From positions 2,280,001-2,312,000 of the forward strand of contig NZ_CP011034.1 in the NCBI RefSeq assembly GCF_001465295.1: 32,000 bases of DNA, in the 5' to 3' direction. The stretch comes from Pseudoalteromonas translucida KMM 520. Its GTDB lineage: Bacteria; Pseudomonadota; Gammaproteobacteria; Enterobacterales; Alteromonadaceae. The notes beneath the pieces are model-generated. The model was not told the DNA's origin. It did no database searches and worked only from the letters and a program-made list of their open reading frames with translations. How positions within the stretch are numbered: the first letter of the stretch is position 1; each line of letters opens with the position of its first letter. Made by a program: the position numbers and the translations under genes. Of the stretch, positions 1 to 32,000 are shown one piece after another.

Positions 1-336
1 TACCCTGCGGCGTATCATAGCGTTATTGCAGTTAGTGCTATCGATAACAATAACCAGCTTTATCGATGGTCTAATAATGGTGACTATATTGACTTTAGTG
101 CACTGGGGGTAAATGTATTTACCGCTTTAGGCAATGGTGAATTTGGCAAGGAGTCGGGGACTTCAATGGCAGCCCCTCATGTGAGTGCTGCGCTGAGTTG
201 CTTACTGGTAAAACATAAAAACAACAAAACCAAAGCGCTTGATGAACTAACCTCGCTTGCTCACGATCTCGGTGAGCAAGGTAAAGATAGTCGGTTTGGC
301 TATGGGGCAATTTATCGCCCTAAAAGTGCACTTTAA
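1..336 (+). CDS. Subtilisin-like (S8) serine peptidase, C-terminal part (5' end outside window)
   Basis: Frame 1 is open from base 1 to the TAA at 334-336. The translation ...GNGEFGKESGTSMAAPHVSAALSCLLVKH... carries the subtilase catalytic-Ser motif GTSMAAPHV. It is missing from the ORF track because no start codon lies in the window. Confidence 0.85.
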   Translation, partial: YPAAYHSVIAVSAIDNNNQLYRWSNNGDYIDFSALGVNVFTALGNGEFGKESGTSMAAPHVSAALSCLLVKHKNNKTKALDELTSLAHDLGEQGKDSRFGYGAIYRPKSAL

Positions 337-1252
337 TAGATGCAGAGACAATACTTTGCGTATAAGTGTTACTACTTTGCTTAGATTCATAGTCACCGTA
401 CTCGGCTTCTGTGACTAACATTATATGTTTAAACAAGTCGAGATGCCAAAACACGTTAACAACATTTCTATGCTCATCGCGCGAAGGAATTGCCTCAAAT
501 ACTTCATTACTCGTTTGCTCTTCGTAATTTTTATTTTGATAGCGCCAGCCCAAGCCCACTTTATTACTTAAATTAAGTGCGGTAAATTTGTGCGTTATTT
601 TTGTGTTAAAGGTATAGCCGCTAAAATCGAATTGACTGTCTTGTGCATCCTCTTTATCAGCGGCTATTGATGCCATTAGCATGGTCTGTCCGTCGTTTAT
701 AAAGTGATACAAGCCAATATCAGTCCCTACACCATCGGCATCACGCGCTGTTGCACTGGCAAAGCGTTTGGTTTTATTTTTCACACTCATTCTTAAGTAA
801 GTTTGCGGTGATAAAAATCGCCCATAATAGGCACTTACTTGGTTAAAATGTAAAAAGGTATCGCCAGCCACATTGGCTTTAGCGCCATCGTAGCGTAGCC
901 CTAGCTCATTACTATTAAAGCTATAGCTCCCATCTACCCCATATTGATGTAAGTCTAAATCGTACTGATCAAACTCGTCATAATTTTGCTGCTCAAAGCG
1001 ATAACTTGACGTTAGCTTTACAGCTTTAGACACTTGCCATTTTGCAGTCGCGCCAGTCGAAATTTTAACGCCGCTATCGCTTTTTGATGAAATATCATCG
1101 AGTTCTTGTACTGACAATGCCGAGTTATTTAATACTCCCACCGCAGCATCGGCGGATACATCAAAACTACTTTTTGGCGCTATGGCTGTTGTTTCAGCAA
1201 AGCTGGCTTGAGTGCTAAATACGCATAATGTGGCTGTAATAATTGCTTTCAT
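320..1252 (-). CDS. Outer-membrane beta-barrel protein, family unassigned
   Basis: Has a signal peptide (MKAIITATLCVFSTQASFA), alternating beta-strand-like sequence and a C-terminal aromatic residue (..IKVHF). I prefer the ATG at 1252 because GGAGAT lies just upstream. The track start at 1267 adds 5 aa. Confidence 0.6.
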   Translation of the reverse strand: MKAIITATLCVFSTQASFAETTAIAPKSSFDVSADAAVGVLNNSALSVQELDDISSKSDSGVKISTGATAKWQVSKAVKLTSSYRFEQQNYDEFDQYDLDLHQYGVDGSYSFNSNELGLRYDGAKANVAGDTFLHFNQVSAYYGRFLSPQTYLRMSVKNKTKRFASATARDADGVGTDIGLYHFINDGQTMLMASIAADKEDAQDSQFDFSGYTFNTKITHKFTALNLSNKVGLGWRYQNKNYEEQTSNEVFEAIPSRDEHRNVVNVFWHLDLFKHIMLVTEAEYGDYESKQSSNTYTQSIVSASIKVHF

Positions 1253-1267
1253 AGTGATCTCCAACAC

Positions 1268-1291
1268 GCCGAGTAGGTTGCCCTACTCGGC
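1268..1291. other. Perfect 10-bp stem / 4-nt loop between two co-oriented genes (GCCGAGTAGG ttgc CCTACTCGGC)
   Basis: The inverted repeat is read directly from the sequence. On the minus (coding) strand no U-run follows, so this is more likely an intercistronic stabiliser or attenuator than a classic terminator. Confidence 0.35.
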
Positions 1292-1303
1292 TTTAATAAT
1301 GTA

Positions 1304-2167
1304 TTAAAGGCCTAGGTCTAAATCGTTGGTAATATTAGTAACCACTTCGCTTGCTGTACTCAGTGCTACATCGTTACTTATTTGCTCTGACACCGCTGAG
1401 CTAACTTGCCCACTAACACTTTGCTGTACCGTAGCTTGCAACGAACTCACGGTACTGTCTTGTACACTGCTCATTAAAGACTGCTGAACGCTGCCTACAA
1501 CCTCATTGCTTGCGTCAATCCCATTGCCTAATTGCAGCGCAGAATTTACGGTATTTGTAAGTGTTAGCTGGTTTGTTAATTGTGCTGAATTAAGCGTATT
1601 TTCTGCTGCAGCTTGCGTTACTGCAGCTTTTGCATGACTAACATTTGATACCAGCGCGGTGTCTGGCGTTGTAGGTTTAACACCTTCAGCGTTTTCAGTC
1701 TGCGTTGATGTTACATTTAATAATGAAGATTGGCTCAGCCCACCGGTTAAATTAGCGGCTGAACTAGTTAGCTGTGCTGAGGTGTTTAACGCGGTGTTGG
1801 TCGTCGCATTTAATGAAACAGCCGATGAGCTGAATGAAGTGTTAAGCGCCGAGCTTGTAGCTGCAACCAGTGAATTTGCACTATTTTCGGTATCACTTTG
1901 CCCATCTGCTGTTGTAACTTCCGCGTTGTCAGCCGCTGCGGTTGTTTCTGACTTTGAAGCGGTTACGCTCGTCTCGTTCGATACGTTAGTGTCATTACTG
2001 CCTCTGGCATTTACACCATTTTGAGCCATTTTCACTGACGTTACTGTTTGTTGCTCTGCCGACGTTGACTGAGTAATGTCAACTGCAGCTGCATGCGCCG
2101 TAGTTACAAAAGCACAAGCACCACTTAACATCATTACGCTTACAATTTTATTTAGTTTAGTCATCAT
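1304..2167 (-). CDS. Secreted (possibly lipidated) Ser/Thr/Ala/Asn-rich low-complexity protein
   Basis: N-terminal signal MMTKLNKIVSVMMLSGACAFVTTAHA, with a possible lipobox LSGAC or an AHA-A cleavage site. The rest is low-complexity S/T/A/N/Q sequence with no recognisable catalytic motif. Confidence 0.6.
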   Translation of the reverse strand: MMTKLNKIVSVMMLSGACAFVTTAHAAAVDITQSTSAEQQTVTSVKMAQNGVNARGSNDTNVSNETSVTASKSETTAAADNAEVTTADGQSDTENSANSLVAATSSALNTSFSSSAVSLNATTNTALNTSAQLTSSAANLTGGLSQSSLLNVTSTQTENAEGVKPTTPDTALVSNVSHAKAAVTQAAAENTLNSAQLTNQLTLTNTVNSALQLGNGIDASNEVVGSVQQSLMSSVQDSTVSSLQATVQQSVSGQVSSAVSEQISNDVALSTASEVVTNITNDLDLGL

Positions 2168-2247
2168 CTTTTCCTCTAGTGTGTCGGATTGACATATAGA
2201 AGACGGATGAATTATTGGTTTATTCCAAAATAAAATAAAAACTTTAA

Positions 2248-2296
2248 ACTTAATTTAAAATTAAGTGCTTTTTAAAAACTTGAATTAAAATTAAGT
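2248..2296. promoter_or_regulatory. Two copies of a 19-bp AT-rich near-palindrome (ACTTAATTTAAAATTAAGT at 2248-2266, ACTTGAATTAAAATTAAGT at 2278-2296), 30 bp centre to centre
   Basis: Read directly from the sequence. They lie upstream of the 1304..2167 gene and are candidate operator sites. Confidence 0.3.
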
Positions 2297-2379
2297 AGCG
2301 AGAGTCTTTATGACAAAGCGACTAGAGAGCAAGCAACTGCAATTAAAGTTAAAAAACACGGTAAATACCTTCCCTGTAT

Positions 2380-4542
2380 TTACCTATGTGCTATTAGTGC
2401 TTGTTGAATAAGGAGTAACAACTGCGCTGTGGCGGTTGCATCGGCAAGTGCTCGGTGATGGCTGGTTAAATTTAAATTAAAATGCTTTGACAAATTACCC
2501 AACGAATACGACTTTAAGCCCGCAAAGGCTTTACGCGACTCTACCACAGTGCACAACTTGGGCATTTTAAAAGACACTTTTGCCATTTCGCATTCTTTTT
2601 TAATAAACCCGTAGTCAAAGTTAACATTGTGCGCAACAAAAATACTTCCCGCTAATTTAGCCATTAAAGGCTGTACTATATCTGCAAATACTGGCGCATT
2701 ACTTACCATGCTATCGCTAATACCAGTTAACGACGTGATAAACCCGGGTATATGTCGCTGTGGGTTAACTAAAGTAGCCCAGGTATCGATTACTTTGCCA
2801 TGCTGTACTTTTACTAAGCCAATTTCGGTTATTTTGTTACCGCCTTTTAATGCACCTGTCGTTTCTAAATCAACGACGCTGTAAATGCGATTGGGATCTA
2901 TAAACCACTTAACAACGGCTATATGTACCTCAAAGCCGACATTTTTTAAATTATCAATGGTGGTTAATTGGTTGCGCCTTAGCTTGTCGCCCGGTGCTTT
3001 TACTTCTTCAAAATGTACTTTGCCATTATTGATAACCATTAAGTCGGGGTAGCCGTCTTTTAGCTGTAAGTAATGCTTACTCATATTGGTTAAATGAGTA
3101 ATTAATGCCTCATGCGGGCTATTTAAAATAAGCGCTTCTAACGGTTGTAGTAGCTCGTTATGCCATTTAAATAAACCGTTAGGTTGATCAAAGTATTGCG
3201 CTGCATTTTTACACACTAAATTAAGTAATGTTTGCGACGTTTGGCACTGTGCTAAGCGCTCATTTATTTGTGCCTGTTGCGCTGCATAAAAGTTACCAAG
3301 CCTTAATACTTGCGGATAAATATCAAACTCGCTACACGGCGGGTAAGGGGTATCAATAAATAACTCGTGCCAAAATACTAAACCAAACAAACTTTGCCAC
3401 AATGTGTTTTCGGTATTAAATACCTGCATACCTTGGGCAGTGTAATAGTCGTTTACGCCTTGCTCTACTTCACCTCGGTATAATTCGTCAATTTCGAGTG
3501 TACATTGCGTGTCGGCAAGCATGGCACTTAAACGCGAACGTGTTTTTTTATTAAATTTACGCATTAAAAAGTCGTCAGCAAAATACAGTAAATCATCCGT
3601 TAGCGGATTTTCAATAATGGCTTCTAATCGTGCTTTTACCCACTCTTTATTACCAAGCCGGTATTGCTCTCTTATTTGAATTTCGTGTGCTTCGCTATCA
3701 TCCACGCACCCTTCAAGTAAGCTAAAAGCAAGTTCGCTATTGGTATTTTTTAACTGTTTAAAAAGCTGTACTAATAACTTATTTTTAAGAGCAACGGCAA
3801 TGGCACCGTGCGCAGCTTGCACTAAAACCAGCGGCGCTAAAGCATCGTAATCGCTCTCATCGGTTATATTTTTAAATGCTAATCGGTAACGGTTTAGTAA
3901 ATAGTTTGATTGCGCTTCGGCCTTCGTATCAAAGCGCGATAAGCTCTCGCTGTGCCCTTCACGCGTAGCGGTTAAACCTAAGTCTCGCATTACAAAACGA
4001 TTTTGATGATTCACATCACCACTGCTTAGTTTTCCTGCAAATAAAAACTCAAAATACTCGTAATAATCGCTGCGGTTATTAATTACATACTGACTATAAA
4101 GCGGTGCAAGCTCGTGCGGGCAGGTTTTAAAAAATTCACGGCCAATATCCACCAGCGCGCCTTTCGCGGCACTTTTTTTAAAGCTTATTTGATCTGGGTA
4201 ATTACTTAGTAACTCCAGCAAAGCAGGTTTGGTTAAGTGAGCCAAAAGCTGTGAATAATGCAGCTTGTTTGGCTCAAATAAAATACCGGCTTTTTTTAGC
4301 GTATAAATAGCCTGATGCGGCGAGGTTATTTCTTCATAATTAAGCGACTGCGCCTGTACCAAATAAGGCTTGCGCGAATACACACGCGCCAACATGCACT
4401 GGCTTTGCTCATCTAGCTGGTTAATTTTACTAATAAATTCACTATGTTTAGGCTCAAGTAAATGCATACATTTACTTGTTACAAACTCAATAAGCTCTCT
4501 AAAATGCGCTAAATAGTATTTTGCTGGTAATTCTTTTTTCAT
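2380..4542 (-). CDS. FAN1-like VRR-NUC nuclease fused to a C-terminal DnaQ/DEDDh-type 3'-5' exonuclease domain
   Basis: The N-terminus (KYYLAHFRELIEFV...ARVYSRKPYL) resembles the FAN1 SAP/TPR region. The VRR-NUC core is DGYPDLMVINNGKVHFEEVKAPGDKLRRNQ. The last ~170 aa (YSVVDLETTGA...FVAHNVNFDYGF...SHHRALADA) carry the Exo I/II/III DEDDh motifs. Confidence 0.8.
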   Translation of the reverse strand: MKKELPAKYYLAHFRELIEFVTSKCMHLLEPKHSEFISKINQLDEQSQCMLARVYSRKPYLVQAQSLNYEEITSPHQAIYTLKKAGILFEPNKLHYSQLLAHLTKPALLELLSNYPDQISFKKSAAKGALVDIGREFFKTCPHELAPLYSQYVINNRSDYYEYFEFLFAGKLSSGDVNHQNRFVMRDLGLTATREGHSESLSRFDTKAEAQSNYLLNRYRLAFKNITDESDYDALAPLVLVQAAHGAIAVALKNKLLVQLFKQLKNTNSELAFSLLEGCVDDSEAHEIQIREQYRLGNKEWVKARLEAIIENPLTDDLLYFADDFLMRKFNKKTRSRLSAMLADTQCTLEIDELYRGEVEQGVNDYYTAQGMQVFNTENTLWQSLFGLVFWHELFIDTPYPPCSEFDIYPQVLRLGNFYAAQQAQINERLAQCQTSQTLLNLVCKNAAQYFDQPNGLFKWHNELLQPLEALILNSPHEALITHLTNMSKHYLQLKDGYPDLMVINNGKVHFEEVKAPGDKLRRNQLTTIDNLKNVGFEVHIAVVKWFIDPNRIYSVVDLETTGALKGGNKITEIGLVKVQHGKVIDTWATLVNPQRHIPGFITSLTGISDSMVSNAPVFADIVQPLMAKLAGSIFVAHNVNFDYGFIKKECEMAKVSFKMPKLCTVVESRKAFAGLKSYSLGNLSKHFNLNLTSHHRALADATATAQLLLLIQQALIAHR

Positions 4543-4555
4543 AATATCGCCACAA

Positions 4556-4571
4556 CTGTATATAAAAACAG
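4556..4571 (-). promoter_or_regulatory. LexA (SOS) box CTGTATATAAAAACAG, 13 bp upstream of the FAN1-like/exonuclease ATG
   Basis: Exact match to the gammaproteobacterial CTGT-N8-ACAG consensus with an AT-rich centre. Confidence 0.7.
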
Positions 4572-4659
4572 TATCCAGTATTTGCGCTTATTATTCAATC
4601 TTAAAGTTGCAATCAGTAATGGTTATAGTTGCCATATAAAAATAATGTAGAGTCGATAA

Positions 4660-4852
4660 GCACTGAATGTAAAAAGCGACATATTACAAGCCACACTACA
4701 CAAACAAAGCATTGTCATACATTGCAAAGGCGGCACTGACCGCACAGGGGTTGGTAGCTGCACTTATTTTAAATTCTGCAGGTTACACAACAGAAGAAGT
4801 ATACAATCTAGTACAAGGCATTCGCCCTAAAGCACTCACTATAGAGCTGTAA
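4660..4852 (+). pseudogene. Remnant of a Cys-based protein-tyrosine/dual-specificity phosphatase (N-terminally truncated, +1 frameshift)
   Basis: One frame reads ..SIVIHCKGGTDRTG (the HCxxGxxRT P-loop). After a GGGG run at ~4744-4747 the continuation LVAALILNSAGYTTEEVYNLVQGIRPKALTIEL* is in the +1 frame. An in-frame stop at 4657-4659 lies upstream, and there is no N-terminal half. Confidence 0.45.
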
Positions 4853-5072
4853 AAAGAGTGCTTTGAGAATTTTGAGATGTAAGGTAGAAACTGGGGGAGG
4901 GTTTAGCACTATAACTAGTGCTAAAAATACTTTTTGAACAACAGTAAAACCTTATTATTGCAGTTATAAGTATATAAAACTGAAACACTGGTTTACCTAT
5001 TTTATAATTTAATCAAAAGTGACTTTAATCTCAAAAGCTCAATACCTCCTGACACACAAACTTATTATTAAG

Positions 5073-5984
5073 TTACTTGTAAGAAACTTCCGATTTTTTT
5101 ATGGATTGTAATAAGTGATTATACCCACTGCCTAAAAACCTTTTAAAATCTAGAGTATCGGTTTGCAAATTACATTTTGGGCCTAAAATAATACCTTTTA
5201 AGCATGATGGTCTAAACACATGCTCATAAAAAGAAATTATATTTCCATTTACTGTTCTGTATTTTGATTTCATCTCATCATTAGAGTTATAAACGAGTCT
5301 GACCTCATCCTCTTCGCTAAATCCTTCACTTTTGAAGAGCACTGGTGCAGCAAAGAAATTACTACTTACAAACCTCTCTTTCACAGGATCTACTTTTTTA
5401 GATCTGAAAATACTCTGCTCAATTAATTCTTTAATTAATTTAGCACAATATTCATCCTGATCTAGCTTGTTGTAAATAACATCATTAATATATTTAGGAA
5501 ACTCACTTTTATTTTTGATCGACTTTTCAAGCTCTATTTTGGAAAAGGCTAGAGCAACACCTTTACCATCGTCCCCATAAGCTCTCCATTGACTTAATTT
5601 ATCTCCGTTTTTAGAGAAGCAACATATGTGTGGTAGAAGCATATTAGAAACAATTTCTAAAGAAGGTAATATTAACTCAACAAGAGTTCGTTTTGTTAAG
5701 TCTCTCATACCTTCAATAAATTCAGGGTTAGATTCGATGTTAGGGATCACCCTAAGGTGCTGTGTTAAAGGATCTTTTGAATGGTACTTTTCCATACATC
5801 TAATAGTTTCTTCAGCGCTTAGATGAACACTTTCTATTGCTCGTCGGATTAAAGGGGGTAATAGCTTACCTTCTTGACTATCATTCATTTCGGTAATACT
5901 GCTAACCCATAAGCTTTGACTCTGTATAATGCTCATAAATGCTTCAACAGATGTGTAATGATAAATTATATCTTGATCTTTCAT
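5073..5984 (-). CDS. DUF2971-like hypothetical protein
   Basis: The N-terminus IIYHYTSVEAFMSIIQSQSLWVSSITEMNDSQE matches the DUF2971 signature (YHYTS...LW.S....NDP.E) as I recall it. The gene is markedly AT-rich compared with its neighbours. Confidence 0.65.
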   Translation of the reverse strand: MKDQDIIYHYTSVEAFMSIIQSQSLWVSSITEMNDSQEGKLLPPLIRRAIESVHLSAEETIRCMEKYHSKDPLTQHLRVIPNIESNPEFIEGMRDLTKRTLVELILPSLEIVSNMLLPHICCFSKNGDKLSQWRAYGDDGKGVALAFSKIELEKSIKNKSEFPKYINDVIYNKLDQDEYCAKLIKELIEQSIFRSKKVDPVKERFVSSNFFAAPVLFKSEGFSEEDEVRLVYNSNDEMKSKYRTVNGNIISFYEHVFRPSCLKGIILGPKCNLQTDTLDFKRFLGSGYNHLLQSIKKSEVSYK

Positions 5985-6368
5985 GGCTCTTTCATACCTT
6001 TTACTTTAGTATTTTTATTGTAGTTAATGCACTTACTAAAATTTATTTAGGATTCCCCCCTATTTTGCATTTTTATATAAACTTTTAGCAATTTAGCTGC
6101 TTTTCATGGAGCAAAATATTAACCACTAGTTGATCATTAGCTATGAGGTCAAGTTTGATATATTTATATAGTCTCGTTGCAAAGTTAATTGCCAAAATAT
6201 TTGGTACCTATTTCACACTCATTACACCTAACTCTCTTTTGATAAGCAAGTTTACTTTTTAAACATATACCTACTGAATATGTTATCAGTTTATAAACCA
6301 ACGTATTCAGCCATAGCGCTTTACTATATTATGCTCCTTTATATTTAATTTATATTTCAGGGCATATA

Positions 6369-7788
6369 ATGACAACGCACACACCGCCTTCCCACTCAGC
6401 CAACACAGTTGAAAACACCTCTCTTTTTTACGTAATATTTATATCGGCCGTGGCTGCTATTGGTGGCTTTTTATTTGGTTTTGACTCGGGCGTTATTAAC
6501 GGTACGGTATCGGCACTCGGTAATGCATTTAATTCTAGCAGTGTGGCTACGGGCTTTAACGTAGCGTCTGTATTACTTGGCTGTGCCTTAGGTGCGCTTG
6601 CTGCGGGGCCGCTGGCTGATAAGTTTGGCCGCCGTGCAATTATGATCATCACTGCGATTATTTTTGCCATTAGTGCGTTTGGTTCAGGCATTAGCGAAAG
6701 CTCTGCGGAGTTTATTTTTTACCGTTTATTTGGTGGTTTAGGTATTGGTGCTGCATCGGTATTAGCGCCAGCTTACATTGCTGAGGTTGCGCCACCAGCA
6801 CTTCGTGGTCGTTTAGCTACATTACAACAACTCGCTATTGTACTGGGTTTGTTTGCTGCGTTTTTAAGCAACTATTTAATTGCTGATGCAGCAGGTAGCG
6901 CGCAAAATATTTTAATGCTTGATATAGCCGCTTGGCGCTGAATGTTTTGGGCTGAGCTTGTGCCTGCAGTACTGTTTTTAGTGGGTGTGTTGTTTATTCC
7001 CGAGTCGCCTCGTTATTTAGTGGCGCAAGGTAAAGTAGATGATGCAAAAGCGGTATTTAGTAAAATATCGAACGACAATGCCGATGCGCAAATAAGCGAT
7101 GTAAAACGATCCTTGCACAGCGATACAAAGCCAAGTATTCGCGATTTATTTATTGATGGCAGTAAAAAGTACATCCTATTGGGTGGGTGTGGCGCTGAGT
7201 GTATTTCAGCAATTTGTGGGTATTAACATGGTGTTTTATTACGGCTCTGAGCTTTGGCAAGCCGCTGGGTTTGATGAGTCGCAATCACTATTTATAAATG
7301 TATTAGCGGGCACTACTAATATTGTATCGACCTTTATTGCCATTGCCCTAGTAGACAAAGTTGGCCGTAAACCACTGTTACTAGTGGGTAGTATTGGTAT
7401 GTTTATCAGCCTAAGTGCACTTACCTATATATTTGGCAGCGCAGGCCTTGATGAAGCAGGCAAACTTACCCTTAGCGATGACATGGGTGCGTTTGCGTTG
7501 ATTATGGCTAACTTATTTGTGGTATTTTTTGGCTTAAGCTGGGGCCCTATTGTATGGGTATTATTAGGCGAAATGTTTAATAACCGTATTCGAGGTGCAG
7601 CCCTTGCTGTGGCCGCCAGTGCGCAGTGGATAGCTAACTTTGCAATCACTATGACCTTCCCTATAATGCTTGCCAATATAGGCCTTGCCGGTGCATACGG
7701 CTTTTATGCGTTATCGGCACTTATAAGTATATTTTTTGTTGTTAAATACATTAAAGAAACGCGCGGCAAAACGCTCGAATCTATGTGA
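6369..7788 (+). pseudogene. MFS sugar porter (GalP/XylE-like sugar:H+ symporter) disrupted by a nonsense codon and a frameshift
   Basis: Three consecutive ORFs (6369-6941, 6942-7226, 7153-7788) together give a complete sugar-porter sequence. TGA at 6939-6941 sits where the conserved Trp of the WRWMF motif is expected (..AAWR*MFW..). The frame changes between ~7160 and 7226, before VGVALSVFQQFVGIN. Confidence 0.8.
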
Positions 7789-7922
7789 TTTAGATTATAA
7801 ACGGTGATATTAGTCACCAGTAAAAAGTAACGGGTGCTAGCTACTTAGCGCCAAATCAGCAAGTATCAATCGAAATGAAACAAACCGGTTTAGGTGTTTC
7901 TATTGTTTGGGAAATTTAAAAA

Positions 7923-8336
7923 ATGGTAACAGAATTCACCCCAGTATCGGCTGCTATAGGCGGTGCATTAATAGGTATAGCGTGTACGTTATTACTGGTT
8001 TTGTACGGAAAAATTGCAGGCATATCGGGTATTGTTAAGTCTGTATTTGCTAAAGTAAATTCGGGTTCTCGTTGGCAGCTATACTTTATTTTAGGGTTGT
8101 TGTTGGCGGGTGTAGCTGTAAGGGTATTTGCGCCTTCTTTATTAGAGGGCGAATTACAGTTGCCGCCTTGGCTTATTATTGTTGCAGGGCTTTTAGTTGG
8201 CGTAGGTACAACTTTAGCTAATGGATGCACAAGTGGCCATGGCGTGTGTGGCATGTCGCGCTTTTCTACCCGCTCTTGGGTTGCAACATGTACATTTATG
8301 CTCGTCGCCATTATTACAGCAAACCTGGTAGGATAA
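7923..8336 (+). CDS. YeeE/YedE-family membrane protein (sulfur-compound transport component)
   Basis: Four-TM protein with the GCTSGHGVCG motif typical of YeeE/YedE. Confidence 0.8.
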   Translation: MVTEFTPVSAAIGGALIGIACTLLLVLYGKIAGISGIVKSVFAKVNSGSRWQLYFILGLLLAGVAVRVFAPSLLEGELQLPPWLIIVAGLLVGVGTTLANGCTSGHGVCGMSRFSTRSWVATCTFMLVAIITANLVG

Positions 8337-8339
8337 ATA

Positions 8340-8744
8340 ATGAAAGCAATTATTATGGTTGTTATAGGCTTTATATTTGGCTTAGGGCTTATTATTAGCG
8401 GTATGACAAACCCCGCTAAAGTAATTAACTTTCTTACCTATGGAAACCAATGGGACGCAAGTTTAATTATAGTGATGGCTGTTGCCATGCTAATAATGAT
8501 GCTTACGTGGTTATGGGTTGCAAAAAAAGAGAAGCCGCTCCTTTCAAGATCATTTAACTTAAGTGATTTAAAAAAAGTTGATACGCGCTTAATTACTGGC
8601 TCAATACTCTTTGGTTTAGGCTGGGGTTTAAGTGGCATATGCCCAGGCCCTGGCTTGGTTCAATTAGTGTCTCTTAAAATGGAATTTTTGTTGTTTTTTG
8701 CGGCCGTGCTAGGCGGTATGTGGCTCACCAAAAAGCTTACTTAA
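8340..8744 (+). CDS. YeeE/YedE-like partner membrane protein
   Basis: Lies 3 bp downstream of the previous gene. Four TM segments with a GLSGICPGPG motif. This is the typical two-gene split YeeE/YedE arrangement. Confidence 0.75.
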   Translation: MKAIIMVVIGFIFGLGLIISGMTNPAKVINFLTYGNQWDASLIIVMAVAMLIMMLTWLWVAKKEKPLLSRSFNLSDLKKVDTRLITGSILFGLGWGLSGICPGPGLVQLVSLKMEFLLFFAAVLGGMWLTKKLT

Positions 8745-8771
8745 CTCAACGACTCATTAACTAGCGCAGAT

Positions 8772-8797
8772 AAAACGCCCCATATTTGGGGCGTTTT
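8772..8797 (+). terminator. Rho-independent terminator AAAACGCCCC atattt GGGGCGTTTT
   Basis: Perfect GC-rich stem followed by a T-run, 28 bp after the stop at 8744. Confidence 0.7.
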
Positions 8798-8948
8798 GCT
8801 GTATTAAGCCATAAACGCTGTAAGCTTTACCAACGTGCTATGCGCTTTATTACCTCAATAACTTTTACTGTGCCGGGCTTACGCTAACGCGGTGATCCCC
8901 CTCCCCTATAAAATATTTTACTAGAGAACATTTACTGGAACATTTAAT

Positions 8949-8963
8949 TGATACAATATAACA
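8949..8963 (+). promoter_or_regulatory. Candidate Zur box TGATACAATATAACA overlapping a TACAAT -10 element
   Basis: Matches 13 of 15 positions of the palindromic core TGTTATAATATAACA that I recall for gammaproteobacterial Zur. It lies 34 bp upstream of a COG0523 gene, a classic Zur-regulon member. Confidence 0.4.
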
Positions 8964-8996
8964 TACCAACAATTGCAACTTAGTAGACTCAAGTAA

Positions 8997-10196
8997 ATGA
9001 TAAATAAACTGCCCGTCACCGTGTTATCTGGTTTTTTAGGCGCTGGTAAAACAACCGTGCTCAGCCATATTCTTAATAATCGCCAAAGTAAAAAAGTCGC
9101 CGTTATAGTTAATGATATGAGCGATATAAATATTGATGCCGATACCATTAAAAGTGGTGTGTCGCTAAATCACAGCGACGAAAAACTCGTTGAAATGAGT
9201 AATGGCTGCATTTGCTGCACTCTACGAGAGGATTTACTTGTTGAAGTTGGCAAACTTGCAAAAGAAGGTCGCTTTGATTACCTCGTCATTGAATCAACGG
9301 GTATATCTGAGCCACTCCCGGTTGCCGAAACATTTACCTTTGCTGATGATAACGGTATTTCACTTGGTGATGTTGCAACCCTTGATACGATGGTAACGGT
9401 AGTTGATGCGGTTAACTTTTTAAATGATTACGAACAAGCAAACGATTTACAAGATACTGGCGAATCGTTAGGAGAAGACGACGAGCGCAGTGTCGCTGAC
9501 TTACTTGTTGATCAGGTTGAATTTGCCGATGTTATTTTAATTAGTAAAACTGATTTAATTACAAACGATGAATTAAATCGACTTACTGCCATTTTAAATA
9601 CGCTTAACACTCAAGCCAAAATTATTCCTATTTCAAACGGCAATATTAATATTAATGAAGTACTCAACACCGGCCTGTTTAATTTTGAGCGAGCCCAACA
9701 AGCTCCGGGCTGGCTTAAAGAAATGCGCGGTGAGCATATTCCCGAGACCGAAGAGTATGGTATTAGCAGCTTTAATTACACTGCGCGCCGCCCATTTGAT
9801 CCTGAAAAGTTTTATAACTTTCTTCATAGCACCGAACAATTTGGCAAGCTTATTCGCTCAAAAGGTTACTTTTGGCTGGCTACTCGGCCTTTATTTTGCG
9901 GGCAATGGAGCCAAGCAGGCGGTATTGCTCACTACGAATTTGCTGGCATGTTTTTTAAAGCCATCCCTCAAAAAGAGTGGCCTACAGAGCCCGAGCTGCT
10001 TGCTGACATAAATAATAAATGGGTAGAACCCTTTGGCGATATGCGTCAAGAGCTGGTGTTTATTGGTCAATCTTTAAATCAACAAGCGATGATTAAAGCG
10101 CTTGATGACTGCTTATTATCAGAAGATGCCGTACTTAAGGGTAAGGACTTTTGGAGAACCTATAACGACCCGTTTCCTATTTGGGAGGAAGAATAA
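8997..10196 (+). CDS. COG0523-family (CobW/ZigA/YeiR-like) metallochaperone GTPase
   Basis: Carries the P-loop [12 protein letters not shown], the metal-binding CICCTLRED (CxCC) motif and a CobW C-terminal domain. Confidence 0.9.
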
Positions 10197-10885
10197 TGAA
10201 CGCACTTGCCCCTTTAACTCACTCTACACCAGCTACAATGCAGCTATTGCGTAAAGCGGCTAAAAGCACTAATGCTAATGTACTTCCGCAAATTTATAAC
10301 GAAGATACCAATATTGTTATTTGGCAAAGAAGCACAGCCGAAAAACTAACAAAAGCAGTTAATATACTCATTGCCATCAGCGCGTTAAAACCATTAGAAC
10401 TTGCTGTATCGCCCAATGATGCTTTTGAGCAGTTAATAAAGGCGCTTAAGCCAGAAGATAATAATAGTGATGAGGTTAATACTCTTTGTGAAGACATTGC
10501 CTTACTTGTTGAAATGTTTTGCTGCCTGTGTGATTTAAAGCGCGCAGGTTTAAGACTAAAAGTATTAGATAAACCCATGTGCCCGCGTTTTCATGTAGAC
10601 AAAATTCCGTGCCGATTAGTTACAACCTATCACGGTGTTGCTACGCAGTGGTTAAATCACAGCGATGTAAACCGCTCAAAACTCGGTGCGGGTAATTTAG
10701 GTAAACCAGATGAAGAGTCTGGCTTATTTAAAAGCTTAAGTAATATTAACCAGCTACAGCAAGGTGATGTTGCCCTGCTTAAAGGAGAGTACTGGGATGA
10801 CAACGAAGGTGCAGGTTTGGTGCATCGCTCACCACCGGTAGCTGCAAACGAGCAACGCTTATTACTCACCCTAGATTTTATTTAA
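10196..10885 (+). CDS. Conserved hypothetical protein, probably DUF1826-like, translationally coupled to the COG0523 gene
   Basis: The ATG at 10196 overlaps the upstream TAA (TAATG) and follows GGAGGAAG. The track start at 10181 is a TTG inside the upstream gene. The DUF1826 assignment comes from my memory of typical COG0523 neighbours and is not verified. Confidence 0.55.
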   Translation: MNALAPLTHSTPATMQLLRKAAKSTNANVLPQIYNEDTNIVIWQRSTAEKLTKAVNILIAISALKPLELAVSPNDAFEQLIKALKPEDNNSDEVNTLCEDIALLVEMFCCLCDLKRAGLRLKVLDKPMCPRFHVDKIPCRLVTTYHGVATQWLNHSDVNRSKLGAGNLGKPDEESGLFKSLSNINQLQQGDVALLKGEYWDDNEGAGLVHRSPPVAANEQRLLLTLDFI

Positions 10886-11005
10886 TACAAGTAATGTTTT
10901 ATAAGCGACGTTAATTTAAGTTTGATTTTAGAGGCAGCTTAAGTAATCAATTAGTACTCAGTATTAATTGATTACTTAGATAATTATTTAAATAGGAACA
11001 TGTTT

Positions 11006-11160
11006 CTAAATTTCTTTTAAGCCCCTATTTATTGCCACTAAATCATCGCCTGTTAGTGTGCCTGCGGCTTGCTTTAATGCTATATACGTTGCAATACCTG
11101 GCACCACTTGGTTATAAGAGGTAATAACTGAGCGTGTAATTACACGGTAATTTGTTTCTA
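11006..11160 (-). pseudogene. C-terminal remnant of a TolC-family outer-membrane efflux protein
   Basis: The minus-strand translation LETNYRVITRSVITSYNQVVPGIATYIALKQAAGTLTGDDLVAINRGLKEI* resembles the TolC C-terminus (..INQLNIKSALGTLNEQDLLALNNAL..). There is no upstream body. Confidence 0.4.
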
Positions 11161-11199
11161 GATCTTAGCTTGCTGATACATAAAATACGCGTGCTAGAT

Positions 11200-11412
11200 C
11201 AGCAAACTAGCGATACGGGCTCAGCTGTTGCGGTTATTCAATTTTGTTCAATGATTGCAGGAGCAACCGGCATGATGCTGGTATCTATTCGCCCAGATGA
11301 GCTTATAAGTGACTTAGGTATTATTCAGTTAAGTATTGGCGCTATTGCTTTGGTTTTATGGTTACTGGTAAAAAATAAATCGTATGTAATAAACAACCTA
11401 TATAAAACTTAA
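11200..11412 (+). pseudogene. C-terminal remnant of an MFS (Bcr/CflA-like) transporter
   Basis: The track ORF 11152..11412 ends ..DTGSAVAVIQFCSMIAGATGMMLV...LSIGAIALVLWLL, which looks like the last two TM helices of a Bcr/CflA pump. No N-terminal 300 aa are present. Confidence 0.4.
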
Positions 11413-11506
11413 ATAGGTAATGGCGTGCTTTTTTCAATAATTAGCCAGCACTTAATGCCTTTTAACACTCAATACTAAGTGACTAATTAATTGTGTAAAG
11501 TAGCGC

Positions 11507-11534
11507 TAAAAAAACGCCCCTAAAAGGAGCGTTT
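11507..11534 (-). terminator. Rho-independent terminator (minus-strand AACGCTCC tttta GGGGCGTT + T7)
   Basis: Stem-loop plus U-run about 57 bp downstream of the stop at 11591. Confidence 0.6.
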
Positions 11535-11590
11535 AATTAAACCCAAAACAGATTAACTGTATGGATTGGTGCAATTTGGAATTATATTTA

Positions 11591-13084
11591 TTAGGCTTTT
11601 TTCATACTGCCTTGCTCTTCAAGGCGAATATGCCAGCTAAACGCTTCCTCTAGTAAATGAGGTGTATGTCCGCCTCGCTTACAAGCGCGCTCATAGTAAT
11701 CTAGCATGGCGTCACGGTAATCTGGGTGCACACAGTGCTTAATAACTTGTACAGCACGTTCACGTGGCGCTAAGCCGCGTAAATCTGCTAAGCCTTGCTC
11801 GGTTACTAATATATCAACGTCATGTTCGTTATGATCAACGTGGCTTACCATAGGCACTACACTCGAAATAGCGCCATCTTTAGCTATCGACTTAGTAACA
11901 AATATCGCTAAATGCGCATTACGTGCAAAGTCACCCGAGCCTCCAATACCATTCATCATGCGAGTACCACAAACGTGGGTTGAGTTTACGTTACCGTACA
12001 TATCAAACTCAAGCGCAGTATTAATTGCCACTATGCCTAAACGACGTACTATTTCAGGATGATTCGATACTTCTTGCGGACGTAACACTAACTTATCTTT
12101 ATATTCTGATAGGTTATTAAATACTTTTGCGTTACAACGCTCTGATAATACAATTGAACTGCCTGAAGCAAATTTAAGTTTACCGGCATCAATTAAATCA
12201 AAGGTCGAATCTTGTAGTACTTCTGAGTACATTGTTAAATCTTCAAAATCAGAATCTAACAATCCCATCATTACCGCGTTAGCAATATTACCAATGCCAG
12301 CTTGTAATGGCCCTAAGTTTTCTGCCATACGCTTTTGTGCTACTTCTTCTTTAAAAAAGCTCACTAAGTGGCTGGCAATAGCCGCTGTATCTACGTCAGG
12401 GTCGGTAACGGTTGAAAACGAATCGCTCTGATTAGTAAAAACAATGCCAACAATTTTAGCAGGGTCAATTGGAATAGCCGTGCTACCAATACGATCATCT
12501 ACTTTAGTTAAAGGAATAGGTTGGCGCACAGGGCGATACGAAGGTATATATATGTCATGCAAGCCTTCAAGTTCAGGGCTGTGCAACATATTTATTTCAA
12601 TAATCACTTCTTTAGCAAAAATAGCAAAACTTGCAGAGTTTCCTACCGAAGTAGTAGGCACAATATGGCCTTCTTCGGTAATGGCTACCGCTTCAATAAC
12701 CGCCACATCAGGCATAGTTAATTGGTGATTGCGCAACTGCTCAACGGTTTCTGATAAATGCTGATCAATAAACATTACTTCGCCGTTATTAATCGCTTTA
12801 CGTAATGTGCTATCTACTTGAAAAGGCATACGGCGGGCTAGCACACCCGCTTCTGTAAGTAGTTTATCTAAATCATTACCTAACGACGCACCGGTCATTA
12901 GGTTTATTTTAATTGGATTATTTTTAACGCGCTTAACCAGTGCTCTTGGCACGGCTTTAGCTTCACCGGCACGAGTAAAGCCACTCATGCCTACTGTCAT
13001 TCCATCTTTAATAAATTGGCTAGCTTGTTCTGCTGACATTACTTTTTGGTGCAGATTGCTATTGCGGATACGTTCTAACTGCAT
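11591..13084 (-). CDS. Acetyl-CoA hydrolase/transferase family protein (succinate/acetate CoA-transferase type)
   Basis: Full-length 497-aa ORF. The N-terminus (SAEQASQFIKDGMTVGMSGFTRAGEAKAV) and the motif MNGIGGSGDFARNA are typical of the Ach1/Cat1/AarC family. Confidence 0.9.
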   Translation of the reverse strand: MQLERIRNSNLHQKVMSAEQASQFIKDGMTVGMSGFTRAGEAKAVPRALVKRVKNNPIKINLMTGASLGNDLDKLLTEAGVLARRMPFQVDSTLRKAINNGEVMFIDQHLSETVEQLRNHQLTMPDVAVIEAVAITEEGHIVPTTSVGNSASFAIFAKEVIIEINMLHSPELEGLHDIYIPSYRPVRQPIPLTKVDDRIGSTAIPIDPAKIVGIVFTNQSDSFSTVTDPDVDTAAIASHLVSFFKEEVAQKRMAENLGPLQAGIGNIANAVMMGLLDSDFEDLTMYSEVLQDSTFDLIDAGKLKFASGSSIVLSERCNAKVFNNLSEYKDKLVLRPQEVSNHPEIVRRLGIVAINTALEFDMYGNVNSTHVCGTRMMNGIGGSGDFARNAHLAIFVTKSIAKDGAISSVVPMVSHVDHNEHDVDILVTEQGLADLRGLAPRERAVQVIKHCVHPDYRDAMLDYYERACKRGGHTPHLLEEAFSWHIRLEEQGSMKKA

Positions 13085-13393
13085 ACTACTGAGCCCCTTT
13101 TTAATTTGGCGTTATTTTAAGTATTACAGCGCACTTCGCAATCTAGACTTAGGTCGCATTTACTAAATTAAGTTACGCAAACACAGAGTAAAGTGCCTTG
13201 GTGCTAGTAATCTACTTTAATGAGCGAGTATTTATATAAATTTAATGTGTTTGATATAAACCTAAGTTTTAAGTGAATATTTAAAATGCGGGATTAAAAT
13301 TGGAAAAAAGTAGAATAATGAGAGAAAAATAAATTGAATATAATTGTAGTTTAAAAAGTGGCTTAATTATAAGTAATTAGTTTATACACCCAA

Positions 13394-13498
13394 TGTTGTT
13401 TGAAGTATAAGTTGGCATAAGTACAAACGAGCTTATTGTGCTACAGCTCCGTTAGTGTAGTGTATGTTGGCATAATATTGAAGTAAAAATTGGCATAA
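13394..13498 (+). repeat. CAST left end: terminal TGTTGTTT (13394-13401) plus three direct 18-bp TnsB-type repeats (13403-13420 AAGTATAAGTTGGCATAA, 13458-13475 TAGTGTATGTTGGCATAA, 13481-13498 AAGTAAAAATTGGCATAA)
   Basis: Repeats read directly from the sequence; consensus wAGTrwAwrTTGGCATAA. The layout is a terminal site, a gap, then two adjacent sites. The TGTTG terminus mirrors the Tn6677 left end (TGTTGATG-CAACCATAAAGTGATA...) as I recall it. Confidence 0.6.
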
Positions 13499-13594
13499 TG
13501 TTACCAAATGCTGGTTTTATAAAGCCAACCACATAAAAATACTGTCAAGTTTAGTTGGCTGCTATGTGCCATAAACGGAAGATTATAACCTTAG

Positions 13595-13753
13595 TCACTT
13601 TGCATGATAACGAGTTATTTCATTTTCACATTTTTCCCTTAACTCAGGCGTATCCACATTAGCTACTCTCACACTTATATTCTTACCAAAAATTCGGAGC
13701 ATATCAGAATCAAGGTTGACTCTAAACGCGCCTCCATCGCAAATGCTTACAAT
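13595..13753 (-). pseudogene. Possible thermonuclease (SNase-like) family remnant
   Basis: The minus-strand frame reads ICDGGAFRVNLDSDMLRIFGKNISVRVANVDTPELREKCENEITRYHAK*, resembling the DGDT...RL.GIDAPE..+C..E core of small thermonuclease-family proteins. It has no start codon and is truncated at about 52 codons. Confidence 0.3.
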
Positions 13754-14020
13754 TTAAGTGACGTTCAAAACCCCATAAGTTTTTGCTACCGACAATGGTA
13801 CAAATAGAAGAGTTCAAATGGGTATAGTATATTTCATAATGTAGGCTTGATTAAAAATTATTAATTGGTGAAAATATAGCATTGTACAGAAATAGTTATG
13901 CATGGATCGCTTAAAACTAATTAAACTTGACTGAATACTATTAGTCAATTTAGCTCTCCAATCATTAAGCTTTTCCAAGTCTAAATCAGTCTAACTTTAA
14001 AAATAATTAAGGAAAATTAA

Positions 14021-14734
14021 ATGGCATTAGTTAAATGTAAAGAGTGCGGTGAAGAGGTTAGTAATAAAGCTAAATCTTGCCCCAAGTGCGGTGCAAAAGC
14101 TTCTAAGAAAACATCGTTACTCACATGGCTTGTTCTAATCCTAATAATTCTAGGAGTTTATGTATCAGGTCAATCAACAGATAGGGCAACTAAACCATCT
14201 ACAAAAGTAAGCAGTTCAGATAAAGGTGAGACTATAAAATCCGAAAAAGTACAAAAAGCTGCACCACCAAAGCCAGTTTGGGTTACGTCAGTTTCAAAAG
14301 ATGAGATGACAGGTAAATTCACTGCTTTTGCTCATTCCCCTAGAGCTTATCCCTCGAAAAAAATGGGGTTTCCATACCATGATGTTTATAGTTATATGGG
14401 CGTGGGCTGTAGTGCAGGTAAAGAATGGGTGTATTTAGGCTTTAATGATTCCCCAAATTTATCAAAAGATACTACAAAAAGTGGTTACAACTTAATTAAA
14501 ACACGTATTAAGTGGAACGATAATGTTGAGGACATTTCACTTACCCAAGATTGGGGTGCAAAATTTTTACATTTTAATGATGATTCGATAGTAATTTCAA
14601 AAATAGAAACTTCTAATACAGCGCTTGTTGAACTTCAATGGCATGGTGAGCAAGCGACATATTTCAAATATTCTCTTAGTGGTTCATCAAAAGCGATCTC
14701 TGAAATTAGAGGGAAGTGTTCTAAAAATAAATAA
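14021..14734 (+). CDS. Zinc-ribbon, single-pass membrane protein of unknown function
   Basis: N-terminal CxxC-N10-CxxC (KCKECGEEVSNKAKSCPKCGA), then one TM helix (LLTWLVLILIILGVYV) and a ~170-aa extracytoplasmic domain. An AAGGAAAA RBS precedes the ATG. Confidence 0.6.
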   Translation: MALVKCKECGEEVSNKAKSCPKCGAKASKKTSLLTWLVLILIILGVYVSGQSTDRATKPSTKVSSSDKGETIKSEKVQKAAPPKPVWVTSVSKDEMTGKFTAFAHSPRAYPSKKMGFPYHDVYSYMGVGCSAGKEWVYLGFNDSPNLSKDTTKSGYNLIKTRIKWNDNVEDISLTQDWGAKFLHFNDDSIVISKIETSNTALVELQWHGEQATYFKYSLSGSSKAISEIRGKCSKNK

Positions 14735-14795
14735 GCGCTAAAGATTTTTAACCGTGTGATAAAAGTTATATCACATGAATAAGTCTTAACTTAAT

Positions 14796-14835
14796 CTGTC
14801 AGGTTTGATTTTTAGGTTTTGATCAAATCTGACAG
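14796..14835. terminator. 14-bp stem hairpin (CTGTCAGGTTTGAT ... ATCAAATCTGACAG) between convergent genes
   Basis: Read directly from the sequence, with one G-U pair. No clean U-run follows on either strand, so function as a bidirectional terminator is tentative. A smaller 7-bp hairpin lies at 14755-14775. Confidence 0.4.
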
Positions 14836-14881
14836 CCGCCTATGTACCATCAGCGGACTGTAGTAGCCTTAGTCTCTTGTA

Positions 14882-15091
14882 TTAGTTATTTTCAGGCAGT
14901 TTCTTAATAACTAAAAAGTAATAAACGAGGTATCCTAACCAAGAAATAAAGAATGACATTAAGAACCAAACGACTTTGTTAGTGCCTTCTGCTTTTTTAG
15001 ATACTAAAGCTAGAATCCAAGGCAAAGCCCCCACAAAGAAAACAAATAGCAAAATAAATATTTGCCATAGACTAATTCCACCTAACCCCAT
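14882..15091 (-). CDS. Small two-TM membrane protein (PLDc_N-like?)
   Basis: 69-aa ORF with two hydrophobic helices. GGAG-like sequence lies upstream. The family call is tentative. Confidence 0.45.
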   Translation of the reverse strand: MGLGGISLWQIFILLFVFFVGALPWILALVSKKAEGTNKVVWFLMSFFISWLGYLVYYFLVIKKLPENN

Positions 15092-15172
15092 ATTAACTCC
15101 TTTATAACTTAAAACATCCGTTCTTTACTGCTCACATTGTACCAAAATTAATTATTACTTGCCTTGTATTTT

Positions 15173-15179
15173 CAGTAGC
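15173..15179. repeat. IS21 target-site duplication, left copy (CAGTAGC)
   Basis: An identical 7-mer directly abuts both IS termini. Confidence 0.6.
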
Positions 15180-15242
15180 TATCTAGCGTCAATTAACTTG
15201 GCCGGTTCCGCGTCAATTATCTTGGCCGGTTGATACCGAATT

Positions 15243-15995
15243 TTATTTACTCTTATTGAGCGCTGTTTTGCGCCGGTAACTGTCACCTTCGCAATGAATA
15301 ATCGTGGCATGATGAACCAAACGATCGATCGCCGCGACAGTCATTGTTGAATCTTCAAATAGTTCATCCCATTGCTCAAATGATTTGTTTGATGTGATGA
15401 TCATGCTGTGTCGCTCATAGCGATGGGCTATCAATTCAAACAGCACGCTCGTTTCCTGTTCCGTTTTTCGAACGTAACCAACGTCATCAACGATTAATAA
15501 GCTGTATTTATCGAGCTTTACAAGTTCATCTTGCAAGCGTAAATGTCGCTTTGCTTGCTGGAGTTGTTGAACAATCGTTGACGCGGCAACAAACTTAACT
15601 TTATGGCCCTGCTCGATAAGGCCATAACCGATACTACTGGCGATATGCGTTTTACCAAGACCACTGGCGCCAAATAGCAATATATTGCCACCGTACTTCA
15701 ACCAATCCGGCTGATTTATTAAATCAGCAACAAGGGGCTTACTAACCCCATCAACAAGGGTAAAGTCGAAGCTGCTAAGGTGTTTACCCACTGGCAATTT
15801 TGCATCTTTTAAAAGCCGCTGAAGGCGTTTGTCATCGCGTGTCGCAAGTTCAACATGACACAGCTCAGACAAGTATTGCTGCGGGCTCCATTGTTCTTCT
15901 ATCGCTTTTTTGCCCAGAGTATTCCACTGTTGAAGCATGGTGCTAAGCTTTAATTGTTTCAGCATTAAAGGTAACGAGGCCGTGAAGTTATCCAT
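15243..15995 (-). CDS. istB: IS21 helper ATPase IstB
   Basis: Walker A LLFGASGLGKTH and Walker B LLIVDDVGY. Overlaps the istA stop by 8 nt. Confidence 0.9.
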   Translation of the reverse strand: MDNFTASLPLMLKQLKLSTMLQQWNTLGKKAIEEQWSPQQYLSELCHVELATRDDKRLQRLLKDAKLPVGKHLSSFDFTLVDGVSKPLVADLINQPDWLKYGGNILLFGASGLGKTHIASSIGYGLIEQGHKVKFVAASTIVQQLQQAKRHLRLQDELVKLDKYSLLIVDDVGYVRKTEQETSVLFELIAHRYERHSMIITSNKSFEQWDELFEDSTMTVAAIDRLVHHATIIHCEGDSYRRKTALNKSK

Positions 15996-17481
15996 GTAGG
16001 CCTCCCGGTATCATGCTGCTATAAGCGCTCAAGCTGTGTTGCTTTATTGTCATTGTGGGTCTGTTTGATGCAATCACTAAAAATTGCGCTTCACATTCTC
16101 GGATGGCCGGTAATTGTCGCTGAGTAATTGACGCTGCTACAAATCGCCCTAATTGACGCTCACACCCACTTTGTTTCGCTAAATGGAGCAGTTTTACCAT
16201 GTAATAGCTCGCTTCATCCGCTAAAAGCTGGGCATTAACGTATTCCCAAATAGCTTTGTAATTGTCGTTTGGGAGTAAGTCGTCACGTAGTTGTGAGTAG
16301 CGAAATGCCAATGGTTTTTTAACCAGTGCGTCAATAACATGCAAGTAACTAATATTACGTGCACGGCACCCTTTAGAAGCATAGACACGCGCTAACGTTT
16401 GAACTAAATCGCTGCCATAGCGCAGCTCTAAACGGTTGTCATATAAACGAACAAGTAATCGGCTACCAATAAGGCGTGACGGGACGCTATAGGTAACACG
16501 TTTCAATGAAATAGTACTCGTACGTGACACCGTTAGGTAATGCTCGGTGTAATTGACGCTCATCGCCCGTGGTAAAGCGTGTAATTGTCGCTGCTCTACT
16601 GCGTATTTATCACTTACACGGCGATTACGGCGAGCAACAATGTCGGCAATAAACGATTCATAGACTTCTCTTGTCTGAAAGTCATAACTACCACGGATTT
16701 TTAATGCTTGCTCCAGTTGCGATTTAAGATGCCCATGAGGGCTCTCAATAGCCCCATTTTCATGCGCAATACCGCGGTTATTGCGAGTCGCTTTAAAGCC
16801 ATAATGGATAACTAGCTCATTAAAGCGCTCTGTAAAATCATTATCATTAGTATGATTACGATAGGCGGCACTCAGACTGTCTGTACGCACTTCTTTAGGC
16901 ACACCGCCGGCTGCTTTAAATGCGTTTTGTACGCCATCAGAAAAAGCAGCAAAGCTTTCACCGCCGTAAATTACTTGGGCGTAAGCCTAGCCACTGGCGG
17001 GCATACGATAATGAAACAACATATGCTCAAGGGGTTCACTAGCAATGGTAACGGGTGACTTCACATGTGTGAAATCACATATACCTAATAGGCCATACTC
17101 GTGTGTTTGCAGGAATACGACCTCTTTGCTTGAGCCATACAGTGCCCGCCATTTATGAATTCGACGCTCTAATGTACGCCGTGAGCTCGGGTTAAATTTG
17201 TCGGTGTGAAACTCGCAAAGATGATCAAAAATTCCCACCGGAGTTAACGTTGCATCACCTTGAAGTAGAGGGACAACAATACTGTCCCAGATAGACTCAA
17301 GTGGATCTATACGCGTTCGCCATTGGCGTTTATTAGACAATGGCTGCTCATCCAGTTTATCAATGCGCCTTGCTGAACGTTCAGAAATACCTGCTTTCGC
17401 AGCCGCGATAACTTGGCTATTACGCTTTCTATGTTTCATATAAATAGTGACCTGCTGATCAGTGATTCGTGTTCCCGGCAC
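15988..17481 (-). pseudogene. istA: IS21 transposase IstA interrupted by a single in-frame amber codon
   Basis: Track ORFs 16987..17481 (HTH N-terminus) and 15988..16902 (DDE core) are in the same frame. The stretch between them reads through as ..RMPASG*AYAQVIYGGESFAAFSDGVQNAFKAAGGVPKEVRTD.., with TAG at 16987-16989. Confidence 0.85.
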
Positions 17482-17574
17482 AGTGAACTCCTCCGTTCTG
17501 CTGTACCGAACCTTATCAGATCAACCGGCCAAGATAATTGTCGCTAGACCGGCCACCGTAATTGTCGCTTAATA

Positions 17575-17581
17575 CAGTAGC
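17575..17581. repeat. IS21 target-site duplication, right copy (CAGTAGC)
   Basis: See the left copy. Confidence 0.6.
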
Positions 17582-17978
17582 ACTCTAAACTGTTGTTTGC
17601 CTGCTTAATGCTCCAAGCAAAACTTCGTAAAAGTGCCAAAAACAGTCATTCAGGTATAACTCGTTTCTGCTCCTTTATGAGTTAACGTAAATACTCTAAG
17701 GTCGCCTTTGAGCGAATACCGGTCATTGATATTGGCTAAATATCGTAGTTAATTGATTGGTCAAACTGTTGTTTGCGCACATATTCATGAAAATGAGCGA
17801 CGCGCGCATATTGGTTCATTTAACTTTACTTTAAAGCTTAAGAGACATAGTGATAGTAATATCTTAGGTTATTTGTTAAAACTATATTATATAATGTAGA
17901 AAAATGAATGTTTAGTCGGCAAAAATATGCATATGCGCGATGAGCGCACAATTAAATTATTAGGTAATTAGGGAAAAC

Positions 17979-18962
17979 ATGAAACCTATCGAGAAAGCAA
18001 AAGCACAAAAGCTTGTGCTTAAGCTAGAATCTGGCAACTTCGACGAAAACGATATCGATAATATCTTCATGCGTTTGAGGGCATACTCTCATGGAAATCG
18101 GATATTTCGTGAAATCGCCGACTTCGTTGCTCACAATGATGAGAGGAATCAAGGGATATCGGTTGAGTCATTAGAGGCATTTTATCTAAGTTTTAAATAC
18201 TTTCTAGAGTATGTCTCACCGAAGAAATCGCTAGACATAGGAAGCCCGTTTCCACTTTACGTGAAAAAATTGATGAAATATCAGATTGATAAGTGCAAGG
18301 ACGCAGATCTGAAAGAAAAGTTTAATGTTACTAAGCAGCGCTTAAAATCAAGAGTTGATTCAATTTTTTCTGAAGACAAGAAAAATAAAAAAGCCTTTAT
18401 GAAGAAGCCGAAAATATCTGACGACACGATTGGAGCGCTTCAGCACATATTAGGTTTCATAGGTAGCCACCCTGCTTTCGATCAAGAGCAAGTGATTTTA
18501 GAGCTTCTAGCAGTAATCAAAGCGAATAAACTGCATGTAAATGAAGCTGAATTACTAAAGCATTCTGACAAAATAGCTGCTTGTGTAGCACTTCTCTTGC
18601 ATGACGCCACGTTTGAATATGGAGGTCACAAGCAGGGTTTCTGTAAGATCTCTTGCGAGAAGACATCTATATCTTACAATCAGAAATTTGTAGATAAAGA
18701 CGGGAACCCATCAGAGCATAAAGAATCATTTGGCAATATTCAAGTTCAAGGTCACGTAGTATTAGAGAAAGATGGAAAAGATCTAACAGTATGTTATCCA
18801 TTGATGACAACGAACCTATCCGTGGAGGACTGGTGCGATGACGATATGTTTGTTGTTGAGCCAATCACTGAAGATCACCCAAACTACTTACATAGAAAAG
18901 TTATCTTTGATCAAGATCTTTGTTTTACTGAGGGCGGTAAAATTGGGGTGATCCATACCTAA
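17979..18962 (+). CDS. Hypothetical protein (327 aa), no motif recognised
   Basis: Long ORF with GGGAAAA upstream of the ATG and AT-rich cargo-type composition. I recognise no catalytic or binding motif. Confidence 0.6.
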   Translation: MKPIEKAKAQKLVLKLESGNFDENDIDNIFMRLRAYSHGNRIFREIADFVAHNDERNQGISVESLEAFYLSFKYFLEYVSPKKSLDIGSPFPLYVKKLMKYQIDKCKDADLKEKFNVTKQRLKSRVDSIFSEDKKNKKAFMKKPKISDDTIGALQHILGFIGSHPAFDQEQVILELLAVIKANKLHVNEAELLKHSDKIAACVALLLHDATFEYGGHKQGFCKISCEKTSISYNQKFVDKDGNPSEHKESFGNIQVQGHVVLEKDGKDLTVCYPLMTTNLSVEDWCDDDMFVVEPITEDHPNYLHRKVIFDQDLCFTEGGKIGVIHT

Positions 18963-19132
18963 CGCCCGCAACACCAATGTCTGATATTGGCACAAAGCCG
19001 TCCTTTGGCTCTAACTCATCTTTGTCCAAAAATGAGTTTACCCGACCATCTGCTTCTCGCTCTAACTCGAATATCAGCTGGATAGTAGAGGTGCTATTAT
19101 TAAATATAACCTTTTCTGGCTTTGAGGTATCT

Positions 19133-19582
19133 ATGCCTAGCGATATTCAACCTAGTGCTAATAATAAATTTGTAGATATACTTAGCAATGGAAAAGTTAA
19201 TTTAAGCTCAAACCCTTTAGATGAAATTGAATTAATTCAGCGTGGTTTAGATATAAAAAGTGTTGAGAAATTTAGGCTTGAGTTAGATTGGGATATTCAA
19301 TCCTTTGCTAAAGCAATTGGTACAAATACTAGAATTTTCGAACGTCATAAAAAAGAGCATAAACGTTTAAATGCAACTTTGAGCGAAAATACCTTTGAGT
19401 TGGCTCATTTAGCATCAACTTGTATTGATTACTTTGAAAATATTGAACGATGGAATAAATGGCTAAATACATGCTCCTTACAATTTAGCTCTAAAACACC
19501 TTTAACATTTGTAAATACAATTGCGGGTAGAAGGTTAATTAGGAACGTTGTTAATAGCCTTAAACACGGTTATAACGCTTAA
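19133..19582 (+). CDS. Xre-like/DUF2384 (MbcA/ParS-type) antitoxin-like protein
   Basis: I prefer the ATG at 19133 (GAGG 7 nt upstream) over the track start at 18977, which adds low-complexity sequence. The HTH-like middle (DIQSFAKAIGTNTRIFERHKK) and the C-terminus (TPLTFVNTIAGRRLIRNVVNSLKHGY) resemble the DUF2384 toxin-binding domain. Confidence 0.55.
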   Translation: MPSDIQPSANNKFVDILSNGKVNLSSNPLDEIELIQRGLDIKSVEKFRLELDWDIQSFAKAIGTNTRIFERHKKEHKRLNATLSENTFELAHLASTCIDYFENIERWNKWLNTCSLQFSSKTPLTFVNTIAGRRLIRNVVNSLKHGYNA

Positions 19583-19613
19583 AAAGACCCCAGCGTTTGC
19601 TGAGATCTTTTTA

Positions 19614-19762
19614 TTTACCCTCTGCCTTTTCGGCAGTTAAAAGTTACAATTTGTGGTTGTTTACTTCCCGGCCTAACTTCAGCTGCCTACTCGGCAGTTC
19701 ACACTTAGCGGAGTTGACGTCAAAAATTCTAAATATTTCCAGCTGCCTACTCGGCAGTTCAC
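19614..19762 (-). CRISPR. Type I-F CRISPR array with 3 repeats and 2 spacers, transcribed on the minus strand from a ~117-bp AT-rich leader below cas6f
   Basis: Minus-strand sense. R1 19762-19735 is GTGAACTGCCGAGTAGGCAGCTGGAAAT. Spacer 1 19734-19703 (32 nt) is ATTTAGAATTTTTGACGTCAACTCCGCTAAGT. R2 19702-19675 is GTGAACTGCCGAGTAGGCAGCTGAAGTT. Spacer 2 19674-19642 (32-33 nt) is AGGCCGGGAAGTAAACAACCACAAATTGTAACT. R3 19641-19614 is TTTAACTGCCGAAAAGGCAGAGGGTAAA, which is divergent. The repeat closely resembles the Tn6677 repeat GTGAACTGCCGAGTAGGTAGCTGATAAC as I recall it. Confidence 0.9.
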
Positions 19763-19879
19763 TATTAAAAATAGTTTAAATTCCTATAAACACCAAACTG
19801 TTAAACGTATTTAAATTATTTACCCTTATTTTTAATCAATCAGATAACTCATTGAAAATTAATGGGTGTTTTAAAACTA

Positions 19880-20482
19880 TTATAAAAGGGTATTTAAAGA
19901 AGGAACCGTACCTAGAAATATTTGATTTGTAGCAAAGCCATAATTGTTAAACTGATTTTTTATGGATTCAGCATTTTCATTTTTTTGTATATGCAAAACA
20001 TAACTTTGACCATTGCCTTTGCTTGATACGGGTATTGAATGAAAATGGCCTATGTCCTTTGCCTCAAATTTATATTCAGGGTTGTAAACTTCGCCTCTGG
20101 CTTCAGCTCGTTTTTTAGCTCGCTTTAATCGCCTTTGCTTTTCGCCAACAAATGCTTTTGCTACCGATTGGTTGCGAACAAACATGACTTCGCTTTGGTT
20201 TACTGGTACTTCAAGTATTTTTGATAAGCCAAATAACTTGTCATGAGCCATCATCTCAAAATAGCTTTGCTGAGATAGATTGGTTAATTGCTTTTTATTT
20301 GTTGATACAAACGCTAATTCATTACCTATTGTTTGCTCATTCCATTTAGGAAAGCACACACCAATATTACTTATTTCACGTGAGCTCATAAACCCATGCA
20401 AAATACCGATACAACGCCCAGCAAGAAGGCTTACATCACAACTTTGGGGTAAATAAGTAATGGTAAAATAATAGCGCTTCAA
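19880..20482 (-). CDS. cas6f: Cas6f (Csy4) crRNA endoribonuclease, CAST type
   Basis: 200 aa. The N-terminus MKRYYFTITYLPQ...CIGILHGF...NIGVCFPKW parallels the Vibrio Tn6677 Cas6 (MKWYYKTITFLPE...LHGF...NIGVSFPLW). There is a 4-nt ATGA overlap with cas7f, and the gene is followed by the array. Confidence 0.85.
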   Translation of the reverse strand: MKRYYFTITYLPQSCDVSLLAGRCIGILHGFMSSREISNIGVCFPKWNEQTIGNELAFVSTNKKQLTNLSQQSYFEMMAHDKLFGLSKILEVPVNQSEVMFVRNQSVAKAFVGEKQRRLKRAKKRAEARGEVYNPEYKFEAKDIGHFHSIPVSSKGNGQSYVLHIQKNENAESIKNQFNNYGFATNQIFLGTVPSLNTLL

Positions 20483-21507
20483 CCTTTACTCCTTTGAAAC
20501 AAGCCACCTTTGATCAGCACTGCCGCAATAAAGTGAATTGAGTTTGATTGTTCACTTTGCTCTAAACCATGCTTTTCCATGTGTTTAATATGCAAAGCAA
20601 TGCGCGGGAGTAATGAATAAAAGTCTGAATGGCTCTTAGGTGTTCTGTGTGCAACTAATATTTGCTTATCTGCGCCATACTCGTGAGTGCGTAAAGGTTT
20701 GTAACCTTCCTCATACCAATCATCAATAGTTTGGATAGCAGCCCCTACTTTTTGTGAATTCAAACTTGCTGCTTTTTTATCGCCTACTTGAGTATATGCA
20801 AGTTGTTTAGATGACATACCTTGTTCAACATTATCTACAAACTTTTGACTAGGATGAACCTCTTGGCTAAATGCATTTTTAATTTTTGCGGTTATATCTA
20901 AATAACAATAATTTTGAGGATTGCTTAGCCCTTCTTGAATAGATTCTGACAACGTTAATAATGCCGTTTGATTATTTTGCCAGTTGCCTTGCCATTTTAG
21001 TTTTTGTGCACCTTCAACAACAATCGGGGCTGCGTGCTCAGTAAGGATTTCAATATCAACATTTGGTGATTGGCGGTTACGCCAAAGCCAGTTGCCCATC
21101 AGTATATTTTTAGCATAGCGCGTTGCAACTTCATTAAGGCCATTGTGTTTTTTATAGGTTTCGAAAAACCGTTTTAACCAATAAATAACTTTAGGGTCAT
21201 CACATACATGTGGCTCAATACAATTAGCCTCAACCCTGAGTGAAAAACGACAAAATAGCTCATTTACCGTTGGAGGTACATAACACACATCAATTGTTTG
21301 AGGGTTTCCAAACGCGAGATCTTGTGGCGCTAAATTTTTAGCCACATTTTGCTTTTGATACGCATCGCCAAACCCTGACTTCTGCCCAACTAATTTATTT
21401 TGCTCTATTTGTAGCGGTTCAAAGTCAGACTCTGGTGTTTTATAAAAAAACACCGCTTTACTGGGTGAGAGCGAACGCGTGTAACTTAAGTGCCGAGGTA
21501 ATTGCAT
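20479..21507 (-). CDS. cas7f: Cas7f (Csy3) backbone subunit
   Basis: 342 aa. The N-terminus MQLPRHLSYTRSLSPSKAVFF and the C-terminus ..HFIAAVLIKGGLFQRSKG parallel Tn6677 Cas7 (MKLPTNLAYERSIDPSDVCFF ... HFLMANLIKGGMFQHKGD). Confidence 0.85.
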   Translation of the reverse strand: MQLPRHLSYTRSLSPSKAVFFYKTPESDFEPLQIEQNKLVGQKSGFGDAYQKQNVAKNLAPQDLAFGNPQTIDVCYVPPTVNELFCRFSLRVEANCIEPHVCDDPKVIYWLKRFFETYKKHNGLNEVATRYAKNILMGNWLWRNRQSPNVDIEILTEHAAPIVVEGAQKLKWQGNWQNNQTALLTLSESIQEGLSNPQNYCYLDITAKIKNAFSQEVHPSQKFVDNVEQGMSSKQLAYTQVGDKKAASLNSQKVGAAIQTIDDWYEEGYKPLRTHEYGADKQILVAHRTPKSHSDFYSLLPRIALHIKHMEKHGLEQSEQSNSIHFIAAVLIKGGLFQRSKG

Positions 21508-23558
21508 TATTCATACTCAAACTTAGACTTTTTCATAAGCATAGACTCTTTTTGAACATCCATAACCCAAAATGCGTCATGAAAGAACTGCTTAGCCCCT
21601 GCGTACTTTACTGATGTATTGCTAACACACTCTAACAGCCCAATTACGGGCTCTGCATAACAATGGTATTCATGTAATGCTGCATCTCGCTTTACGGGTT
21701 CTTCAAGCGCAGCCAAGCCAATTGCAGCGGGTCTTAAATTAAAGTTACTGTTAAGGGCATCAATTAATTGTTCAAAACTTTTAACTACTTTTTTTGAAGG
21801 ATATAACCAACTGCCATTTGACGATTTTGCTTTAAGTTTTTTAAACAGCTCGCTCGGTTTGGTATGTACATGGCACCAGTCAATATTTTGATATAACGAA
21901 GGTGGATGCATAGTCCCGCCTGCAAATGAAGACGGTAGTGCGGGCTTTATAAGCTGACTATTTAACTTATCTAACAGCTCAGTATTTGGTACAAAAAGTC
22001 TAAATACTAAATCGAGTGTTATGTCACATTTTGGTTTATCGATAATTCCAGATCTTATTACATGACTACGCCCTGCAACTTGTTTTAACTTGCTTGGCTC
22101 AGGTAATGGTTTACCTGTATGTAATTGATAGTTTTCAATGTAAATAGCACTGCCAATACACTTAATTGAAGGGTCTATAAAGTTTTTTAGCTTACGCTCA
22201 AAGTTATGAGCAAGCCCATTTAAAGCAGTAAGTGACGGCATGCCTTGAATATACGGATTAGCCATTGCCTCAGCATCAAACACTCGCATATCTTGGCAAT
22301 GTACATACACTATCTGCTCATCATTTAATATTTCTTGTTCAGCTGCACAGTGAGTAAATACATAGTTTAACTGCGCTTTAAACAGTCCCATTAAATTAGG
22401 GTGATACGCAAAGCGTTTGAGCTTACTTAAATTACCAAGGCTCTCATTTAGTACGTTACTAAATTGGCTAATACAGTTAGTAATACTCTGATCTAAGTAA
22501 TGCCTTACCCACTCAGGGTAAACTTGGTTTTGCGCGTTATTTTTAGCTTCAAGAATATTATCAAGCCATAACTGCAAGCTAACACGTACTTGCCTAATAG
22601 CCGCTACTCGCGCTAATCGTTTTTGCCTTAACGTATTAAACTGTTTAATGCCTACCAACACCAAAAGCGCCTGTTGAAATTGACTACTTAATAGCGCACG
22701 AATTTTAAATGCTTTCTCAATATCATTATTGGCTACTTTAGAGCGGTTAACAGCCTTTGAATATGTTTTAGGAAAGTAACGCAGCACTCTTATATTGCCG
22801 CCTACTGAGCTTGCTAAATCGCCAACATTGGCAGGTCTTGAGTGCTCAACTAAAGCAAAATTTAACTTACGATCTGTTGTTAATTGCTGAATTTTAGCCA
22901 GCATTGCGTGGCTTACTACAGGCGTAACCACAAGGTAGCTTTGCTGAAATGGCATTTGTAATTGTGGTGAAAAAGAGCTTACTTCTAATGGGAACTCTGC
23001 CACTGGCAACTGCTGTTTTATTTTACCCGAGATTTCTAAAACCGCCTTTTTAGTAAACCCGTATGCTCTTATTAAATTAATCCAAACAGGCTCTTCATTA
23101 ATTAACAGCCTTGCTAAACAAGTCACTTCACCTTGCCAATTAAACGAGGTTAAAAATAGCTTTGCATGATTAATTTCAGCACTGTTGTGCGACCAGCCAA
23201 AACTTAAAGGTAATGACCGGCTGCAAATGCCCGCAATATCTTCACTTACAACTTCACTAATTAAACGTTGATGGCTTACTCGTATATCGGGGTATTTTAA
23301 ATTATGAGTATGAAACCATTTCACTTCGTTAATGCACTTACTCAGTAACACTTCATCGCGTAGTACACTTTTAGCAGTTCTTGCACTTGTTAAATCATCA
23401 ATCTCACTTCGCTTATAAACAAGATTAATGAGCACAGTCAGCGCTAGTTCTTCAAAGCCATCTACCTCGACATGAGACGTGTATGGAACGAACAATTTTC
23501 TAAGTGCTGTGGTTTTTTCTTTTAGTGGTTCAATTGCAAGTGCATCTTGTAAGTTCAT
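21507..23558 (-). CDS. cas8f: Cas8f/Cas5f natural fusion (large subunit of the I-F3 Cascade)
   Basis: 683 aa. The N-terminus ..KLFVPYTSHVEVDGFEELALTVLINL.. parallels Tn6677 Cas8 (..RAFRPLTPHIAIDGNELDALTILVNL..). No separate cas5 is present. There is a TAATG overlap with cas7f. Confidence 0.8.
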   Translation of the reverse strand: MNLQDALAIEPLKEKTTALRKLFVPYTSHVEVDGFEELALTVLINLVYKRSEIDDLTSARTAKSVLRDEVLLSKCINEVKWFHTHNLKYPDIRVSHQRLISEVVSEDIAGICSRSLPLSFGWSHNSAEINHAKLFLTSFNWQGEVTCLARLLINEEPVWINLIRAYGFTKKAVLEISGKIKQQLPVAEFPLEVSSFSPQLQMPFQQSYLVVTPVVSHAMLAKIQQLTTDRKLNFALVEHSRPANVGDLASSVGGNIRVLRYFPKTYSKAVNRSKVANNDIEKAFKIRALLSSQFQQALLVLVGIKQFNTLRQKRLARVAAIRQVRVSLQLWLDNILEAKNNAQNQVYPEWVRHYLDQSITNCISQFSNVLNESLGNLSKLKRFAYHPNLMGLFKAQLNYVFTHCAAEQEILNDEQIVYVHCQDMRVFDAEAMANPYIQGMPSLTALNGLAHNFERKLKNFIDPSIKCIGSAIYIENYQLHTGKPLPEPSKLKQVAGRSHVIRSGIIDKPKCDITLDLVFRLFVPNTELLDKLNSQLIKPALPSSFAGGTMHPPSLYQNIDWCHVHTKPSELFKKLKAKSSNGSWLYPSKKVVKSFEQLIDALNSNFNLRPAAIGLAALEEPVKRDAALHEYHCYAEPVIGLLECVSNTSVKYAGAKQFFHDAFWVMDVQKESMLMKKSKFEYE

Positions 23559-23561
23559 AAG

Positions 23562-24743
23562 TTACCACGGCGCTATAAATTGTTTTTTTGTTAGAGGCTT
23601 TTCAGCTGCGAATGCTTGTTGTAGTTCAATCACTTGGCGTAAATAAAATACATGGCTATCAGCTCTGAGCTGTTCGTGCTTTTTTTGTGAATAAGCACAG
23701 TTTAAAAAGGCTTCTTGATGAAGCCTGTAAACTTGCTCTGTAGTAGTGTTTAACAATACTGCGGCATCAAAAGTACAAAGCAGTAAGTCACCAATATTTG
23801 GATGTTTAGCTTTAGGGTTACTATCAACTAATTCGACAAAATAACTAATAATCTCATCAATTACTTTGTTTTTCCGGTTACTTGTTGCAGCTATTTGACC
23901 ATCACGGATTAAATCGCCATAAACAGAGCTGAACTTAGTTTTATTAAAAGGGTTAAGTTGCTTGAGTCGCGCATTATTTGTGAGTAAATCTAATTCAGTG
24001 GTAAGGCTTTCAGGCCAAGTATTAAAGTAATCAACAAAAGCGCAGTTAAAGTCTGCATCACTTACATCAAGTTGCTTAACCTTCGCAAACCACGATATCA
24101 ACCCTACTATTTTTTGGCTGTTACTACTTGCAAGCGCAATTGCAATTTTAAAGTCTGCATCGTTTAACTGTTCACTATTGGTTATTTTACAACCGCAAAC
24201 ACACTCTAAAAACGCCTCAGAGGCTCTGTAATCAATTAAGTCATAGCACTCCTTACAACGTGTAATTAATTGTGACTTATGCTTATGACACGCCTTATAG
24301 GGCTTTAAATGCCAATAAAAGGGAATATGGGAAGATTCAGACAAGCATTTAATGCAAACAGGTATGTTATCAGTACGAAGTAGCTCAAGGGGAATAGCCA
24401 GTTCATTTCGACTTACTGCGGCAAGGTTGCCAAATTTAAAATTACTGCGCCTCCAAGCAAGTGCAAGAATGTCACCAGCGTTTACATCTGCTAATTGAGC
24501 AACCAACTTAAGCGCTCTTATTCTAAAGCTGCTCGCTTGCCTAGCATGATAAACATCAACTTTACTCAGCGCTAACGGCAGCGCACCTTCAAGCTCATTA
24601 TCTTGCTCTGCAAGCCATTGCCACAAAATATCAGCAAGCTCACTATAGCCATTGTATGAGTTATCCCTTGCAAGCCTCAGCAAATAGCTTTCAAGCGCCT
24701 CATCTGGGTAAGATTTTGTTTGAACTAAAAAATGCATCGCCAA
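23562..24743 (-). CDS. tniQ: TniQ (TnsD-family target selector of the CAST)
   Basis: 393 aa. The N-terminus P.EALESYLLRLARDNSY matches the TniQ fold signature (DESLESFFIRVA..NGY). Has a Cys-rich zinc-finger region (CIKCL...CHKH...CKEC) and a C-terminal ..APW. Lies 3 bp upstream of cas8f. The start may be the TTG at 24743 or the ATG at 24737. Confidence 0.85.
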   Translation of the reverse strand: MAMHFLVQTKSYPDEALESYLLRLARDNSYNGYSELADILWQWLAEQDNELEGALPLALSKVDVYHARQASSFRIRALKLVAQLADVNAGDILALAWRRSNFKFGNLAAVSRNELAIPLELLRTDNIPVCIKCLSESSHIPFYWHLKPYKACHKHKSQLITRCKECYDLIDYRASEAFLECVCGCKITNSEQLNDADFKIAIALASSNSQKIVGLISWFAKVKQLDVSDADFNCAFVDYFNTWPESLTTELDLLTNNARLKQLNPFNKTKFSSVYGDLIRDGQIAATSNRKNKVIDEIISYFVELVDSNPKAKHPNIGDLLLCTFDAAVLLNTTTEQVYRLHQEAFLNCAYSQKKHEQLRADSHVFYLRQVIELQQAFAAEKPLTKKQFIAPW

Positions 24744-24770
24744 CCTAAACTAAGAAAATCTTAGTTTAGG
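24744..24770 (-). promoter_or_regulatory. Perfect 11-bp inverted repeat CCTAAACTAAG aaaat CTTAGTTTAGG abutting the tniQ start (candidate Xre operator and/or RBS-occluding hairpin)
   Basis: Read directly from the sequence. The core CTAAG-N5-CTTAG recurs in the xre promoter at 29242-29256. A TTGACC -35-like hexamer lies at 24798-24793. Confidence 0.4.
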
Positions 24771-24811
24771 TTTAGATTAAAAGTAATACTTAGGTCAAGC
24801 TTAAAGAGAAA

Positions 24812-27800
24812 TTAATCTTTTGAAACATCTAAAACAAATATATCAATCAGCCCTACAAGATTTTTAGGTAAGTCATTTTCTAATTTTGCTTTAAGTTCAT
24901 CTGCGCTTTTCAAGCCATGCTGCTTTCTATTCGCTACCTTTTCTTCAGCCCCAAACCAAATAACAAGATAAATACCTTGTCCTTCAGCGTCAGGATGAAT
25001 TGAATATCTTTCAGCCAGTTGGTTTCCTGCTGCTGAAAACAGTTCTGTATGCCACTGCCCTTTAGCTTCAATCACAAGTAATCTTCGAATACCATCCATT
25101 ACTTTGGAGGCAGTAATATCAATTCTATTTTTATCTTTTGTTTGATGCTCTGCATTGATAACTATACTGTCTGCTTCTAAGCGAGGCTTCAAATAGTCTG
25201 CAATAATTTCTACTGAGCTAACTTCGTCAAGTCGAACTCCGCCTTGAGAATAAAAACGATTTCCAGGGTTAAACTCCCCACCTTTAATATCTTTTTGATA
25301 TTTATCTAGCTCATACAAGACTCTATCTCTAAGTCCTTCAACTGTAACAATCTCACAATTATCCAAAAGGTCTATAACCTTTGAAATATTTGGAGGAATA
25401 AAGTTTCTCATAGCTAAAGCACGAATTTGATTTGCTCTCATACTTTTAAGGTTTTGGCACATAACCTGAAAACGAGAGTCCTCAATTAACTGTTCAATAA
25501 TATGAATTGTTCTCTCAGAAGCGTCCAATTCAATTTGCCAAGATATATCAACCAGAAATCGATATGCTCTTTCTCCGTCAGGGCTAGAAGTGCCATATGA
25601 GGAAGGCAAGTTAACTTGTGGCCAATCTTCAATAAAGCGATCTAATAATAGATATATTTTATCACTAGATAAACTTGGAAAAGTATCGCGGCTTCCTGAG
25701 TTTAAACTACTTGATATTCCCTCGAATAAAAATATTGAGCTTTTCTTCTGAGTAAGGAAATTAAAAAGCTTTTGGGAATCGCATAAATTCAAAAAATAAA
25801 AAGCTCTTAAAAACCAAAATTGTATGATTTTCTCTTCAGACTTATCTATATGAGGTGACTCAATTCGACCCAGCCATTCATCGCAACGAATTAAGATCAA
25901 ACCTTTAAGCTGTTCTTTATCACCATAATGAACGGCTAAATCAAATAAAATATCCAACGCATAATAGCTCAGGCCAGAATACTTGTTTAACCACTCTAAG
26001 GGTAAATTGGCTTTAAATTCACTAAATATTTCATCGTCTCTTAGTACTTCTACTTCAGGGTGTTCGCATTTAAACTTGTCTAATTGAGGCTCAACATACT
26101 CTTTTAAGTAATTTTCTTTGGAAGTTACATCAGGAAATAACAAACGATCAATTTCACACTTAAGAAGACCACGTTCATCTTCAGTTACTGCGTCATAATA
26201 AATATTACATCTAGTTTTCACAGCAGTAAGTATTTGCTTACTAATATTGCCTAGATTCCCCTGCATACGTATTGTTTCTATACACAAAGCATACAAAACC
26301 GTTTCAATAAGTAACCACTGCGATAGACTCCTCAACTCAGCAAGTTTCCTTAAATCAGGTACGTCAGGAGCAATCAGGCTAGTGCAGTTTTTTAATGAAG
26401 TTCTCACCAGTTCTTCATCACCAAACTCTTTTTGTATATTTTCAGGTTCAAATAACAAACACTCTGAAAAATTAACTAACCACCCGAAATGCCCTCCAGA
26501 TTCGATTAAAGCGCGGTTTCTCTGAATAAAGCTAATGTTGTCTGCACGATTTTTGCTCTCACATTTTTTGTTCTTTCTATCTAGTCTATTAAACTTCGAA
26601 TTTCGTTTTCGTATCTGTAATCCAATAGAGTAATCTGTATTATTTGCTTTTGCCCACTCTCGCATAAATTCTAGCTTTTGATTAGCATGTTTACGCATGA
26701 TACTGCGTATCTGATTATTCAACTTGAGCTTATTATGCTGAAAGTAATAATGCCTCGTAATAAAAGTCGACCACAGTTCTAAATTGTTTTCTTCAAATGC
26801 TAAATTGATTAGGTATTCAATATCTTCAACGGAAAAACATAATCCAGAATGCGCACCGCAATATGGTTCAAACCTACTTTGTTTCAGATCGTAGATTTTT
26901 TTACGTTCAGTTATACCAGAAAAAGCGGTTTTAAAAAGTCCTTGTCTTAAGTCTTTATTTTCTCTGATTGCTTTTACAGACTTACAGAAATTATCACTTC
27001 CTTCCCTGTGATAATTTAAGTTTTTTAGCCATCCCCATATCTGTTCTGGGTTATATGGGAGGCTAGTAATATCAAAGTAATGATCGAGTAATTTACCTAC
27101 AAGCTTACTTATCCCGTCTCTACAAAAACACTCATAGTACTCTTTGCCACAACTGCAAGTTAACTCATCAGTTAAAAAATTTAATAATCGTTCTGTATTT
27201 TCAGCACTTAAAGTCCATACCAATTTATTGATGAAATATCGATTACCTTGTAACCGTCTATCATCTAGTGAGGTTTTTTCAGTAGGGTAGAGATTTGAAC
27301 ATGCTCGAAAGAAGCGTTTTAGTATGCCTAAATCAATAGAGTTAGCACCTAAGAATTCAATTCCTTTAGCTGCGATGTTTAGAGAGGTATTACTAGACTC
27401 AGATATTAATGTTTCGAGTATTTTAATATCATCAGAATCAATAAGCGAAAACAAACATTCCATAGCAAGCCTTCGAGTATCTAATCTCTCATTAGGTTCA
27501 AATAGTATGTTTATGAGATTGGGGGATAAGTGCTCAATAACCTGAGATTCTTTGATTATAGTTAATACTAAGTCTCGTAAATGCCCATCACTTTTATTTT
27601 CTAAAATTGGCTTAATATCTTCAGCCATATTTTTATCAAAAAAACCAACTGTACTGTATCGCCGCCAAAAATCACCTCTTCTAAAATACGGGTCATTTTT
27701 TTCAATTTGTGTTAACTGTGATAAAAGCAGCCTTTTAGATGAGCGATCAAGTTGTGAGGGGTCTCCATTAGCTAGCACAGCATAAGGATCAAGCTTTATA

Positions 27801-28852
27801 ATTTCATGTTGTAGCGCTAACCCGCCGAGAGTAGCCATCCAACCAAGCATTCCTCTCAATTCATCACGAACAATATTATTTGAAACTATTACTGTTTTAC
27901 AAACTCTTAAAGTTAGTGGATCTTGATTACTCTGTATTCGCTTTACTAAATACTGGGCGGCACAATATTCAGCAATAATTTTGTGAACAGCTCGATGCTG
28001 ATCAACATCATCTGCAAGTTTAAATAAGCGAGAATCTATAATGCTTGATAGATCTAAGCCCTCTCTTATTAGTGCATTAATATTGGGGTATAAGTATTCC
28101 TCTGATAAATCACTAACACTTACTCCTTCAGCACCTGATAAAAGAGTTTTAGAAAATACTTCTGAAGCGAGCTCTATTTTTTTCTTATACGCGAAATCTA
28201 TTCCAGTTCTTCTTTTTGCCGAAGGGTTAAGCTCTTTAGCTAAGTGCTCAACTGCTTTTTCAAAGATGGAGCTTTTACTTTTAAATTTTCGATTACTTTC
28301 AATGTAGGCATCTGCAAACATTTTCAAAAACTGAGGGTTCGGAAGTAAAACATCTAAATTAAAGCGTGAAACTTCTGTATAAAAATTATCAAAATCTTCA
28401 TCAGGCAAGTGGTGATCAAAAATCTTCCTTTGCTCTAATTCATTAAACTCCCTCAGCCTTAAAACCAGAGGAACACATTCTAAATACTCTATAACCGCTT
28501 GTGCTGAGTCACTGCTCCATTCACTTGAGCGACTTGATATTATTAAAGTTTCAGGTTTTGACTCTATGACTTTAGCTAATAATTTGTGTATACCACAGTT
28601 GTCAATCTTGGATAGTTCATCCAAGGCATCTATAACAAGAAAATCCCTAAATAATTTACTAGAATACAAATACTTGCTAGCAGTGACTGGGTTAGTATTA
28701 GCCTTACTTGCTAAGCTTTTAAGAAACTCAGTCTTACCAGCTCCTGGTTCTGCTAAAATAATTACACACTTAGAGACACTCAAGAGTTCATCTTCAGCAT
28801 AAATTTGCTCATCATTTTCAAGAGTACGCTGAAGATAAATATTTGAAGTCAT
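24812..28852 (-). CDS. NACHT-like STAND P-loop NTPase (1346 aa) with a helical/HEAT-like repeat body and a C-terminal PD-(D/E)xK-like nuclease-fold domain
   Basis: Walker A ILAEPGAGKTEFL (aa 31-44), Walker B FLVIDALDEL (aa 71-80), sensor-like LIISSRSS and NPQFLKMF. The middle is long and helical with HEAT-like segments. The last ~130 aa read ..INAEHQTKDKNRIDITASKVMDGIRRLLVIEAKGQWH.., which fits an E...D...ExK pattern. Confidence 0.75.
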   Translation of the reverse strand: MTSNIYLQRTLENDEQIYAEDELLSVSKCVIILAEPGAGKTEFLKSLASKANTNPVTASKYLYSSKLFRDFLVIDALDELSKIDNCGIHKLLAKVIESKPETLIISSRSSEWSSDSAQAVIEYLECVPLVLRLREFNELEQRKIFDHHLPDEDFDNFYTEVSRFNLDVLLPNPQFLKMFADAYIESNRKFKSKSSIFEKAVEHLAKELNPSAKRRTGIDFAYKKKIELASEVFSKTLLSGAEGVSVSDLSEEYLYPNINALIREGLDLSSIIDSRLFKLADDVDQHRAVHKIIAEYCAAQYLVKRIQSNQDPLTLRVCKTVIVSNNIVRDELRGMLGWMATLGGLALQHEIIKLDPYAVLANGDPSQLDRSSKRLLLSQLTQIEKNDPYFRRGDFWRRYSTVGFFDKNMAEDIKPILENKSDGHLRDLVLTIIKESQVIEHLSPNLINILFEPNERLDTRRLAMECLFSLIDSDDIKILETLISESSNTSLNIAAKGIEFLGANSIDLGILKRFFRACSNLYPTEKTSLDDRRLQGNRYFINKLVWTLSAENTERLLNFLTDELTCSCGKEYYECFCRDGISKLVGKLLDHYFDITSLPYNPEQIWGWLKNLNYHREGSDNFCKSVKAIRENKDLRQGLFKTAFSGITERKKIYDLKQSRFEPYCGAHSGLCFSVEDIEYLINLAFEENNLELWSTFITRHYYFQHNKLKLNNQIRSIMRKHANQKLEFMREWAKANNTDYSIGLQIRKRNSKFNRLDRKNKKCESKNRADNISFIQRNRALIESGGHFGWLVNFSECLLFEPENIQKEFGDEELVRTSLKNCTSLIAPDVPDLRKLAELRSLSQWLLIETVLYALCIETIRMQGNLGNISKQILTAVKTRCNIYYDAVTEDERGLLKCEIDRLLFPDVTSKENYLKEYVEPQLDKFKCEHPEVEVLRDDEIFSEFKANLPLEWLNKYSGLSYYALDILFDLAVHYGDKEQLKGLILIRCDEWLGRIESPHIDKSEEKIIQFWFLRAFYFLNLCDSQKLFNFLTQKKSSIFLFEGISSSLNSGSRDTFPSLSSDKIYLLLDRFIEDWPQVNLPSSYGTSSPDGERAYRFLVDISWQIELDASERTIHIIEQLIEDSRFQVMCQNLKSMRANQIRALAMRNFIPPNISKVIDLLDNCEIVTVEGLRDRVLYELDKYQKDIKGGEFNPGNRFYSQGGVRLDEVSSVEIIADYLKPRLEADSIVINAEHQTKDKNRIDITASKVMDGIRRLLVIEAKGQWHTELFSAAGNQLAERYSIHPDAEGQGIYLVIWFGAEEKVANRKQHGLKSADELKAKLENDLPKNLVGLIDIFVLDVSKD

Positions 28853-28904
28853 AGATTCTCTATATATACAAATTAAAGTAAGGTATTTACTCTTTAATTA
28901 AGCC

Positions 28905-29213
28905 TTAAAATATTTTGGAAGCTTTAATACTATCAAGCAGTTTCGCCTTATCATGCTGGTCTGCTTTACCCCATGCGCAAATTAATTCAGCCAAGTCATC
29001 TTCTTCACAATAAAAGTAAGCAACTGGCACATCTAGCTCTTTAGCTATGCGTTTCATGGTTAAAAAATCAGGGGCATGTTTGCCTTTTTCGTATTGGTTC
29101 ATGCGAGCACTAGCCGTGTTTGGCTCCATTCCTAATGCCATACCAAGCTGTTGCTGAGTAAGGCCAGCTGCTTTTCTTGCAGACTTTAGGCGTGAAGGTG
29201 TTGGAGTTTCCAT
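28905..29213 (-). CDS. XRE-family helix-turn-helix transcriptional regulator
   Basis: LKSARKAAGLTQQQLGMALGMEPNTASARMNQYEKGKHAPDFLTMKRIAKELDVPVAYF is a canonical Cro/C1 HTH_3 sequence. AAGG lies 6 nt upstream of the ATG. Confidence 0.85.
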   Translation of the reverse strand: METPTPSRLKSARKAAGLTQQQLGMALGMEPNTASARMNQYEKGKHAPDFLTMKRIAKELDVPVAYFYCEEDDLAELICAWGKADQHDKAKLLDSIKASKIF

Positions 29214-29241
29214 GTGAACCTTAGCTATAAAACATATCTTG

Positions 29242-29290
29242 CTAAGATTCTCTTAGTATCCAACCCATAAGTGTACTAAGGATATTTTAG
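29242..29290 (-). promoter_or_regulatory. Candidate Xre operators in the xre promoter: CTAAG attct CTTAG (29242-29256) and CTAAG gatat TTTAG (29276-29290)
   Basis: Read directly from the sequence. The half-sites and N5 spacing match the palindrome at the tniQ start. Confidence 0.35.
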
Positions 29291-29302
29291 TTTTTAGAAA
29301 AG

Positions 29303-30079
29303 TTAAAGATAATCTTTTTTCAGGCCGGCCAATCGAATTTTACTAGTTGTAAATTGTTTTGTAACTGAGTCAATATATTGATAAAGGCTGAGCTCAATTT
29401 CATCAAAGCTCGTTCGGTGTCTGTGCTCAATTGTTATACCAAATTCTTTCAAAACTTCTATTAGCTTTGTTTGATGGTTTGTATATTTATATCTTAAGTT
29501 AGTATCTTTAGCATCATTGTATCTTTGGTTTGAGTCCTCAATTACAGCTATTACGTCATTTAATTTTCGATCGTACAGTCTAAAAAAGTTAAATTTACCA
29601 CTTCTAGAGTCTGGGAACACTAAAGCATAATATGTATACAAATCAATACGTTCTGGACTTAACAAGTGGTCCCGTTCAATTTGAGCTGAACAGAATTCTG
29701 CAAAGTTACTTAAGTTGTTGTTATGGTTTGACATTATGCTATTTTCTAATGATAAAGCATACGTTTTCCACCCAATATACACACCCAATCCAGCTAGTAT
29801 AGTTCCAAATATAACAGTCAATTCTTTACTGAAAGATAGGGAATAGATGAACCGTTCATTAACAATTTTTAAACAAGAATTGGTTAAACATAATCCCCAA
29901 GTTAAGTTCTCATCATTGATAAATTCAATTGCAACGCCTATAACTAGCAACAACTGTAGGGAAATATAAAGTAAAAAAAGGAATACAAACCAGCTTTTAG
30001 TTCTAACGCTTAAAAGGTAATTCACCGAAATATGTTTTTTCAAATTGATAAATATGCTCTTAAATTTATCCAATGTCAT
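29303..30079 (-). CDS. Two-TM membrane protein, putative effector partner of the RT
   Basis: TM helices WFVFLFLLYISLQLLLVIGVAIEFI and LTVIFGTILAGLGVYIGW, followed by a ~150-aa soluble tail. I prefer the ATG at 30079 (AAGGA 9 nt upstream), which overlaps the RT stop by 14 nt. The track start at 30118 is a GTG with no SD. Confidence 0.6.
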   Translation of the reverse strand: MTLDKFKSIFINLKKHISVNYLLSVRTKSWFVFLFLLYISLQLLLVIGVAIEFINDENLTWGLCLTNSCLKIVNERFIYSLSFSKELTVIFGTILAGLGVYIGWKTYALSLENSIMSNHNNNLSNFAEFCSAQIERDHLLSPERIDLYTYYALVFPDSRSGKFNFFRLYDRKLNDVIAVIEDSNQRYNDAKDTNLRYKYTNHQTKLIEVLKEFGITIEHRHRTSFDEIELSLYQYIDSVTKQFTTSKIRLAGLKKDYL

Positions 30080-31250
30080 ATTTTCGATCCTTTGGCTCAA
30101 TTTCTTTAAGTCGCTCACTTATTTCGGTGTATTTATCTTTATATAATCTTTTTATAATTCCATTCATATAAACAACTAGGTTAAATCTTTTTTTGTACCA
30201 GTATTTCTCCCTATAACTATCAGGGTAGGTTTCGAGCTTTTTAATTATAAAAAAACAATGTTTTATATCAACTGCCGATGGCAATGGCTGAATATCACTT
30301 AAAGCGTTTTTAAAGTAGCCGTGTTTTGGATGCTTGACCCTTGCTAGCTTGTGAATGCGACCTAAACATCTATCAAAAGATCTGCGATAACTTCTGCTTT
30401 TCCTAAAGTTATTTTCTTGAGCTTTCTTTGTTAATGCATGTACTTCTGCTCTGATTTTTGCAATCTCTTTAGCAGGTAAACGTGGCTGGTCAAACTCAAC
30501 TCTAAGCCCGTGTACCATCAAGGGCTTTATCGAGCTATAAGACACCTCTTCTTTTTGCTCATTTATTGGCAAATCTTTTTGCAGAAGCATGTCTTCAATT
30601 AATTTTTTTGCAGTGTTGAAATTAAAATTAGAAGCTGTACTAGAAACGGAGATATCATCAATGAACCTAGTATAAGTAAGTCCCTTACGTTCTAATCGTT
30701 TAACCAGTAAGTGTTCTAAGTCAAAAAATATTAAGTTAGCTACATAGCTTGAGGTCAATGCGCCTTGAACCAATGTATTTTCAAAGCAACAAACATCACA
30801 TATGAAATCGGCTACTTCATTTGAAAGATCTAAAGTATTAACCAAAATATCTTTTATATGCTCTTTATGAATATTATCGAAGAAATCTGATATATCCATT
30901 TTTAAAAGGCTTTTTGCTCCACAATGCTTTTCAGCACATTTGATGTGGTCTCTGCTATCCTCAATTCCATTAATTAACTTTGGTATAGAACCGTATACAA
31001 ACTCAGGCCAAATTATTTTAGGCTTGAAAAAGCGGTTATTGATTCTTCTCTGAAATTTTCTGGTCAATTTATTAGGACATAAAACTCTTCTCTTAGAACC
31101 ATCACTTTTATATGCAGATTTAACAGGTTCACGATATCTAGAAGAGCTATTTGAGGATATAAAAGCTTCATAATCATCTTCTAAATCTAGAAAAGATATA
31201 AAGTTTTCAAGCTTTTTAATTGGGTCGCCTCGGTAATACTTAATTTCCAT
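30066..31250 (-). CDS. Reverse transcriptase, retron-type or defence-associated
   Basis: RT motifs 1-7 are present: RRVLCPNKLTRKFQRRI, LLKMDISDFFDNI (motif A), LVQGALTSSYVANL (motif B, QGxxTSP-like), YTRFIDDISVS (motif C, xxDD), INEQKEEV, and MVHGLRV (compare retron VTG). There is no endonuclease or maturase domain. Confidence 0.85.
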   Translation of the reverse strand: MEIKYYRGDPIKKLENFISFLDLEDDYEAFISSNSSSRYREPVKSAYKSDGSKRRVLCPNKLTRKFQRRINNRFFKPKIIWPEFVYGSIPKLINGIEDSRDHIKCAEKHCGAKSLLKMDISDFFDNIHKEHIKDILVNTLDLSNEVADFICDVCCFENTLVQGALTSSYVANLIFFDLEHLLVKRLERKGLTYTRFIDDISVSSTASNFNFNTAKKLIEDMLLQKDLPINEQKEEVSYSSIKPLMVHGLRVEFDQPRLPAKEIAKIRAEVHALTKKAQENNFRKSRSYRRSFDRCLGRIHKLARVKHPKHGYFKNALSDIQPLPSAVDIKHCFFIIKKLETYPDSYREKYWYKKRFNLVVYMNGIIKRLYKDKYTEISERLKEIEPKDRKYDIG

Positions 31251-31264
31251 ATAATACCATTTTG

Positions 31265-31481
31265 GTTGGATGCCGTACCAAGCATGCGCTTTTATACCGT
31301 TTCTCTAGGCTAAAGGTTAACCATCACATTCTTTAAGTCAAATCTCAGCAACCACTGGTTAAACTTCGGTACGGCTGATCCATAGCTTGCTATTGCCTCC
31401 GCCAGCCGGAGGCGTGGTGGGGCCCTGAGCGTAGATGACATAGTCACCGTTATGTATGTAGCATACATAACACAGCTGAGA
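31265..31481 (-). ncRNA. Structured non-coding leader upstream of the RT, candidate msr-msd-type ncRNA
   Basis: About 350 bp between tnsC and the RT has no ORF in the track. Local hairpins lie at 31449-31471 (10-bp perfect stem), 31434-31448 and 31395-31413 (7-bp GC stem). Long-range pairings are 31364-31375 with 31272-31282 (GCCGUACCgAAG/CUUGGUACGGC), 31475-31481 with 31343-31349, and 31356-31362 with 31317-31323. Boundaries are not determined. Confidence 0.45.
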
Positions 31482-31572
31482 ATTTTTAATAACCTTAAAT
31501 GCAGTGAATAAGTGAATCACTTACGCAGATTACAATCTAATTGATAATCGACCATAATTCAACAAATTAAGA

Positions 31573-31592
31573 CAGCTTATTTATCTAAGCTG
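31573..31592 (-). terminator. Hairpin CAGCTTA gataaa TAAGCTG followed by T-rich sequence, downstream of tnsC
   Basis: 7-bp stem read on the minus strand. Followed by tcttaatttgtt. Confidence 0.45.
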
Positions 31593-31603
31593 AATAAGTA
31601 AGG

Positions 31604-32000
31604 TTATTTCCTTAACAACTGACTAATCGGCATCCGGTCAGTAAACTTGGTCGCTATAAACGGGTCTTCATCTTGAGAGCTTTCAGGCTTATAAAGTGAA
31701 TAGCGCTCGACTTCGCTTGCTGTTATTTCTGCTACAGGCAAGGTAAATAAATTAGGAACATCCGGAAAGAGTACCTCAAATGCTTTAACTAAATGCTTGG
31801 TTGTGAGAGTTTTCGCGTTGTCCATTAATGCATAAAGTACGGCATCATCTAAAAAGTATTTTAATGTTCTAAAGCAACCTTTTGATAATGAGAACAAAGT
31901 AAACACTGTTGCTTGCTCACTTAAGTTTGGCTTTTCGGCAAATGGCATACGGTTGGCTAGACCAATTATTAGTTGTACAAAATGCTTTGGGTTTTCTGAC
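31604..32000 (-). CDS. tnsC: TnsC (TniB-like AAA+ regulator of Tn7-like transposition), C-terminal part. The 5' end is outside the window.
   Basis: The frame stays open from 31604 to the window edge (..SENPKHFVQLIIGLANRMPFAEKPNLSEQ...). The C-terminal sequence is TniB/TnsC-like (..SKGCFRTLKYFLDDAVLYALMDNAKTLTTKHL..). Its position and orientation match tnsC upstream of tniQ-cas in I-F3 CASTs. Confidence 0.7.
   Translation of the reverse strand, partial: SENPKHFVQLIIGLANRMPFAEKPNLSEQATVFTLFSLSKGCFRTLKYFLDDAVLYALMDNAKTLTTKHLVKAFEVLFPDVPNLFTLPVAEITASEVERYSLYKPESSQDEDPFIATKFTDRMPISQLLRK

Follow-up and report, generated by a model that had tools for sequence, protein, structure and literature searches.

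The closest described systems are two CASTs of Pseudoalteromonas. PtrCAST (from P. translucida KMM520; Yang et al., NAR 2021) has the published ends TGTTGTTTGAAGTATAAGTTGGCATAAGTACAAACGA and TGTTGTTTGAAGTATAAGTTGACATATC; in E. coli it transposes with target-site duplications and a strong RL orientation, 86.7% of its insertions fall at 48 bp, and it has no preference for a PAM and accepts guides with mismatches (PMC8464060). The ends of PseCAST are built from an 8-bp terminal repeat and 19-bp TnsB-binding sites, separated by gaps of 36 and 4 bp on the left and of 2 and 3 bp on the right. PseTnsB binds its own BS1 together with the terminal repeat in EMSA and cryo-EM, and its readout of the terminus and of BS1 has been described (PMC13598128). 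Elements of the I-F3b branch are described as using ffs or rsmJ as att site, as carrying atypical repeats and private guides with mismatches, and as ambiguous in their PAM (PMC11406308). An IHF consensus, WATCARNNNNTTR, located between the sites L1 and L2, is conserved in 20 I-F CASTs (Walker et al., PMC10201428).

The 32,000-nt stretch of Pseudoalteromonas DNA analysed here (the window) carries, at 13394-13498, what is almost certainly the left end of a ~22-kb type I-F3b CAST of the PtrCAST/PseCAST group, inserted downstream of ffs. It is a typical left end for a CAST group that is already known; its terminal sequence has been published and shown to be functional in PtrCAST. The pentamer CCCAA directly adjoins the terminus (direct reading; context ACAC CCAA|TGTTGTTT GAAGTATAAGTTGGCATAA), and the layout inward from 13394 is 8 + 19 + 36 + 19 + 4 + 19 nt, with the 19-bp sites defined as for PseCAST. 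The end and its host flank are made up as follows.

11591-13084: scpC, the host gene to the left of the end (NCBIfam equivalog, 904 bits).
13389-13393, no strand: left copy of the target-site duplication, CCCAA (TTGGG in the ffs orientation); single TTGGG in the empty site, and right flank of the sibling element on contig L001.
13394-13401, plus strand: 8-bp terminal repeat TGTTGTTT with its 5'-TGT terminus, the predicted TnsB strand-transfer site; invariant in an alignment of relatives (A1) and matching the PtrCAST end.
13402-13420, plus strand: predicted TnsB-binding site L1, GAAGTATAAGTTGGCATAA; repeat search, consensus scan, 12-end alignment, PtrCAST 37/37.
13421-13456, plus strand: L1-L2 spacer of 36 bp with the conserved block TTATTGTGCTACAGC (13433-13447); length invariant in 12 left ends.
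13457-13475, plus strand: predicted TnsB-binding site L2, GTAGTGTATGTTGGCATAA; repeat search, consensus scan, 12-end alignment.
13480-13498, plus strand: predicted TnsB-binding site L3, GAAGTAAAAATTGGCATAA, 4 bp past L2; repeat search, consensus scan, 12-end alignment.

The first-pass annotation had placed the terminus at 13394 and had described three 18-bp repeats, the first flush with the terminus and the others 55 and 78 bp further in. The terminus is read directly at that position. A window scan with the 18-mer wAGTrwAwrTTGGCATAA finds it with 0 mismatches at 13403-13420, 13458-13475 and 13481-13498, each time on the plus strand and with start-to-start distances of 55 and 23 nt, as had been described; an independent repeat search returns the same three-copy family at the same spacings. 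The first site is flush with the terminus when it is taken as 19 bp long, whereas the 18-mer is set off by one base, G13402. TTGGCATAA occurs 3 times in the 32-kb window (both strands searched) against 0.76 expected, and all three copies fall inside 87 nt on one strand (p ~5e-6 for three randomly placed occurrences). The 8-mer TGTTGTTT alone is not rare, with 8 copies in the window, so that it is the context and not the 8-mer that defines the terminus. The window showed no further copy of the repeat and no inverted end; other matches to the consensus need 3 mismatches, which is the chance expectation, and the window therefore holds no second end. A search of the window against Rfam gave no match at gathering score, so that no curated RNA overlaps the left end, and plasmid searches with the left end and with CRISPR spacer 1 gave no match.

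An empty site fixes the boundary. Two ENA metagenome contigs, L026 and L027, encode the ScpC that comes closest to the window's in the protein database (P0001, 99% identical); the proteins listed there for named Pseudoalteromonas reach at most 93% identity to the window's ScpC. In both contigs a complete ffs (Rfam RF00169, 73.5 bits) is followed by ...GCCACCCAAATTCCTCATTTGGGTGTATAAACTAATTACTTATAATTAAGCC... and then by scpC. At the junction, ffs...CATTTGGG-TGTATAAAC...scpC, these contigs have one TTGGG and nothing of 13394 onward. An insertion boundary and a 5-bp duplication are classically proved in just this way, by a very close relative that has a single pentamer and is free of everything from 13394 inward. 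The empty site places the limit between backbone and CAST where the first-pass annotation had drawn it; the persistence of 13394-13503 in relatives devoid of the CAST, which had been named as evidence against that limit, is not seen in either contig.

The other end is seen in a sibling element. The reverse transcriptase of the window is also encoded on L001, a 5.6-kb Logan contig that is 98.4% identical to window 29597-31999 over 2403 nt. Its right end begins at position 91 and is followed by tnsA (178-828), tnsB (821-2644) and tnsC (2647-3648); the gene calls for tnsC, tnsB and tnsA match Pfam TniB, Mu-transpos_C and TnsA-like_N, respectively. The right end reads TGTTGTTT GAAGTATAAGTTGACATAT TT GTACTAAAAGATGGCATAA ATTG GAAGTATAAGGTGGCATAG, that is, three packed sites located 87 nt upstream of tnsA, with start-to-start distances of 21 and 23 nt, as against the left-end gaps of 36 and 4 bp. 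An inverted terminus with three to four packed repeats past tnsA had been anticipated; the sibling has it, with three sites and not four. The terminal repeat and L1 of the window are identical to the terminal repeat and R1 of this right end at 25/26 nt. Outside the sibling's terminus lie ...CCTCATTTGGG and the 3' part of the SRP RNA gene, and the adjoining pentamer is TTGGG, the reverse complement of CCCAA. The two flanks meet on the empty site: L001 1-90 matches L026 1050-1139 exactly (the ffs flank), the reverse complement of window 13085-13393 matches L026 1135-1440 with 92.9% identity over 309 nt (the scpC flank), and the two alignments overlap by exactly 5 bp, the TTGGG at L026 1135-1139.

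Searches for the window's own right end, beyond 32000, by way of exact proteins (reverse transcriptase, ScpC, Cas6, EruA, Cas7) gave no match to it and yielded only short sibling contigs. Projection from L001 predicts a right terminus near 35,160, where the plus strand would read ...TATGTCAACTTATACTTCAAACAACA and then CCCAAATGAGGAATTTGGGTGGCAGTCTTACCAGCCACATC (the 3' end of ffs, reversed); it is expected to end in ...AAACAACA, followed by CCCAA and the ffs 3' end. That the left end of this copy is paired with such a right end and that CCCAA is duplicated there is thus probable, judged from the empty site, from the sibling and from a rule that holds family-wide (below).

The site of insertion is itself structured. 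A hairpin, ACCCAAAT-TCCTC-ATTTGGGT, directly follows ffs, and the insertion falls within its 3' arm (L026 1118-1142; L001 71-98). In the occupied site the stem regains its last base pair through the first T of the element's TGT, so that the hairpin beside ffs stays intact after insertion.

These features can now be set against those of the known systems. The published left end of PtrCAST is identical to window 13394-13430 at 37/37 positions, the comparison covering those 37 nt of the PtrCAST left end, and the PtrCAST right end matches the sibling right end at 27/28. The two elements are also alike in genus, in right-end-proximal orientation, in the 48-bp distance, in PAM laxity and in tolerance of guide mismatches. 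PseCAST (Tn7016, likewise of Pseudoalteromonas; structures 30jv and 30ga) has a left-end layout identical to that of the window, with its 8-bp repeat, 19-bp sites and gaps of 36 and 4 bp, and its right end, like the sibling's, has three packed sites; the right-end gaps are 2 and 4 bp in the sibling, in the register chosen here, and 2 and 3 bp as published for PseCAST. The termini of PseCAST and of the window share TGT, G2 and G5, whereas C6, C9 and C13, which are listed as contacts in the PseCAST paper, are T6, G9 and T13 in the window end.

TnsB and TniQ of PseCAST are clear homologues of those studied here. The sibling's TnsB matches PseTnsB at 1.6e-172, Tn6677 TnsB at 5.4e-84 and Tn7 TnsB at 4e-22, and the best PDB matches of the window's TniQ are 7u5d (9.4e-70), which we take to be the Tn6900 TniQ structure, and the PseCAST TniQ (30ga; 6.6e-69). 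Tn6900 (AsCAST), of the I-F3b ffs/rsmJ branch, comes from a different genus but resembles the window element in its ffs att site, its diverged, atypical repeat, its private guide with mismatches and its ambiguous PAM. Tn6677 (VchCAST, I-F3a) and Tn7 have in common with the window element the TGT terminus, an 8-bp terminal sequence, a 5-bp duplication, tnsA beside the right end, and three spaced left sites as opposed to packed right sites. Both are more distant by TnsB, and Tn7 differs further in its four overlapping 22-bp right sites and its glmS/TnsD targeting. The Tn7/Tn6677 left-end architecture proposed in the first-pass annotation is retained in so far as this is a Tn7-like end, but the nearest relatives are PtrCAST and PseCAST, with their I-F3b character and ffs att site.

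The rest of the element, as far as the window holds it, is read on the minus strand from 32000 toward the left end: tnsC, a retron, an XRE regulator, EruA, the tniQ-cas operon, a CRISPR array and cargo with an IS21-family element.

31604-32000, minus strand: tnsC, 3' part, cut by the window edge; aligns with L001 tnsC.
30066-31250, minus strand: reverse transcriptase of an Ec48-type retron (NCBIfam).
29303-30118, minus strand: retron effector, Ec48-type, 2TM (NCBIfam).
28905-29213, minus strand: XRE-type regulator (NCBIfam).
24812-28852, minus strand: EruA NACHT antiphage protein (NCBIfam, 1240 bits).
23562-24743, minus strand: tniQ (Pfam/NCBIfam TniQ).
21507-23558, minus strand: cas8/5 fusion (Pfam/NCBIfam; operon assignments TniQ, Csy2, Csy3, Csy4).
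20479-21507, minus strand: cas7 (Pfam/NCBIfam; same operon assignments).
19880-20482, minus strand: cas6 (Pfam/NCBIfam; same operon assignments).
19615-19762, minus strand: type I-F CRISPR array with three repeats (repeat search).
15180-17574, minus strand: IS21-family element, within the cargo that separates the left end from the CRISPR array, and no part of the end itself (55-nt inverted repeats).

The order of genes toward tnsA makes the end at 13394 the tnsA-distal one and therefore "left" in Tn7 nomenclature. The presence of tniQ, cas8/5, cas7, cas6, the CRISPR array and the 3' end of tnsC within the window bears out the identification of the element as a CAST; the four operon genes are full-length ORFs with full-length profile matches, and the ORFs scanned in 13394-32000 gave no match to Cas1, Cas2 or Cas3. 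The cargo between tnsC and tniQ (24812-31250) is a defence island, in which no retron ncRNA was found at Rfam gathering score. The IS21-family element has imperfect 55-nt inverted repeats flanked by a 7-bp duplication, CAGTAGC, at 15173-15179 and 17575-17581. Its istB is intact (15243-15995); its istA is split into two ORFs (16987-17481 and 15988-16902) and so may be frameshifted.

Beside the CRISPR array lies a gene pair (17979-19582) encoding a 327-aa protein that lacks a convincing Pfam match and then a 201-aa protein with an Xre/MbcA/ParS antitoxin C-terminal domain; it may be a toxin-antitoxin or defence pair in an unusual order. The window's cargo differs at this place from that of a sibling element on L051 6239-9114 (from the same sample as L001; 98%-identical), which has CBASS-like genes past its CRISPR array, for a DncV-like nucleotidyltransferase and a ThiF-family protein. 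Differing cargo behind near-identical CAST cores points to rapid cargo turnover. In the host flank, window 8745-11437 compared with L026 3099-3163 has ~2.7 kb extra, holding a CobW-family GTPase (8997-10196) and a DUF1826 protein (10181-10885); this indel is unrelated to the CAST.

Independent insertions show what is kept and what varies. A scan for ends with TGTTGTTTGAAGTNNNNNTTGRCATA, one genome per species, returned 23 loci, 22 of them from Pseudoalteromonas, and a metagenome scan with the right-end sequence returned 17 further right ends; the relatives from both scans are all <=92% identical to the window in tnsC. TGTTGTTT is identical at left and right ends in the 22 Pseudoalteromonas genome loci and in the 17 metagenome loci. 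Right-type ends from the genome scan all adjoin ffs (verified with Rfam RF00169 in L014 and L010), as do 16/17 of the metagenome right ends; left-type ends from the genome scan have varied flanks. The single metagenome right end off ffs (L035 87-134) has the flank ...CAACTCCAATGGCCATGTATGG|TGTTG and may represent a guide-directed insertion into another target.

The 5-bp duplication, which the first-pass annotation had predicted from one end, is the rule of the family: in 7/7 Pseudoalteromonas genomes with both ends retrieved, the pentamers outside the two ends are reverse complements of each other. The register of the duplication varies among these seven (CCAAA in 4, CCCAA in 2 and ACCCA in 1). 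Thus, it is insertion that makes the duplication, and the element begins exactly at TGT.

Twelve left ends align gaplessly for the first ~116 nt (alignment A1), with the layout 8 + 19 + 36 + 19 + 4 + 19 nt in 12/12. Kept across them are the terminus, in each site the stretches GAAGT and TTGRCATAA, and in the spacer a block, with L1 nearly invariant; their flanks diverge directly outside TGT. Conservation past L3, to ~13571, is seen in a subgroup of elements only. A fourth site in that region (13499-13571) was considered and dropped, the sequence there not fitting the site consensus and its conservation being confined to the subgroup.

Could the element be what it appears to be and yet be immobilised, its repeats a relic rather than working TnsB sites? 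The IS21-family insertion in the cargo speaks for a copy that has been resident for some time, but it lies in non-essential cargo; tniQ, cas8/5, cas7 and cas6 are full-length, the end has the invariant geometry and all the invariant bases of its 12 relatives, and its first 37 nt are those of an active PtrCAST end. Immobilisation is, on balance, improbable.

Two of the relatives have more complicated ends. In P. arabiensis a degenerate end, TGTCGTTTGAAGTATAAGATGACAT, adjoins the left end (L005 ~1316-1345), and in strain H105 a right end and a left end, both truncated, are fused to each other (L003 6500-6640); both cases point to elements that are tandem or decayed at this att site. Since such arrangements occur at ffs, the end at 13394 might be a genuine Tn7-like left end that belongs to some other or older element of a tandem array, or that is an orphan remnant. 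Against this, 13499-32000 contains no other end-like repeat or terminus on either strand, so that nothing separates the left end from the cas and tns genes; moreover, the 25/26 agreement with the sibling's R1 and the 37-nt identity with the functional PtrCAST left end tie it to this element. An origin in a different element is very improbable indeed. The weakest proposal, that the repeats are host regulatory sites (operators or iterons) with a chance likeness to a transposon end, draws on their location between genes, in AT-rich DNA 310 nt before the start codon of scpC, and can be dismissed, because the region upstream of scpC in the closest relatives is free of them and because they travel with the element, at 5-bp-duplication boundaries, into different flanks.

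With 13394-13498 taken as the left end of the resident I-F3b CAST, the choice of target also finds its counterpart in the window. The array consists of a repeat (19735-19762), a spacer (19703-19734), a repeat (19675-19702), a homing spacer (19643-19674) and an atypical repeat (19615-19642); the repeats begin GTGAACTGCCGAGTAGGCAGCTG..., and the last of them is strongly diverged, TTTTAACTGCCGAAAAGGCAGAGGGTAA. The homing spacer, AGGCCGGGAAGTAAACAACCACAAATTGTAAC, which lies beside the atypical repeat, matches ffs at 24/32 positions (L026 1056-1087). Its mismatches fall at positions 6, 12, 13, 15, 18, 24, 25 and 30, and thus include all five of the every-sixth positions. In type I Cascade complexes every sixth position of the guide is not base-paired; with positions 6, 12, 18, 24 and 30 left out, the effective complementarity would be 24/27. 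The PAM-side bases of the ffs protospacer are TC, and 48 nt separate the protospacer end from the first duplicated base. The identity of ffs is confirmed by Rfam RF00169 both beside right ends and in the empty site. Homing spacer, att site, PAM side and distance all fit the described I-F3b biology.

The layout of the end, its boundary, the duplication, the ffs att site, the homing spacer and the gene set are all observed in sequence. From them a course of events can be outlined, in which TnsB binding to L1-L3, the cleavage chemistry and the present mobility of this copy are taken over from experiments on PtrCAST, PseCAST and VchCAST. TnsB protomers would bind the 19-bp sites L1-L3 with the 8-bp terminal repeat on the left and the three packed sites on the right; the 36-bp L1-L2 gap, set against the packed right-end sites, would make the ends asymmetric and so fix the orientation. 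The target would be chosen by a TniQ-Cascade complex whose atypical homing crRNA (spacer 19643-19674) pairs with ffs, and TnsC would recruit the transposase so as to place the right end ~48 bp past the protospacer. The ends would pair, TnsA cutting the 5' strands and TnsB cutting at the TGT/ACA termini, and the joining of the 3' ends by TnsB to staggered target positions would generate the 5-bp duplication CCCAA.

In the L1-L2 spacer the window end departs from VchCAST, whose spacer matches the IHF consensus perfectly; the window end has no such perfect match. The best match to the IHF consensus in the window spacer, AACGAGCTTATTG, has 2 mismatches, and most relatives have 3-4 mismatches there; a scan of L1-L2 spacers for the consensus found no match conserved in the Pseudoalteromonas clade. 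What is conserved, where VchCAST and PseCAST carry their IHF site, is a 15-nt block, TTAYTGRGCTACAGC (window 13433-13447; A1 columns 50-64), which does not match the IHF consensus. Because the spacer conserves this block and not an IHF site, the left end may be controlled otherwise than by IHF: it is conceivable, if rather doubtful, that it is bent or licensed by a different factor encoded by host or element, or that the block provides extra TnsB contacts, either of which would amount to a variant way of controlling the architecture of the left end.

On its left side the mobile element is now delimited exactly, at 13394. The DNA from that base to past position 32000 can therefore be taken as transposon and 1-13393 as host backbone, and EruA, the Ec48-type retron, the antitoxin-like gene pair and the IS21-family element are thereby assigned to the transposon's cargo. 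For the PtrCAST/PseCAST group, which is used in genome engineering, the locus adds a further natural copy whose empty site is documented.

Follow-up and report, generated by a model that had tools for sequence, protein, structure and literature searches.

The closest described systems are the I-F3b transposons Tn6900 (AsaCAST, PDB 7U5D) from Aeromonas salmonicida S44, which is the reference of this branch (Petassi et al. 2020), and Tn7016 (PseCAST, PDB 30GA/30GB/30GT) from Pseudoalteromonas. According to Petassi et al. 2020 the attachment site of I-F3b elements is ffs (or rsmJ), and I-F3 elements as a rule carry an xre gene placed between tnsABC and tniQ-cas. In Tn6900 this gene encodes a C.Csp231I-like protein of about 100 aa; two operators precede xre and one precedes tniQ, and the homing spacer, which has 10 mismatches, closes a short array and is surrounded by atypical repeats. 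The archetype of the I-F3a branch, Tn6677 (VchCAST) from Vibrio cholerae, comprises tnsABC, tniQ-cas8/5-cas7-cas6, a short array and Tn7-like ends, is devoid of cas1 and cas2-3, and inserts by an RNA-guided mechanism. In its branch, by contrast, guaC serves as attachment site, Xre is of the C.AhdI type with 68 aa, and an Xre site precedes the spacer targeting the attachment site (Petassi 2020). C.Csp231I is the controller protein of restriction-modification operons, in which the C gene is followed by a co-transcribed R gene.

The window, i.e. the whole stretch of 32 kb analysed here, contains from position 13394 to 32000 very probably about 85% of a type I-F3b CRISPR-associated Tn7-like transposon, which is inserted downstream of ffs and has cargo slots flanking xre. 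On the minus strand the order is tnsC 3' end, type IV retron, xre, EruA, tniQ-cas8/5-cas7-cas6 and a 3-repeat CRISPR array, followed by cargo of about 6.2 kb with an IS21 copy in it and by the Tn7-type left end (Table 1). The assignment to I-F3b is due to the ffs site, the C.Csp231I-type Xre and the atypical terminal repeats. The I-F3b branch was described with exactly this combination of features (Petassi 2020), and the feature set agrees with Tn6900 and Tn7016, not with the Tn6677 branch. The original prediction of an RNA-guided Tn7-like transposon is borne out, as tniQ-cas, the short array, the tnsC 3' end and the left end are all present. Its label "Tn6677-like" is right for an I-F3 element but wrong for the branch, since Tn6677 is I-F3a. 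The subtype homing to the SRP-RNA gene ffs is already described; the element is a further member and the system itself is not new.

Table 1. Features of the element and its cargo in the window.
Feature	Position	Strand	Remarks
Target-site duplication copy, 5 bp	13389-13393	.	CCCAA (TTGGG on element strand); adjoins left end
Tn7-type left end	13394-13498	+	starts with TGTTGTTTGAAG, then three TnsB-binding-site-like repeats
TnsB-binding-site-like 19-mers	13401-13419, 13456-13474, 13479-13497	+	predicted from sequence
Cargo ORF, 237 aa	14021-14734	+	N-terminal zinc ribbon; Pfam Zn_Ribbon_1, 1e-5
IS21-family insertion sequence, 2394 bp	15181-17574	-	istA, istB, multi-repeat terminal inverted repeats
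IS21 istB	15243-15995	-	
IS21 istA, two parts	15988-16902, 16987-17481	-	one in-frame stop between parts
Cargo ORF, 327 aa	17979-18962	+	no family match
Cargo ORF, 201 aa	18977-19582	+	Xre/MbcA/ParS-type antitoxin C-terminal domain; Pfam PF09722, 3e-6
CRISPR array	19614-19762	-	3 repeats, 2 spacers
Repeat R3, atypical	19641-19614	-	TTTAACTGCCGAAAAGGCAGAGGGTAAA
ffs homing spacer (attachment-site spacer)	19674-19643	-	AGGCCGGGAAGTAAACAACCACAAATTGTAAC
Repeat R2	19702-19675	-	altered handle CTGAAGTT
Spacer 1	19734-19703	-	leader-proximal, typical
Repeat R1	19762-19735	-	GTGAACTGCCGAGTAGGCAGCTGGAAAT
cas6 (Csy4)	19880-20482	-	1e-23 to 1e-29
cas7 (Csy3)	20479-21507	-	3e-67
cas8/cas5 fusion	21507-23558	-	683 aa; Csy2 domain at residues 422-600
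tniQ	23562-24743	-	Pfam TniQ 1e-13; probable ATG start at 24737
Putative Xre operator, tniQ 5' region	24750-24764	.	CTAAG-ATTTT-CTTAG
EruA, NACHT anti-phage gene (slot 2)	24812-28852	-	1346 aa; NCBIfam NF058535
xre, rtbC-type regulator	28905-29213	-	102 aa; C.Csp231I-class controller protein; profile and structure matches
Proximal putative Xre operator, upstream of xre	29242-29256	.	CTAAG-AGAAT-CTTAG
Distal putative Xre operator, upstream of xre	29276-29290	.	CTAAA-ATATC-CTTAG
Retron type IV (Ec48-type) two-transmembrane (2TM) effector (slot 1)	29303-30118	-	PADLOC 2TM_IV 3e-52
Retron reverse transcriptase (RT) type IV (slot 1)	30066-31250	-	PADLOC RT_IV 2e-137; Pfam RVT_1
Candidate retron msr-msd non-coding RNA	31340-31484	-	10-nt inverted repeats AATTCTCAGC, GCTGAGATTT at borders
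tnsC 3' end	31604-32000	-	131 codons and stop; cut by window edge

The three TnsB-site-like 19-mers of the left end are the only ones in the whole 32 kb, where 0.03 would be expected by chance. The terminal 26-mer recurs in inverted orientation at the right ends of four relatives (L001, L003, L005 and L010). What is said here of the right side of the element derives from relatives and from L001, a public contig from a different sample, which is 98.4% identical to the window end over an overlap of 2403 bp and continues into intact tnsC, tnsB and tnsA, the right end and the 3' part of ffs. The continuation into tnsA and tnsB, which had been set as a test of the original prediction, is seen in this contig. 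TTGGG stands immediately outside the right end of L001, matching the duplication beside the left end of the window, and in L005 both ends lie in one contig with TTTGG flanking each. The genes tnsA, tnsB and tnsC are also intact in L003, L005 and L010, in which ffs (Rfam RF00169, 73.5 bits) is located upstream of tnsA next to the right end. It is strongly implied by L001 and these relatives that tnsA, tnsB, the right end and ffs lie past position 32000, and the size of the whole element may be estimated from L001 at about 21.8 kb. A chromosomal MFS transporter gene beside the element is broken into three ORFs, which points to some pseudogenisation or sequence errors in the genome.

The repeat of the array is of the I-F type with a CTGCC/GGCAG stem. 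Searches for a target of spacer 1 gave no match. The homing spacer, the last one of the single array, sits between atypical repeats and agrees with ffs in 24 of its 32 positions. Mismatches occur at the eight positions 6, 12, 13, 15, 18, 24, 25 and 30, of which five (6, 12, 18, 24 and 30) are flipped-out positions. At the PAM position the ffs target reads TC, the canonical sequence being CC. Five relatives (L004, L005, L008, L009 and L010) have kept the same last spacer together with the same atypical repeats. The distance from the protospacer end to the transposon end is 50-52 bp including the duplication in seven loci (L001, L005, L010, L013, L018, L027 and L037), and in all of them except L001 the guide-target geometry is reproduced inside a single contig. 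Among the relatives the insertion points vary by 1-2 bp, a sign that the lineage has seen recent insertions independent of each other.

The cargo between array and left end was predicted as about 6 kb and IS-invaded, and indeed 6.2 kb with the IS21 copy were found. PADLOC and NCBIfam searches gave no match for the 237-aa ORF, and the 327-aa ORF has no family match, these two databases included. The 201-aa ORF, which is convergent with the CRISPR array and is also found beside it in L004 and L010, reaches 79.6 bits with NCBIfam NF049845, under the cut-off of 90. The IS21 copy is bordered by a 7-bp duplication, CAGTAGC, at 15174-15180 and 17575-17581, and its transposase is not intact due to the single in-frame stop in istA. 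This copy is distal cargo and unrelated to the split between tnsC and tniQ.

Such an insertion, with its stopped istA, raises the question whether the element is an immobilised and decaying CAST that is kept by the host solely as a defence island and has lost its transposition functions. A premature stop in Xre with the loss of 6 residues, the MFS transporter gene in three ORFs nearby and the fact that tnsA and tnsB are not seen in the window could be read in the same way. We regard this as improbable, however, because TniQ, Cas8/5, Cas7 and Cas6 have their full length, which is also that of the relatives' proteins, with 86-96% identity, the left end with its three TnsB sites is intact, as is the duplication, the homing spacer and the atypical repeats are conserved, the near-identical L001 has an intact tnsABC, and the insertion points of the relatives differ slightly.

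The I-F3b transposon encodes an Xre which aligns over residues 8-92 with the structure of C.Csp231I (PDB 3LFP, 5e-26) and matches the PADLOC profile Control_protein (6.5e-31). The gene is kept in every relative; the protein of the window ends early and is shorter at its C-terminus than the L004/L009 allele. C.Csp231I recognizes CTAAG-N5-CTTAG (PMC4321490), which is identical to the motif of the window. This motif occurs only at the three predicted places and at one site with one mismatch elsewhere in the window (6 strand-matches observed versus 0.76 expected). The two putative operators before xre are 19 bp apart, in comparison to 18 bp in Csp231I, and the one at tniQ sits in a block of about 38 bp conserved in all relatives. 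Promoter and terminator scans were uninformative, and therefore regulation by Xre is proposed from the motifs only. As in the C.Csp231I operons, the controller gene is followed directly, on the same strand, by a defence gene that may be toxic. However, the gene following xre is EruA and no restriction endonuclease, and a putative third operator is found at tniQ-cas.

The tnsC stop and the tniQ start, which lie in the same orientation as originally predicted (here the minus strand), are 6.86 kb apart, and the interval contains the retron RT, the 2TM effector, xre and EruA. The first slot, between tnsC and xre, has the layout of a type IV (Ec48-type) retron, in which a clade IV RT is followed by the 2TM effector (NCBIfam NF038235, 251 bits, cut-off 65). 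The candidate msr-msd is a structured interval of 145 nt with a fold z-score of -2.3 and a 10-nt a1/a2 pair; its three copies are identical in sequence, and an Rfam search remained without match. In the second slot, between xre and tniQ, EruA follows xre after 52 nt and is read from the same strand. It matches NF058535 over residues 12-1344 with 1240 bits (cut-off 1000) as well as Pfam nSTAND3/NACHT; in a literature search no primary paper was found under that name.

The gap consists of two separate cargo slots flanking the conserved xre and is not a single block. Across about 30 relatives of Pseudoalteromonas type a variable slot lies on either side of xre, which is the fixed anchor, and both slots are occupied in all of these close-family loci. 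In 22 loci 15 distinct slot-1 and 11 distinct slot-2 contents form 20 combinations. Gabija, SIR2-HerA, PDC-M62, Pycsar, Lamassu, PDC-S20, PDC-S73 and MTase-containing cassettes were found; a type II methyltransferase is still present in two slot-2 cassettes of relatives, and slot-2 genes of relatives nearly always begin directly after xre and in its orientation. The window itself is a mosaic, being 98% identical to L010 over 28975-31999 and 94.5% identical to L004/L009 over 19680-29310, with the crossover inside the 5' part of xre. The original prediction was correct in the length (about 6.8 kb) and the defence-type content of the gap, but had implied one recent defence-island insertion peculiar to the present element, on the assumption that tnsC abuts tniQ in Tn6677; the latter is not strictly so, given the I-F3 norm of an xre between the modules (Petassi 2020). 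Compact relatives do exist, one with only 113 bp between tnsC and xre and 576 bp between xre and tniQ (L052) and three with 75 bp between xre and tniQ (L039-L041). Nevertheless a single insertion is very unlikely and is refuted for the lineage, since the gap has at its centre xre and its operators, which belong to the core and are conserved throughout the relatives, each side varies independently of the other, the closest relatives differ by side and both slots are filled throughout the close family.

The gene junctions in the tniQ-cas operon range from -4 to +3 nt, in line with the predicted tight coupling, and the tnsC fragment shares 96-97% identity with complete TnsC proteins of relatives. 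No cas1 or cas2-3 could be identified among the ORFs of at least 80 aa in the 32-kb window, as had been expected. The top solved-structure matches for TniQ, Cas8/5, Cas7 and TnsC are QCascade/TnsC of PseCAST (30GA) and AsaCAST (7U5D), so that the proposed homology comparison also places the element with the CASTs. A canonical type I-F1 immune locus merely near a transposon remnant, to which the Csy2, Csy3 and Csy4 family matches and the I-F-type repeat might point, has practically no probability left and is refuted by the missing cas1 and cas2-3, tniQ as first gene of the operon, the fusion of Cas8 and Cas5, an array of only 2 spacers with the last one aimed at a host gene via an atypical repeat, and far better matches to solved structures of CAST complexes (E = 1e-95 to 1e-147) than to those of I-F1 Csy proteins (E = 1e-29).

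As an I-F3b transposon the element shares with Tn6900 the ffs attachment site, the place and surroundings of the homing spacer, the type and position of Xre and the arrangement of the putative operators, and its Cas8/5, TniQ and Cas7 match over the whole length; its homing spacer has 8 mismatches to ffs, two fewer than that of Tn6900. Tn7016 has the same host genus and presumably the same module set and gives the best structural-database matches (TniQ 2e-69, Cas8 1e-146, Cas7 3e-95, TnsC 6e-71), but at the nucleotide level the two do not belong to one transposon family. With Cas7 of PseCAST and of AsaCAST, the two characterised I-F3b systems, the Cas7 found here shares only about 45% identity, and in view of this distance to Tn6900 the present element represents a separate lineage, found in Pseudoalteromonas. 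The proteins of Tn6677 match much more weakly (TniQ 2e-34, Cas8 7e-48, TnsC 5e-27), although the tniQ-cas module with its short array, the type of the ends, the absence of cas1 and cas2-3 and, presumably, tnsABC and RNA-guided insertion are common to both elements. In contrast to Tn6900 the present element has defence cassettes on both sides of xre; the literature consulted here does not discuss such cassettes.

By analogy to characterised family members the array transcript would be cut by Cas6 and the crRNAs loaded by Cas8/5, Cas7 and Cas6 with a TniQ dimer. The terminal crRNA, with its altered 5' handle and atypical 3' repeat, would pair with ffs despite 8 mismatches, five of which would fall on the unpaired every-sixth positions. 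TnsC would then bridge to TnsA and TnsB, which would insert the element right-end-first about 47 bp plus the 5-bp duplication downstream of the target, while the typical, leader-proximal spacer may direct hops into some mobile element. Xre would bind the CTAAG-N5-CTTAG operators, the two before xre serving autoregulation and the one in the tniQ leader repression, and upon entry into a naive cell this arrangement may allow a burst of expression of the targeting complex. Relatives very probably swap their slots by homologous recombination, with tnsC, the 5' half of xre and the tniQ leader as the anchors.

The DNA between position 13394 and the edge of the window belongs very probably to a real and apparently intact CRISPR-associated Tn7-like transposon (CAST) of type I-F3b, which is located at ffs, the gene for the SRP RNA. 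As described in the original prediction, tniQ, the cas8/cas5 fusion, cas7 and cas6 are tightly coupled on the minus strand, with overlaps of at most 4 nt or gaps of at most 3 nt at their junctions, and are accompanied by a short array. No open reading frame in the 32-kb window matches Cas1 or Cas2-3, in agreement with the predicted lack of adaptation and Cas3 genes. The best matches among solved structures are PseCAST (30GA series) and AsaCAST/Tn6900 (7U5D); Tn6677 scores much lower and the I-F1 Csy proteins score lower still. A canonical I-F1 locus is therefore rejected on these scores and on the lacking cas1 and cas2-3.

According to Petassi et al. 2020, I-F3b elements use ffs or rsmJ as attachment site, and their att spacer is the last one in one array, with atypical repeats on both sides. 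Their tnsABC and tniQ-cas operons are separated by a gene for an Xre of about 100 aa that resembles C.Csp231I; two motifs precede xre, one precedes tniQ, and Xre represses tniQ-cas (Petassi et al. 2020). The element in the window shows exactly these features, with the repression by Xre predicted. The prediction of an RNA-guided Tn7-like transposon is thus supported, whereas the assignment as Tn6677-like has to be changed to subtype I-F3b. The assumption that tnsC archetypically abuts tniQ is not strictly correct, as published I-F3 elements normally have xre between these two operons. Since its Cas7 is only about 45% identical to those of both AsaCAST/Tn6900 and PseCAST, the element forms a lineage of its own in a branch already known. 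It is presumably active in transposition.

Features of the element and of slot-2 cassettes in related loci; positions without a locus name refer to the window.
Feature	Position	Strand	Remarks
Zinc-ribbon protein	14021-14734		
327-aa protein	17979-18962		no family match
Xre/ParS-type antitoxin-like protein	18977-19582		201 aa; 15 nt after the 327-aa gene
CRISPR array	19614-19762		three repeats; downstream of cas6
cas6	19880-20482	minus	Csy4
cas7	20479-21507	minus	Csy3, 3e-67
cas8/cas5 fusion	21507-23558	minus	683 aa; Csy2 domain only at residues 422-600
tniQ	23562-24743	minus	Pfam TniQ
Slot 2, EruA	24782 to ~28965		NCBIfam, 1240 bits
xre	28905-29213	minus	102-aa HTH protein
Slot 1, type IV retron	29297-31607		RT_IV 2e-137; 2TM_IV effector; candidate 145-nt msr-msd RNA
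Slot-2 cassette	L005 8366-9949		527 aa; no Pfam, NCBIfam or PADLOC match
Slot-2 cassette	L034 5437-7002		521 aa; no Pfam, NCBIfam or PADLOC match
Slot-2 cassette	L011 8770-9942		390 aa; no Pfam, NCBIfam or PADLOC match
Slot-2 cassette	L029 2580-5180		866 aa; no Pfam, NCBIfam or PADLOC match
Slot-2 cassette	L019 7439-10005		460+114+284 aa; no Pfam, NCBIfam or PADLOC match

The predicted Tn7-type left end begins at 13394 with TGTTGTTTGAAG and contains three 19-nt repeats; the window has no further match, and 0.03 would be expected by chance. Likewise as predicted, the 3' end of a tnsC-like gene lies in the same orientation as the targeting genes; its final 131 codons, which run past position 32000, are 96-97% identical to the full-length TnsC of relatives. 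Neither a second transposon end nor a tRNA gene was found in the window. An exact-protein look-up of the retron reverse transcriptase revealed only one public contig (L001), which originates from a different sample and is 98.4% identical to window 29597-31999. Past this overlap it encodes intact tnsC, tnsB and tnsA followed by an inverted copy of the window's terminal sequence, so that the tnsB and tnsA genes expected downstream were found there and not in the window itself. The TTGGG outside the right end of L001 is the reverse complement of the CCCAA abutting the left end in the window, which indicates a 5-bp duplication, and the 3' part of ffs lies beyond this TTGGG. Judged from the geometry of L001, the complete element would measure about 21.8 kb, and tnsAB and the right end should be present in the genome studied here.

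A genome scan with TniQ identified ten loci, all from Pseudoalteromonas, with TniQ proteins 82-92% identical. The SRP RNA gene (Rfam RF00169, 73.5 bits) is located just upstream of tnsA in three relatives (L003, L005 and L010), and L005 comprises both ends and a TTTGG duplication of an 18.2-kb element in one contig. The insertion points downstream of ffs shift by 1-2 bp among relatives, as seen when window 13389-13393 is set against the right junctions of L005 and L010 (TTGGG or TTTGG as duplication), which indicates independent insertion events. The distance between protospacer and insertion is 50, 51 or 52 bp, and every insertion lies inside the ffs terminator hairpin ACCCAAA...TTTGGGT. In L009 a second Tn7-like right end (TGTCGTTTGAAGTATAAGATGACAT, 19476-19532) starts 5 bp past the CAST left end; two elements are thus arranged in tandem at ffs. 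At three related loci (L008 1-3037, L035 164-3625 and L036 219-3680) the TnsC, TniQ and Cas proteins are 85-96% identical to the window lineage, TnsA only 46-66% and TnsB 57%. The tnsAB module upstream of tnsC has been swapped between CAST lineages, presumably along with the ends.

While the first repeat of the array is typical for I-F3, the second has an altered 5'-handle segment (CTGAAGTT in place of CTGGAAAT), and the third is strongly atypical (TTTAACTGCCGAAAAGGCAGAGGGTAAA) with the CTGCC/GGCAG stem retained. The spacer between the second and the third repeat matches ffs at 24 of 32 positions; by our own calculation, the chance of at least 24/32 at one given position is about 4e-9. Positions 6, 12, 13, 15, 18, 24, 25 and 30 are mismatched. 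Every sixth position of the guide is flipped out by Cascade, and five of the eight mismatches (6, 12, 18, 24 and 30) are therefore placed at flipped-out positions. The terminal spacer and the atypical repeats were found again in relatives, and in six single contigs the spacer shows 7-8 mismatches to the resident ffs, TC at the PAM position and 50-52 bp from protospacer to transposon end. The guide of Tn6900 is still functional with 10 mismatches (Petassi et al. 2020). For spacer 1 no match was found in PLSDB plasmids or INPHARED phages (blastn, E up to 1) nor in IMG/VR by a pattern with every sixth base free, and within the window it matches itself only.

The protein encoded by xre aligns with the restriction-modification controller C.Csp231I (PDB 3LFP, 5e-26) and matches the PADLOC Control_protein model (6.5e-31). 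C.Csp231I recognises CTAAG-N5-CTTAG at two operators 18 bp apart (PMC4321490). Two predicted operators, CTAAA-ATATC-CTTAG and CTAAG-AGAAT-CTTAG, are located 19 bp apart upstream of xre, and the tniQ leader contains a perfect one (CTAAG-ATTTT-CTTAG); elsewhere in the window there is one site only, with 1 mismatch. All three lie within blocks conserved in every relative, and these motifs suggest that Xre regulates the element. Residues 1-72 of Xre are nearly invariant, and the C-terminal 25-35 residues differ between relatives. This tail (residue 73 to the end) co-varies with the slot-2 cassette, with L032 as the one exception, and takes in the counterpart of helix 7, an extra C-terminal helix of C.Csp231I implicated in dimer-dimer contacts (PMC4321490). 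The Xre of the window is 6 residues shorter than the allele of L004 and L009 (28905-28925, TCT TTA changed to TTT TAA).

The interval between tnsC and tniQ comprises 6.86 kb, close to the 6.8 kb originally proposed. Defence genes separate tnsC from tniQ as claimed, however they are arranged in two slots around the conserved xre and not in one block. By blastn of the window against relatives three anchors were defined: tnsC through its stop codon (window 31608 onward); window 28966/28980-29296, with 83 bp of operator and promoter and xre codons 1 to about 72-79; and window 19580-24781, from the array through tniQ with 38 bp of leader. All sequence between these anchors is variable among relatives. 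In the window, slot 1 (between tnsC and xre) contains the retron, for which Rfam gave no RNA at its gathering threshold and nothing beyond noise with E relaxed to 10; its msr-msd RNA is a putative one. Slot 2 (between xre and tniQ) contains EruA, for which no report as an anti-phage gene was found in the literature. EruA is split in L009 (5898-9929), into one ORF of 810 aa and one of 531 aa. The window is 98% identical to L010 from tnsC across the retron into xre, and 94.5% identical to L004 and L009 from xre across EruA to the array; the element is a mosaic, and the change from one relative to the other falls within the conserved 5' portion of xre.

Scanning metagenomes with Xre yielded 80 further loci. 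Wherever the relevant genes are present in the close family, defined by at least 79% identity of Xre, both slots are occupied; 15 distinct contents of slot 1 and 11 of slot 2 were counted, combined in 20 ways at 22 loci. The contents that could be recognised are Gabija (three subtypes), SIR2-HerA, PDC-M62, Pycsar, Lamassu, PDC-S20, PDC-S73, a possible dGTPase and, in each of two cassettes, a type II methyltransferase. Distant I-F3b relatives are compact: in L052, xre is separated by 113 bp from tnsC and by 576 bp from tniQ, and in L039-L041 the distance between xre and tniQ is 75 bp. Because of the three conserved anchors, the variable slots and the mosaic window, the best explanation of the split between tnsC and tniQ is repeated cassette exchange, which would proceed by homologous recombination between related CASTs at the three anchors. 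A single insertion was rejected in favour of such repeated exchange. The IS21-family element can be dismissed as the cause, as it lies in the distal cargo with its own 7-bp duplication. No description of internal slots was found in the literature searched, which covered the key papers incompletely; nor did it link Pseudoalteromonas sp. P1-25 to CRISPR or transposons.

Two unannotated genes, of 529 aa (weak DUF7828 match) and 363 aa, are represented by L002 4920-6509 and L003 5278-6369, with homologues in L008, L009, L013, L015, L018, L034 and L055. They recur at the xre-proximal end of slot 1, the contents of which otherwise differ, and are divergent from xre in every case; they may constitute a sub-module of their own.

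Of the 11 distinct slot-2 cassettes, ten have their start on the same strand as xre (binomial P of at least 10/11 at p = 0.5: 0.006), six of these ten 0-14 nt past the xre stop; EruA starts 36-52 nt past it. No such orientation rule is seen for slot-1 genes. In C-R operons the controller gene is co-transcribed with a toxic endonuclease (PMC4321490), and the geometry of slot 2, with a cassette just past xre on the same strand, is alike. It is conceivable, if rather doubtful, that the position just downstream of xre serves as a docking site, where defence effectors that are potentially toxic come under controller logic of the restriction-modification type. The slot-2 cassette would then stand where a C-R operon has its R gene, share a transcript with xre and switch on with a delay after entry of the transposon into a naive cell, and the cassette-specific Xre tails might tune this delayed switch. 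So far the support is positional. The co-variation of tail and cassette is explained equally well by plain linkage around the recombination breakpoint. EruA may be co-transcribed with xre; between 19500 and 32000 a sigma-70 promoter scan gave fewer promoter-like sites than shuffles and a terminator scan the same number, so both are uninformative on co-transcription. The five slot-2 cassettes without a match, all directly downstream of xre, are by position candidate new anti-phage genes, and would be such genes if the docking-site reading is true.

Between the array and the left end 6.2 kb of cargo are found (the original prediction gave about 6 kb, IS-invaded), including an element of the IS21 family that is 2394 bp long and has a 7-bp duplication. 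Its istA contains a single in-frame stop at a conserved tryptophan position (window 16903-16986), which probably renders this copy inactive. The genes for the 327-aa and the antitoxin-like protein (17979-19582) are convergent with the array, and the antitoxin-like gene also adjoins the array in L004 and L010. A RES toxin usually follows an Xre/ParS-type antitoxin; it is absent after the gene at 18977-19582. In the flanking chromosome an MFS sugar-transporter gene (window 6369-7788) is broken into three ORFs of 190, 94 and 211 aa and is either a pseudogene or affected by sequence errors. Left of the element (window 2380-5984), a 720-aa FAN1-HTH/VRR-NUC/RNase T exonuclease fusion and a low-GC DUF2971 gene (32.5% GC) are encoded; this region is possibly a separate island, apparently with no relation to the CAST.

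The element is a well-delimited, apparently intact addition to the I-F3b branch. In human-cell editing the leading CAST is PseCAST, and with a Cas7 about 45% identical to two characterised I-F3b systems, PseCAST included, the element could be a useful orthologue to test. The general understanding of CASTs is unchanged by these findings, and specialists would expect the core finding. The comparison of the slots may matter more than the new member, and it points to several unannotated cassettes as candidates for defence genes. How closely related Tn7-like elements come to differ in cargo was still called unexplained in a 2024 review. Two slots around xre with shuffled anti-phage systems are a concrete example of closely related Tn7-like elements acquiring very different cargo, and this two-slot exchange of defence genes around a controller gene is a useful, incremental addition.

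Follow-up and report, generated by a model that had tools for sequence, protein, structure and literature searches.

A probable ffs-homing guide between variant repeats in the CRISPR array of a Pseudoalteromonas I-F3b Tn7-like transposon

CRISPR-associated Tn7-like transposons (CASTs) of type I-F3b sit downstream of ffs, and their homing spacer is always flanked by atypical repeats, the final one of which has lost GTG, gained adenines in its loop and diverged at positions 21-28 (Petassi, Hsieh & Peters 2020, bioRxiv 10.1101/2020.07.02.184150). In the element of A. salmonicida S44 the atypical unit is more active in transposition and cannot be used by the I-F1 interference complex; it is the one I-F3b element for which such privatisation has been demonstrated, and the atypical repeats of Tn6677 proved neither private nor more active (10.1101/2020.07.02.184150). 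Integration by Tn7475 is reduced with atypical repeats (PMC9723613), and for PseCAST in human cells typical and atypical repeats were equally effective (10.1101/2023.03.17.533036).

The window considered here, the whole 32,000-nt stretch of DNA that was analysed, contains a short array that we regard with high confidence as guide module for a CRISPR-associated Tn7-like transposon of type I-F3b, sited in a Pseudoalteromonas chromosome downstream of ffs. The array is placed inside such an element because of the Tn7-like left end at 13394, with its TnsB-site repeats and adjoining CCCAA, and because of the neighbouring tniQ-cas genes (Table 1). Three TnsB-site-like repeats were found at this left end against 0.10 expected, and its first 18 nt recur unchanged in the right-end terminus of four relatives (L001, L002, L004, L007).

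Table 1. Coordinates of the array, the putative transposon end and associated genes and sites in the window.
Feature	Coordinates	Strand	Sequence	Remarks
Target-site duplication	13389..13393		CCCAA	TTGGG on the ffs strand; flanks left end
Transposon left end	13394..13497	+	TGTTGTTTGAAG	terminus, plus three TnsB-site-like repeats
Intrinsic-terminator-like hairpin plus U-run	19576..19613	-		directly after R3; -19.7 kcal/mol, z = -6.99
Array R1-S1-R2-S2-R3	19762..19614	-		directly downstream of tniQ-cas8/5-cas7-cas6
R3	19614..19641	-	TTTAACTGCCGAAAAGGCAGAGGGTAAA	atypical terminal repeat
Spacer 2	19642..19674	-	AGGCCGGGAAGTAAACAACCACAAATTGTAAC(T)	32 nt plus 1; putative homing guide against ffs (SRP RNA)
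R2	19675..19702	-	GTGAACTGCCGAGTAGGCAGCTGAAGTT	first 20 nt as R1; last 8 nt CTGAAGTT
Spacer 1	19703..19734	-	ATTTAGAATTTTTGACGTCAACTCCGCTAAGT	32 nt; ordinary variable spacer
R1	19735..19762	-	GTGAACTGCCGAGTAGGCAGCTGGAAAT	leader-proximal, typical I-F3 repeat
Leader, AT-rich	19763..19879	-		cas6 stop codon to R1, 117 nt; sequence kept in L003, L006, L007
cas6 (Csy4 family)	19880..20482	-		Pfam Cas_Csy4, 84.5 bits; expected pre-crRNA endonuclease
cas7 (Csy3 family)	20479..21507	-		Pfam Cas_Csy3, 227.6 bits
cas8/5 fusion	21507..23558	-		683 aa; Pfam Cas_Csy2 in C-terminal half
tniQ	23562..24743	-		Pfam TniQ
C-box-like operator	24749..24765		ACTAAG-N5-CTTAGT	palindromic; just upstream of tniQ
STAND-type NTPase	24812..28852	-		1346 aa; between xre and tniQ
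xre, C-protein-like regulator	28905..29213	-		Pfam HTH_3; PADLOC Control_protein, 104.7 bits
Two C-box-like operators	29241..29257 and 29275..29291			upstream of xre
tnsC, 3' part	31604..32000	-		last 132 codons; gene continues past window

The closest solved chains to the Cas8/5 protein are Cas8 of 30ga/9gs9 (1e-146) and Cas8/5 of 7u5d, AsaCAST (3e-132), and that to TniQ is the TniQ of 7u5d (9e-70), with V. cholerae TniQ at about 1e-34. A search of every open reading frame in the window for cas1 and cas2/3 returned no Cas1 or Cas3 domain; with adaptation and nuclease genes lacking and its repeats heterogeneous, the array was rejected as an ordinary type I-F1 immune array. Complete tnsA, tnsB and tnsC genes occur in L001, L002 and L004, and L003 starts within tnsA. 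Positions 29597-31999 of the window are 98.4% identical to L001:5655-3253, a 2.4-kb overlap, and the right end of L001 adjoins ffs; by this correspondence we infer that the tnsB, tnsA, right end and ffs of the window's element lie beyond base 32000, the right end about 3.2 kb past the window in an element of about 21.8 kb. The Xre protein has an identical counterpart in L002-L005, and the C-box-like sites (three in the window, 0.15 expected) stand only upstream of xre and tniQ, with none elsewhere and none at the array, the layout published for I-F3b elements (10.1101/2020.07.02.184150).

The array itself consists of three 28-nt repeats on the minus strand with start-to-start distances of 60 and 61 nt, so that between repeat registers spacer 2 measures 33 nt against the canonical 32. 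R1 is identical to the typical repeat of the arrays in L003, L006 and L007. The original prediction, that R1 and R2 share a 20-nt hairpin part and differ in the 8-nt handle part, agrees with the counts (20/20 identical in the former, 5/8 in the latter, where three positions differ), and realignment likewise confirmed that R3 keeps only the stem (CTGCC-GAAAA-GGCAG) and is identical to R2 at 17/28 positions; to R1 it is identical at 20/28. Relative to the typical repeat, R3 has retained the stem, with GTG changed to TTT and the loop from GAGTA to GAAAA, and its last 8 nt are AGGGTAAA, unrelated to the CTGAAGTT of R2. The core CTGCCG-N4-GGCAG, searched with zero mismatches, occurs in the 32 kb only in the three repeats (0.10 expected), and all three fold alike into a 5-bp stem and 5-nt loop at -8.6 kcal/mol each. 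R3 thus displays all three of the published trends (GTG lost, A-rich loop, divergent positions 21-28), and the R2 handle and R3 together fit the pattern reported for atypical repeats around an I-F3 homing spacer (10.1101/2020.07.02.184150), as had been proposed for this array.

Beyond R3, the hairpin at 19576-19613, which was listed as an inverted repeat, is conserved in the relatives and lies just past the convergent gene 18977-19582. A scan of 19500-20000 for consensus promoters and terminators returned no terminator and no convincing promoter and did not list this hairpin; despite that empty scan, direct folding gives a strong hairpin followed by a U-run, a terminator-like structure that would close the array transcript. 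The same hairpin is common to the array and to a convergent two-gene cassette (17979-19582, plus strand), as a two-way terminator. The cassette encodes a 327-aa protein with no assigned function and a 201-aa protein with Xre-like HTH and MbcA/ParS antitoxin C-terminal domains, and is possibly a toxin-antitoxin or defence pair.

Relatives of the element were recovered by exact-protein look-ups plus one genome scan. Five of them (L002, L003, L004, L006, from Pseudoalteromonas arabiensis JCM 17292, and L007, a Pseudoalteromonas MAG) are 94.6-99.4% identical to the window over the block from xre to the array. The terminus TGTTGTTTGAAG abuts the 3' end of ffs in L001, L002, L004, L006 and L007, with a right-end flank of TTGGG in L001, L002, L004 and L007 and of TGGGT, one base further, in L006. 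The adjoining gene is identified as ffs, encoding SRP RNA, by Rfam (RF00169, 73.5 bits); Rfam gave no hit on the whole window because ffs lies outside it. A metagenome scan with the acetyl-CoA hydrolase gene that adjoins the left end recovered an unoccupied site, L008, in which the encoded protein is 100% identical to the window's and the flank 97% identical at the nucleotide level. Here ffs (Rfam 73.5 bits) is followed by CCCAAATTCCTCAT, a single TTGGG and TGCTATAAACTAATTAC..., and then by the window's left flank. This contiguity of ffs, one TTGGG and the flank implies that the window's element was inserted downstream of ffs with duplication of TTGGG; the window's own att site is placed there by inference from the relatives, the empty site and the sequence to the left of the element.

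The counterpart of spacer 2 (AGGCCGGGAAGTAAACAACCACAAATTGTAAC) within ffs is AGGCCCGGAAGGGAGCAGCCACAGTTTGTGAC, identical at 24/32 positions. Of the eight mismatches, five are at 6, 12, 18, 24 and 30, the positions whose bases are flipped out by type I-F Cascade; the other three are at 13, 15 and 25. Inclusion of all five flipped-out positions among eight mismatches has a probability of 2.8e-4 under random placement, and a match at 24/27 or more of the pairing positions a probability of 4.6e-12 per site. The seed (positions 1-5 and 7-11) matches ffs perfectly, and the three mismatches on pairing positions are A for G at 13 and 15 and A for T at 25. The protospacer ends 47 bp from the TTGGG duplication, as seen at the right-end junctions of L001, L002, L004 and L007, and 52 bp from the transposon end, in agreement with the roughly 48-49 bp reported for I-F3 CASTs. 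The PAM is TC (ctggTC|AGGCCC in L001, L004, L006, L007 and L008), as in 96.6% of ffs-homing I-F3 CASTs (PMC12774636), and AsaCAST accepts T at PAM position -2.

On this match, spacer 2 is very probably the homing guide that directs the element to its ffs site. That role had been proposed from the letters of the array, and it now has a chromosomal target near the right end of the relatives, at 24/32 identity in ffs, with L008 tying the window to the site. The proposal had also envisaged a match 45-50 bp outside the right end beside a CC PAM; the distance stood, and the PAM turned out to be TC. Its observation that neither spacer matches within the window also held, at up to 3 mismatches, a result explained by the right end lying beyond base 32000.

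All four relatives in which the array is visible (L002, L003, L006, L007) have kept the terminal spacer together with its two variant repeats. In these the handle that precedes the ffs spacer reads CTGAA(G/A)TT, with TTGAAGTT in L002, and the handle of typical repeats is mostly CTGGAAAT, with CTGGAAAC and CTGGGAAT in L002 and TTGGAAAT in one L006 repeat. The relatives' terminal repeat is TT(T/C)(A/T)ACTGCCGAAAAGGCAGAGGCTAAA, and R3 is identical to it at 25-26/28 positions in the four; conservation of R3 alone is weak evidence, the relatives being so close (~95% identity). The seven leader-proximal spacers of the same four relatives all differ from one another and from spacer 1. Position 6 of the homing spacers, five in all, reads G, T, A, A and G, never the matching C, and the remaining few differences fall at positions 11, 13, 16, 25 and 30. 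In P. arabiensis (L006) the ffs protospacer differs at 25-26 and the insertion is shifted by one base; the spacer of that element does not track the change. At L006:23604-23627 the CAST left end is followed by 5 bp (TGGGT) and then by a second Tn7-like right-end terminus, TGTCGTTTGAAGTATAAG, so that two related elements appear to be stacked in tandem at ffs.

For the ordinary spacers, comparison of spacer 1 with plasmids, phages and IMG/VR (the last with the sixth positions wild-carded) gave chance-level matches of 17-20 nt or none, and the pooled spacers of the relatives gave no match among phages. Against plasmids the pooled spacers gave one good match, that of the leader-proximal spacer at L003:14425-14456 to L088:1501-1532 (NZ_CP033067.1), identical at 31/32 positions beside a CC PAM. 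The target is intergenic, near traG, on a conjugative (MOBH, MPF_F) plasmid of Pseudoalteromonas agarivorans. Such a match is the behaviour expected of a two-pathway element, and offers a natural example of the plasmid-targeting pathway.

The anatomy of array and element, the att site, the periodic guide-target match and the retention of the homing unit are established at the level of sequence; from characterised relatives, a course of events may be projected onto them. Transcription would start from the leader and end at the hairpin after R3, and Cas6 would cleave at the 3' base of each of the three CUGCC-N5-GGCAG hairpins. The first guide, crRNA1, would be fully typical, with handle CUGGAAAU, spacer 1 and the R2 hairpin, a type of guide that directs these elements to plasmids. 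The second, crRNA2, would carry the variant 5' handle CUGAAGUU, spacer 2 (32-33 nt) and the variant R3 hairpin UUUAACUGCCGAAAAGGCAG, giving a predicted mature RNA of about 60-61 nt that starts with CUGAAGUU and ends in ...GAAAAGGCAG. Loaded into TniQ-Cascade, crRNA2 would pair with the conserved domain-IV region of ffs beside the TC PAM, and the resulting R-loop would recruit TnsC and TnsAB for insertion, right end first, about 47-52 bp downstream and just past the RNA gene. The intact Cas6 hairpin of R3 and the mismatch pattern of spacer 2 are in favour of crRNA2 being used.

As to what the variant repeats do, we lean towards a privatising role: with its variant handle and hairpin, crRNA2 would be inaccessible to I-F1 systems, a reading drawn by analogy with the A. 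salmonicida I-F3b element (bioRxiv 10.1101/2020.07.02.184150). A competing account, which we hold possible and give distinctly less credence, accepts the homing guide as real and takes its variant repeats to be neutral, the R2 handle and R3 having drifted within the tolerance of the CAST's own Cas6 and Cascade. The results with atypical repeats in Tn6677, Tn7475 and PseCAST speak for neutrality, as does the expectation that positions 21-28 of R3, being discarded after cleavage, should drift freely. Regulation, the TC PAM or the spacer mismatches would then keep any host I-F1 system from self-targeting; canonical I-F1 systems make poor use of a TC PAM, which counts on the same side. Against neutrality, like changes recur in the more distant PseCAST (handle A-to-G at position 6, GAAAA loop, GTG loss) and in Petassi's comparison of 41 sets of atypical I-F3b repeats, and AsaCAST, the closest solved relative, does show privatisation (10.1101/2020.07.02.184150).

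A further question is whether the mismatches in spacer 2, at the flipped positions and with A for G at 13 and 15, are under active selection rather than drift. If so, reduced DNA identity with ffs would lower recombination, priming or I-F1 use with CAST Cascade binding kept, and the 33rd nucleotide together with the variant handle would amount to a lineage-specific privacy code. At saturated neutral positions, 0/5 matches would be expected about 24% of the time (P about 0.24); because the sixth-position data are compatible with neutral saturation and do not favour selection over drift, we rejected active selection for the sixth-position mismatch and consider the broader proposal unlikely.

Less probable by far is that R3 is simply degenerating, crRNA2 being neither made nor loaded and spacer 2 a functionless fossil. 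Terminal repeats of ordinary CRISPR arrays often degenerate, and the identity of R3 to R2 and R1, only 17-20/28, would suit such decay. Opposed to it, the Cas6 hairpin of R3 is intact and as stable as those of R1 and R2, spacer 2 targets the element's own insertion site at the canonical distance, the unit has stayed in place through the turnover of the other spacers, and the concentration of mismatches on non-pairing positions points to continued selection for Cascade-type pairing; equivalent units, moreover, were active in A. salmonicida S44 and Tn6677 (10.1101/2020.07.02.184150), and plain decay was rejected. Least credible of all is that TniQ binds ffs in the manner of TnsD, which prototypic Tn7 uses for attTn7 and which was the assumed mechanism for I-F3 att sites before 2020, with the likeness of spacer 2 to ffs incidental (for example a past self-acquired spacer): we rejected this on the single tniQ placed in the Cascade operon, an element without acquisition genes, the improbability of the match and its 6-nt periodicity, and the guide requirement for att-site insertion reported by Petassi et al. 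(10.1101/2020.07.02.184150).

Apart from the guide module, the slot between tnsC and xre (window 29214-31603; L002:3630-8671, L003:3267-4944, L006:5163-9554, L007:6163-9547) is a hotspot of defence-system exchange between conserved flanks. In the window and L001 the occupant is a type IV retron (RT_IV 456 bits, 2TM_IV 175 bits in the window), in L002, L004 and L006 it is Gabija (GajA/GajB), and in L007 SIR2-HerA. L003 has two proteins there, 234 and 236 aa long, which gave no PADLOC hit, have no recorded Pfam family and are candidates for an uncharacterised defence pair. Upstream of the retron RT a 353-bp non-coding gap (31251-31603) is the expected place of the msr/msd ncRNA; it gave no Rfam hit at the gathering threshold, and an exact-protein look-up of the RT led only to a 5.7-kb contig. 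This slot may be a more productive lead than the array.

The 1346-aa NTPase is assigned to the STAND type on sub-threshold Pfam scores (nSTAND3 27.0 bits, cut-off 27.2; NACHT 24.1, cut-off 26.7); it had no PADLOC hit, and an exact-protein look-up returned no record. Its gene lies between xre and tniQ, at about 96% identity, in L002, L003, L004, L006 and L007, all of the relatives that cover the interval, and immediately upstream of tniQ the Xre operator is still present. A fixed gene for cargo or defence is one possible identity; a lineage-specific CAST accessory is another. Elsewhere in the cargo, 15243-17481 (minus strand) is an IS21-family insertion with istB (IstB_IS21, 227 bits) preceded by two open reading frames, 16987-17481 (no Pfam hit) and 15988-16902 (Mu-transposase C-terminal domain), which may be the halves of a disrupted istA. 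Outside the transposon, at 6369-7788 (plus strand), an MFS sugar-transporter gene is split into open reading frames 6369-6941, 6942-7226 and 7153-7788, likely a pseudogene or a sequencing frameshift.

Among described systems, the element of A. salmonicida S44 (Tn6900/AsaCAST, PDB 7u5d) resembles this one in its short array with a typical leader-proximal spacer and a degenerate terminal ffs spacer (10 mismatches, several at every sixth position, against 8 here), in the atypical repeats around that spacer, the att site downstream of ffs and the TC PAM, and in Xre operators that stand upstream of xre and of the tniQ-cas operon and are absent at the array (10.1101/2020.07.02.184150). With its TniQ and Cas8/5 it provides some of the closest solved homologues of the window proteins. 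It differs in host (Aeromonadales, against Alteromonadales here) and in repeat sequence, protein similarity is only moderate (TniQ 239 bits over ~380 aa), and the gene for the 1346-aa STAND NTPase between xre and tniQ, known here from sequence, sets the window's element apart from it.

PseCAST (Tn7016, Pseudoalteromonas sp. S983), which has been put to use in human genome engineering, shares the genus and the I-F CAST architecture. Its atypical unit, GTGACCTGCCGTATAGGCAGCTGAAGAT-N32-TAATTCTGCCGAAAAGGCAGTGAGTAGT, has the handle CTGAAGAT, and the CTGCCGAAAAGGCAG hairpin, the loss of GTG and a CTGAAGxT handle are as here (10.1101/2023.03.17.533036); R3 and R2 are identical to their PseCAST counterparts at 20/28 and 24/28 positions. 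The two elements differ in their typical repeats (4/28 positions), in length (31 kb against ~21.8 kb here) and in cargo. Tn6677 (VchCAST, I-F3a) is likewise an RNA-guided Tn7-like element with TniQ-Cascade and an att-site spacer flanked by atypical repeats; unlike the present one, it carries its homing spacer, which is not private, in a separate Xre-regulated array, and its att site is the protein-coding guaC, where the wobble positions of codons coincide with the sixth positions. Its TniQ is far more distant from the window's (1e-34, against 1e-69 for that of 7u5d).

The element is a new Pseudoalteromonas member of the I-F3b/ffs CAST class known since 2020, and no new kind of system. No new principle comes with it. 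Its value is as a clean instance, found in nature, of how I-F3b CASTs categorise their guide RNAs, and the set of six near-isogenic elements shows the guide positions that are free to vary. Pseudoalteromonas is the genus of PseCAST, a CAST reported to be exceptionally active in human cells, and a compact relative (about 21.8 kb) whose ends, att site, PAM context and repeats, both typical and atypical, are defined could serve as an orthogonal integrase candidate.

Follow-up and report, generated by a model that had tools for sequence, protein, structure and literature searches.

Putative Operators Shared by an Xre-Family Regulator Gene and the tniQ-cas Operon in a Type I-F3b CRISPR-Associated Transposon of Pseudoalteromonas

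Results

Organization of the Locus

The window studied here, a 32-kb stretch of Pseudoalteromonas DNA taken at its full length, includes a portion of a Tn7-like CRISPR-associated transposon (CAST) of type I-F3b. On the minus strand, the 3′ end of tnsC is followed by retron cargo, the xre gene, STAND-NTPase cargo, the tniQ-cas8-cas7-cas6 operon and a short CRISPR array (Table 1). The tnsC part is homologous to the TniB-family TnsC of one of the related loci (L019); the window does not extend to tnsA and tnsB. The xre gene is situated between tnsC and tniQ-cas with cargo inserted on both sides, its neighbours being a type IV retron (RT and 2TM) and the gene for a STAND NTPase, for which PADLOC gave no match. 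On the same strand, the STAND gene begins 52 nt beyond xre; it lies between xre and tniQ, which are 4.2 kb apart.

The genes of the tniQ-cas operon abut or overlap, and their products match Pfam TniQ, Csy2, Csy3 and Csy4. As the start of tniQ, the mechanical ORF caller chose the TTG at 24741–24743. Since complete TniQ homologues at ≥74% identity comprise 391–392 aa and the alignment consensus begins with MHFLVQ, we assigned the start to the ATG at 24735–24737.

Table 1. Coordinates of the genes and regulatory features in the window.
Feature	Position	Strand	Remarks
tnsC, 3′ end	31604–32000+	−	continues beyond the window
Distal operator (OL-like), putative	29276–29290	−	CTAAAATATCCTTAG on the coding strand; one mismatch (CTAAA); 19-bp gap to the proximal site
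Proximal operator (OR-like), putative	29242–29256	−	CTAAGAGAATCTTAG on the coding strand; exact; 28 nt between its end and the xre ATG
Potential xre hairpin	29214–29252	−	GAGAATCTTAGC (29241–29252, 3′ half of the proximal operator) pairs with GCTAAGGTTCAC (29214–29225), directly before the xre ATG
xre	28905–29213	−	102-aa HTH_3 regulator; C.Csp231I homologue; RtbC-type regulator of I-F3b CASTs
Predicted tniQ promoter	24769–24798	−	−35 TTGACC (24793–24798), 18-nt spacer, −10 TAAACC (24769–24774)
Perfect palindrome around the tniQ operator	24742–24772	−	31 bp; 14-nt arms and 3-nt centre
tniQ operator core, putative	24750–24764	−	CTAAGATTTTCTTAG on the coding strand; exact; the tniQ ATG follows after 12 nt
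tniQ-cas8-cas7-cas6 operon	19880–24737	−
tniQ	23562–24737	−	Pfam TniQ; first gene of the operon
CRISPR array	19619–19767

The Same Motif Precedes xre and tniQ

A preliminary description of this DNA, made from its letters alone, had pointed to identical half-sites with identical spacing before xre and before tniQ, and our search bore this out. The exact motif CTAAG-N5-CTTAG is present in the 32-kb window in two copies (24750–24764 and 29242–29256), while 0.08 are expected by chance and none of 100 shuffled sequences reached two. The position given for the xre copy, 29–43 nt upstream of the ATG (29213), was likewise correct. When one mismatch was allowed, five matches were obtained in the window versus 1.14 expected; the additional ones are the site at 29276–29290, which had been noticed as a weaker third copy, and those at 17696 and 18331, which fit chance. 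At up to two mismatches, the number of matches in the window (59) was at the chance level (60.8 expected), with none of the two-mismatch matches found at any further gene start, and a relaxed CTWAG-N5-CTWAG scan yielded no further credible sites. The motif with up to two mismatches is absent from the interval between cas6 and the array and from the array leader (19583–19879), which agrees with what is known of I-F3b elements.

The tniQ copy is the core of a palindrome that had been reported as a perfect one of 27 bp (24744–24770) touching the tniQ start codon. It is indeed perfect, but extends to 31 bp (24742–24772), and it touches only the TTG of the ORF caller, whereas the supported ATG lies 4 nt beyond it. 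Its 3′ arm contains the AGG of the Shine-Dalgarno (SD) sequence (24744–24746), and its 5′ arm overlaps the predicted −10 element.

Xre Is a Homologue of the C.Csp231I Controller Protein

The 102-aa Xre protein matched Pfam HTH_3 (E 6e-11), the PADLOC Control_protein model (E 6.5e-31) and, with residues 8–92, the Csp231I C protein in the PDB entry 3lfp (E 5.4e-26). The operator defined by the crystal structure of C.Csp231I has the sequence CTAAG-N5-CTTAG and occurs as a pair of sites spaced 18 bp apart; the bases of the CTAAG half-site are contacted by S32, Q37 and H43 (PMC4321490). In the alignment to 3lfp, these base contacts correspond to the identical residues S35, Q40 and H46 of Xre. Eight of the nine phosphate-contact residues listed in the same paper are also identical, the remaining one being changed from Ser to Thr, while the dimer–dimer contacts E83, K87 and N90 are not kept, their places being taken by Q86, A90 and L93. 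The recognition helix ASARMNQYEKGKH is unchanged in 20 of 31 Xre homologues, and nine more have one or two differences in it.

Sites and Distances Are Kept Across Genera

For comparison, we used 68 related loci (1.25 Mb) from many gammaproteobacterial genera. Of the 78 exact motifs in these loci, 75 are canonically placed, with 37 of them preceding tniQ and 38 preceding xre. The 37 loci with an exact motif within 60 nt upstream of tniQ mostly have it ending exactly 13 nt before the ATG, and this 12-nt gap is fixed in most loci even when TniQ identity is as low as ~35%. The distance is also kept where the upstream gene is unrelated, reversed or absent. In the loci that hold xre, the proximal site is exact in most cases and has a one-mismatch form in the remainder; in 25 of the related loci, two sites precede xre, 34 bp apart from start to start. 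Elements in which Pycsar, SIR2-HerA, Gabija or PDC-M62 replaces the STAND gene retain xre along with the three operators, and so do compact elements without any cargo.

Two cases were examined for a linked change of specificity in regulator and sites, and neither gave a clean one. The diverged Xre of locus L025 (H46R, K43Q) is accompanied by CTCACA-ATA-TGTGAG before xre, but by no matching tniQ site. The Q40H variants are linked to CTAAG-N5-CTAAG or to swapped half-sites at some positions, yet inconsistently, so they were not accepted as a specificity switch.

The comparison also bears on the tniQ promoter. A −35-like TTGAC/TTGCA is found 26–28 nt before the operator in loci with otherwise unrelated upstream sequences, and the best sigma-70-like match places the −10 hexamer 2–7 nt before the operator core in 30 of 47 distinct sequences. 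In a general promoter/terminator scan of 24500–29600, the tniQ promoter was not listed, nor was any terminator at the palindrome, so that our promoter call rests on the locus comparison; the predicted −10, TAAACC, is weak. From this promoter, transcription of tniQ is predicted to start near 24762, inside the operator.

Proposed Regulatory Circuit

Taken together, the data make it very probable that the three sites serve as operators through which Xre regulates both the tniQ-cas operon and xre itself. What we observed are the sites, their rarity, the homology together with the contact residues and the positions kept across genera; from these we infer that Xre binds, in which direction it regulates and where transcription starts. 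The earlier prediction that Xre autoregulates and represses tniQ-cas8-cas7-cas6 is thus supported by homology, by the locus comparison and by the literature, as is the accompanying remark that Xre-family control of the I-F3 guide-complex operon has been reported, namely for two I-F3b elements (Petassi et al. 2020).

Most probably, dimers of the C.Csp231I-like Xre would bind all three CTAAG-N5-CTTAG sites. The two sites before xre would form an autoregulatory switch; the analogy of orthologous systems suggests that the distal one would activate and the proximal one repress. Because of its mismatch (CTAAA), the distal site of this element might activate only weakly. A conserved sigma-70-type −10 element would precede the tniQ site by ~4 nt, placing the site at roughly +1 to +15, and for this reason bound Xre would block initiation at tniQ-cas8-cas7-cas6. 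As xre and tniQ are 4.2 kb apart with a cargo gene between them, it is plausible that the repression acts in trans on a separate promoter. On entry into an Xre-free cell, the element would then produce a burst of TniQ-Cascade, followed by repression.

RNA Hairpins and Alternative Explanations

As RNA, the tniQ palindrome gives a stable fold (−16.2 kcal/mol). Long arms of this sequence were seen in the Pseudoalteromonas clade only. In Enterovibrio and Veronia (L046, L050 and L051), which form a second, distant clade, arms of 14–17 nt surround the operator at the same position; their flank sequence is different, and they too cover the SD. Before xre, the 3′ half of the proximal operator may pair with the nucleotides preceding the ATG. 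Of 12 distinct related sequences, 11 retain this hairpin, with G–U pairs and compensatory changes. The pairing was scored by per-sequence folds tabulated by the position of the 5′ arm; RNAalifold on the MAFFT alignment of the xre leaders returned only operator self-pairing, as variable loops misaligned the 3′ arms. Rfam gave no match in the whole window at gathering thresholds, so that no curated RNA family explains the palindromes.

These hairpins raise the question of whether the tniQ palindrome acts mainly as RNA, a 14-bp hairpin hiding the SD AGG and lowering tniQ translation, either in its own mRNA or only in cargo read-through, where it would shield tniQ from transcription of the cargo. 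The stability of the fold, the coverage of the AGG, the similar arms in the Enterovibrio/Veronia clade and the comparable xre hairpin with its retained pairing all speak for such a role. However, the conserved promoter predicts a start within the palindrome, and for that reason mRNA from the tniQ promoter would be without the 5′ arm, and its AGG would stay accessible; moreover, the arms in most genera are only 5–8 nt long and fall short of the SD. Template switching during replication can perfect quasi-palindromes and lengthen their arms without selection, and the tniQ arms barely vary within the Pseudoalteromonas clade, which precluded a covariation test. On balance, we regard a mainly RNA-based role as unlikely. 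Of the earlier proposal that the palindrome sequesters the tniQ AGG as RNA, the part concerning read-through stands, for the AGG does lie in the 3′ arm and read-through RNA would form the hairpin, while the mRNA initiated at the tniQ promoter would not. A somewhat more doubtful extension covers both genes: when transcribed from upstream, the control DNA of tniQ (24742–24772) and xre (29241–29252 with 29214–29225) may fold so that the 3′ arm covers the ribosome-binding site, silencing translation only of RNA that reads through from the exchangeable defence cargo, with the genes' own promoters predicted to start inside or after the respective hairpins.

Two further explanations dispense with a shared regulator. 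The tniQ palindrome, a stable stem-loop located 40 nt after the stop codon of the STAND NTPase gene (24812) on the same strand, might be the terminator of that gene, its resemblance to the xre sites being incidental. This is very improbable, because the stem has no T-run after it and is not listed in the terminator scan, the exact motif–ATG distance persists whatever the state of the upstream gene, and the palindrome core is the very operator sequence of an Xre homologue. HTH regulators often accompany defence genes, and the STAND gene follows xre closely on the same strand, so xre might instead regulate this neighbour rather than the transposon, the tniQ site being a chance match. We give this even less credence, given that xre and the three operators are kept beside quite different cargo or none, and that so few exact motifs are expected per window by chance.

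Discussion

The control circuit published for I-F3b elements appears to be intact in this Pseudoalteromonas element, to which our analysis adds no new principle. It shows that the circuit survives the insertion of defence cargo on both sides of xre, and it supplies coordinates of operators, promoter and start that can be used for expressing or engineering this CAST: removal of xre or of the operator 24750–24764 should de-repress TniQ-Cascade. At both xre and tniQ, the ribosome-binding site is part of a conserved or recurrent hairpin, and these hairpins are candidate read-through insulators; if they do act so, they would insulate the transposition switch from whichever cargo inserts alongside.

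Although a homologue of the controller proteins, Xre has no restriction-modification system under its control. Like C.Csp231I and C.EcoO109I, it combines a homologous protein and identical base contacts with the identical operator CTAAG-N5-CTTAG, two sites of which, 18–19 bp apart, precede the regulator gene. Unlike in those systems, there is no adjacent restriction or methylase gene, a third operator serves a separate operon 4.5 kb away, and the dimer–dimer contacts are not conserved. The Xre of I-F3a elements (RtaC; VpxR in Vibrio parahaemolyticus) is likewise transposon-encoded; it regulates its own gene as well as repressing one component of RNA-guided transposition, following the logic of an expression burst on entering a new host. 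It differs in being a 68-aa protein of a C.AhdI-like family that recognizes another motif and acts on the atypical CRISPR array, at its promoter, instead of on tniQ-cas (PMC12150760).

The closest counterpart is the I-F3b Xre regulator, named RtbC (PMC11406308); a literature search on this acronym returned unrelated uses only. In I-F3b CASTs, two sites before xre and one before tniQ-cas were described, and EMSA and lacZ assays in the elements of Aeromonas salmonicida S44 and Vibrio sp. 10N.286.45.B6 demonstrated autorepression and tniQ repression (Petassi, Hsieh and Peters 2020; bioRxiv 10.1101/2020.07.02.184150). The present element has the same ~100-aa C.Csp231I-related regulator between tnsABC and tniQ-cas, the same two motifs before xre and one before tniQ-cas8/5,7,6 with none at the CRISPR array, and a similar short array with a diverged last repeat. 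Unlike in the tested elements, a type IV retron parts tnsC from xre and a 4-kb STAND NTPase gene parts xre from tniQ, the distal xre site has one mismatch, and the tniQ operator is placed inside a perfect palindrome reaching the SD. Since this layout was described and tested by Petassi et al., our interpretation is supported, and the kind of circuit to which it belongs is already known.

Shared Predicted Operators in the Window and in Related Loci

The exact CTAAG-N5-CTTAG motif was found twice in the 32-kb window, before xre and before tniQ, where 0.08 copies are expected and none of 100 shuffles gave two; this confirms the shared motif pointed out in the preliminary description. The genes discussed here are all encoded on the minus strand. 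With one mismatch allowed, a third copy appears at a 19-bp gap from the xre-proximal site. The earlier claim that the window holds no other copy stands for the exact motif, and additional one-mismatch matches at 17696 and 18331 are consistent with chance (expectation 1.14). The two-mismatch scan of the window was at chance level (59 found vs. 60.8 expected), none of its matches falling at the CRISPR leader or at the start of any further gene.

Coordinates of the features in the window and in related loci (L numbers) fetched via TniQ homologues
Feature	Coordinates	Strand	Basis or remark
Frame running past window end	31604-32000+	minus	TnsC C-terminus homologue
Type IV retron RT	30066-31250	minus	PADLOC RT_IV, E 2e-137
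Retron 2TM effector	29303-30118	minus	PADLOC 2TM_IV, E 3e-52
xre-distal site	29276-29290		one mismatch
xre-proximal site	29242-29256		exact
xre hairpin	29214-29252	minus	RNA folding
xre	28905-29213	minus	Pfam/PADLOC
Promoter-like site	28907-28936	minus	TTGATA-16-AATATT or TTGATA-18-TATTTT; consensus match only
STAND NTPase, 1346 aa	24812-28852	minus	Pfam nSTAND3 and NACHT, both borderline
Predicted tniQ promoter	-35 TTGACC 24793-24798; 18-nt spacer; -10 TAAACC 24769-24774	minus	sigma-70 scoring
tniQ palindrome	24742-24772		perfect arms of 14 nt each, 3-nt centre
tniQ operator	24750-24764		exact
tniQ	23562-24737	minus	Pfam/PADLOC
cas8, Csy2-like	21507-23558	minus	Pfam/PADLOC
cas7, Csy3	20479-21507	minus	Pfam/PADLOC
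cas6, Csy4	19880-20482	minus	Pfam/PADLOC
CRISPR array	19619-19767	minus	three repeats, period 60-61 nt; last repeat 75% identical
STAND NTPase relatives	L003 5886-9926; L009 5630-9145
Swapped half-sites	L046, L050, L051 (about 9940-10000); L033, L037, L059, L042, L044

With 22 aligned TniQ homologues as a query, we retrieved 68 loci from one-genome-per-species bacterial contigs, 31 of them with an Xre homologue within the fetched flank. These loci (1.25 Mb) contain 78 exact motifs: 37 just 5′ of tniQ, 38 5′ of xre and 3 at other places. Most loci, those of Pseudoalteromonas, Shewanella, Marinobacter, Photobacterium, Zobellella, Ferrimonas, Pseudaeromonas and Motiliproteus included, have a tniQ site that ends exactly 13 nt upstream of the ATG, and this position persists at TniQ identity down to about 35%, although the sequence farther upstream is unrelated between loci. 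The xre-tniQ distance varies from 72 bp to 9.4 kb, thus indicating that the site is tied to tniQ rather than to xre or the upstream gene. In 25 loci the two xre sites lie 34 bp apart, start to start, the proximal one ending 27-41 nt before the xre start. Taken together, the shuffles and the motif positions in related loci exclude a chance origin of the sites.

Several loci depart from this pattern. Elements of Psychromonas, Colwellia, Enterovibrio and Veronia carry swapped half-sites (CTTAG-N5-CTAAG) at the same position before tniQ, in Enterovibrio and Veronia within a perfect palindrome as long as 37 bp. A search of the 10 kb upstream in these swapped-half-site loci gave no Xre homologue at E 1e-5. 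Locus L025 has a diverged Xre (47% identity, H46R and K43Q) and another palindrome, CTCACA-ATA-TGTGAG, 5′ of xre (8927-8941); its tniQ upstream region has neither a CTAAG-type motif nor an inverted repeat with arms of at least 5 nt. An exact CTAAGCATTACTTAG inside cas8 of two close relatives (12231-12245 of L002 and L011), one mismatch off in several other relatives and missing at this point of the window, probably arose by chance in the coding sequence.

The Predicted tniQ Promoter and the Palindrome

Complete TniQ homologues of at least 74% identity measure 391-392 aa and their alignment consensus starts with MHFLVQ, so the tniQ start is the ATG at 24735-24737, with the Shine-Dalgarno AGG (24744-24746) 6 nt upstream. 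The preliminary description had placed a perfect 27-bp palindrome in contact with the start codon; the palindrome is indeed perfect but longer, and what it abuts is the TTG chosen by a mechanical ORF caller.

Nearly all loci have a -35-like TTGAC or TTGCA at 26-28 nt 5′ of the tniQ operator. Simple sigma-70 scoring of 47 distinct tniQ upstream sequences put the -10 hexamer between 2 and 7 nt ahead of the operator core in 30 of them, 19 of these with a distance of exactly 4 nt. In the window, transcription is predicted to start near 24762, inside the left half-site, so that the operator would span about +1 to +15 of the transcript, and bound Xre would occlude the promoter.

The RNA of the whole palindrome folds into a 14-bp hairpin (-16.2 kcal/mol) including the AGG, in agreement with the earlier proposal that it sequesters the tniQ ribosome-binding site. 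However, an mRNA starting near 24762 would lack the 5′ arm, and in folding it forms a 4-8-bp inner stem (-1.3 to -5.8 kcal/mol) that leaves the SD free, such that sequestration would occur only in read-through RNA of the STAND gene, whose end lies 40 nt 5′ of the palindrome on the same strand. A transcription terminator is unlikely: the palindrome has no T-run after the stem, was not listed by the terminator scan, and follows tniQ regardless of the upstream gene.

Long arms are confined to the Pseudoalteromonas clade, where every member but one has 11-14 nt beyond the spacer, whereas in most other genera the arms measure 5-8 nt (0-2 where the core is mismatched) and stop short of the SD. The distant Enterovibrio/Veronia clade (L046, L050, L051) has 14-17-nt arms of its own, ACACTCATAAACTTAG...CTAAGTTTATGAGTGT, with a different flank sequence and the SD again covered. 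At xre, the 3′ half of the proximal operator pairs with the 12 nt directly upstream of the ATG to form a comparable hairpin (-13 kcal/mol for the window sequence). Of 12 distinct related sequences, 11 retain this hairpin through U-G pairs and compensatory changes (A-U to C-G and C-G to G-C in L064). Long arms could alternatively reflect neutral perfecting of quasi-palindromes. Because of the second-clade arms and the conserved xre hairpin, we keep alive the reading that the hairpins may insulate tniQ and xre from read-through transcription.

Element Organization and Cargo

The frame running past the window end shares homology with the C-terminus of the TniB-family TnsC of L019, a compact relative with the row tnsA-tnsB-tnsC-xre-tniQ, and the closest TniQ homologues come from Pseudoalteromonas. 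Gene order, TnsC homology and TniQ homologues thus show that the window contains the core of a CRISPR-associated Tn7-like transposon of type I-F3. The diverged last CRISPR repeat matches descriptions of the att-targeting guide in I-F3b elements.

The type IV retron (29303-31250) separates the tnsC 3′ end from the xre operators; L011 carries this retron 5′ of xre too, with another system 3′ of xre. An Rfam search of the window gave no match. The xre-tniQ gap is a slot for swappable defence cargo in related loci: PDC-M62 (L001), SIR2-HerA (L002), Pycsar (L007), Gabija (L015) and, in L010, L011 and L013, ORF pairs sized like the Pycsar of L007. Here it holds the STAND NTPase, a candidate uncharacterised defence gene without a PADLOC match; the same family occupies this slot in L003, L008, L009 and L012, the L008 copy, split into ORFs of 810 and 531 aa, being probably a pseudogene. 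Xre as a private regulator of the STAND gene was rejected, since the same xre and operators flank Pycsar, SIR2-HerA, Gabija or PDC-M62 in relatives and also occur in compact elements without cargo (no cargo between xre and tniQ in L017, L019, L021 and L045).

In many loci the first cargo gene begins 10-110 bp past xre on the same strand, and for this reason it may be transcribed together with xre from the Xre-controlled promoter, like a restriction gene behind a controller gene. The promoter-like site inside the xre 3′ end, ahead of the STAND gene, is reminiscent of the C.Csp231I operon, in which the endonuclease has a separate internal promoter (PMC4824078).

Comparison with C.Csp231I and the Published I-F3b Circuit

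The 102-aa Xre matches the restriction-modification controller C.Csp231I (PDB 3lfp) with E 5.4e-26 over residues 8-92. C.Csp231I recognises CTAAG-N5-CTTAG with the A-rich spacers GAAAA and AAAAT, and its gene is preceded by two operators 18 bp apart; it reads bases through Ser32, Gln37 and His43 and contacts the backbone through Arg10, Gln17, Ser30, Arg34, Asn36, Tyr38, Lys40, Lys42 and His43 (Shevtsov et al., PMC4321490). In the 3lfp alignment these residues correspond to positions 13-46 of the window Xre and are all identical except Ser30, which is Thr33. Given these conserved contacts, the predicted specificity of the window Xre is CTAAG-N5-CTTAG. Of the 31 homologues, 20 share its recognition helix ASARMNQYEKGKH without change, and nine more differ by one or two residues. 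Read on the plus strand, the tniQ site has the spacer AAAAT, which is also the spacer of the C.Csp231I proximal operator. In the C.Csp231I promoter the proximal operator and the -35 hexamer overlap, and the mRNA is leaderless (PMC4824078); the 28 nt from the xre-proximal site to the ATG fit this arrangement, the hexamers here not being confidently placed.

I-F3b elements encode a C.Csp231I-related Xre of about 100 aa between tnsABC and tniQ-cas, with two motifs before xre and one before tniQ-cas; the purified proteins of Aeromonas salmonicida S44 and Vibrio sp. 10N.286.45.B6 bind these sites, and lacZ assays show that Xre represses its own and the tniQ promoter, the distal xre site acting positively (Petassi, Hsieh, Peters; bioRxiv 10.1101/2020.07.02.184150). 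A later review names this regulator RtbC (PMC11406308). In view of these binding and lacZ results, the Xre autoregulation and tniQ-cas repression first proposed for this window coincide with the published model, and both are supported by the C.Csp231I homology and the conserved site positions. What novelty remains lies in the hairpins over the two ribosome-binding sites and in the slots for defence cargo that flank xre. The comparison supports the view that the element is a further member of the published I-F3b circuit type.

Follow-up and report, generated by a model that had tools for sequence, protein, structure and literature searches.

A gene assigned to the NACHT antiphage family EruA between xre and tniQ of a Pseudoalteromonas type I-F3b CAST

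Introduction

In described Avs and bacterial NACHT (bNACHT) proteins, the effector is N-terminal, the NTPase central, and the sensor C-terminal (bioRxiv 10.1101/2022.07.19.500537); the NACHT signature D[GAS]hDE was defined in the same work by Kibby et al. NCBIfam also holds the equivalog NF058535.1, "NACHT domain-containing antiphage protein EruA", and the family HyoA (NF058534.1, NACHT domain-containing antiphage protein). Type I-F3b CRISPR-associated transposons (CASTs) are described in the available text of Petassi et al. (bioRxiv 10.1101/2020.07.02.184150) as carrying a C.Csp231I-like Xre of ~100 residues between the tnsABC and tniQ-cas operons. Two motifs lie 5′ of xre and one lies 5′ of tniQ, and Xre represses both, according to the same text.

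The DNA analyzed here is a 32,000-nucleotide stretch of Pseudoalteromonas translucida KMM 520 (contig NZ_CP011034.1, positions 2,280,001 to 2,312,000), hereafter the window. An initial annotation had read two of its genes, an XRE regulator and a giant NTPase, as a candidate undescribed antiphage module. Both ORFs were found on the minus strand where annotated, separated by 52 bp (28853–28904). Coordinates of all features are collected in Table 1.

Table 1. Features of the eruA locus and its surroundings (positions within the window)
Feature	Position	Strand	Description
eruA	24812..28852	minus	1346 aa, ATG start; range includes stop codon
NACHT-type P-loop NTPase core	28400..28795	minus	~aa 20–151; near-threshold Pfam matches and motifs
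Cysteine cluster C566-x-C568-x6-C575-x-C577	27122..27157	minus	inside helical body
PD-(D/E)xK-like domain, putative nuclease effector	24815..25240	minus	~aa 1205–1346
xre	28905..29213	minus	102 aa, C.Csp231I-like controller protein
Distal Xre operator-like palindrome	29276..29290	.	CTAAGGATATTTTAG, upstream of xre; one mismatch to CTAAG-N5-CTTAG
Proximal Xre operator-like palindrome	29242..29256	.	CTAAGATTCTCTTAG, upstream of xre; exact CTAAG-N5-CTTAG
tniQ Xre operator-like palindrome	24750..24764	.	immediately upstream of tniQ
tniQ-cas8/5-cas7-cas6 operon of CAST	19880..24743	minus	Pfam matches
tniQ	23562–24743	minus	Pfam TniQ at 1e-13
cas8/5	21507–23558	minus	tniQ-cas operon
cas7	20479–21507	minus	tniQ-cas operon
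cas6	19880–20482	minus	tniQ-cas operon
CRISPR mini-array	19619..19767	minus	three 28-nt repeats, spaced 60–61 nt
Type IV / Ec48-family retron	29303..31250	minus	variable cargo slot flanked by tnsC and xre
Retron reverse transcriptase	30066–31250	minus	PADLOC RT_IV at 2.2e-137
Retron 2TM effector	29303–30118	minus	PADLOC 2TM_IV at 3.2e-52
tnsC 3′ end (TniB family)	31604..32000	minus	gene runs off window

Results

The 1346-residue protein scores 1240 bits against NF058535 (cut-off 1000), with query residues 12–1344 aligned to positions 9–1318 of the 1318-position profile. This end-to-end alignment thus takes in the NTPase at the N-terminus as well as the C-terminal domain, and no architectural difference from EruA is seen. 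Judged by its sequence, the large gene is a member of the catalogued single-gene NACHT antiphage family EruA, and the term "undescribed" does not apply to it. The equivalog also supports the annotated role in defense, although "antiphage" is here a matter of the NCBIfam name alone, as a literature search found no paper describing EruA. A protein database search returned 944 homologues, and EruA relatives are encoded at 171 genome loci; this copy is ~50% identical to most family members and shares a length of ~1340 residues with hundreds of homologues. HyoA matches only the region after the P-loop (residues 130–780 against profile positions 203–851, E = 2e-29). At 102 bits, far short of the 1200-bit cut-off, and with its N- and C-terminal parts unaligned, the protein is not a HyoA member. 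PADLOC, proposed in the annotation as a check, returned nothing for the large protein: no v2 profile matches it, Avs models included.

A NACHT-type STAND NTPase at the extreme N-terminus, as annotated, is indicated by sequence motifs and by two Pfam matches just under their gathering thresholds (nSTAND3, 27.0 bits, cut-off 27.2, residues 22–149; NACHT, 24.1 bits, cut-off 26.7, residues 71–151). Walker A (AEPGAGKT, residues 34–41, nt 28730–28753, with GAGKT at 37–41) and Walker B (FLVIDALDE, residues 71–79, nt 28616–28642) are spaced by only 35 residues, and D75-A-L-D-E79 fits the NACHT signature. A sensor-like motif, IISSRSSEW, lies at residues 104–112 (SSRSSEW, 106–112). Residues G37, G39, K40, D75, D78, E79, and S106–W112 show no or almost no variation among 67 genome-derived and 117 database homologues, which argues against chance occurrence of the motifs. 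The NTPase is followed by ~1000 residues of mostly variable helical sequence. Its annotated HEAT-like character is backed by one sub-threshold Pfam HEAT_2 match, in a single homologue. Within this body, all four residues of a cysteine cluster [Table 1] are invariant in the 67 homologues, and their CxC-x6-CxC spacing suggests that they may bind zinc.

The PD-(D/E)xK-like domain annotated at the extreme C-terminus is supported by invariant residues and a predicted core. Its E...D...ExK pattern, present in the translation where annotated, consists of E1235 (AEHQ), D1245 (RIDIT), and E1262-A-K1264 (VIEAKGQW), and these candidate catalytic residues are invariant or nearly so in both homologue sets. 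An AF2 model of the domain (pLDDT 82.9) has an α-β-β-β-α-β core in which D1245 opens β2 and E1262-x-K1264 lies within β3. The Foldseek comparison, also proposed as a check, leans towards restriction-type nucleases, which are enriched among the top matches (weak matches to Cdn1, PaqCI, Mus81, Cap4, BamHI, Can2, and FokI), but no solved nuclease is matched at E ≤ 0.001 and TM-scores are ≤0.5. The best single match of the core model is the acetyltransferase AvrA (2.2e-3), and a Pfam search of the domain matches no family. A nuclease fold is plausible but not statistically secured. Residues 1251–1300 are the most conserved segment of EruA in the 67 homologues, while segments 451–550, 701–800, and 951–1050 are the most variable, a pattern compatible with conservation of the effector and variation of the sensor.

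Xre is matched by Pfam HTH_3 (6e-11), PADLOC Control_protein (6.5e-31), and the Csp231I C protein (PDB entry 3LFP; E = 5.4e-26 over residues 8–92). A pattern search for CTAAG-N5-CTTAG gave five matches where 1.14 were expected, a number reached by none of 100 shuffles, and located no operator between xre and eruA, that is, upstream of eruA. The tniQ palindrome forms the center of a longer, perfect one of 27 bp, CCTAAACTAAGATTTTCTTAGTTTAGG. Two operator copies also lie upstream of xre in L018 and L019, at the same relative position as in the window. The motif 5′ of tniQ recurs in L001, L002, L018, and L019, and beside a tniQ fragment in L013; it is absent from the other 75 of the 80 loci compared. 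In size, C.Csp231I homology, placement between tnsC and tniQ-cas, and two-plus-one operator layout, Xre matches the I-F3b regulator as far as the available text of Petassi et al. describes it. On these sequence features, the XRE protein is the regulator of the type I-F3b CAST that carries eruA, rather than a conserved partner of EruA. The gap between xre and eruA contains no terminator-like site, and this, together with its shortness, suggests that the two genes are probably co-transcribed, so that eruA expression may follow Xre autoregulation.

The annotated mobile element and retron-like neighbor were both recognized. Downstream of eruA are TniQ, Cas8/5, Cas7, and Cas6 of a type I-F3 CAST, the cas genes matching Pfam Csy2, Csy3, and Csy4; the last repeat of the mini-array is atypical (75% identity to the reference copy). 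The upstream retron is of type IV / Ec48-family, its 2TM effector scoring 251 bits on NF038235 (cut-off 65); a retron ncRNA was not identified at this locus. The tnsC fragment shares 93% identity with the C-terminal end of an ORF of L001 (1850–2851); this ORF matches Pfam TniB (4e-27) and is preceded by a TnsB-like rve/Mu-transpos_C gene. L001 has a SIR2-like/HerA pair in the cargo slot that holds the retron in the window. Identities between the window and L018/L019 are 49% for EruA, 51–53% for TniQ, 48–49% for Cas8, 61% for Cas7, and 78% for Xre, and their EruA proteins form sister clades in a neighbor-joining tree (no bootstrap values). Across these Pseudoalteromonas CASTs (five genomes), xre, eruA, tniQ, and cas form a conserved block whose genes have diverged together and in which eruA keeps a fixed place between xre and tniQ; the cargo in the slot 5′ of xre changes.

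Neighborhoods were compared at 80 of the 171 EruA-relative loci, and no neighboring gene is conserved among them; at ~64 loci, the upstream neighbors fall into 61 distinct clusters and the downstream neighbors into 60. An XRE homologue is present at four loci only (L001, L002, L018, and L019), all Pseudoalteromonas and all type I-F3 CASTs, and absent at 76. No XRE-like small ORF was found upstream of eruA outside CAST-linked loci, and ~75 other loci have eruA without a CAST. eruA is a stand-alone gene.

Discussion

The reading we favor, with a probability of roughly 0.8, is that the 4-kb gene encodes a stand-alone, NLR-like NACHT STAND antiphage protein, EruA, with the XRE protein, as controller of the I-F3b CAST, lying outside the system. 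If EruA works as Avs and bNACHT proteins do, the helical body would recognize a phage-derived cue and the NACHT module would drive nucleotide-dependent oligomerization, gathering the C-terminal nuclease domains. The resulting DNA cleavage would stop phage replication, possibly at the cell's cost. Xre would bind the putative CTAAG-N5-CTTAG operators 5′ of its own gene and of tniQ-cas.

A dedicated two-gene module, with the XRE protein controlling or licensing the NTPase, would accord with the close spacing on one strand, the missing terminator-like site, the recurrence of the pair at four loci, and the lack of a PADLOC v2 model for the large protein. This proposal of the initial annotation is largely refuted by the EruA profile match, which extends over an identical full-length architecture, and by the absence of an XRE homologue from 76 of the 80 loci. 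EruA loci have neither a conserved neighbor nor an upstream XRE-like small ORF, Xre fits the I-F3b regulator in the text available from Petassi et al., and no operator separates the two genes; we consider such a module improbable. Still less probable is co-option of eruA for a transposon function instead of host defense in this CAST lineage, for instance to police target DNA or rival elements once a new host is entered, or to stabilize the element as an addiction module. The co-divergence of the block beside varying cargo would suit this, and the position of eruA 3′ of a promoter that Xre autoregulates suggests that expression would surge when the element enters an Xre-free cell. However, CAST-linked EruA proteins have lost neither any invariant residue nor any part of the family architecture, and most eruA loci have no CAST. 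Defense genes are common Tn7-like cargo, and simple carriage explains the data.

A more serious, though still unlikely, alternative concerns the stand-alone protein itself: the C-terminal domain may be an inactive, degenerate or repurposed PD-(D/E)xK-like fold that serves as a surface for DNA binding, sensing, or oligomerization, with EruA stopping phage otherwise, for instance by NTP depletion or host-factor recruitment. The nonsignificant structural matches to solved nucleases, the lack of a Pfam match, and the top rank of AvrA agree with this. Against it, inactive PD-(D/E)xK domains usually lose the motif residues, whereas the acidic and lysine residues of EruA are invariant in more than 100 homologues at ~50% overall identity, occupy the canonical sites in the predicted model (D opening β2, ExK within β3), and lie where conservation of the protein is highest.

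As the giant gene is already catalogued and the XRE protein is assigned as the regulator of the carrier transposon, the finding is largely ordinary. Mildly new is the conserved, co-diverged xre–eruA–tniQ–cas block beside a swapping cargo slot. Compared with the I-F3b CASTs of Petassi et al., the window differs in the 4-kb eruA set between xre and tniQ, which the available text of that work does not mention.

Among described defense proteins, Avs3/Avs4 and bNACHT proteins (Gao et al. 2022; Kibby et al. 2023) likewise combine a STAND/NACHT NTPase with a large helical sensor, and Avs3/4 and some bNACHTs have a restriction-endonuclease-type effector, as EruA putatively does. The expected logic of sensing, oligomerization, and effector activation would be common to all. 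In contrast to these proteins, the domain order of EruA is reversed, with the NTPase beginning at about residue 20 and the nuclease-like domain placed last.

EruA belongs to a catalogued family

Both open reading frames called in the initial annotation lie on the minus strand where it had placed them, 52 bp apart, and encode products of 1346 and 102 residues (see table for coordinates). The eruA region is AT-rich (34–35% G+C, compared with approximately 40% in the left part of the window), and the opposite-strand ORFs within eruA are small (53–92 aa) and without support. Every motif that had been listed for the large protein is present in the translated ORF: Walker A (AEPGAGKT, with GAGKT at aa 37–41), Walker B (FLVIDALDE, aa 71–79), a sensor-like motif (IISSRSSEW, aa 104–112), and the C-terminal pattern E1235, D1245, E1262-A-K1264. 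Three alignments, of 31, 117, and 67 homologues, show these residues to be invariant or almost so, and they are therefore not chance matches.

The large protein matches the NCBIfam equivalog NF058535.1 ("NACHT domain-containing antiphage protein EruA") with 1240 bits (E = 0; cut-off 1000), residues 12–1344 aligning in a single stretch to positions 9–1318 of the 1318-position profile. The catalogued family therefore shares the architecture end to end, and we put the probability that this protein is an EruA family member at roughly 0.9. The locus adds another case to the family and is not a new system; the module had been presented as a candidate undescribed one, a claim that the initial annotation itself set against the finding of a catalogued family with the same architecture, and the full-length match above cut-off refutes it. 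HyoA (NF058534) aligns only over aa 130–780, far under its own cut-off. PADLOC, which the initial annotation had named as a check, was run as v2 (2023), and no model matches the large protein. A PDB sequence search with the large protein, as a single sequence and as a profile, returned no relevant structure.

EruA homologues number 944 in the protein database, are approximately 1340 residues long at roughly 46–50% identity, and have hosts that include Vibrio, Photobacterium, Shewanella, Salmonella, and Pseudomonas; 171 relatives occur among species-representative genomes. The nearest are in two further Pseudoalteromonas loci, L001 and L002 (99% and 98% identity over the C-terminal part). Plasmid-borne homologues, for instance that of Vibrio campbellii (48.6% identity), are annotated only as "hypothetical protein", and a blastn search of complete Escherichia coli genomes with a Salmonella homologue gave no match. 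No study of the antiphage EruA or HyoA came up in literature searches. The only paper found under the name EruA concerns a SlyA-family regulator of E. coli, unrelated to the antiphage protein, and Eru is not mentioned in the DefensePredictor study or the 2026 STAND survey. The putative antiphage function is taken from the NCBIfam name only.

Domain structure of EruA

The NACHT signature described by Kibby et al. (bioRxiv 10.1101/2022.07.19.500537) is D[GAS]hDE in the Walker B motif. EruA residues D75-A76-L77-D78-E79 fit this signature and, with GAGKT, are invariant among homologues. Pfam NACHT (PF05729; 24.1 bits, gathering threshold 26.7) and nSTAND3 (PF20720; 27.0 bits, threshold 27.2) both score just under threshold on EruA, and precomputed matches to one or other family are present in several homologues. 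Residues 151–200 and 301–400 are also highly conserved in the 67-homologue alignment. K40 of Walker A and D75 of Walker B are separated by only 35 residues. The Pfam NACHT match covers aa 71–151 (profile positions 84–166) and places Walker B near profile position 88, which suggests that the two motifs are much farther apart in the typical NACHT profile and that the P-loop core of EruA is unusually compact.

At the other end of the protein, D1245, E1262-x-K1264, and E1235 form a D...(D/E)xK motif, invariant in the 31, 117, and 67 sequences. Two AlphaFold2 models were generated, covering aa 1105–1346 (pLDDT 78.3) and aa 1196–1346 (117 sequences; pLDDT 82.9, pTM 0.77). Both contain a helix, three antiparallel-type strands, a second helix, and a fourth strand. 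In the numbering of the shorter, core model these elements are H15–31, E36–42, E48–57, E60–70, H76–90, and E94–104, with D50 in the strand E48–57, and E67 and K69 in the strand E60–70. In the models β1 contains E1235, D1245 opens β2, and β3 carries E1262-x-K1264. The predicted topology is the canonical PD-(D/E)xK arrangement, with an α-β-β-β-α-β core.

Foldseek searches against the PDB with both models gave no match at E ≤ 0.001. The best 50 matches, all weaker than this threshold, are rich in PD-(D/E)xK nucleases. Those obtained with the core model include Cdn1 (6.5e-3), PaqCI (9e-3, TM 0.46, probability 0.97), Mus81, Cap4 (TM 0.48), BamHI (TM 0.45), Can2, FokI, NucS, MspJI, and SwaI. The top single match is an unrelated acetyltransferase. 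The list for the longer model is similar. The domain has no Pfam match at E ≤ 10 and no match in PDB sequence searches. A phmmer search with the domain against 1.8 billion representatives gave 1249 matches; the best 150 are almost all either fragments or proteins of EruA length that end in this domain, and none of the matches listed has a differently annotated architecture that could name it. Of the PD-(D/E)xK-like C-terminus proposed from the sequence, the motif and the predicted core hold, but a structural match at E ≤ 0.001 and a Pfam match are both absent. A nuclease-like domain is plausible from motif and modelled topology. Across the 67 homologues, residues 1251–1300 are the most conserved segment of the protein (entropy 0.62), and residues 451–550, 701–800, and 951–1050 the most variable (entropy 1.6–1.9).

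The middle of EruA consists of variable helical sequence carrying a cysteine cluster, C566-x-C568-x6-C575-x-C577, that is invariant in the 67 homologues and has no mention in the annotations examined. From their spacing, these residues may form a zinc site. On the model of Avs3/4 and bNACHT proteins, the helical body of EruA would sense a phage product, nucleotide binding would lead the NACHT module to oligomerise, and the clustered C-terminal nuclease domains would cut DNA, so that either the infection would abort or phage DNA would be destroyed directly. We lean slightly towards such a nuclease-effector mechanism, for which a literature search found no tests on EruA.

EruA within a CRISPR-associated transposon

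The gene lies between the 3′ end of tnsC and a tniQ-cas operon followed by a CRISPR array, which bears out the mobile-element context that had been proposed; the element is a Tn7-like, CRISPR-associated transposon (CAST) of type I-F3. The L001 gene that identifies tnsC follows a TnsB-like gene. In its layout the CRISPR array recalls the att-targeting guides with atypical repeats that have been described in I-F3 CASTs.

Features of the window (putative operators are CTAAG-N5-CTTAG sites)
Feature	Window position	Location	Remarks
720-aa fusion protein gene	2380–4542		FAN1-type HTH, VRR-NUC, C-terminal RNase T/DEDD exonuclease
DUF2971 protein gene	5073–5984	Lowest-G+C kilobase of left half	32.5% G+C
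Sugar-transporter-like (MFS) gene	6369–7788		ORFs 6369–6941, 6942–7226, 7153–7788, consecutive/overlapping
IS21-family insertion sequence	15243–17481		IstB ATPase gene 15243–15995; IstA-like ORFs 15988–16902 and 16987–17481
327-aa protein and 201-aa antitoxin genes	17979–19582		327-aa gene directly upstream of antitoxin gene
CRISPR mini-array	19619–19767	Downstream of cas6	Three 28-nt repeats, terminal one atypical (75% identity)
tniQ-cas8/5-cas7-cas6	19880–24743	Downstream of eruA	Pfam TniQ, Csy2 (cas8/5), Csy3 (cas7), Csy4 (cas6)
Putative Xre operator	24750–24764	7 bp upstream of tniQ start	Exact, inside 27-bp perfect palindrome
eruA	24812–28852 (−)		1346 aa
Cysteine cluster of EruA	27122–27157	Mid helical body	aa 566–577
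Walker A to Walker B of EruA	28616–28753		aa 34–79
xre	28905–29213 (−)		102 aa
Putative Xre operator	29242–29256	Upstream of xre	Exact
Putative Xre operator	29276–29290	Upstream of xre	One mismatch
Type IV/Ec48 retron	29303–31250	Between tnsC and xre	PADLOC RT_IV and 2TM_IV
tnsC 3′ end	31604–32000	Right window edge	93% identical to L001 TniB-family gene

Petassi et al. (bioRxiv 10.1101/2020.07.02.184150) place xre between tnsABC and tniQ-cas in nearly all I-F3 elements. The I-F3b Xre they describe is approximately 100 residues long and related to the restriction-modification controller C.Csp231I; it represses both the xre and tniQ-cas promoters, and of the operator motifs two precede xre and one precedes tniQ-cas (bioRxiv 10.1101/2020.07.02.184150). 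Among solved structures, the window Xre is closest to 3LFP, the C protein of Csp231I (E = 5.4e-26, aa 8–92), and its best PADLOC match is Control_protein (6.5e-31). Its PADLOC matches to CapH- and RmrA-type defence regulators are far weaker, and this assignment was rejected. CTAAG-N5-CTTAG-like sites occur five times in the window, vs. 1.14 expected by chance, and a pattern search of the window found none between xre and eruA. Exact copies are present in five of the 80 fetched loci, only in CAST-linked ones and at matching relative positions, and the layout of the window recurs in L018 and L019 (loci of P. luteoviolacea and P. holothuriae).

The initial annotation had joined xre and eruA as a two-gene module. 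The EruA ORF and its nearest neighbour ORFs were located in the 80 loci, and the neighbours were clustered. A homologue of the window Xre is found in only four of these, all Pseudoalteromonas (L001, L002, L018, L019), and the small ORFs just upstream of eruA outside CAST loci have no XRE similarity. Nearest neighbours fall into 61 upstream and 60 downstream clusters, unrelated to each other, from approximately 64 loci, and no partner gene is shared. EruA is a single-gene unit, and the two-gene reading does not stand; the Xre is, with high confidence, a core component of the CAST, a C.Csp231I-like I-F3b regulator, and not a partner of EruA. An entry that treats xre and eruA as one system would make defence catalogues misleading. 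The chief value of this analysis is corrective: a supposed new defence system is already named EruA, and its apparent partner belongs to the transposon.

Within this CAST lineage the order xre-eruA-tniQ is kept in L018 and L019, and the window has diverged from them to a similar degree across the genes of the block (identities: EruA 49%, TniQ 51–53%, Cas8 48–49%, Cas7 61%, Cas6 57–59%, Xre 78%). A P. piscicida fragment (L013) runs from the end of eruA across a putative operator into the beginning of tniQ. Neighbour joining of 67 EruA proteins, without bootstrap values, pairs the window with L001 and makes this pair sister to the clade of L018 and L019. The slot between tnsC and xre is occupied in the window by a retron and in L001 by a SIR2-like and HerA pair (2942–6164); the adjacent block xre-eruA-tniQ-cas is conserved. 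The retron-like neighbour was correctly recognised from sequence, and is assigned to type IV/Ec48 (PADLOC RT_IV 2.2e-137 and 2TM_IV 3.2e-52; NF038235 251 bits, cut-off 65); a search for its msr-msd RNA did not identify one, and neither an Rfam nor a tRNA scan of the window gave a match. Given the kept gene order, like divergence, sister clades, and swapping slot, eruA looks like an old resident of this Pseudoalteromonas CAST lineage and not recently swapped cargo. The modestly new point is that eruA, a defence gene, is fixed within the Xre-controlled core of this I-F3b lineage, even as the adjacent slot of the CRISPR-guided transposon exchanges other defence systems; it may be of specialist interest.

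No terminator-like site was found between xre and eruA or between eruA and tniQ, and the frequency of promoter-like matches does not exceed that of shuffled sequence; we infer that eruA is likely co-transcribed with xre. A bolder proposal makes eruA a co-diverging, non-exchangeable part of a regulatory core xre-eruA-tniQ-cas, driven by the Xre-autoregulated promoter under Xre "zygotic induction" as one element of the programme by which the transposon establishes itself. We consider this unlikely. If true, entry of the CAST into an Xre-less cell would set off a burst of expression of an NLR-like nuclease sensor, and innate-immune-type defence or competitor exclusion would be coupled to the phase in which an RNA-guided transposon becomes established.

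Other genes in the window

The IstA-like transposase of the IS21-family element is split into two ORFs and is therefore probably disrupted. The 327-aa protein has no family match; the 201-aa protein downstream is an Xre/ParS-type antitoxin (Pfam Xre_MbcA_ParS_C; NF049845 79.6 bits, under the cut-off of 90). A RES-domain toxin was not seen, which makes the 327-aa protein a possible, unrecognised toxin partner. The MFS gene appears broken into three ORFs, which suggests a pseudogene or sequencing frameshifts. The domain combination of the 720-aa fusion is unusual, and the DUF2971 gene may have been acquired horizontally.

Comparison with Avs and bNACHT proteins

The Avs and bNACHT proteins described are ordered as an N-terminal effector, a central NTPase, and a C-terminal sensor (bioRxiv 10.1101/2022.07.19.500537). 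In contrast, the EruA NTPase starts at approximately aa 20 with no N-terminal domain before it, and the nuclease-like domain comes last. Membership of the Avs family was rejected on this domain order together with the lack of a PADLOC v2 match. The reversed order already characterises the catalogued EruA family, and is therefore nothing new at this locus. Specialists may find it of interest that in EruA, an NLR-like protein, the textbook Avs/bNACHT order is turned around, with the NTPase first and the nuclease-like domain last.
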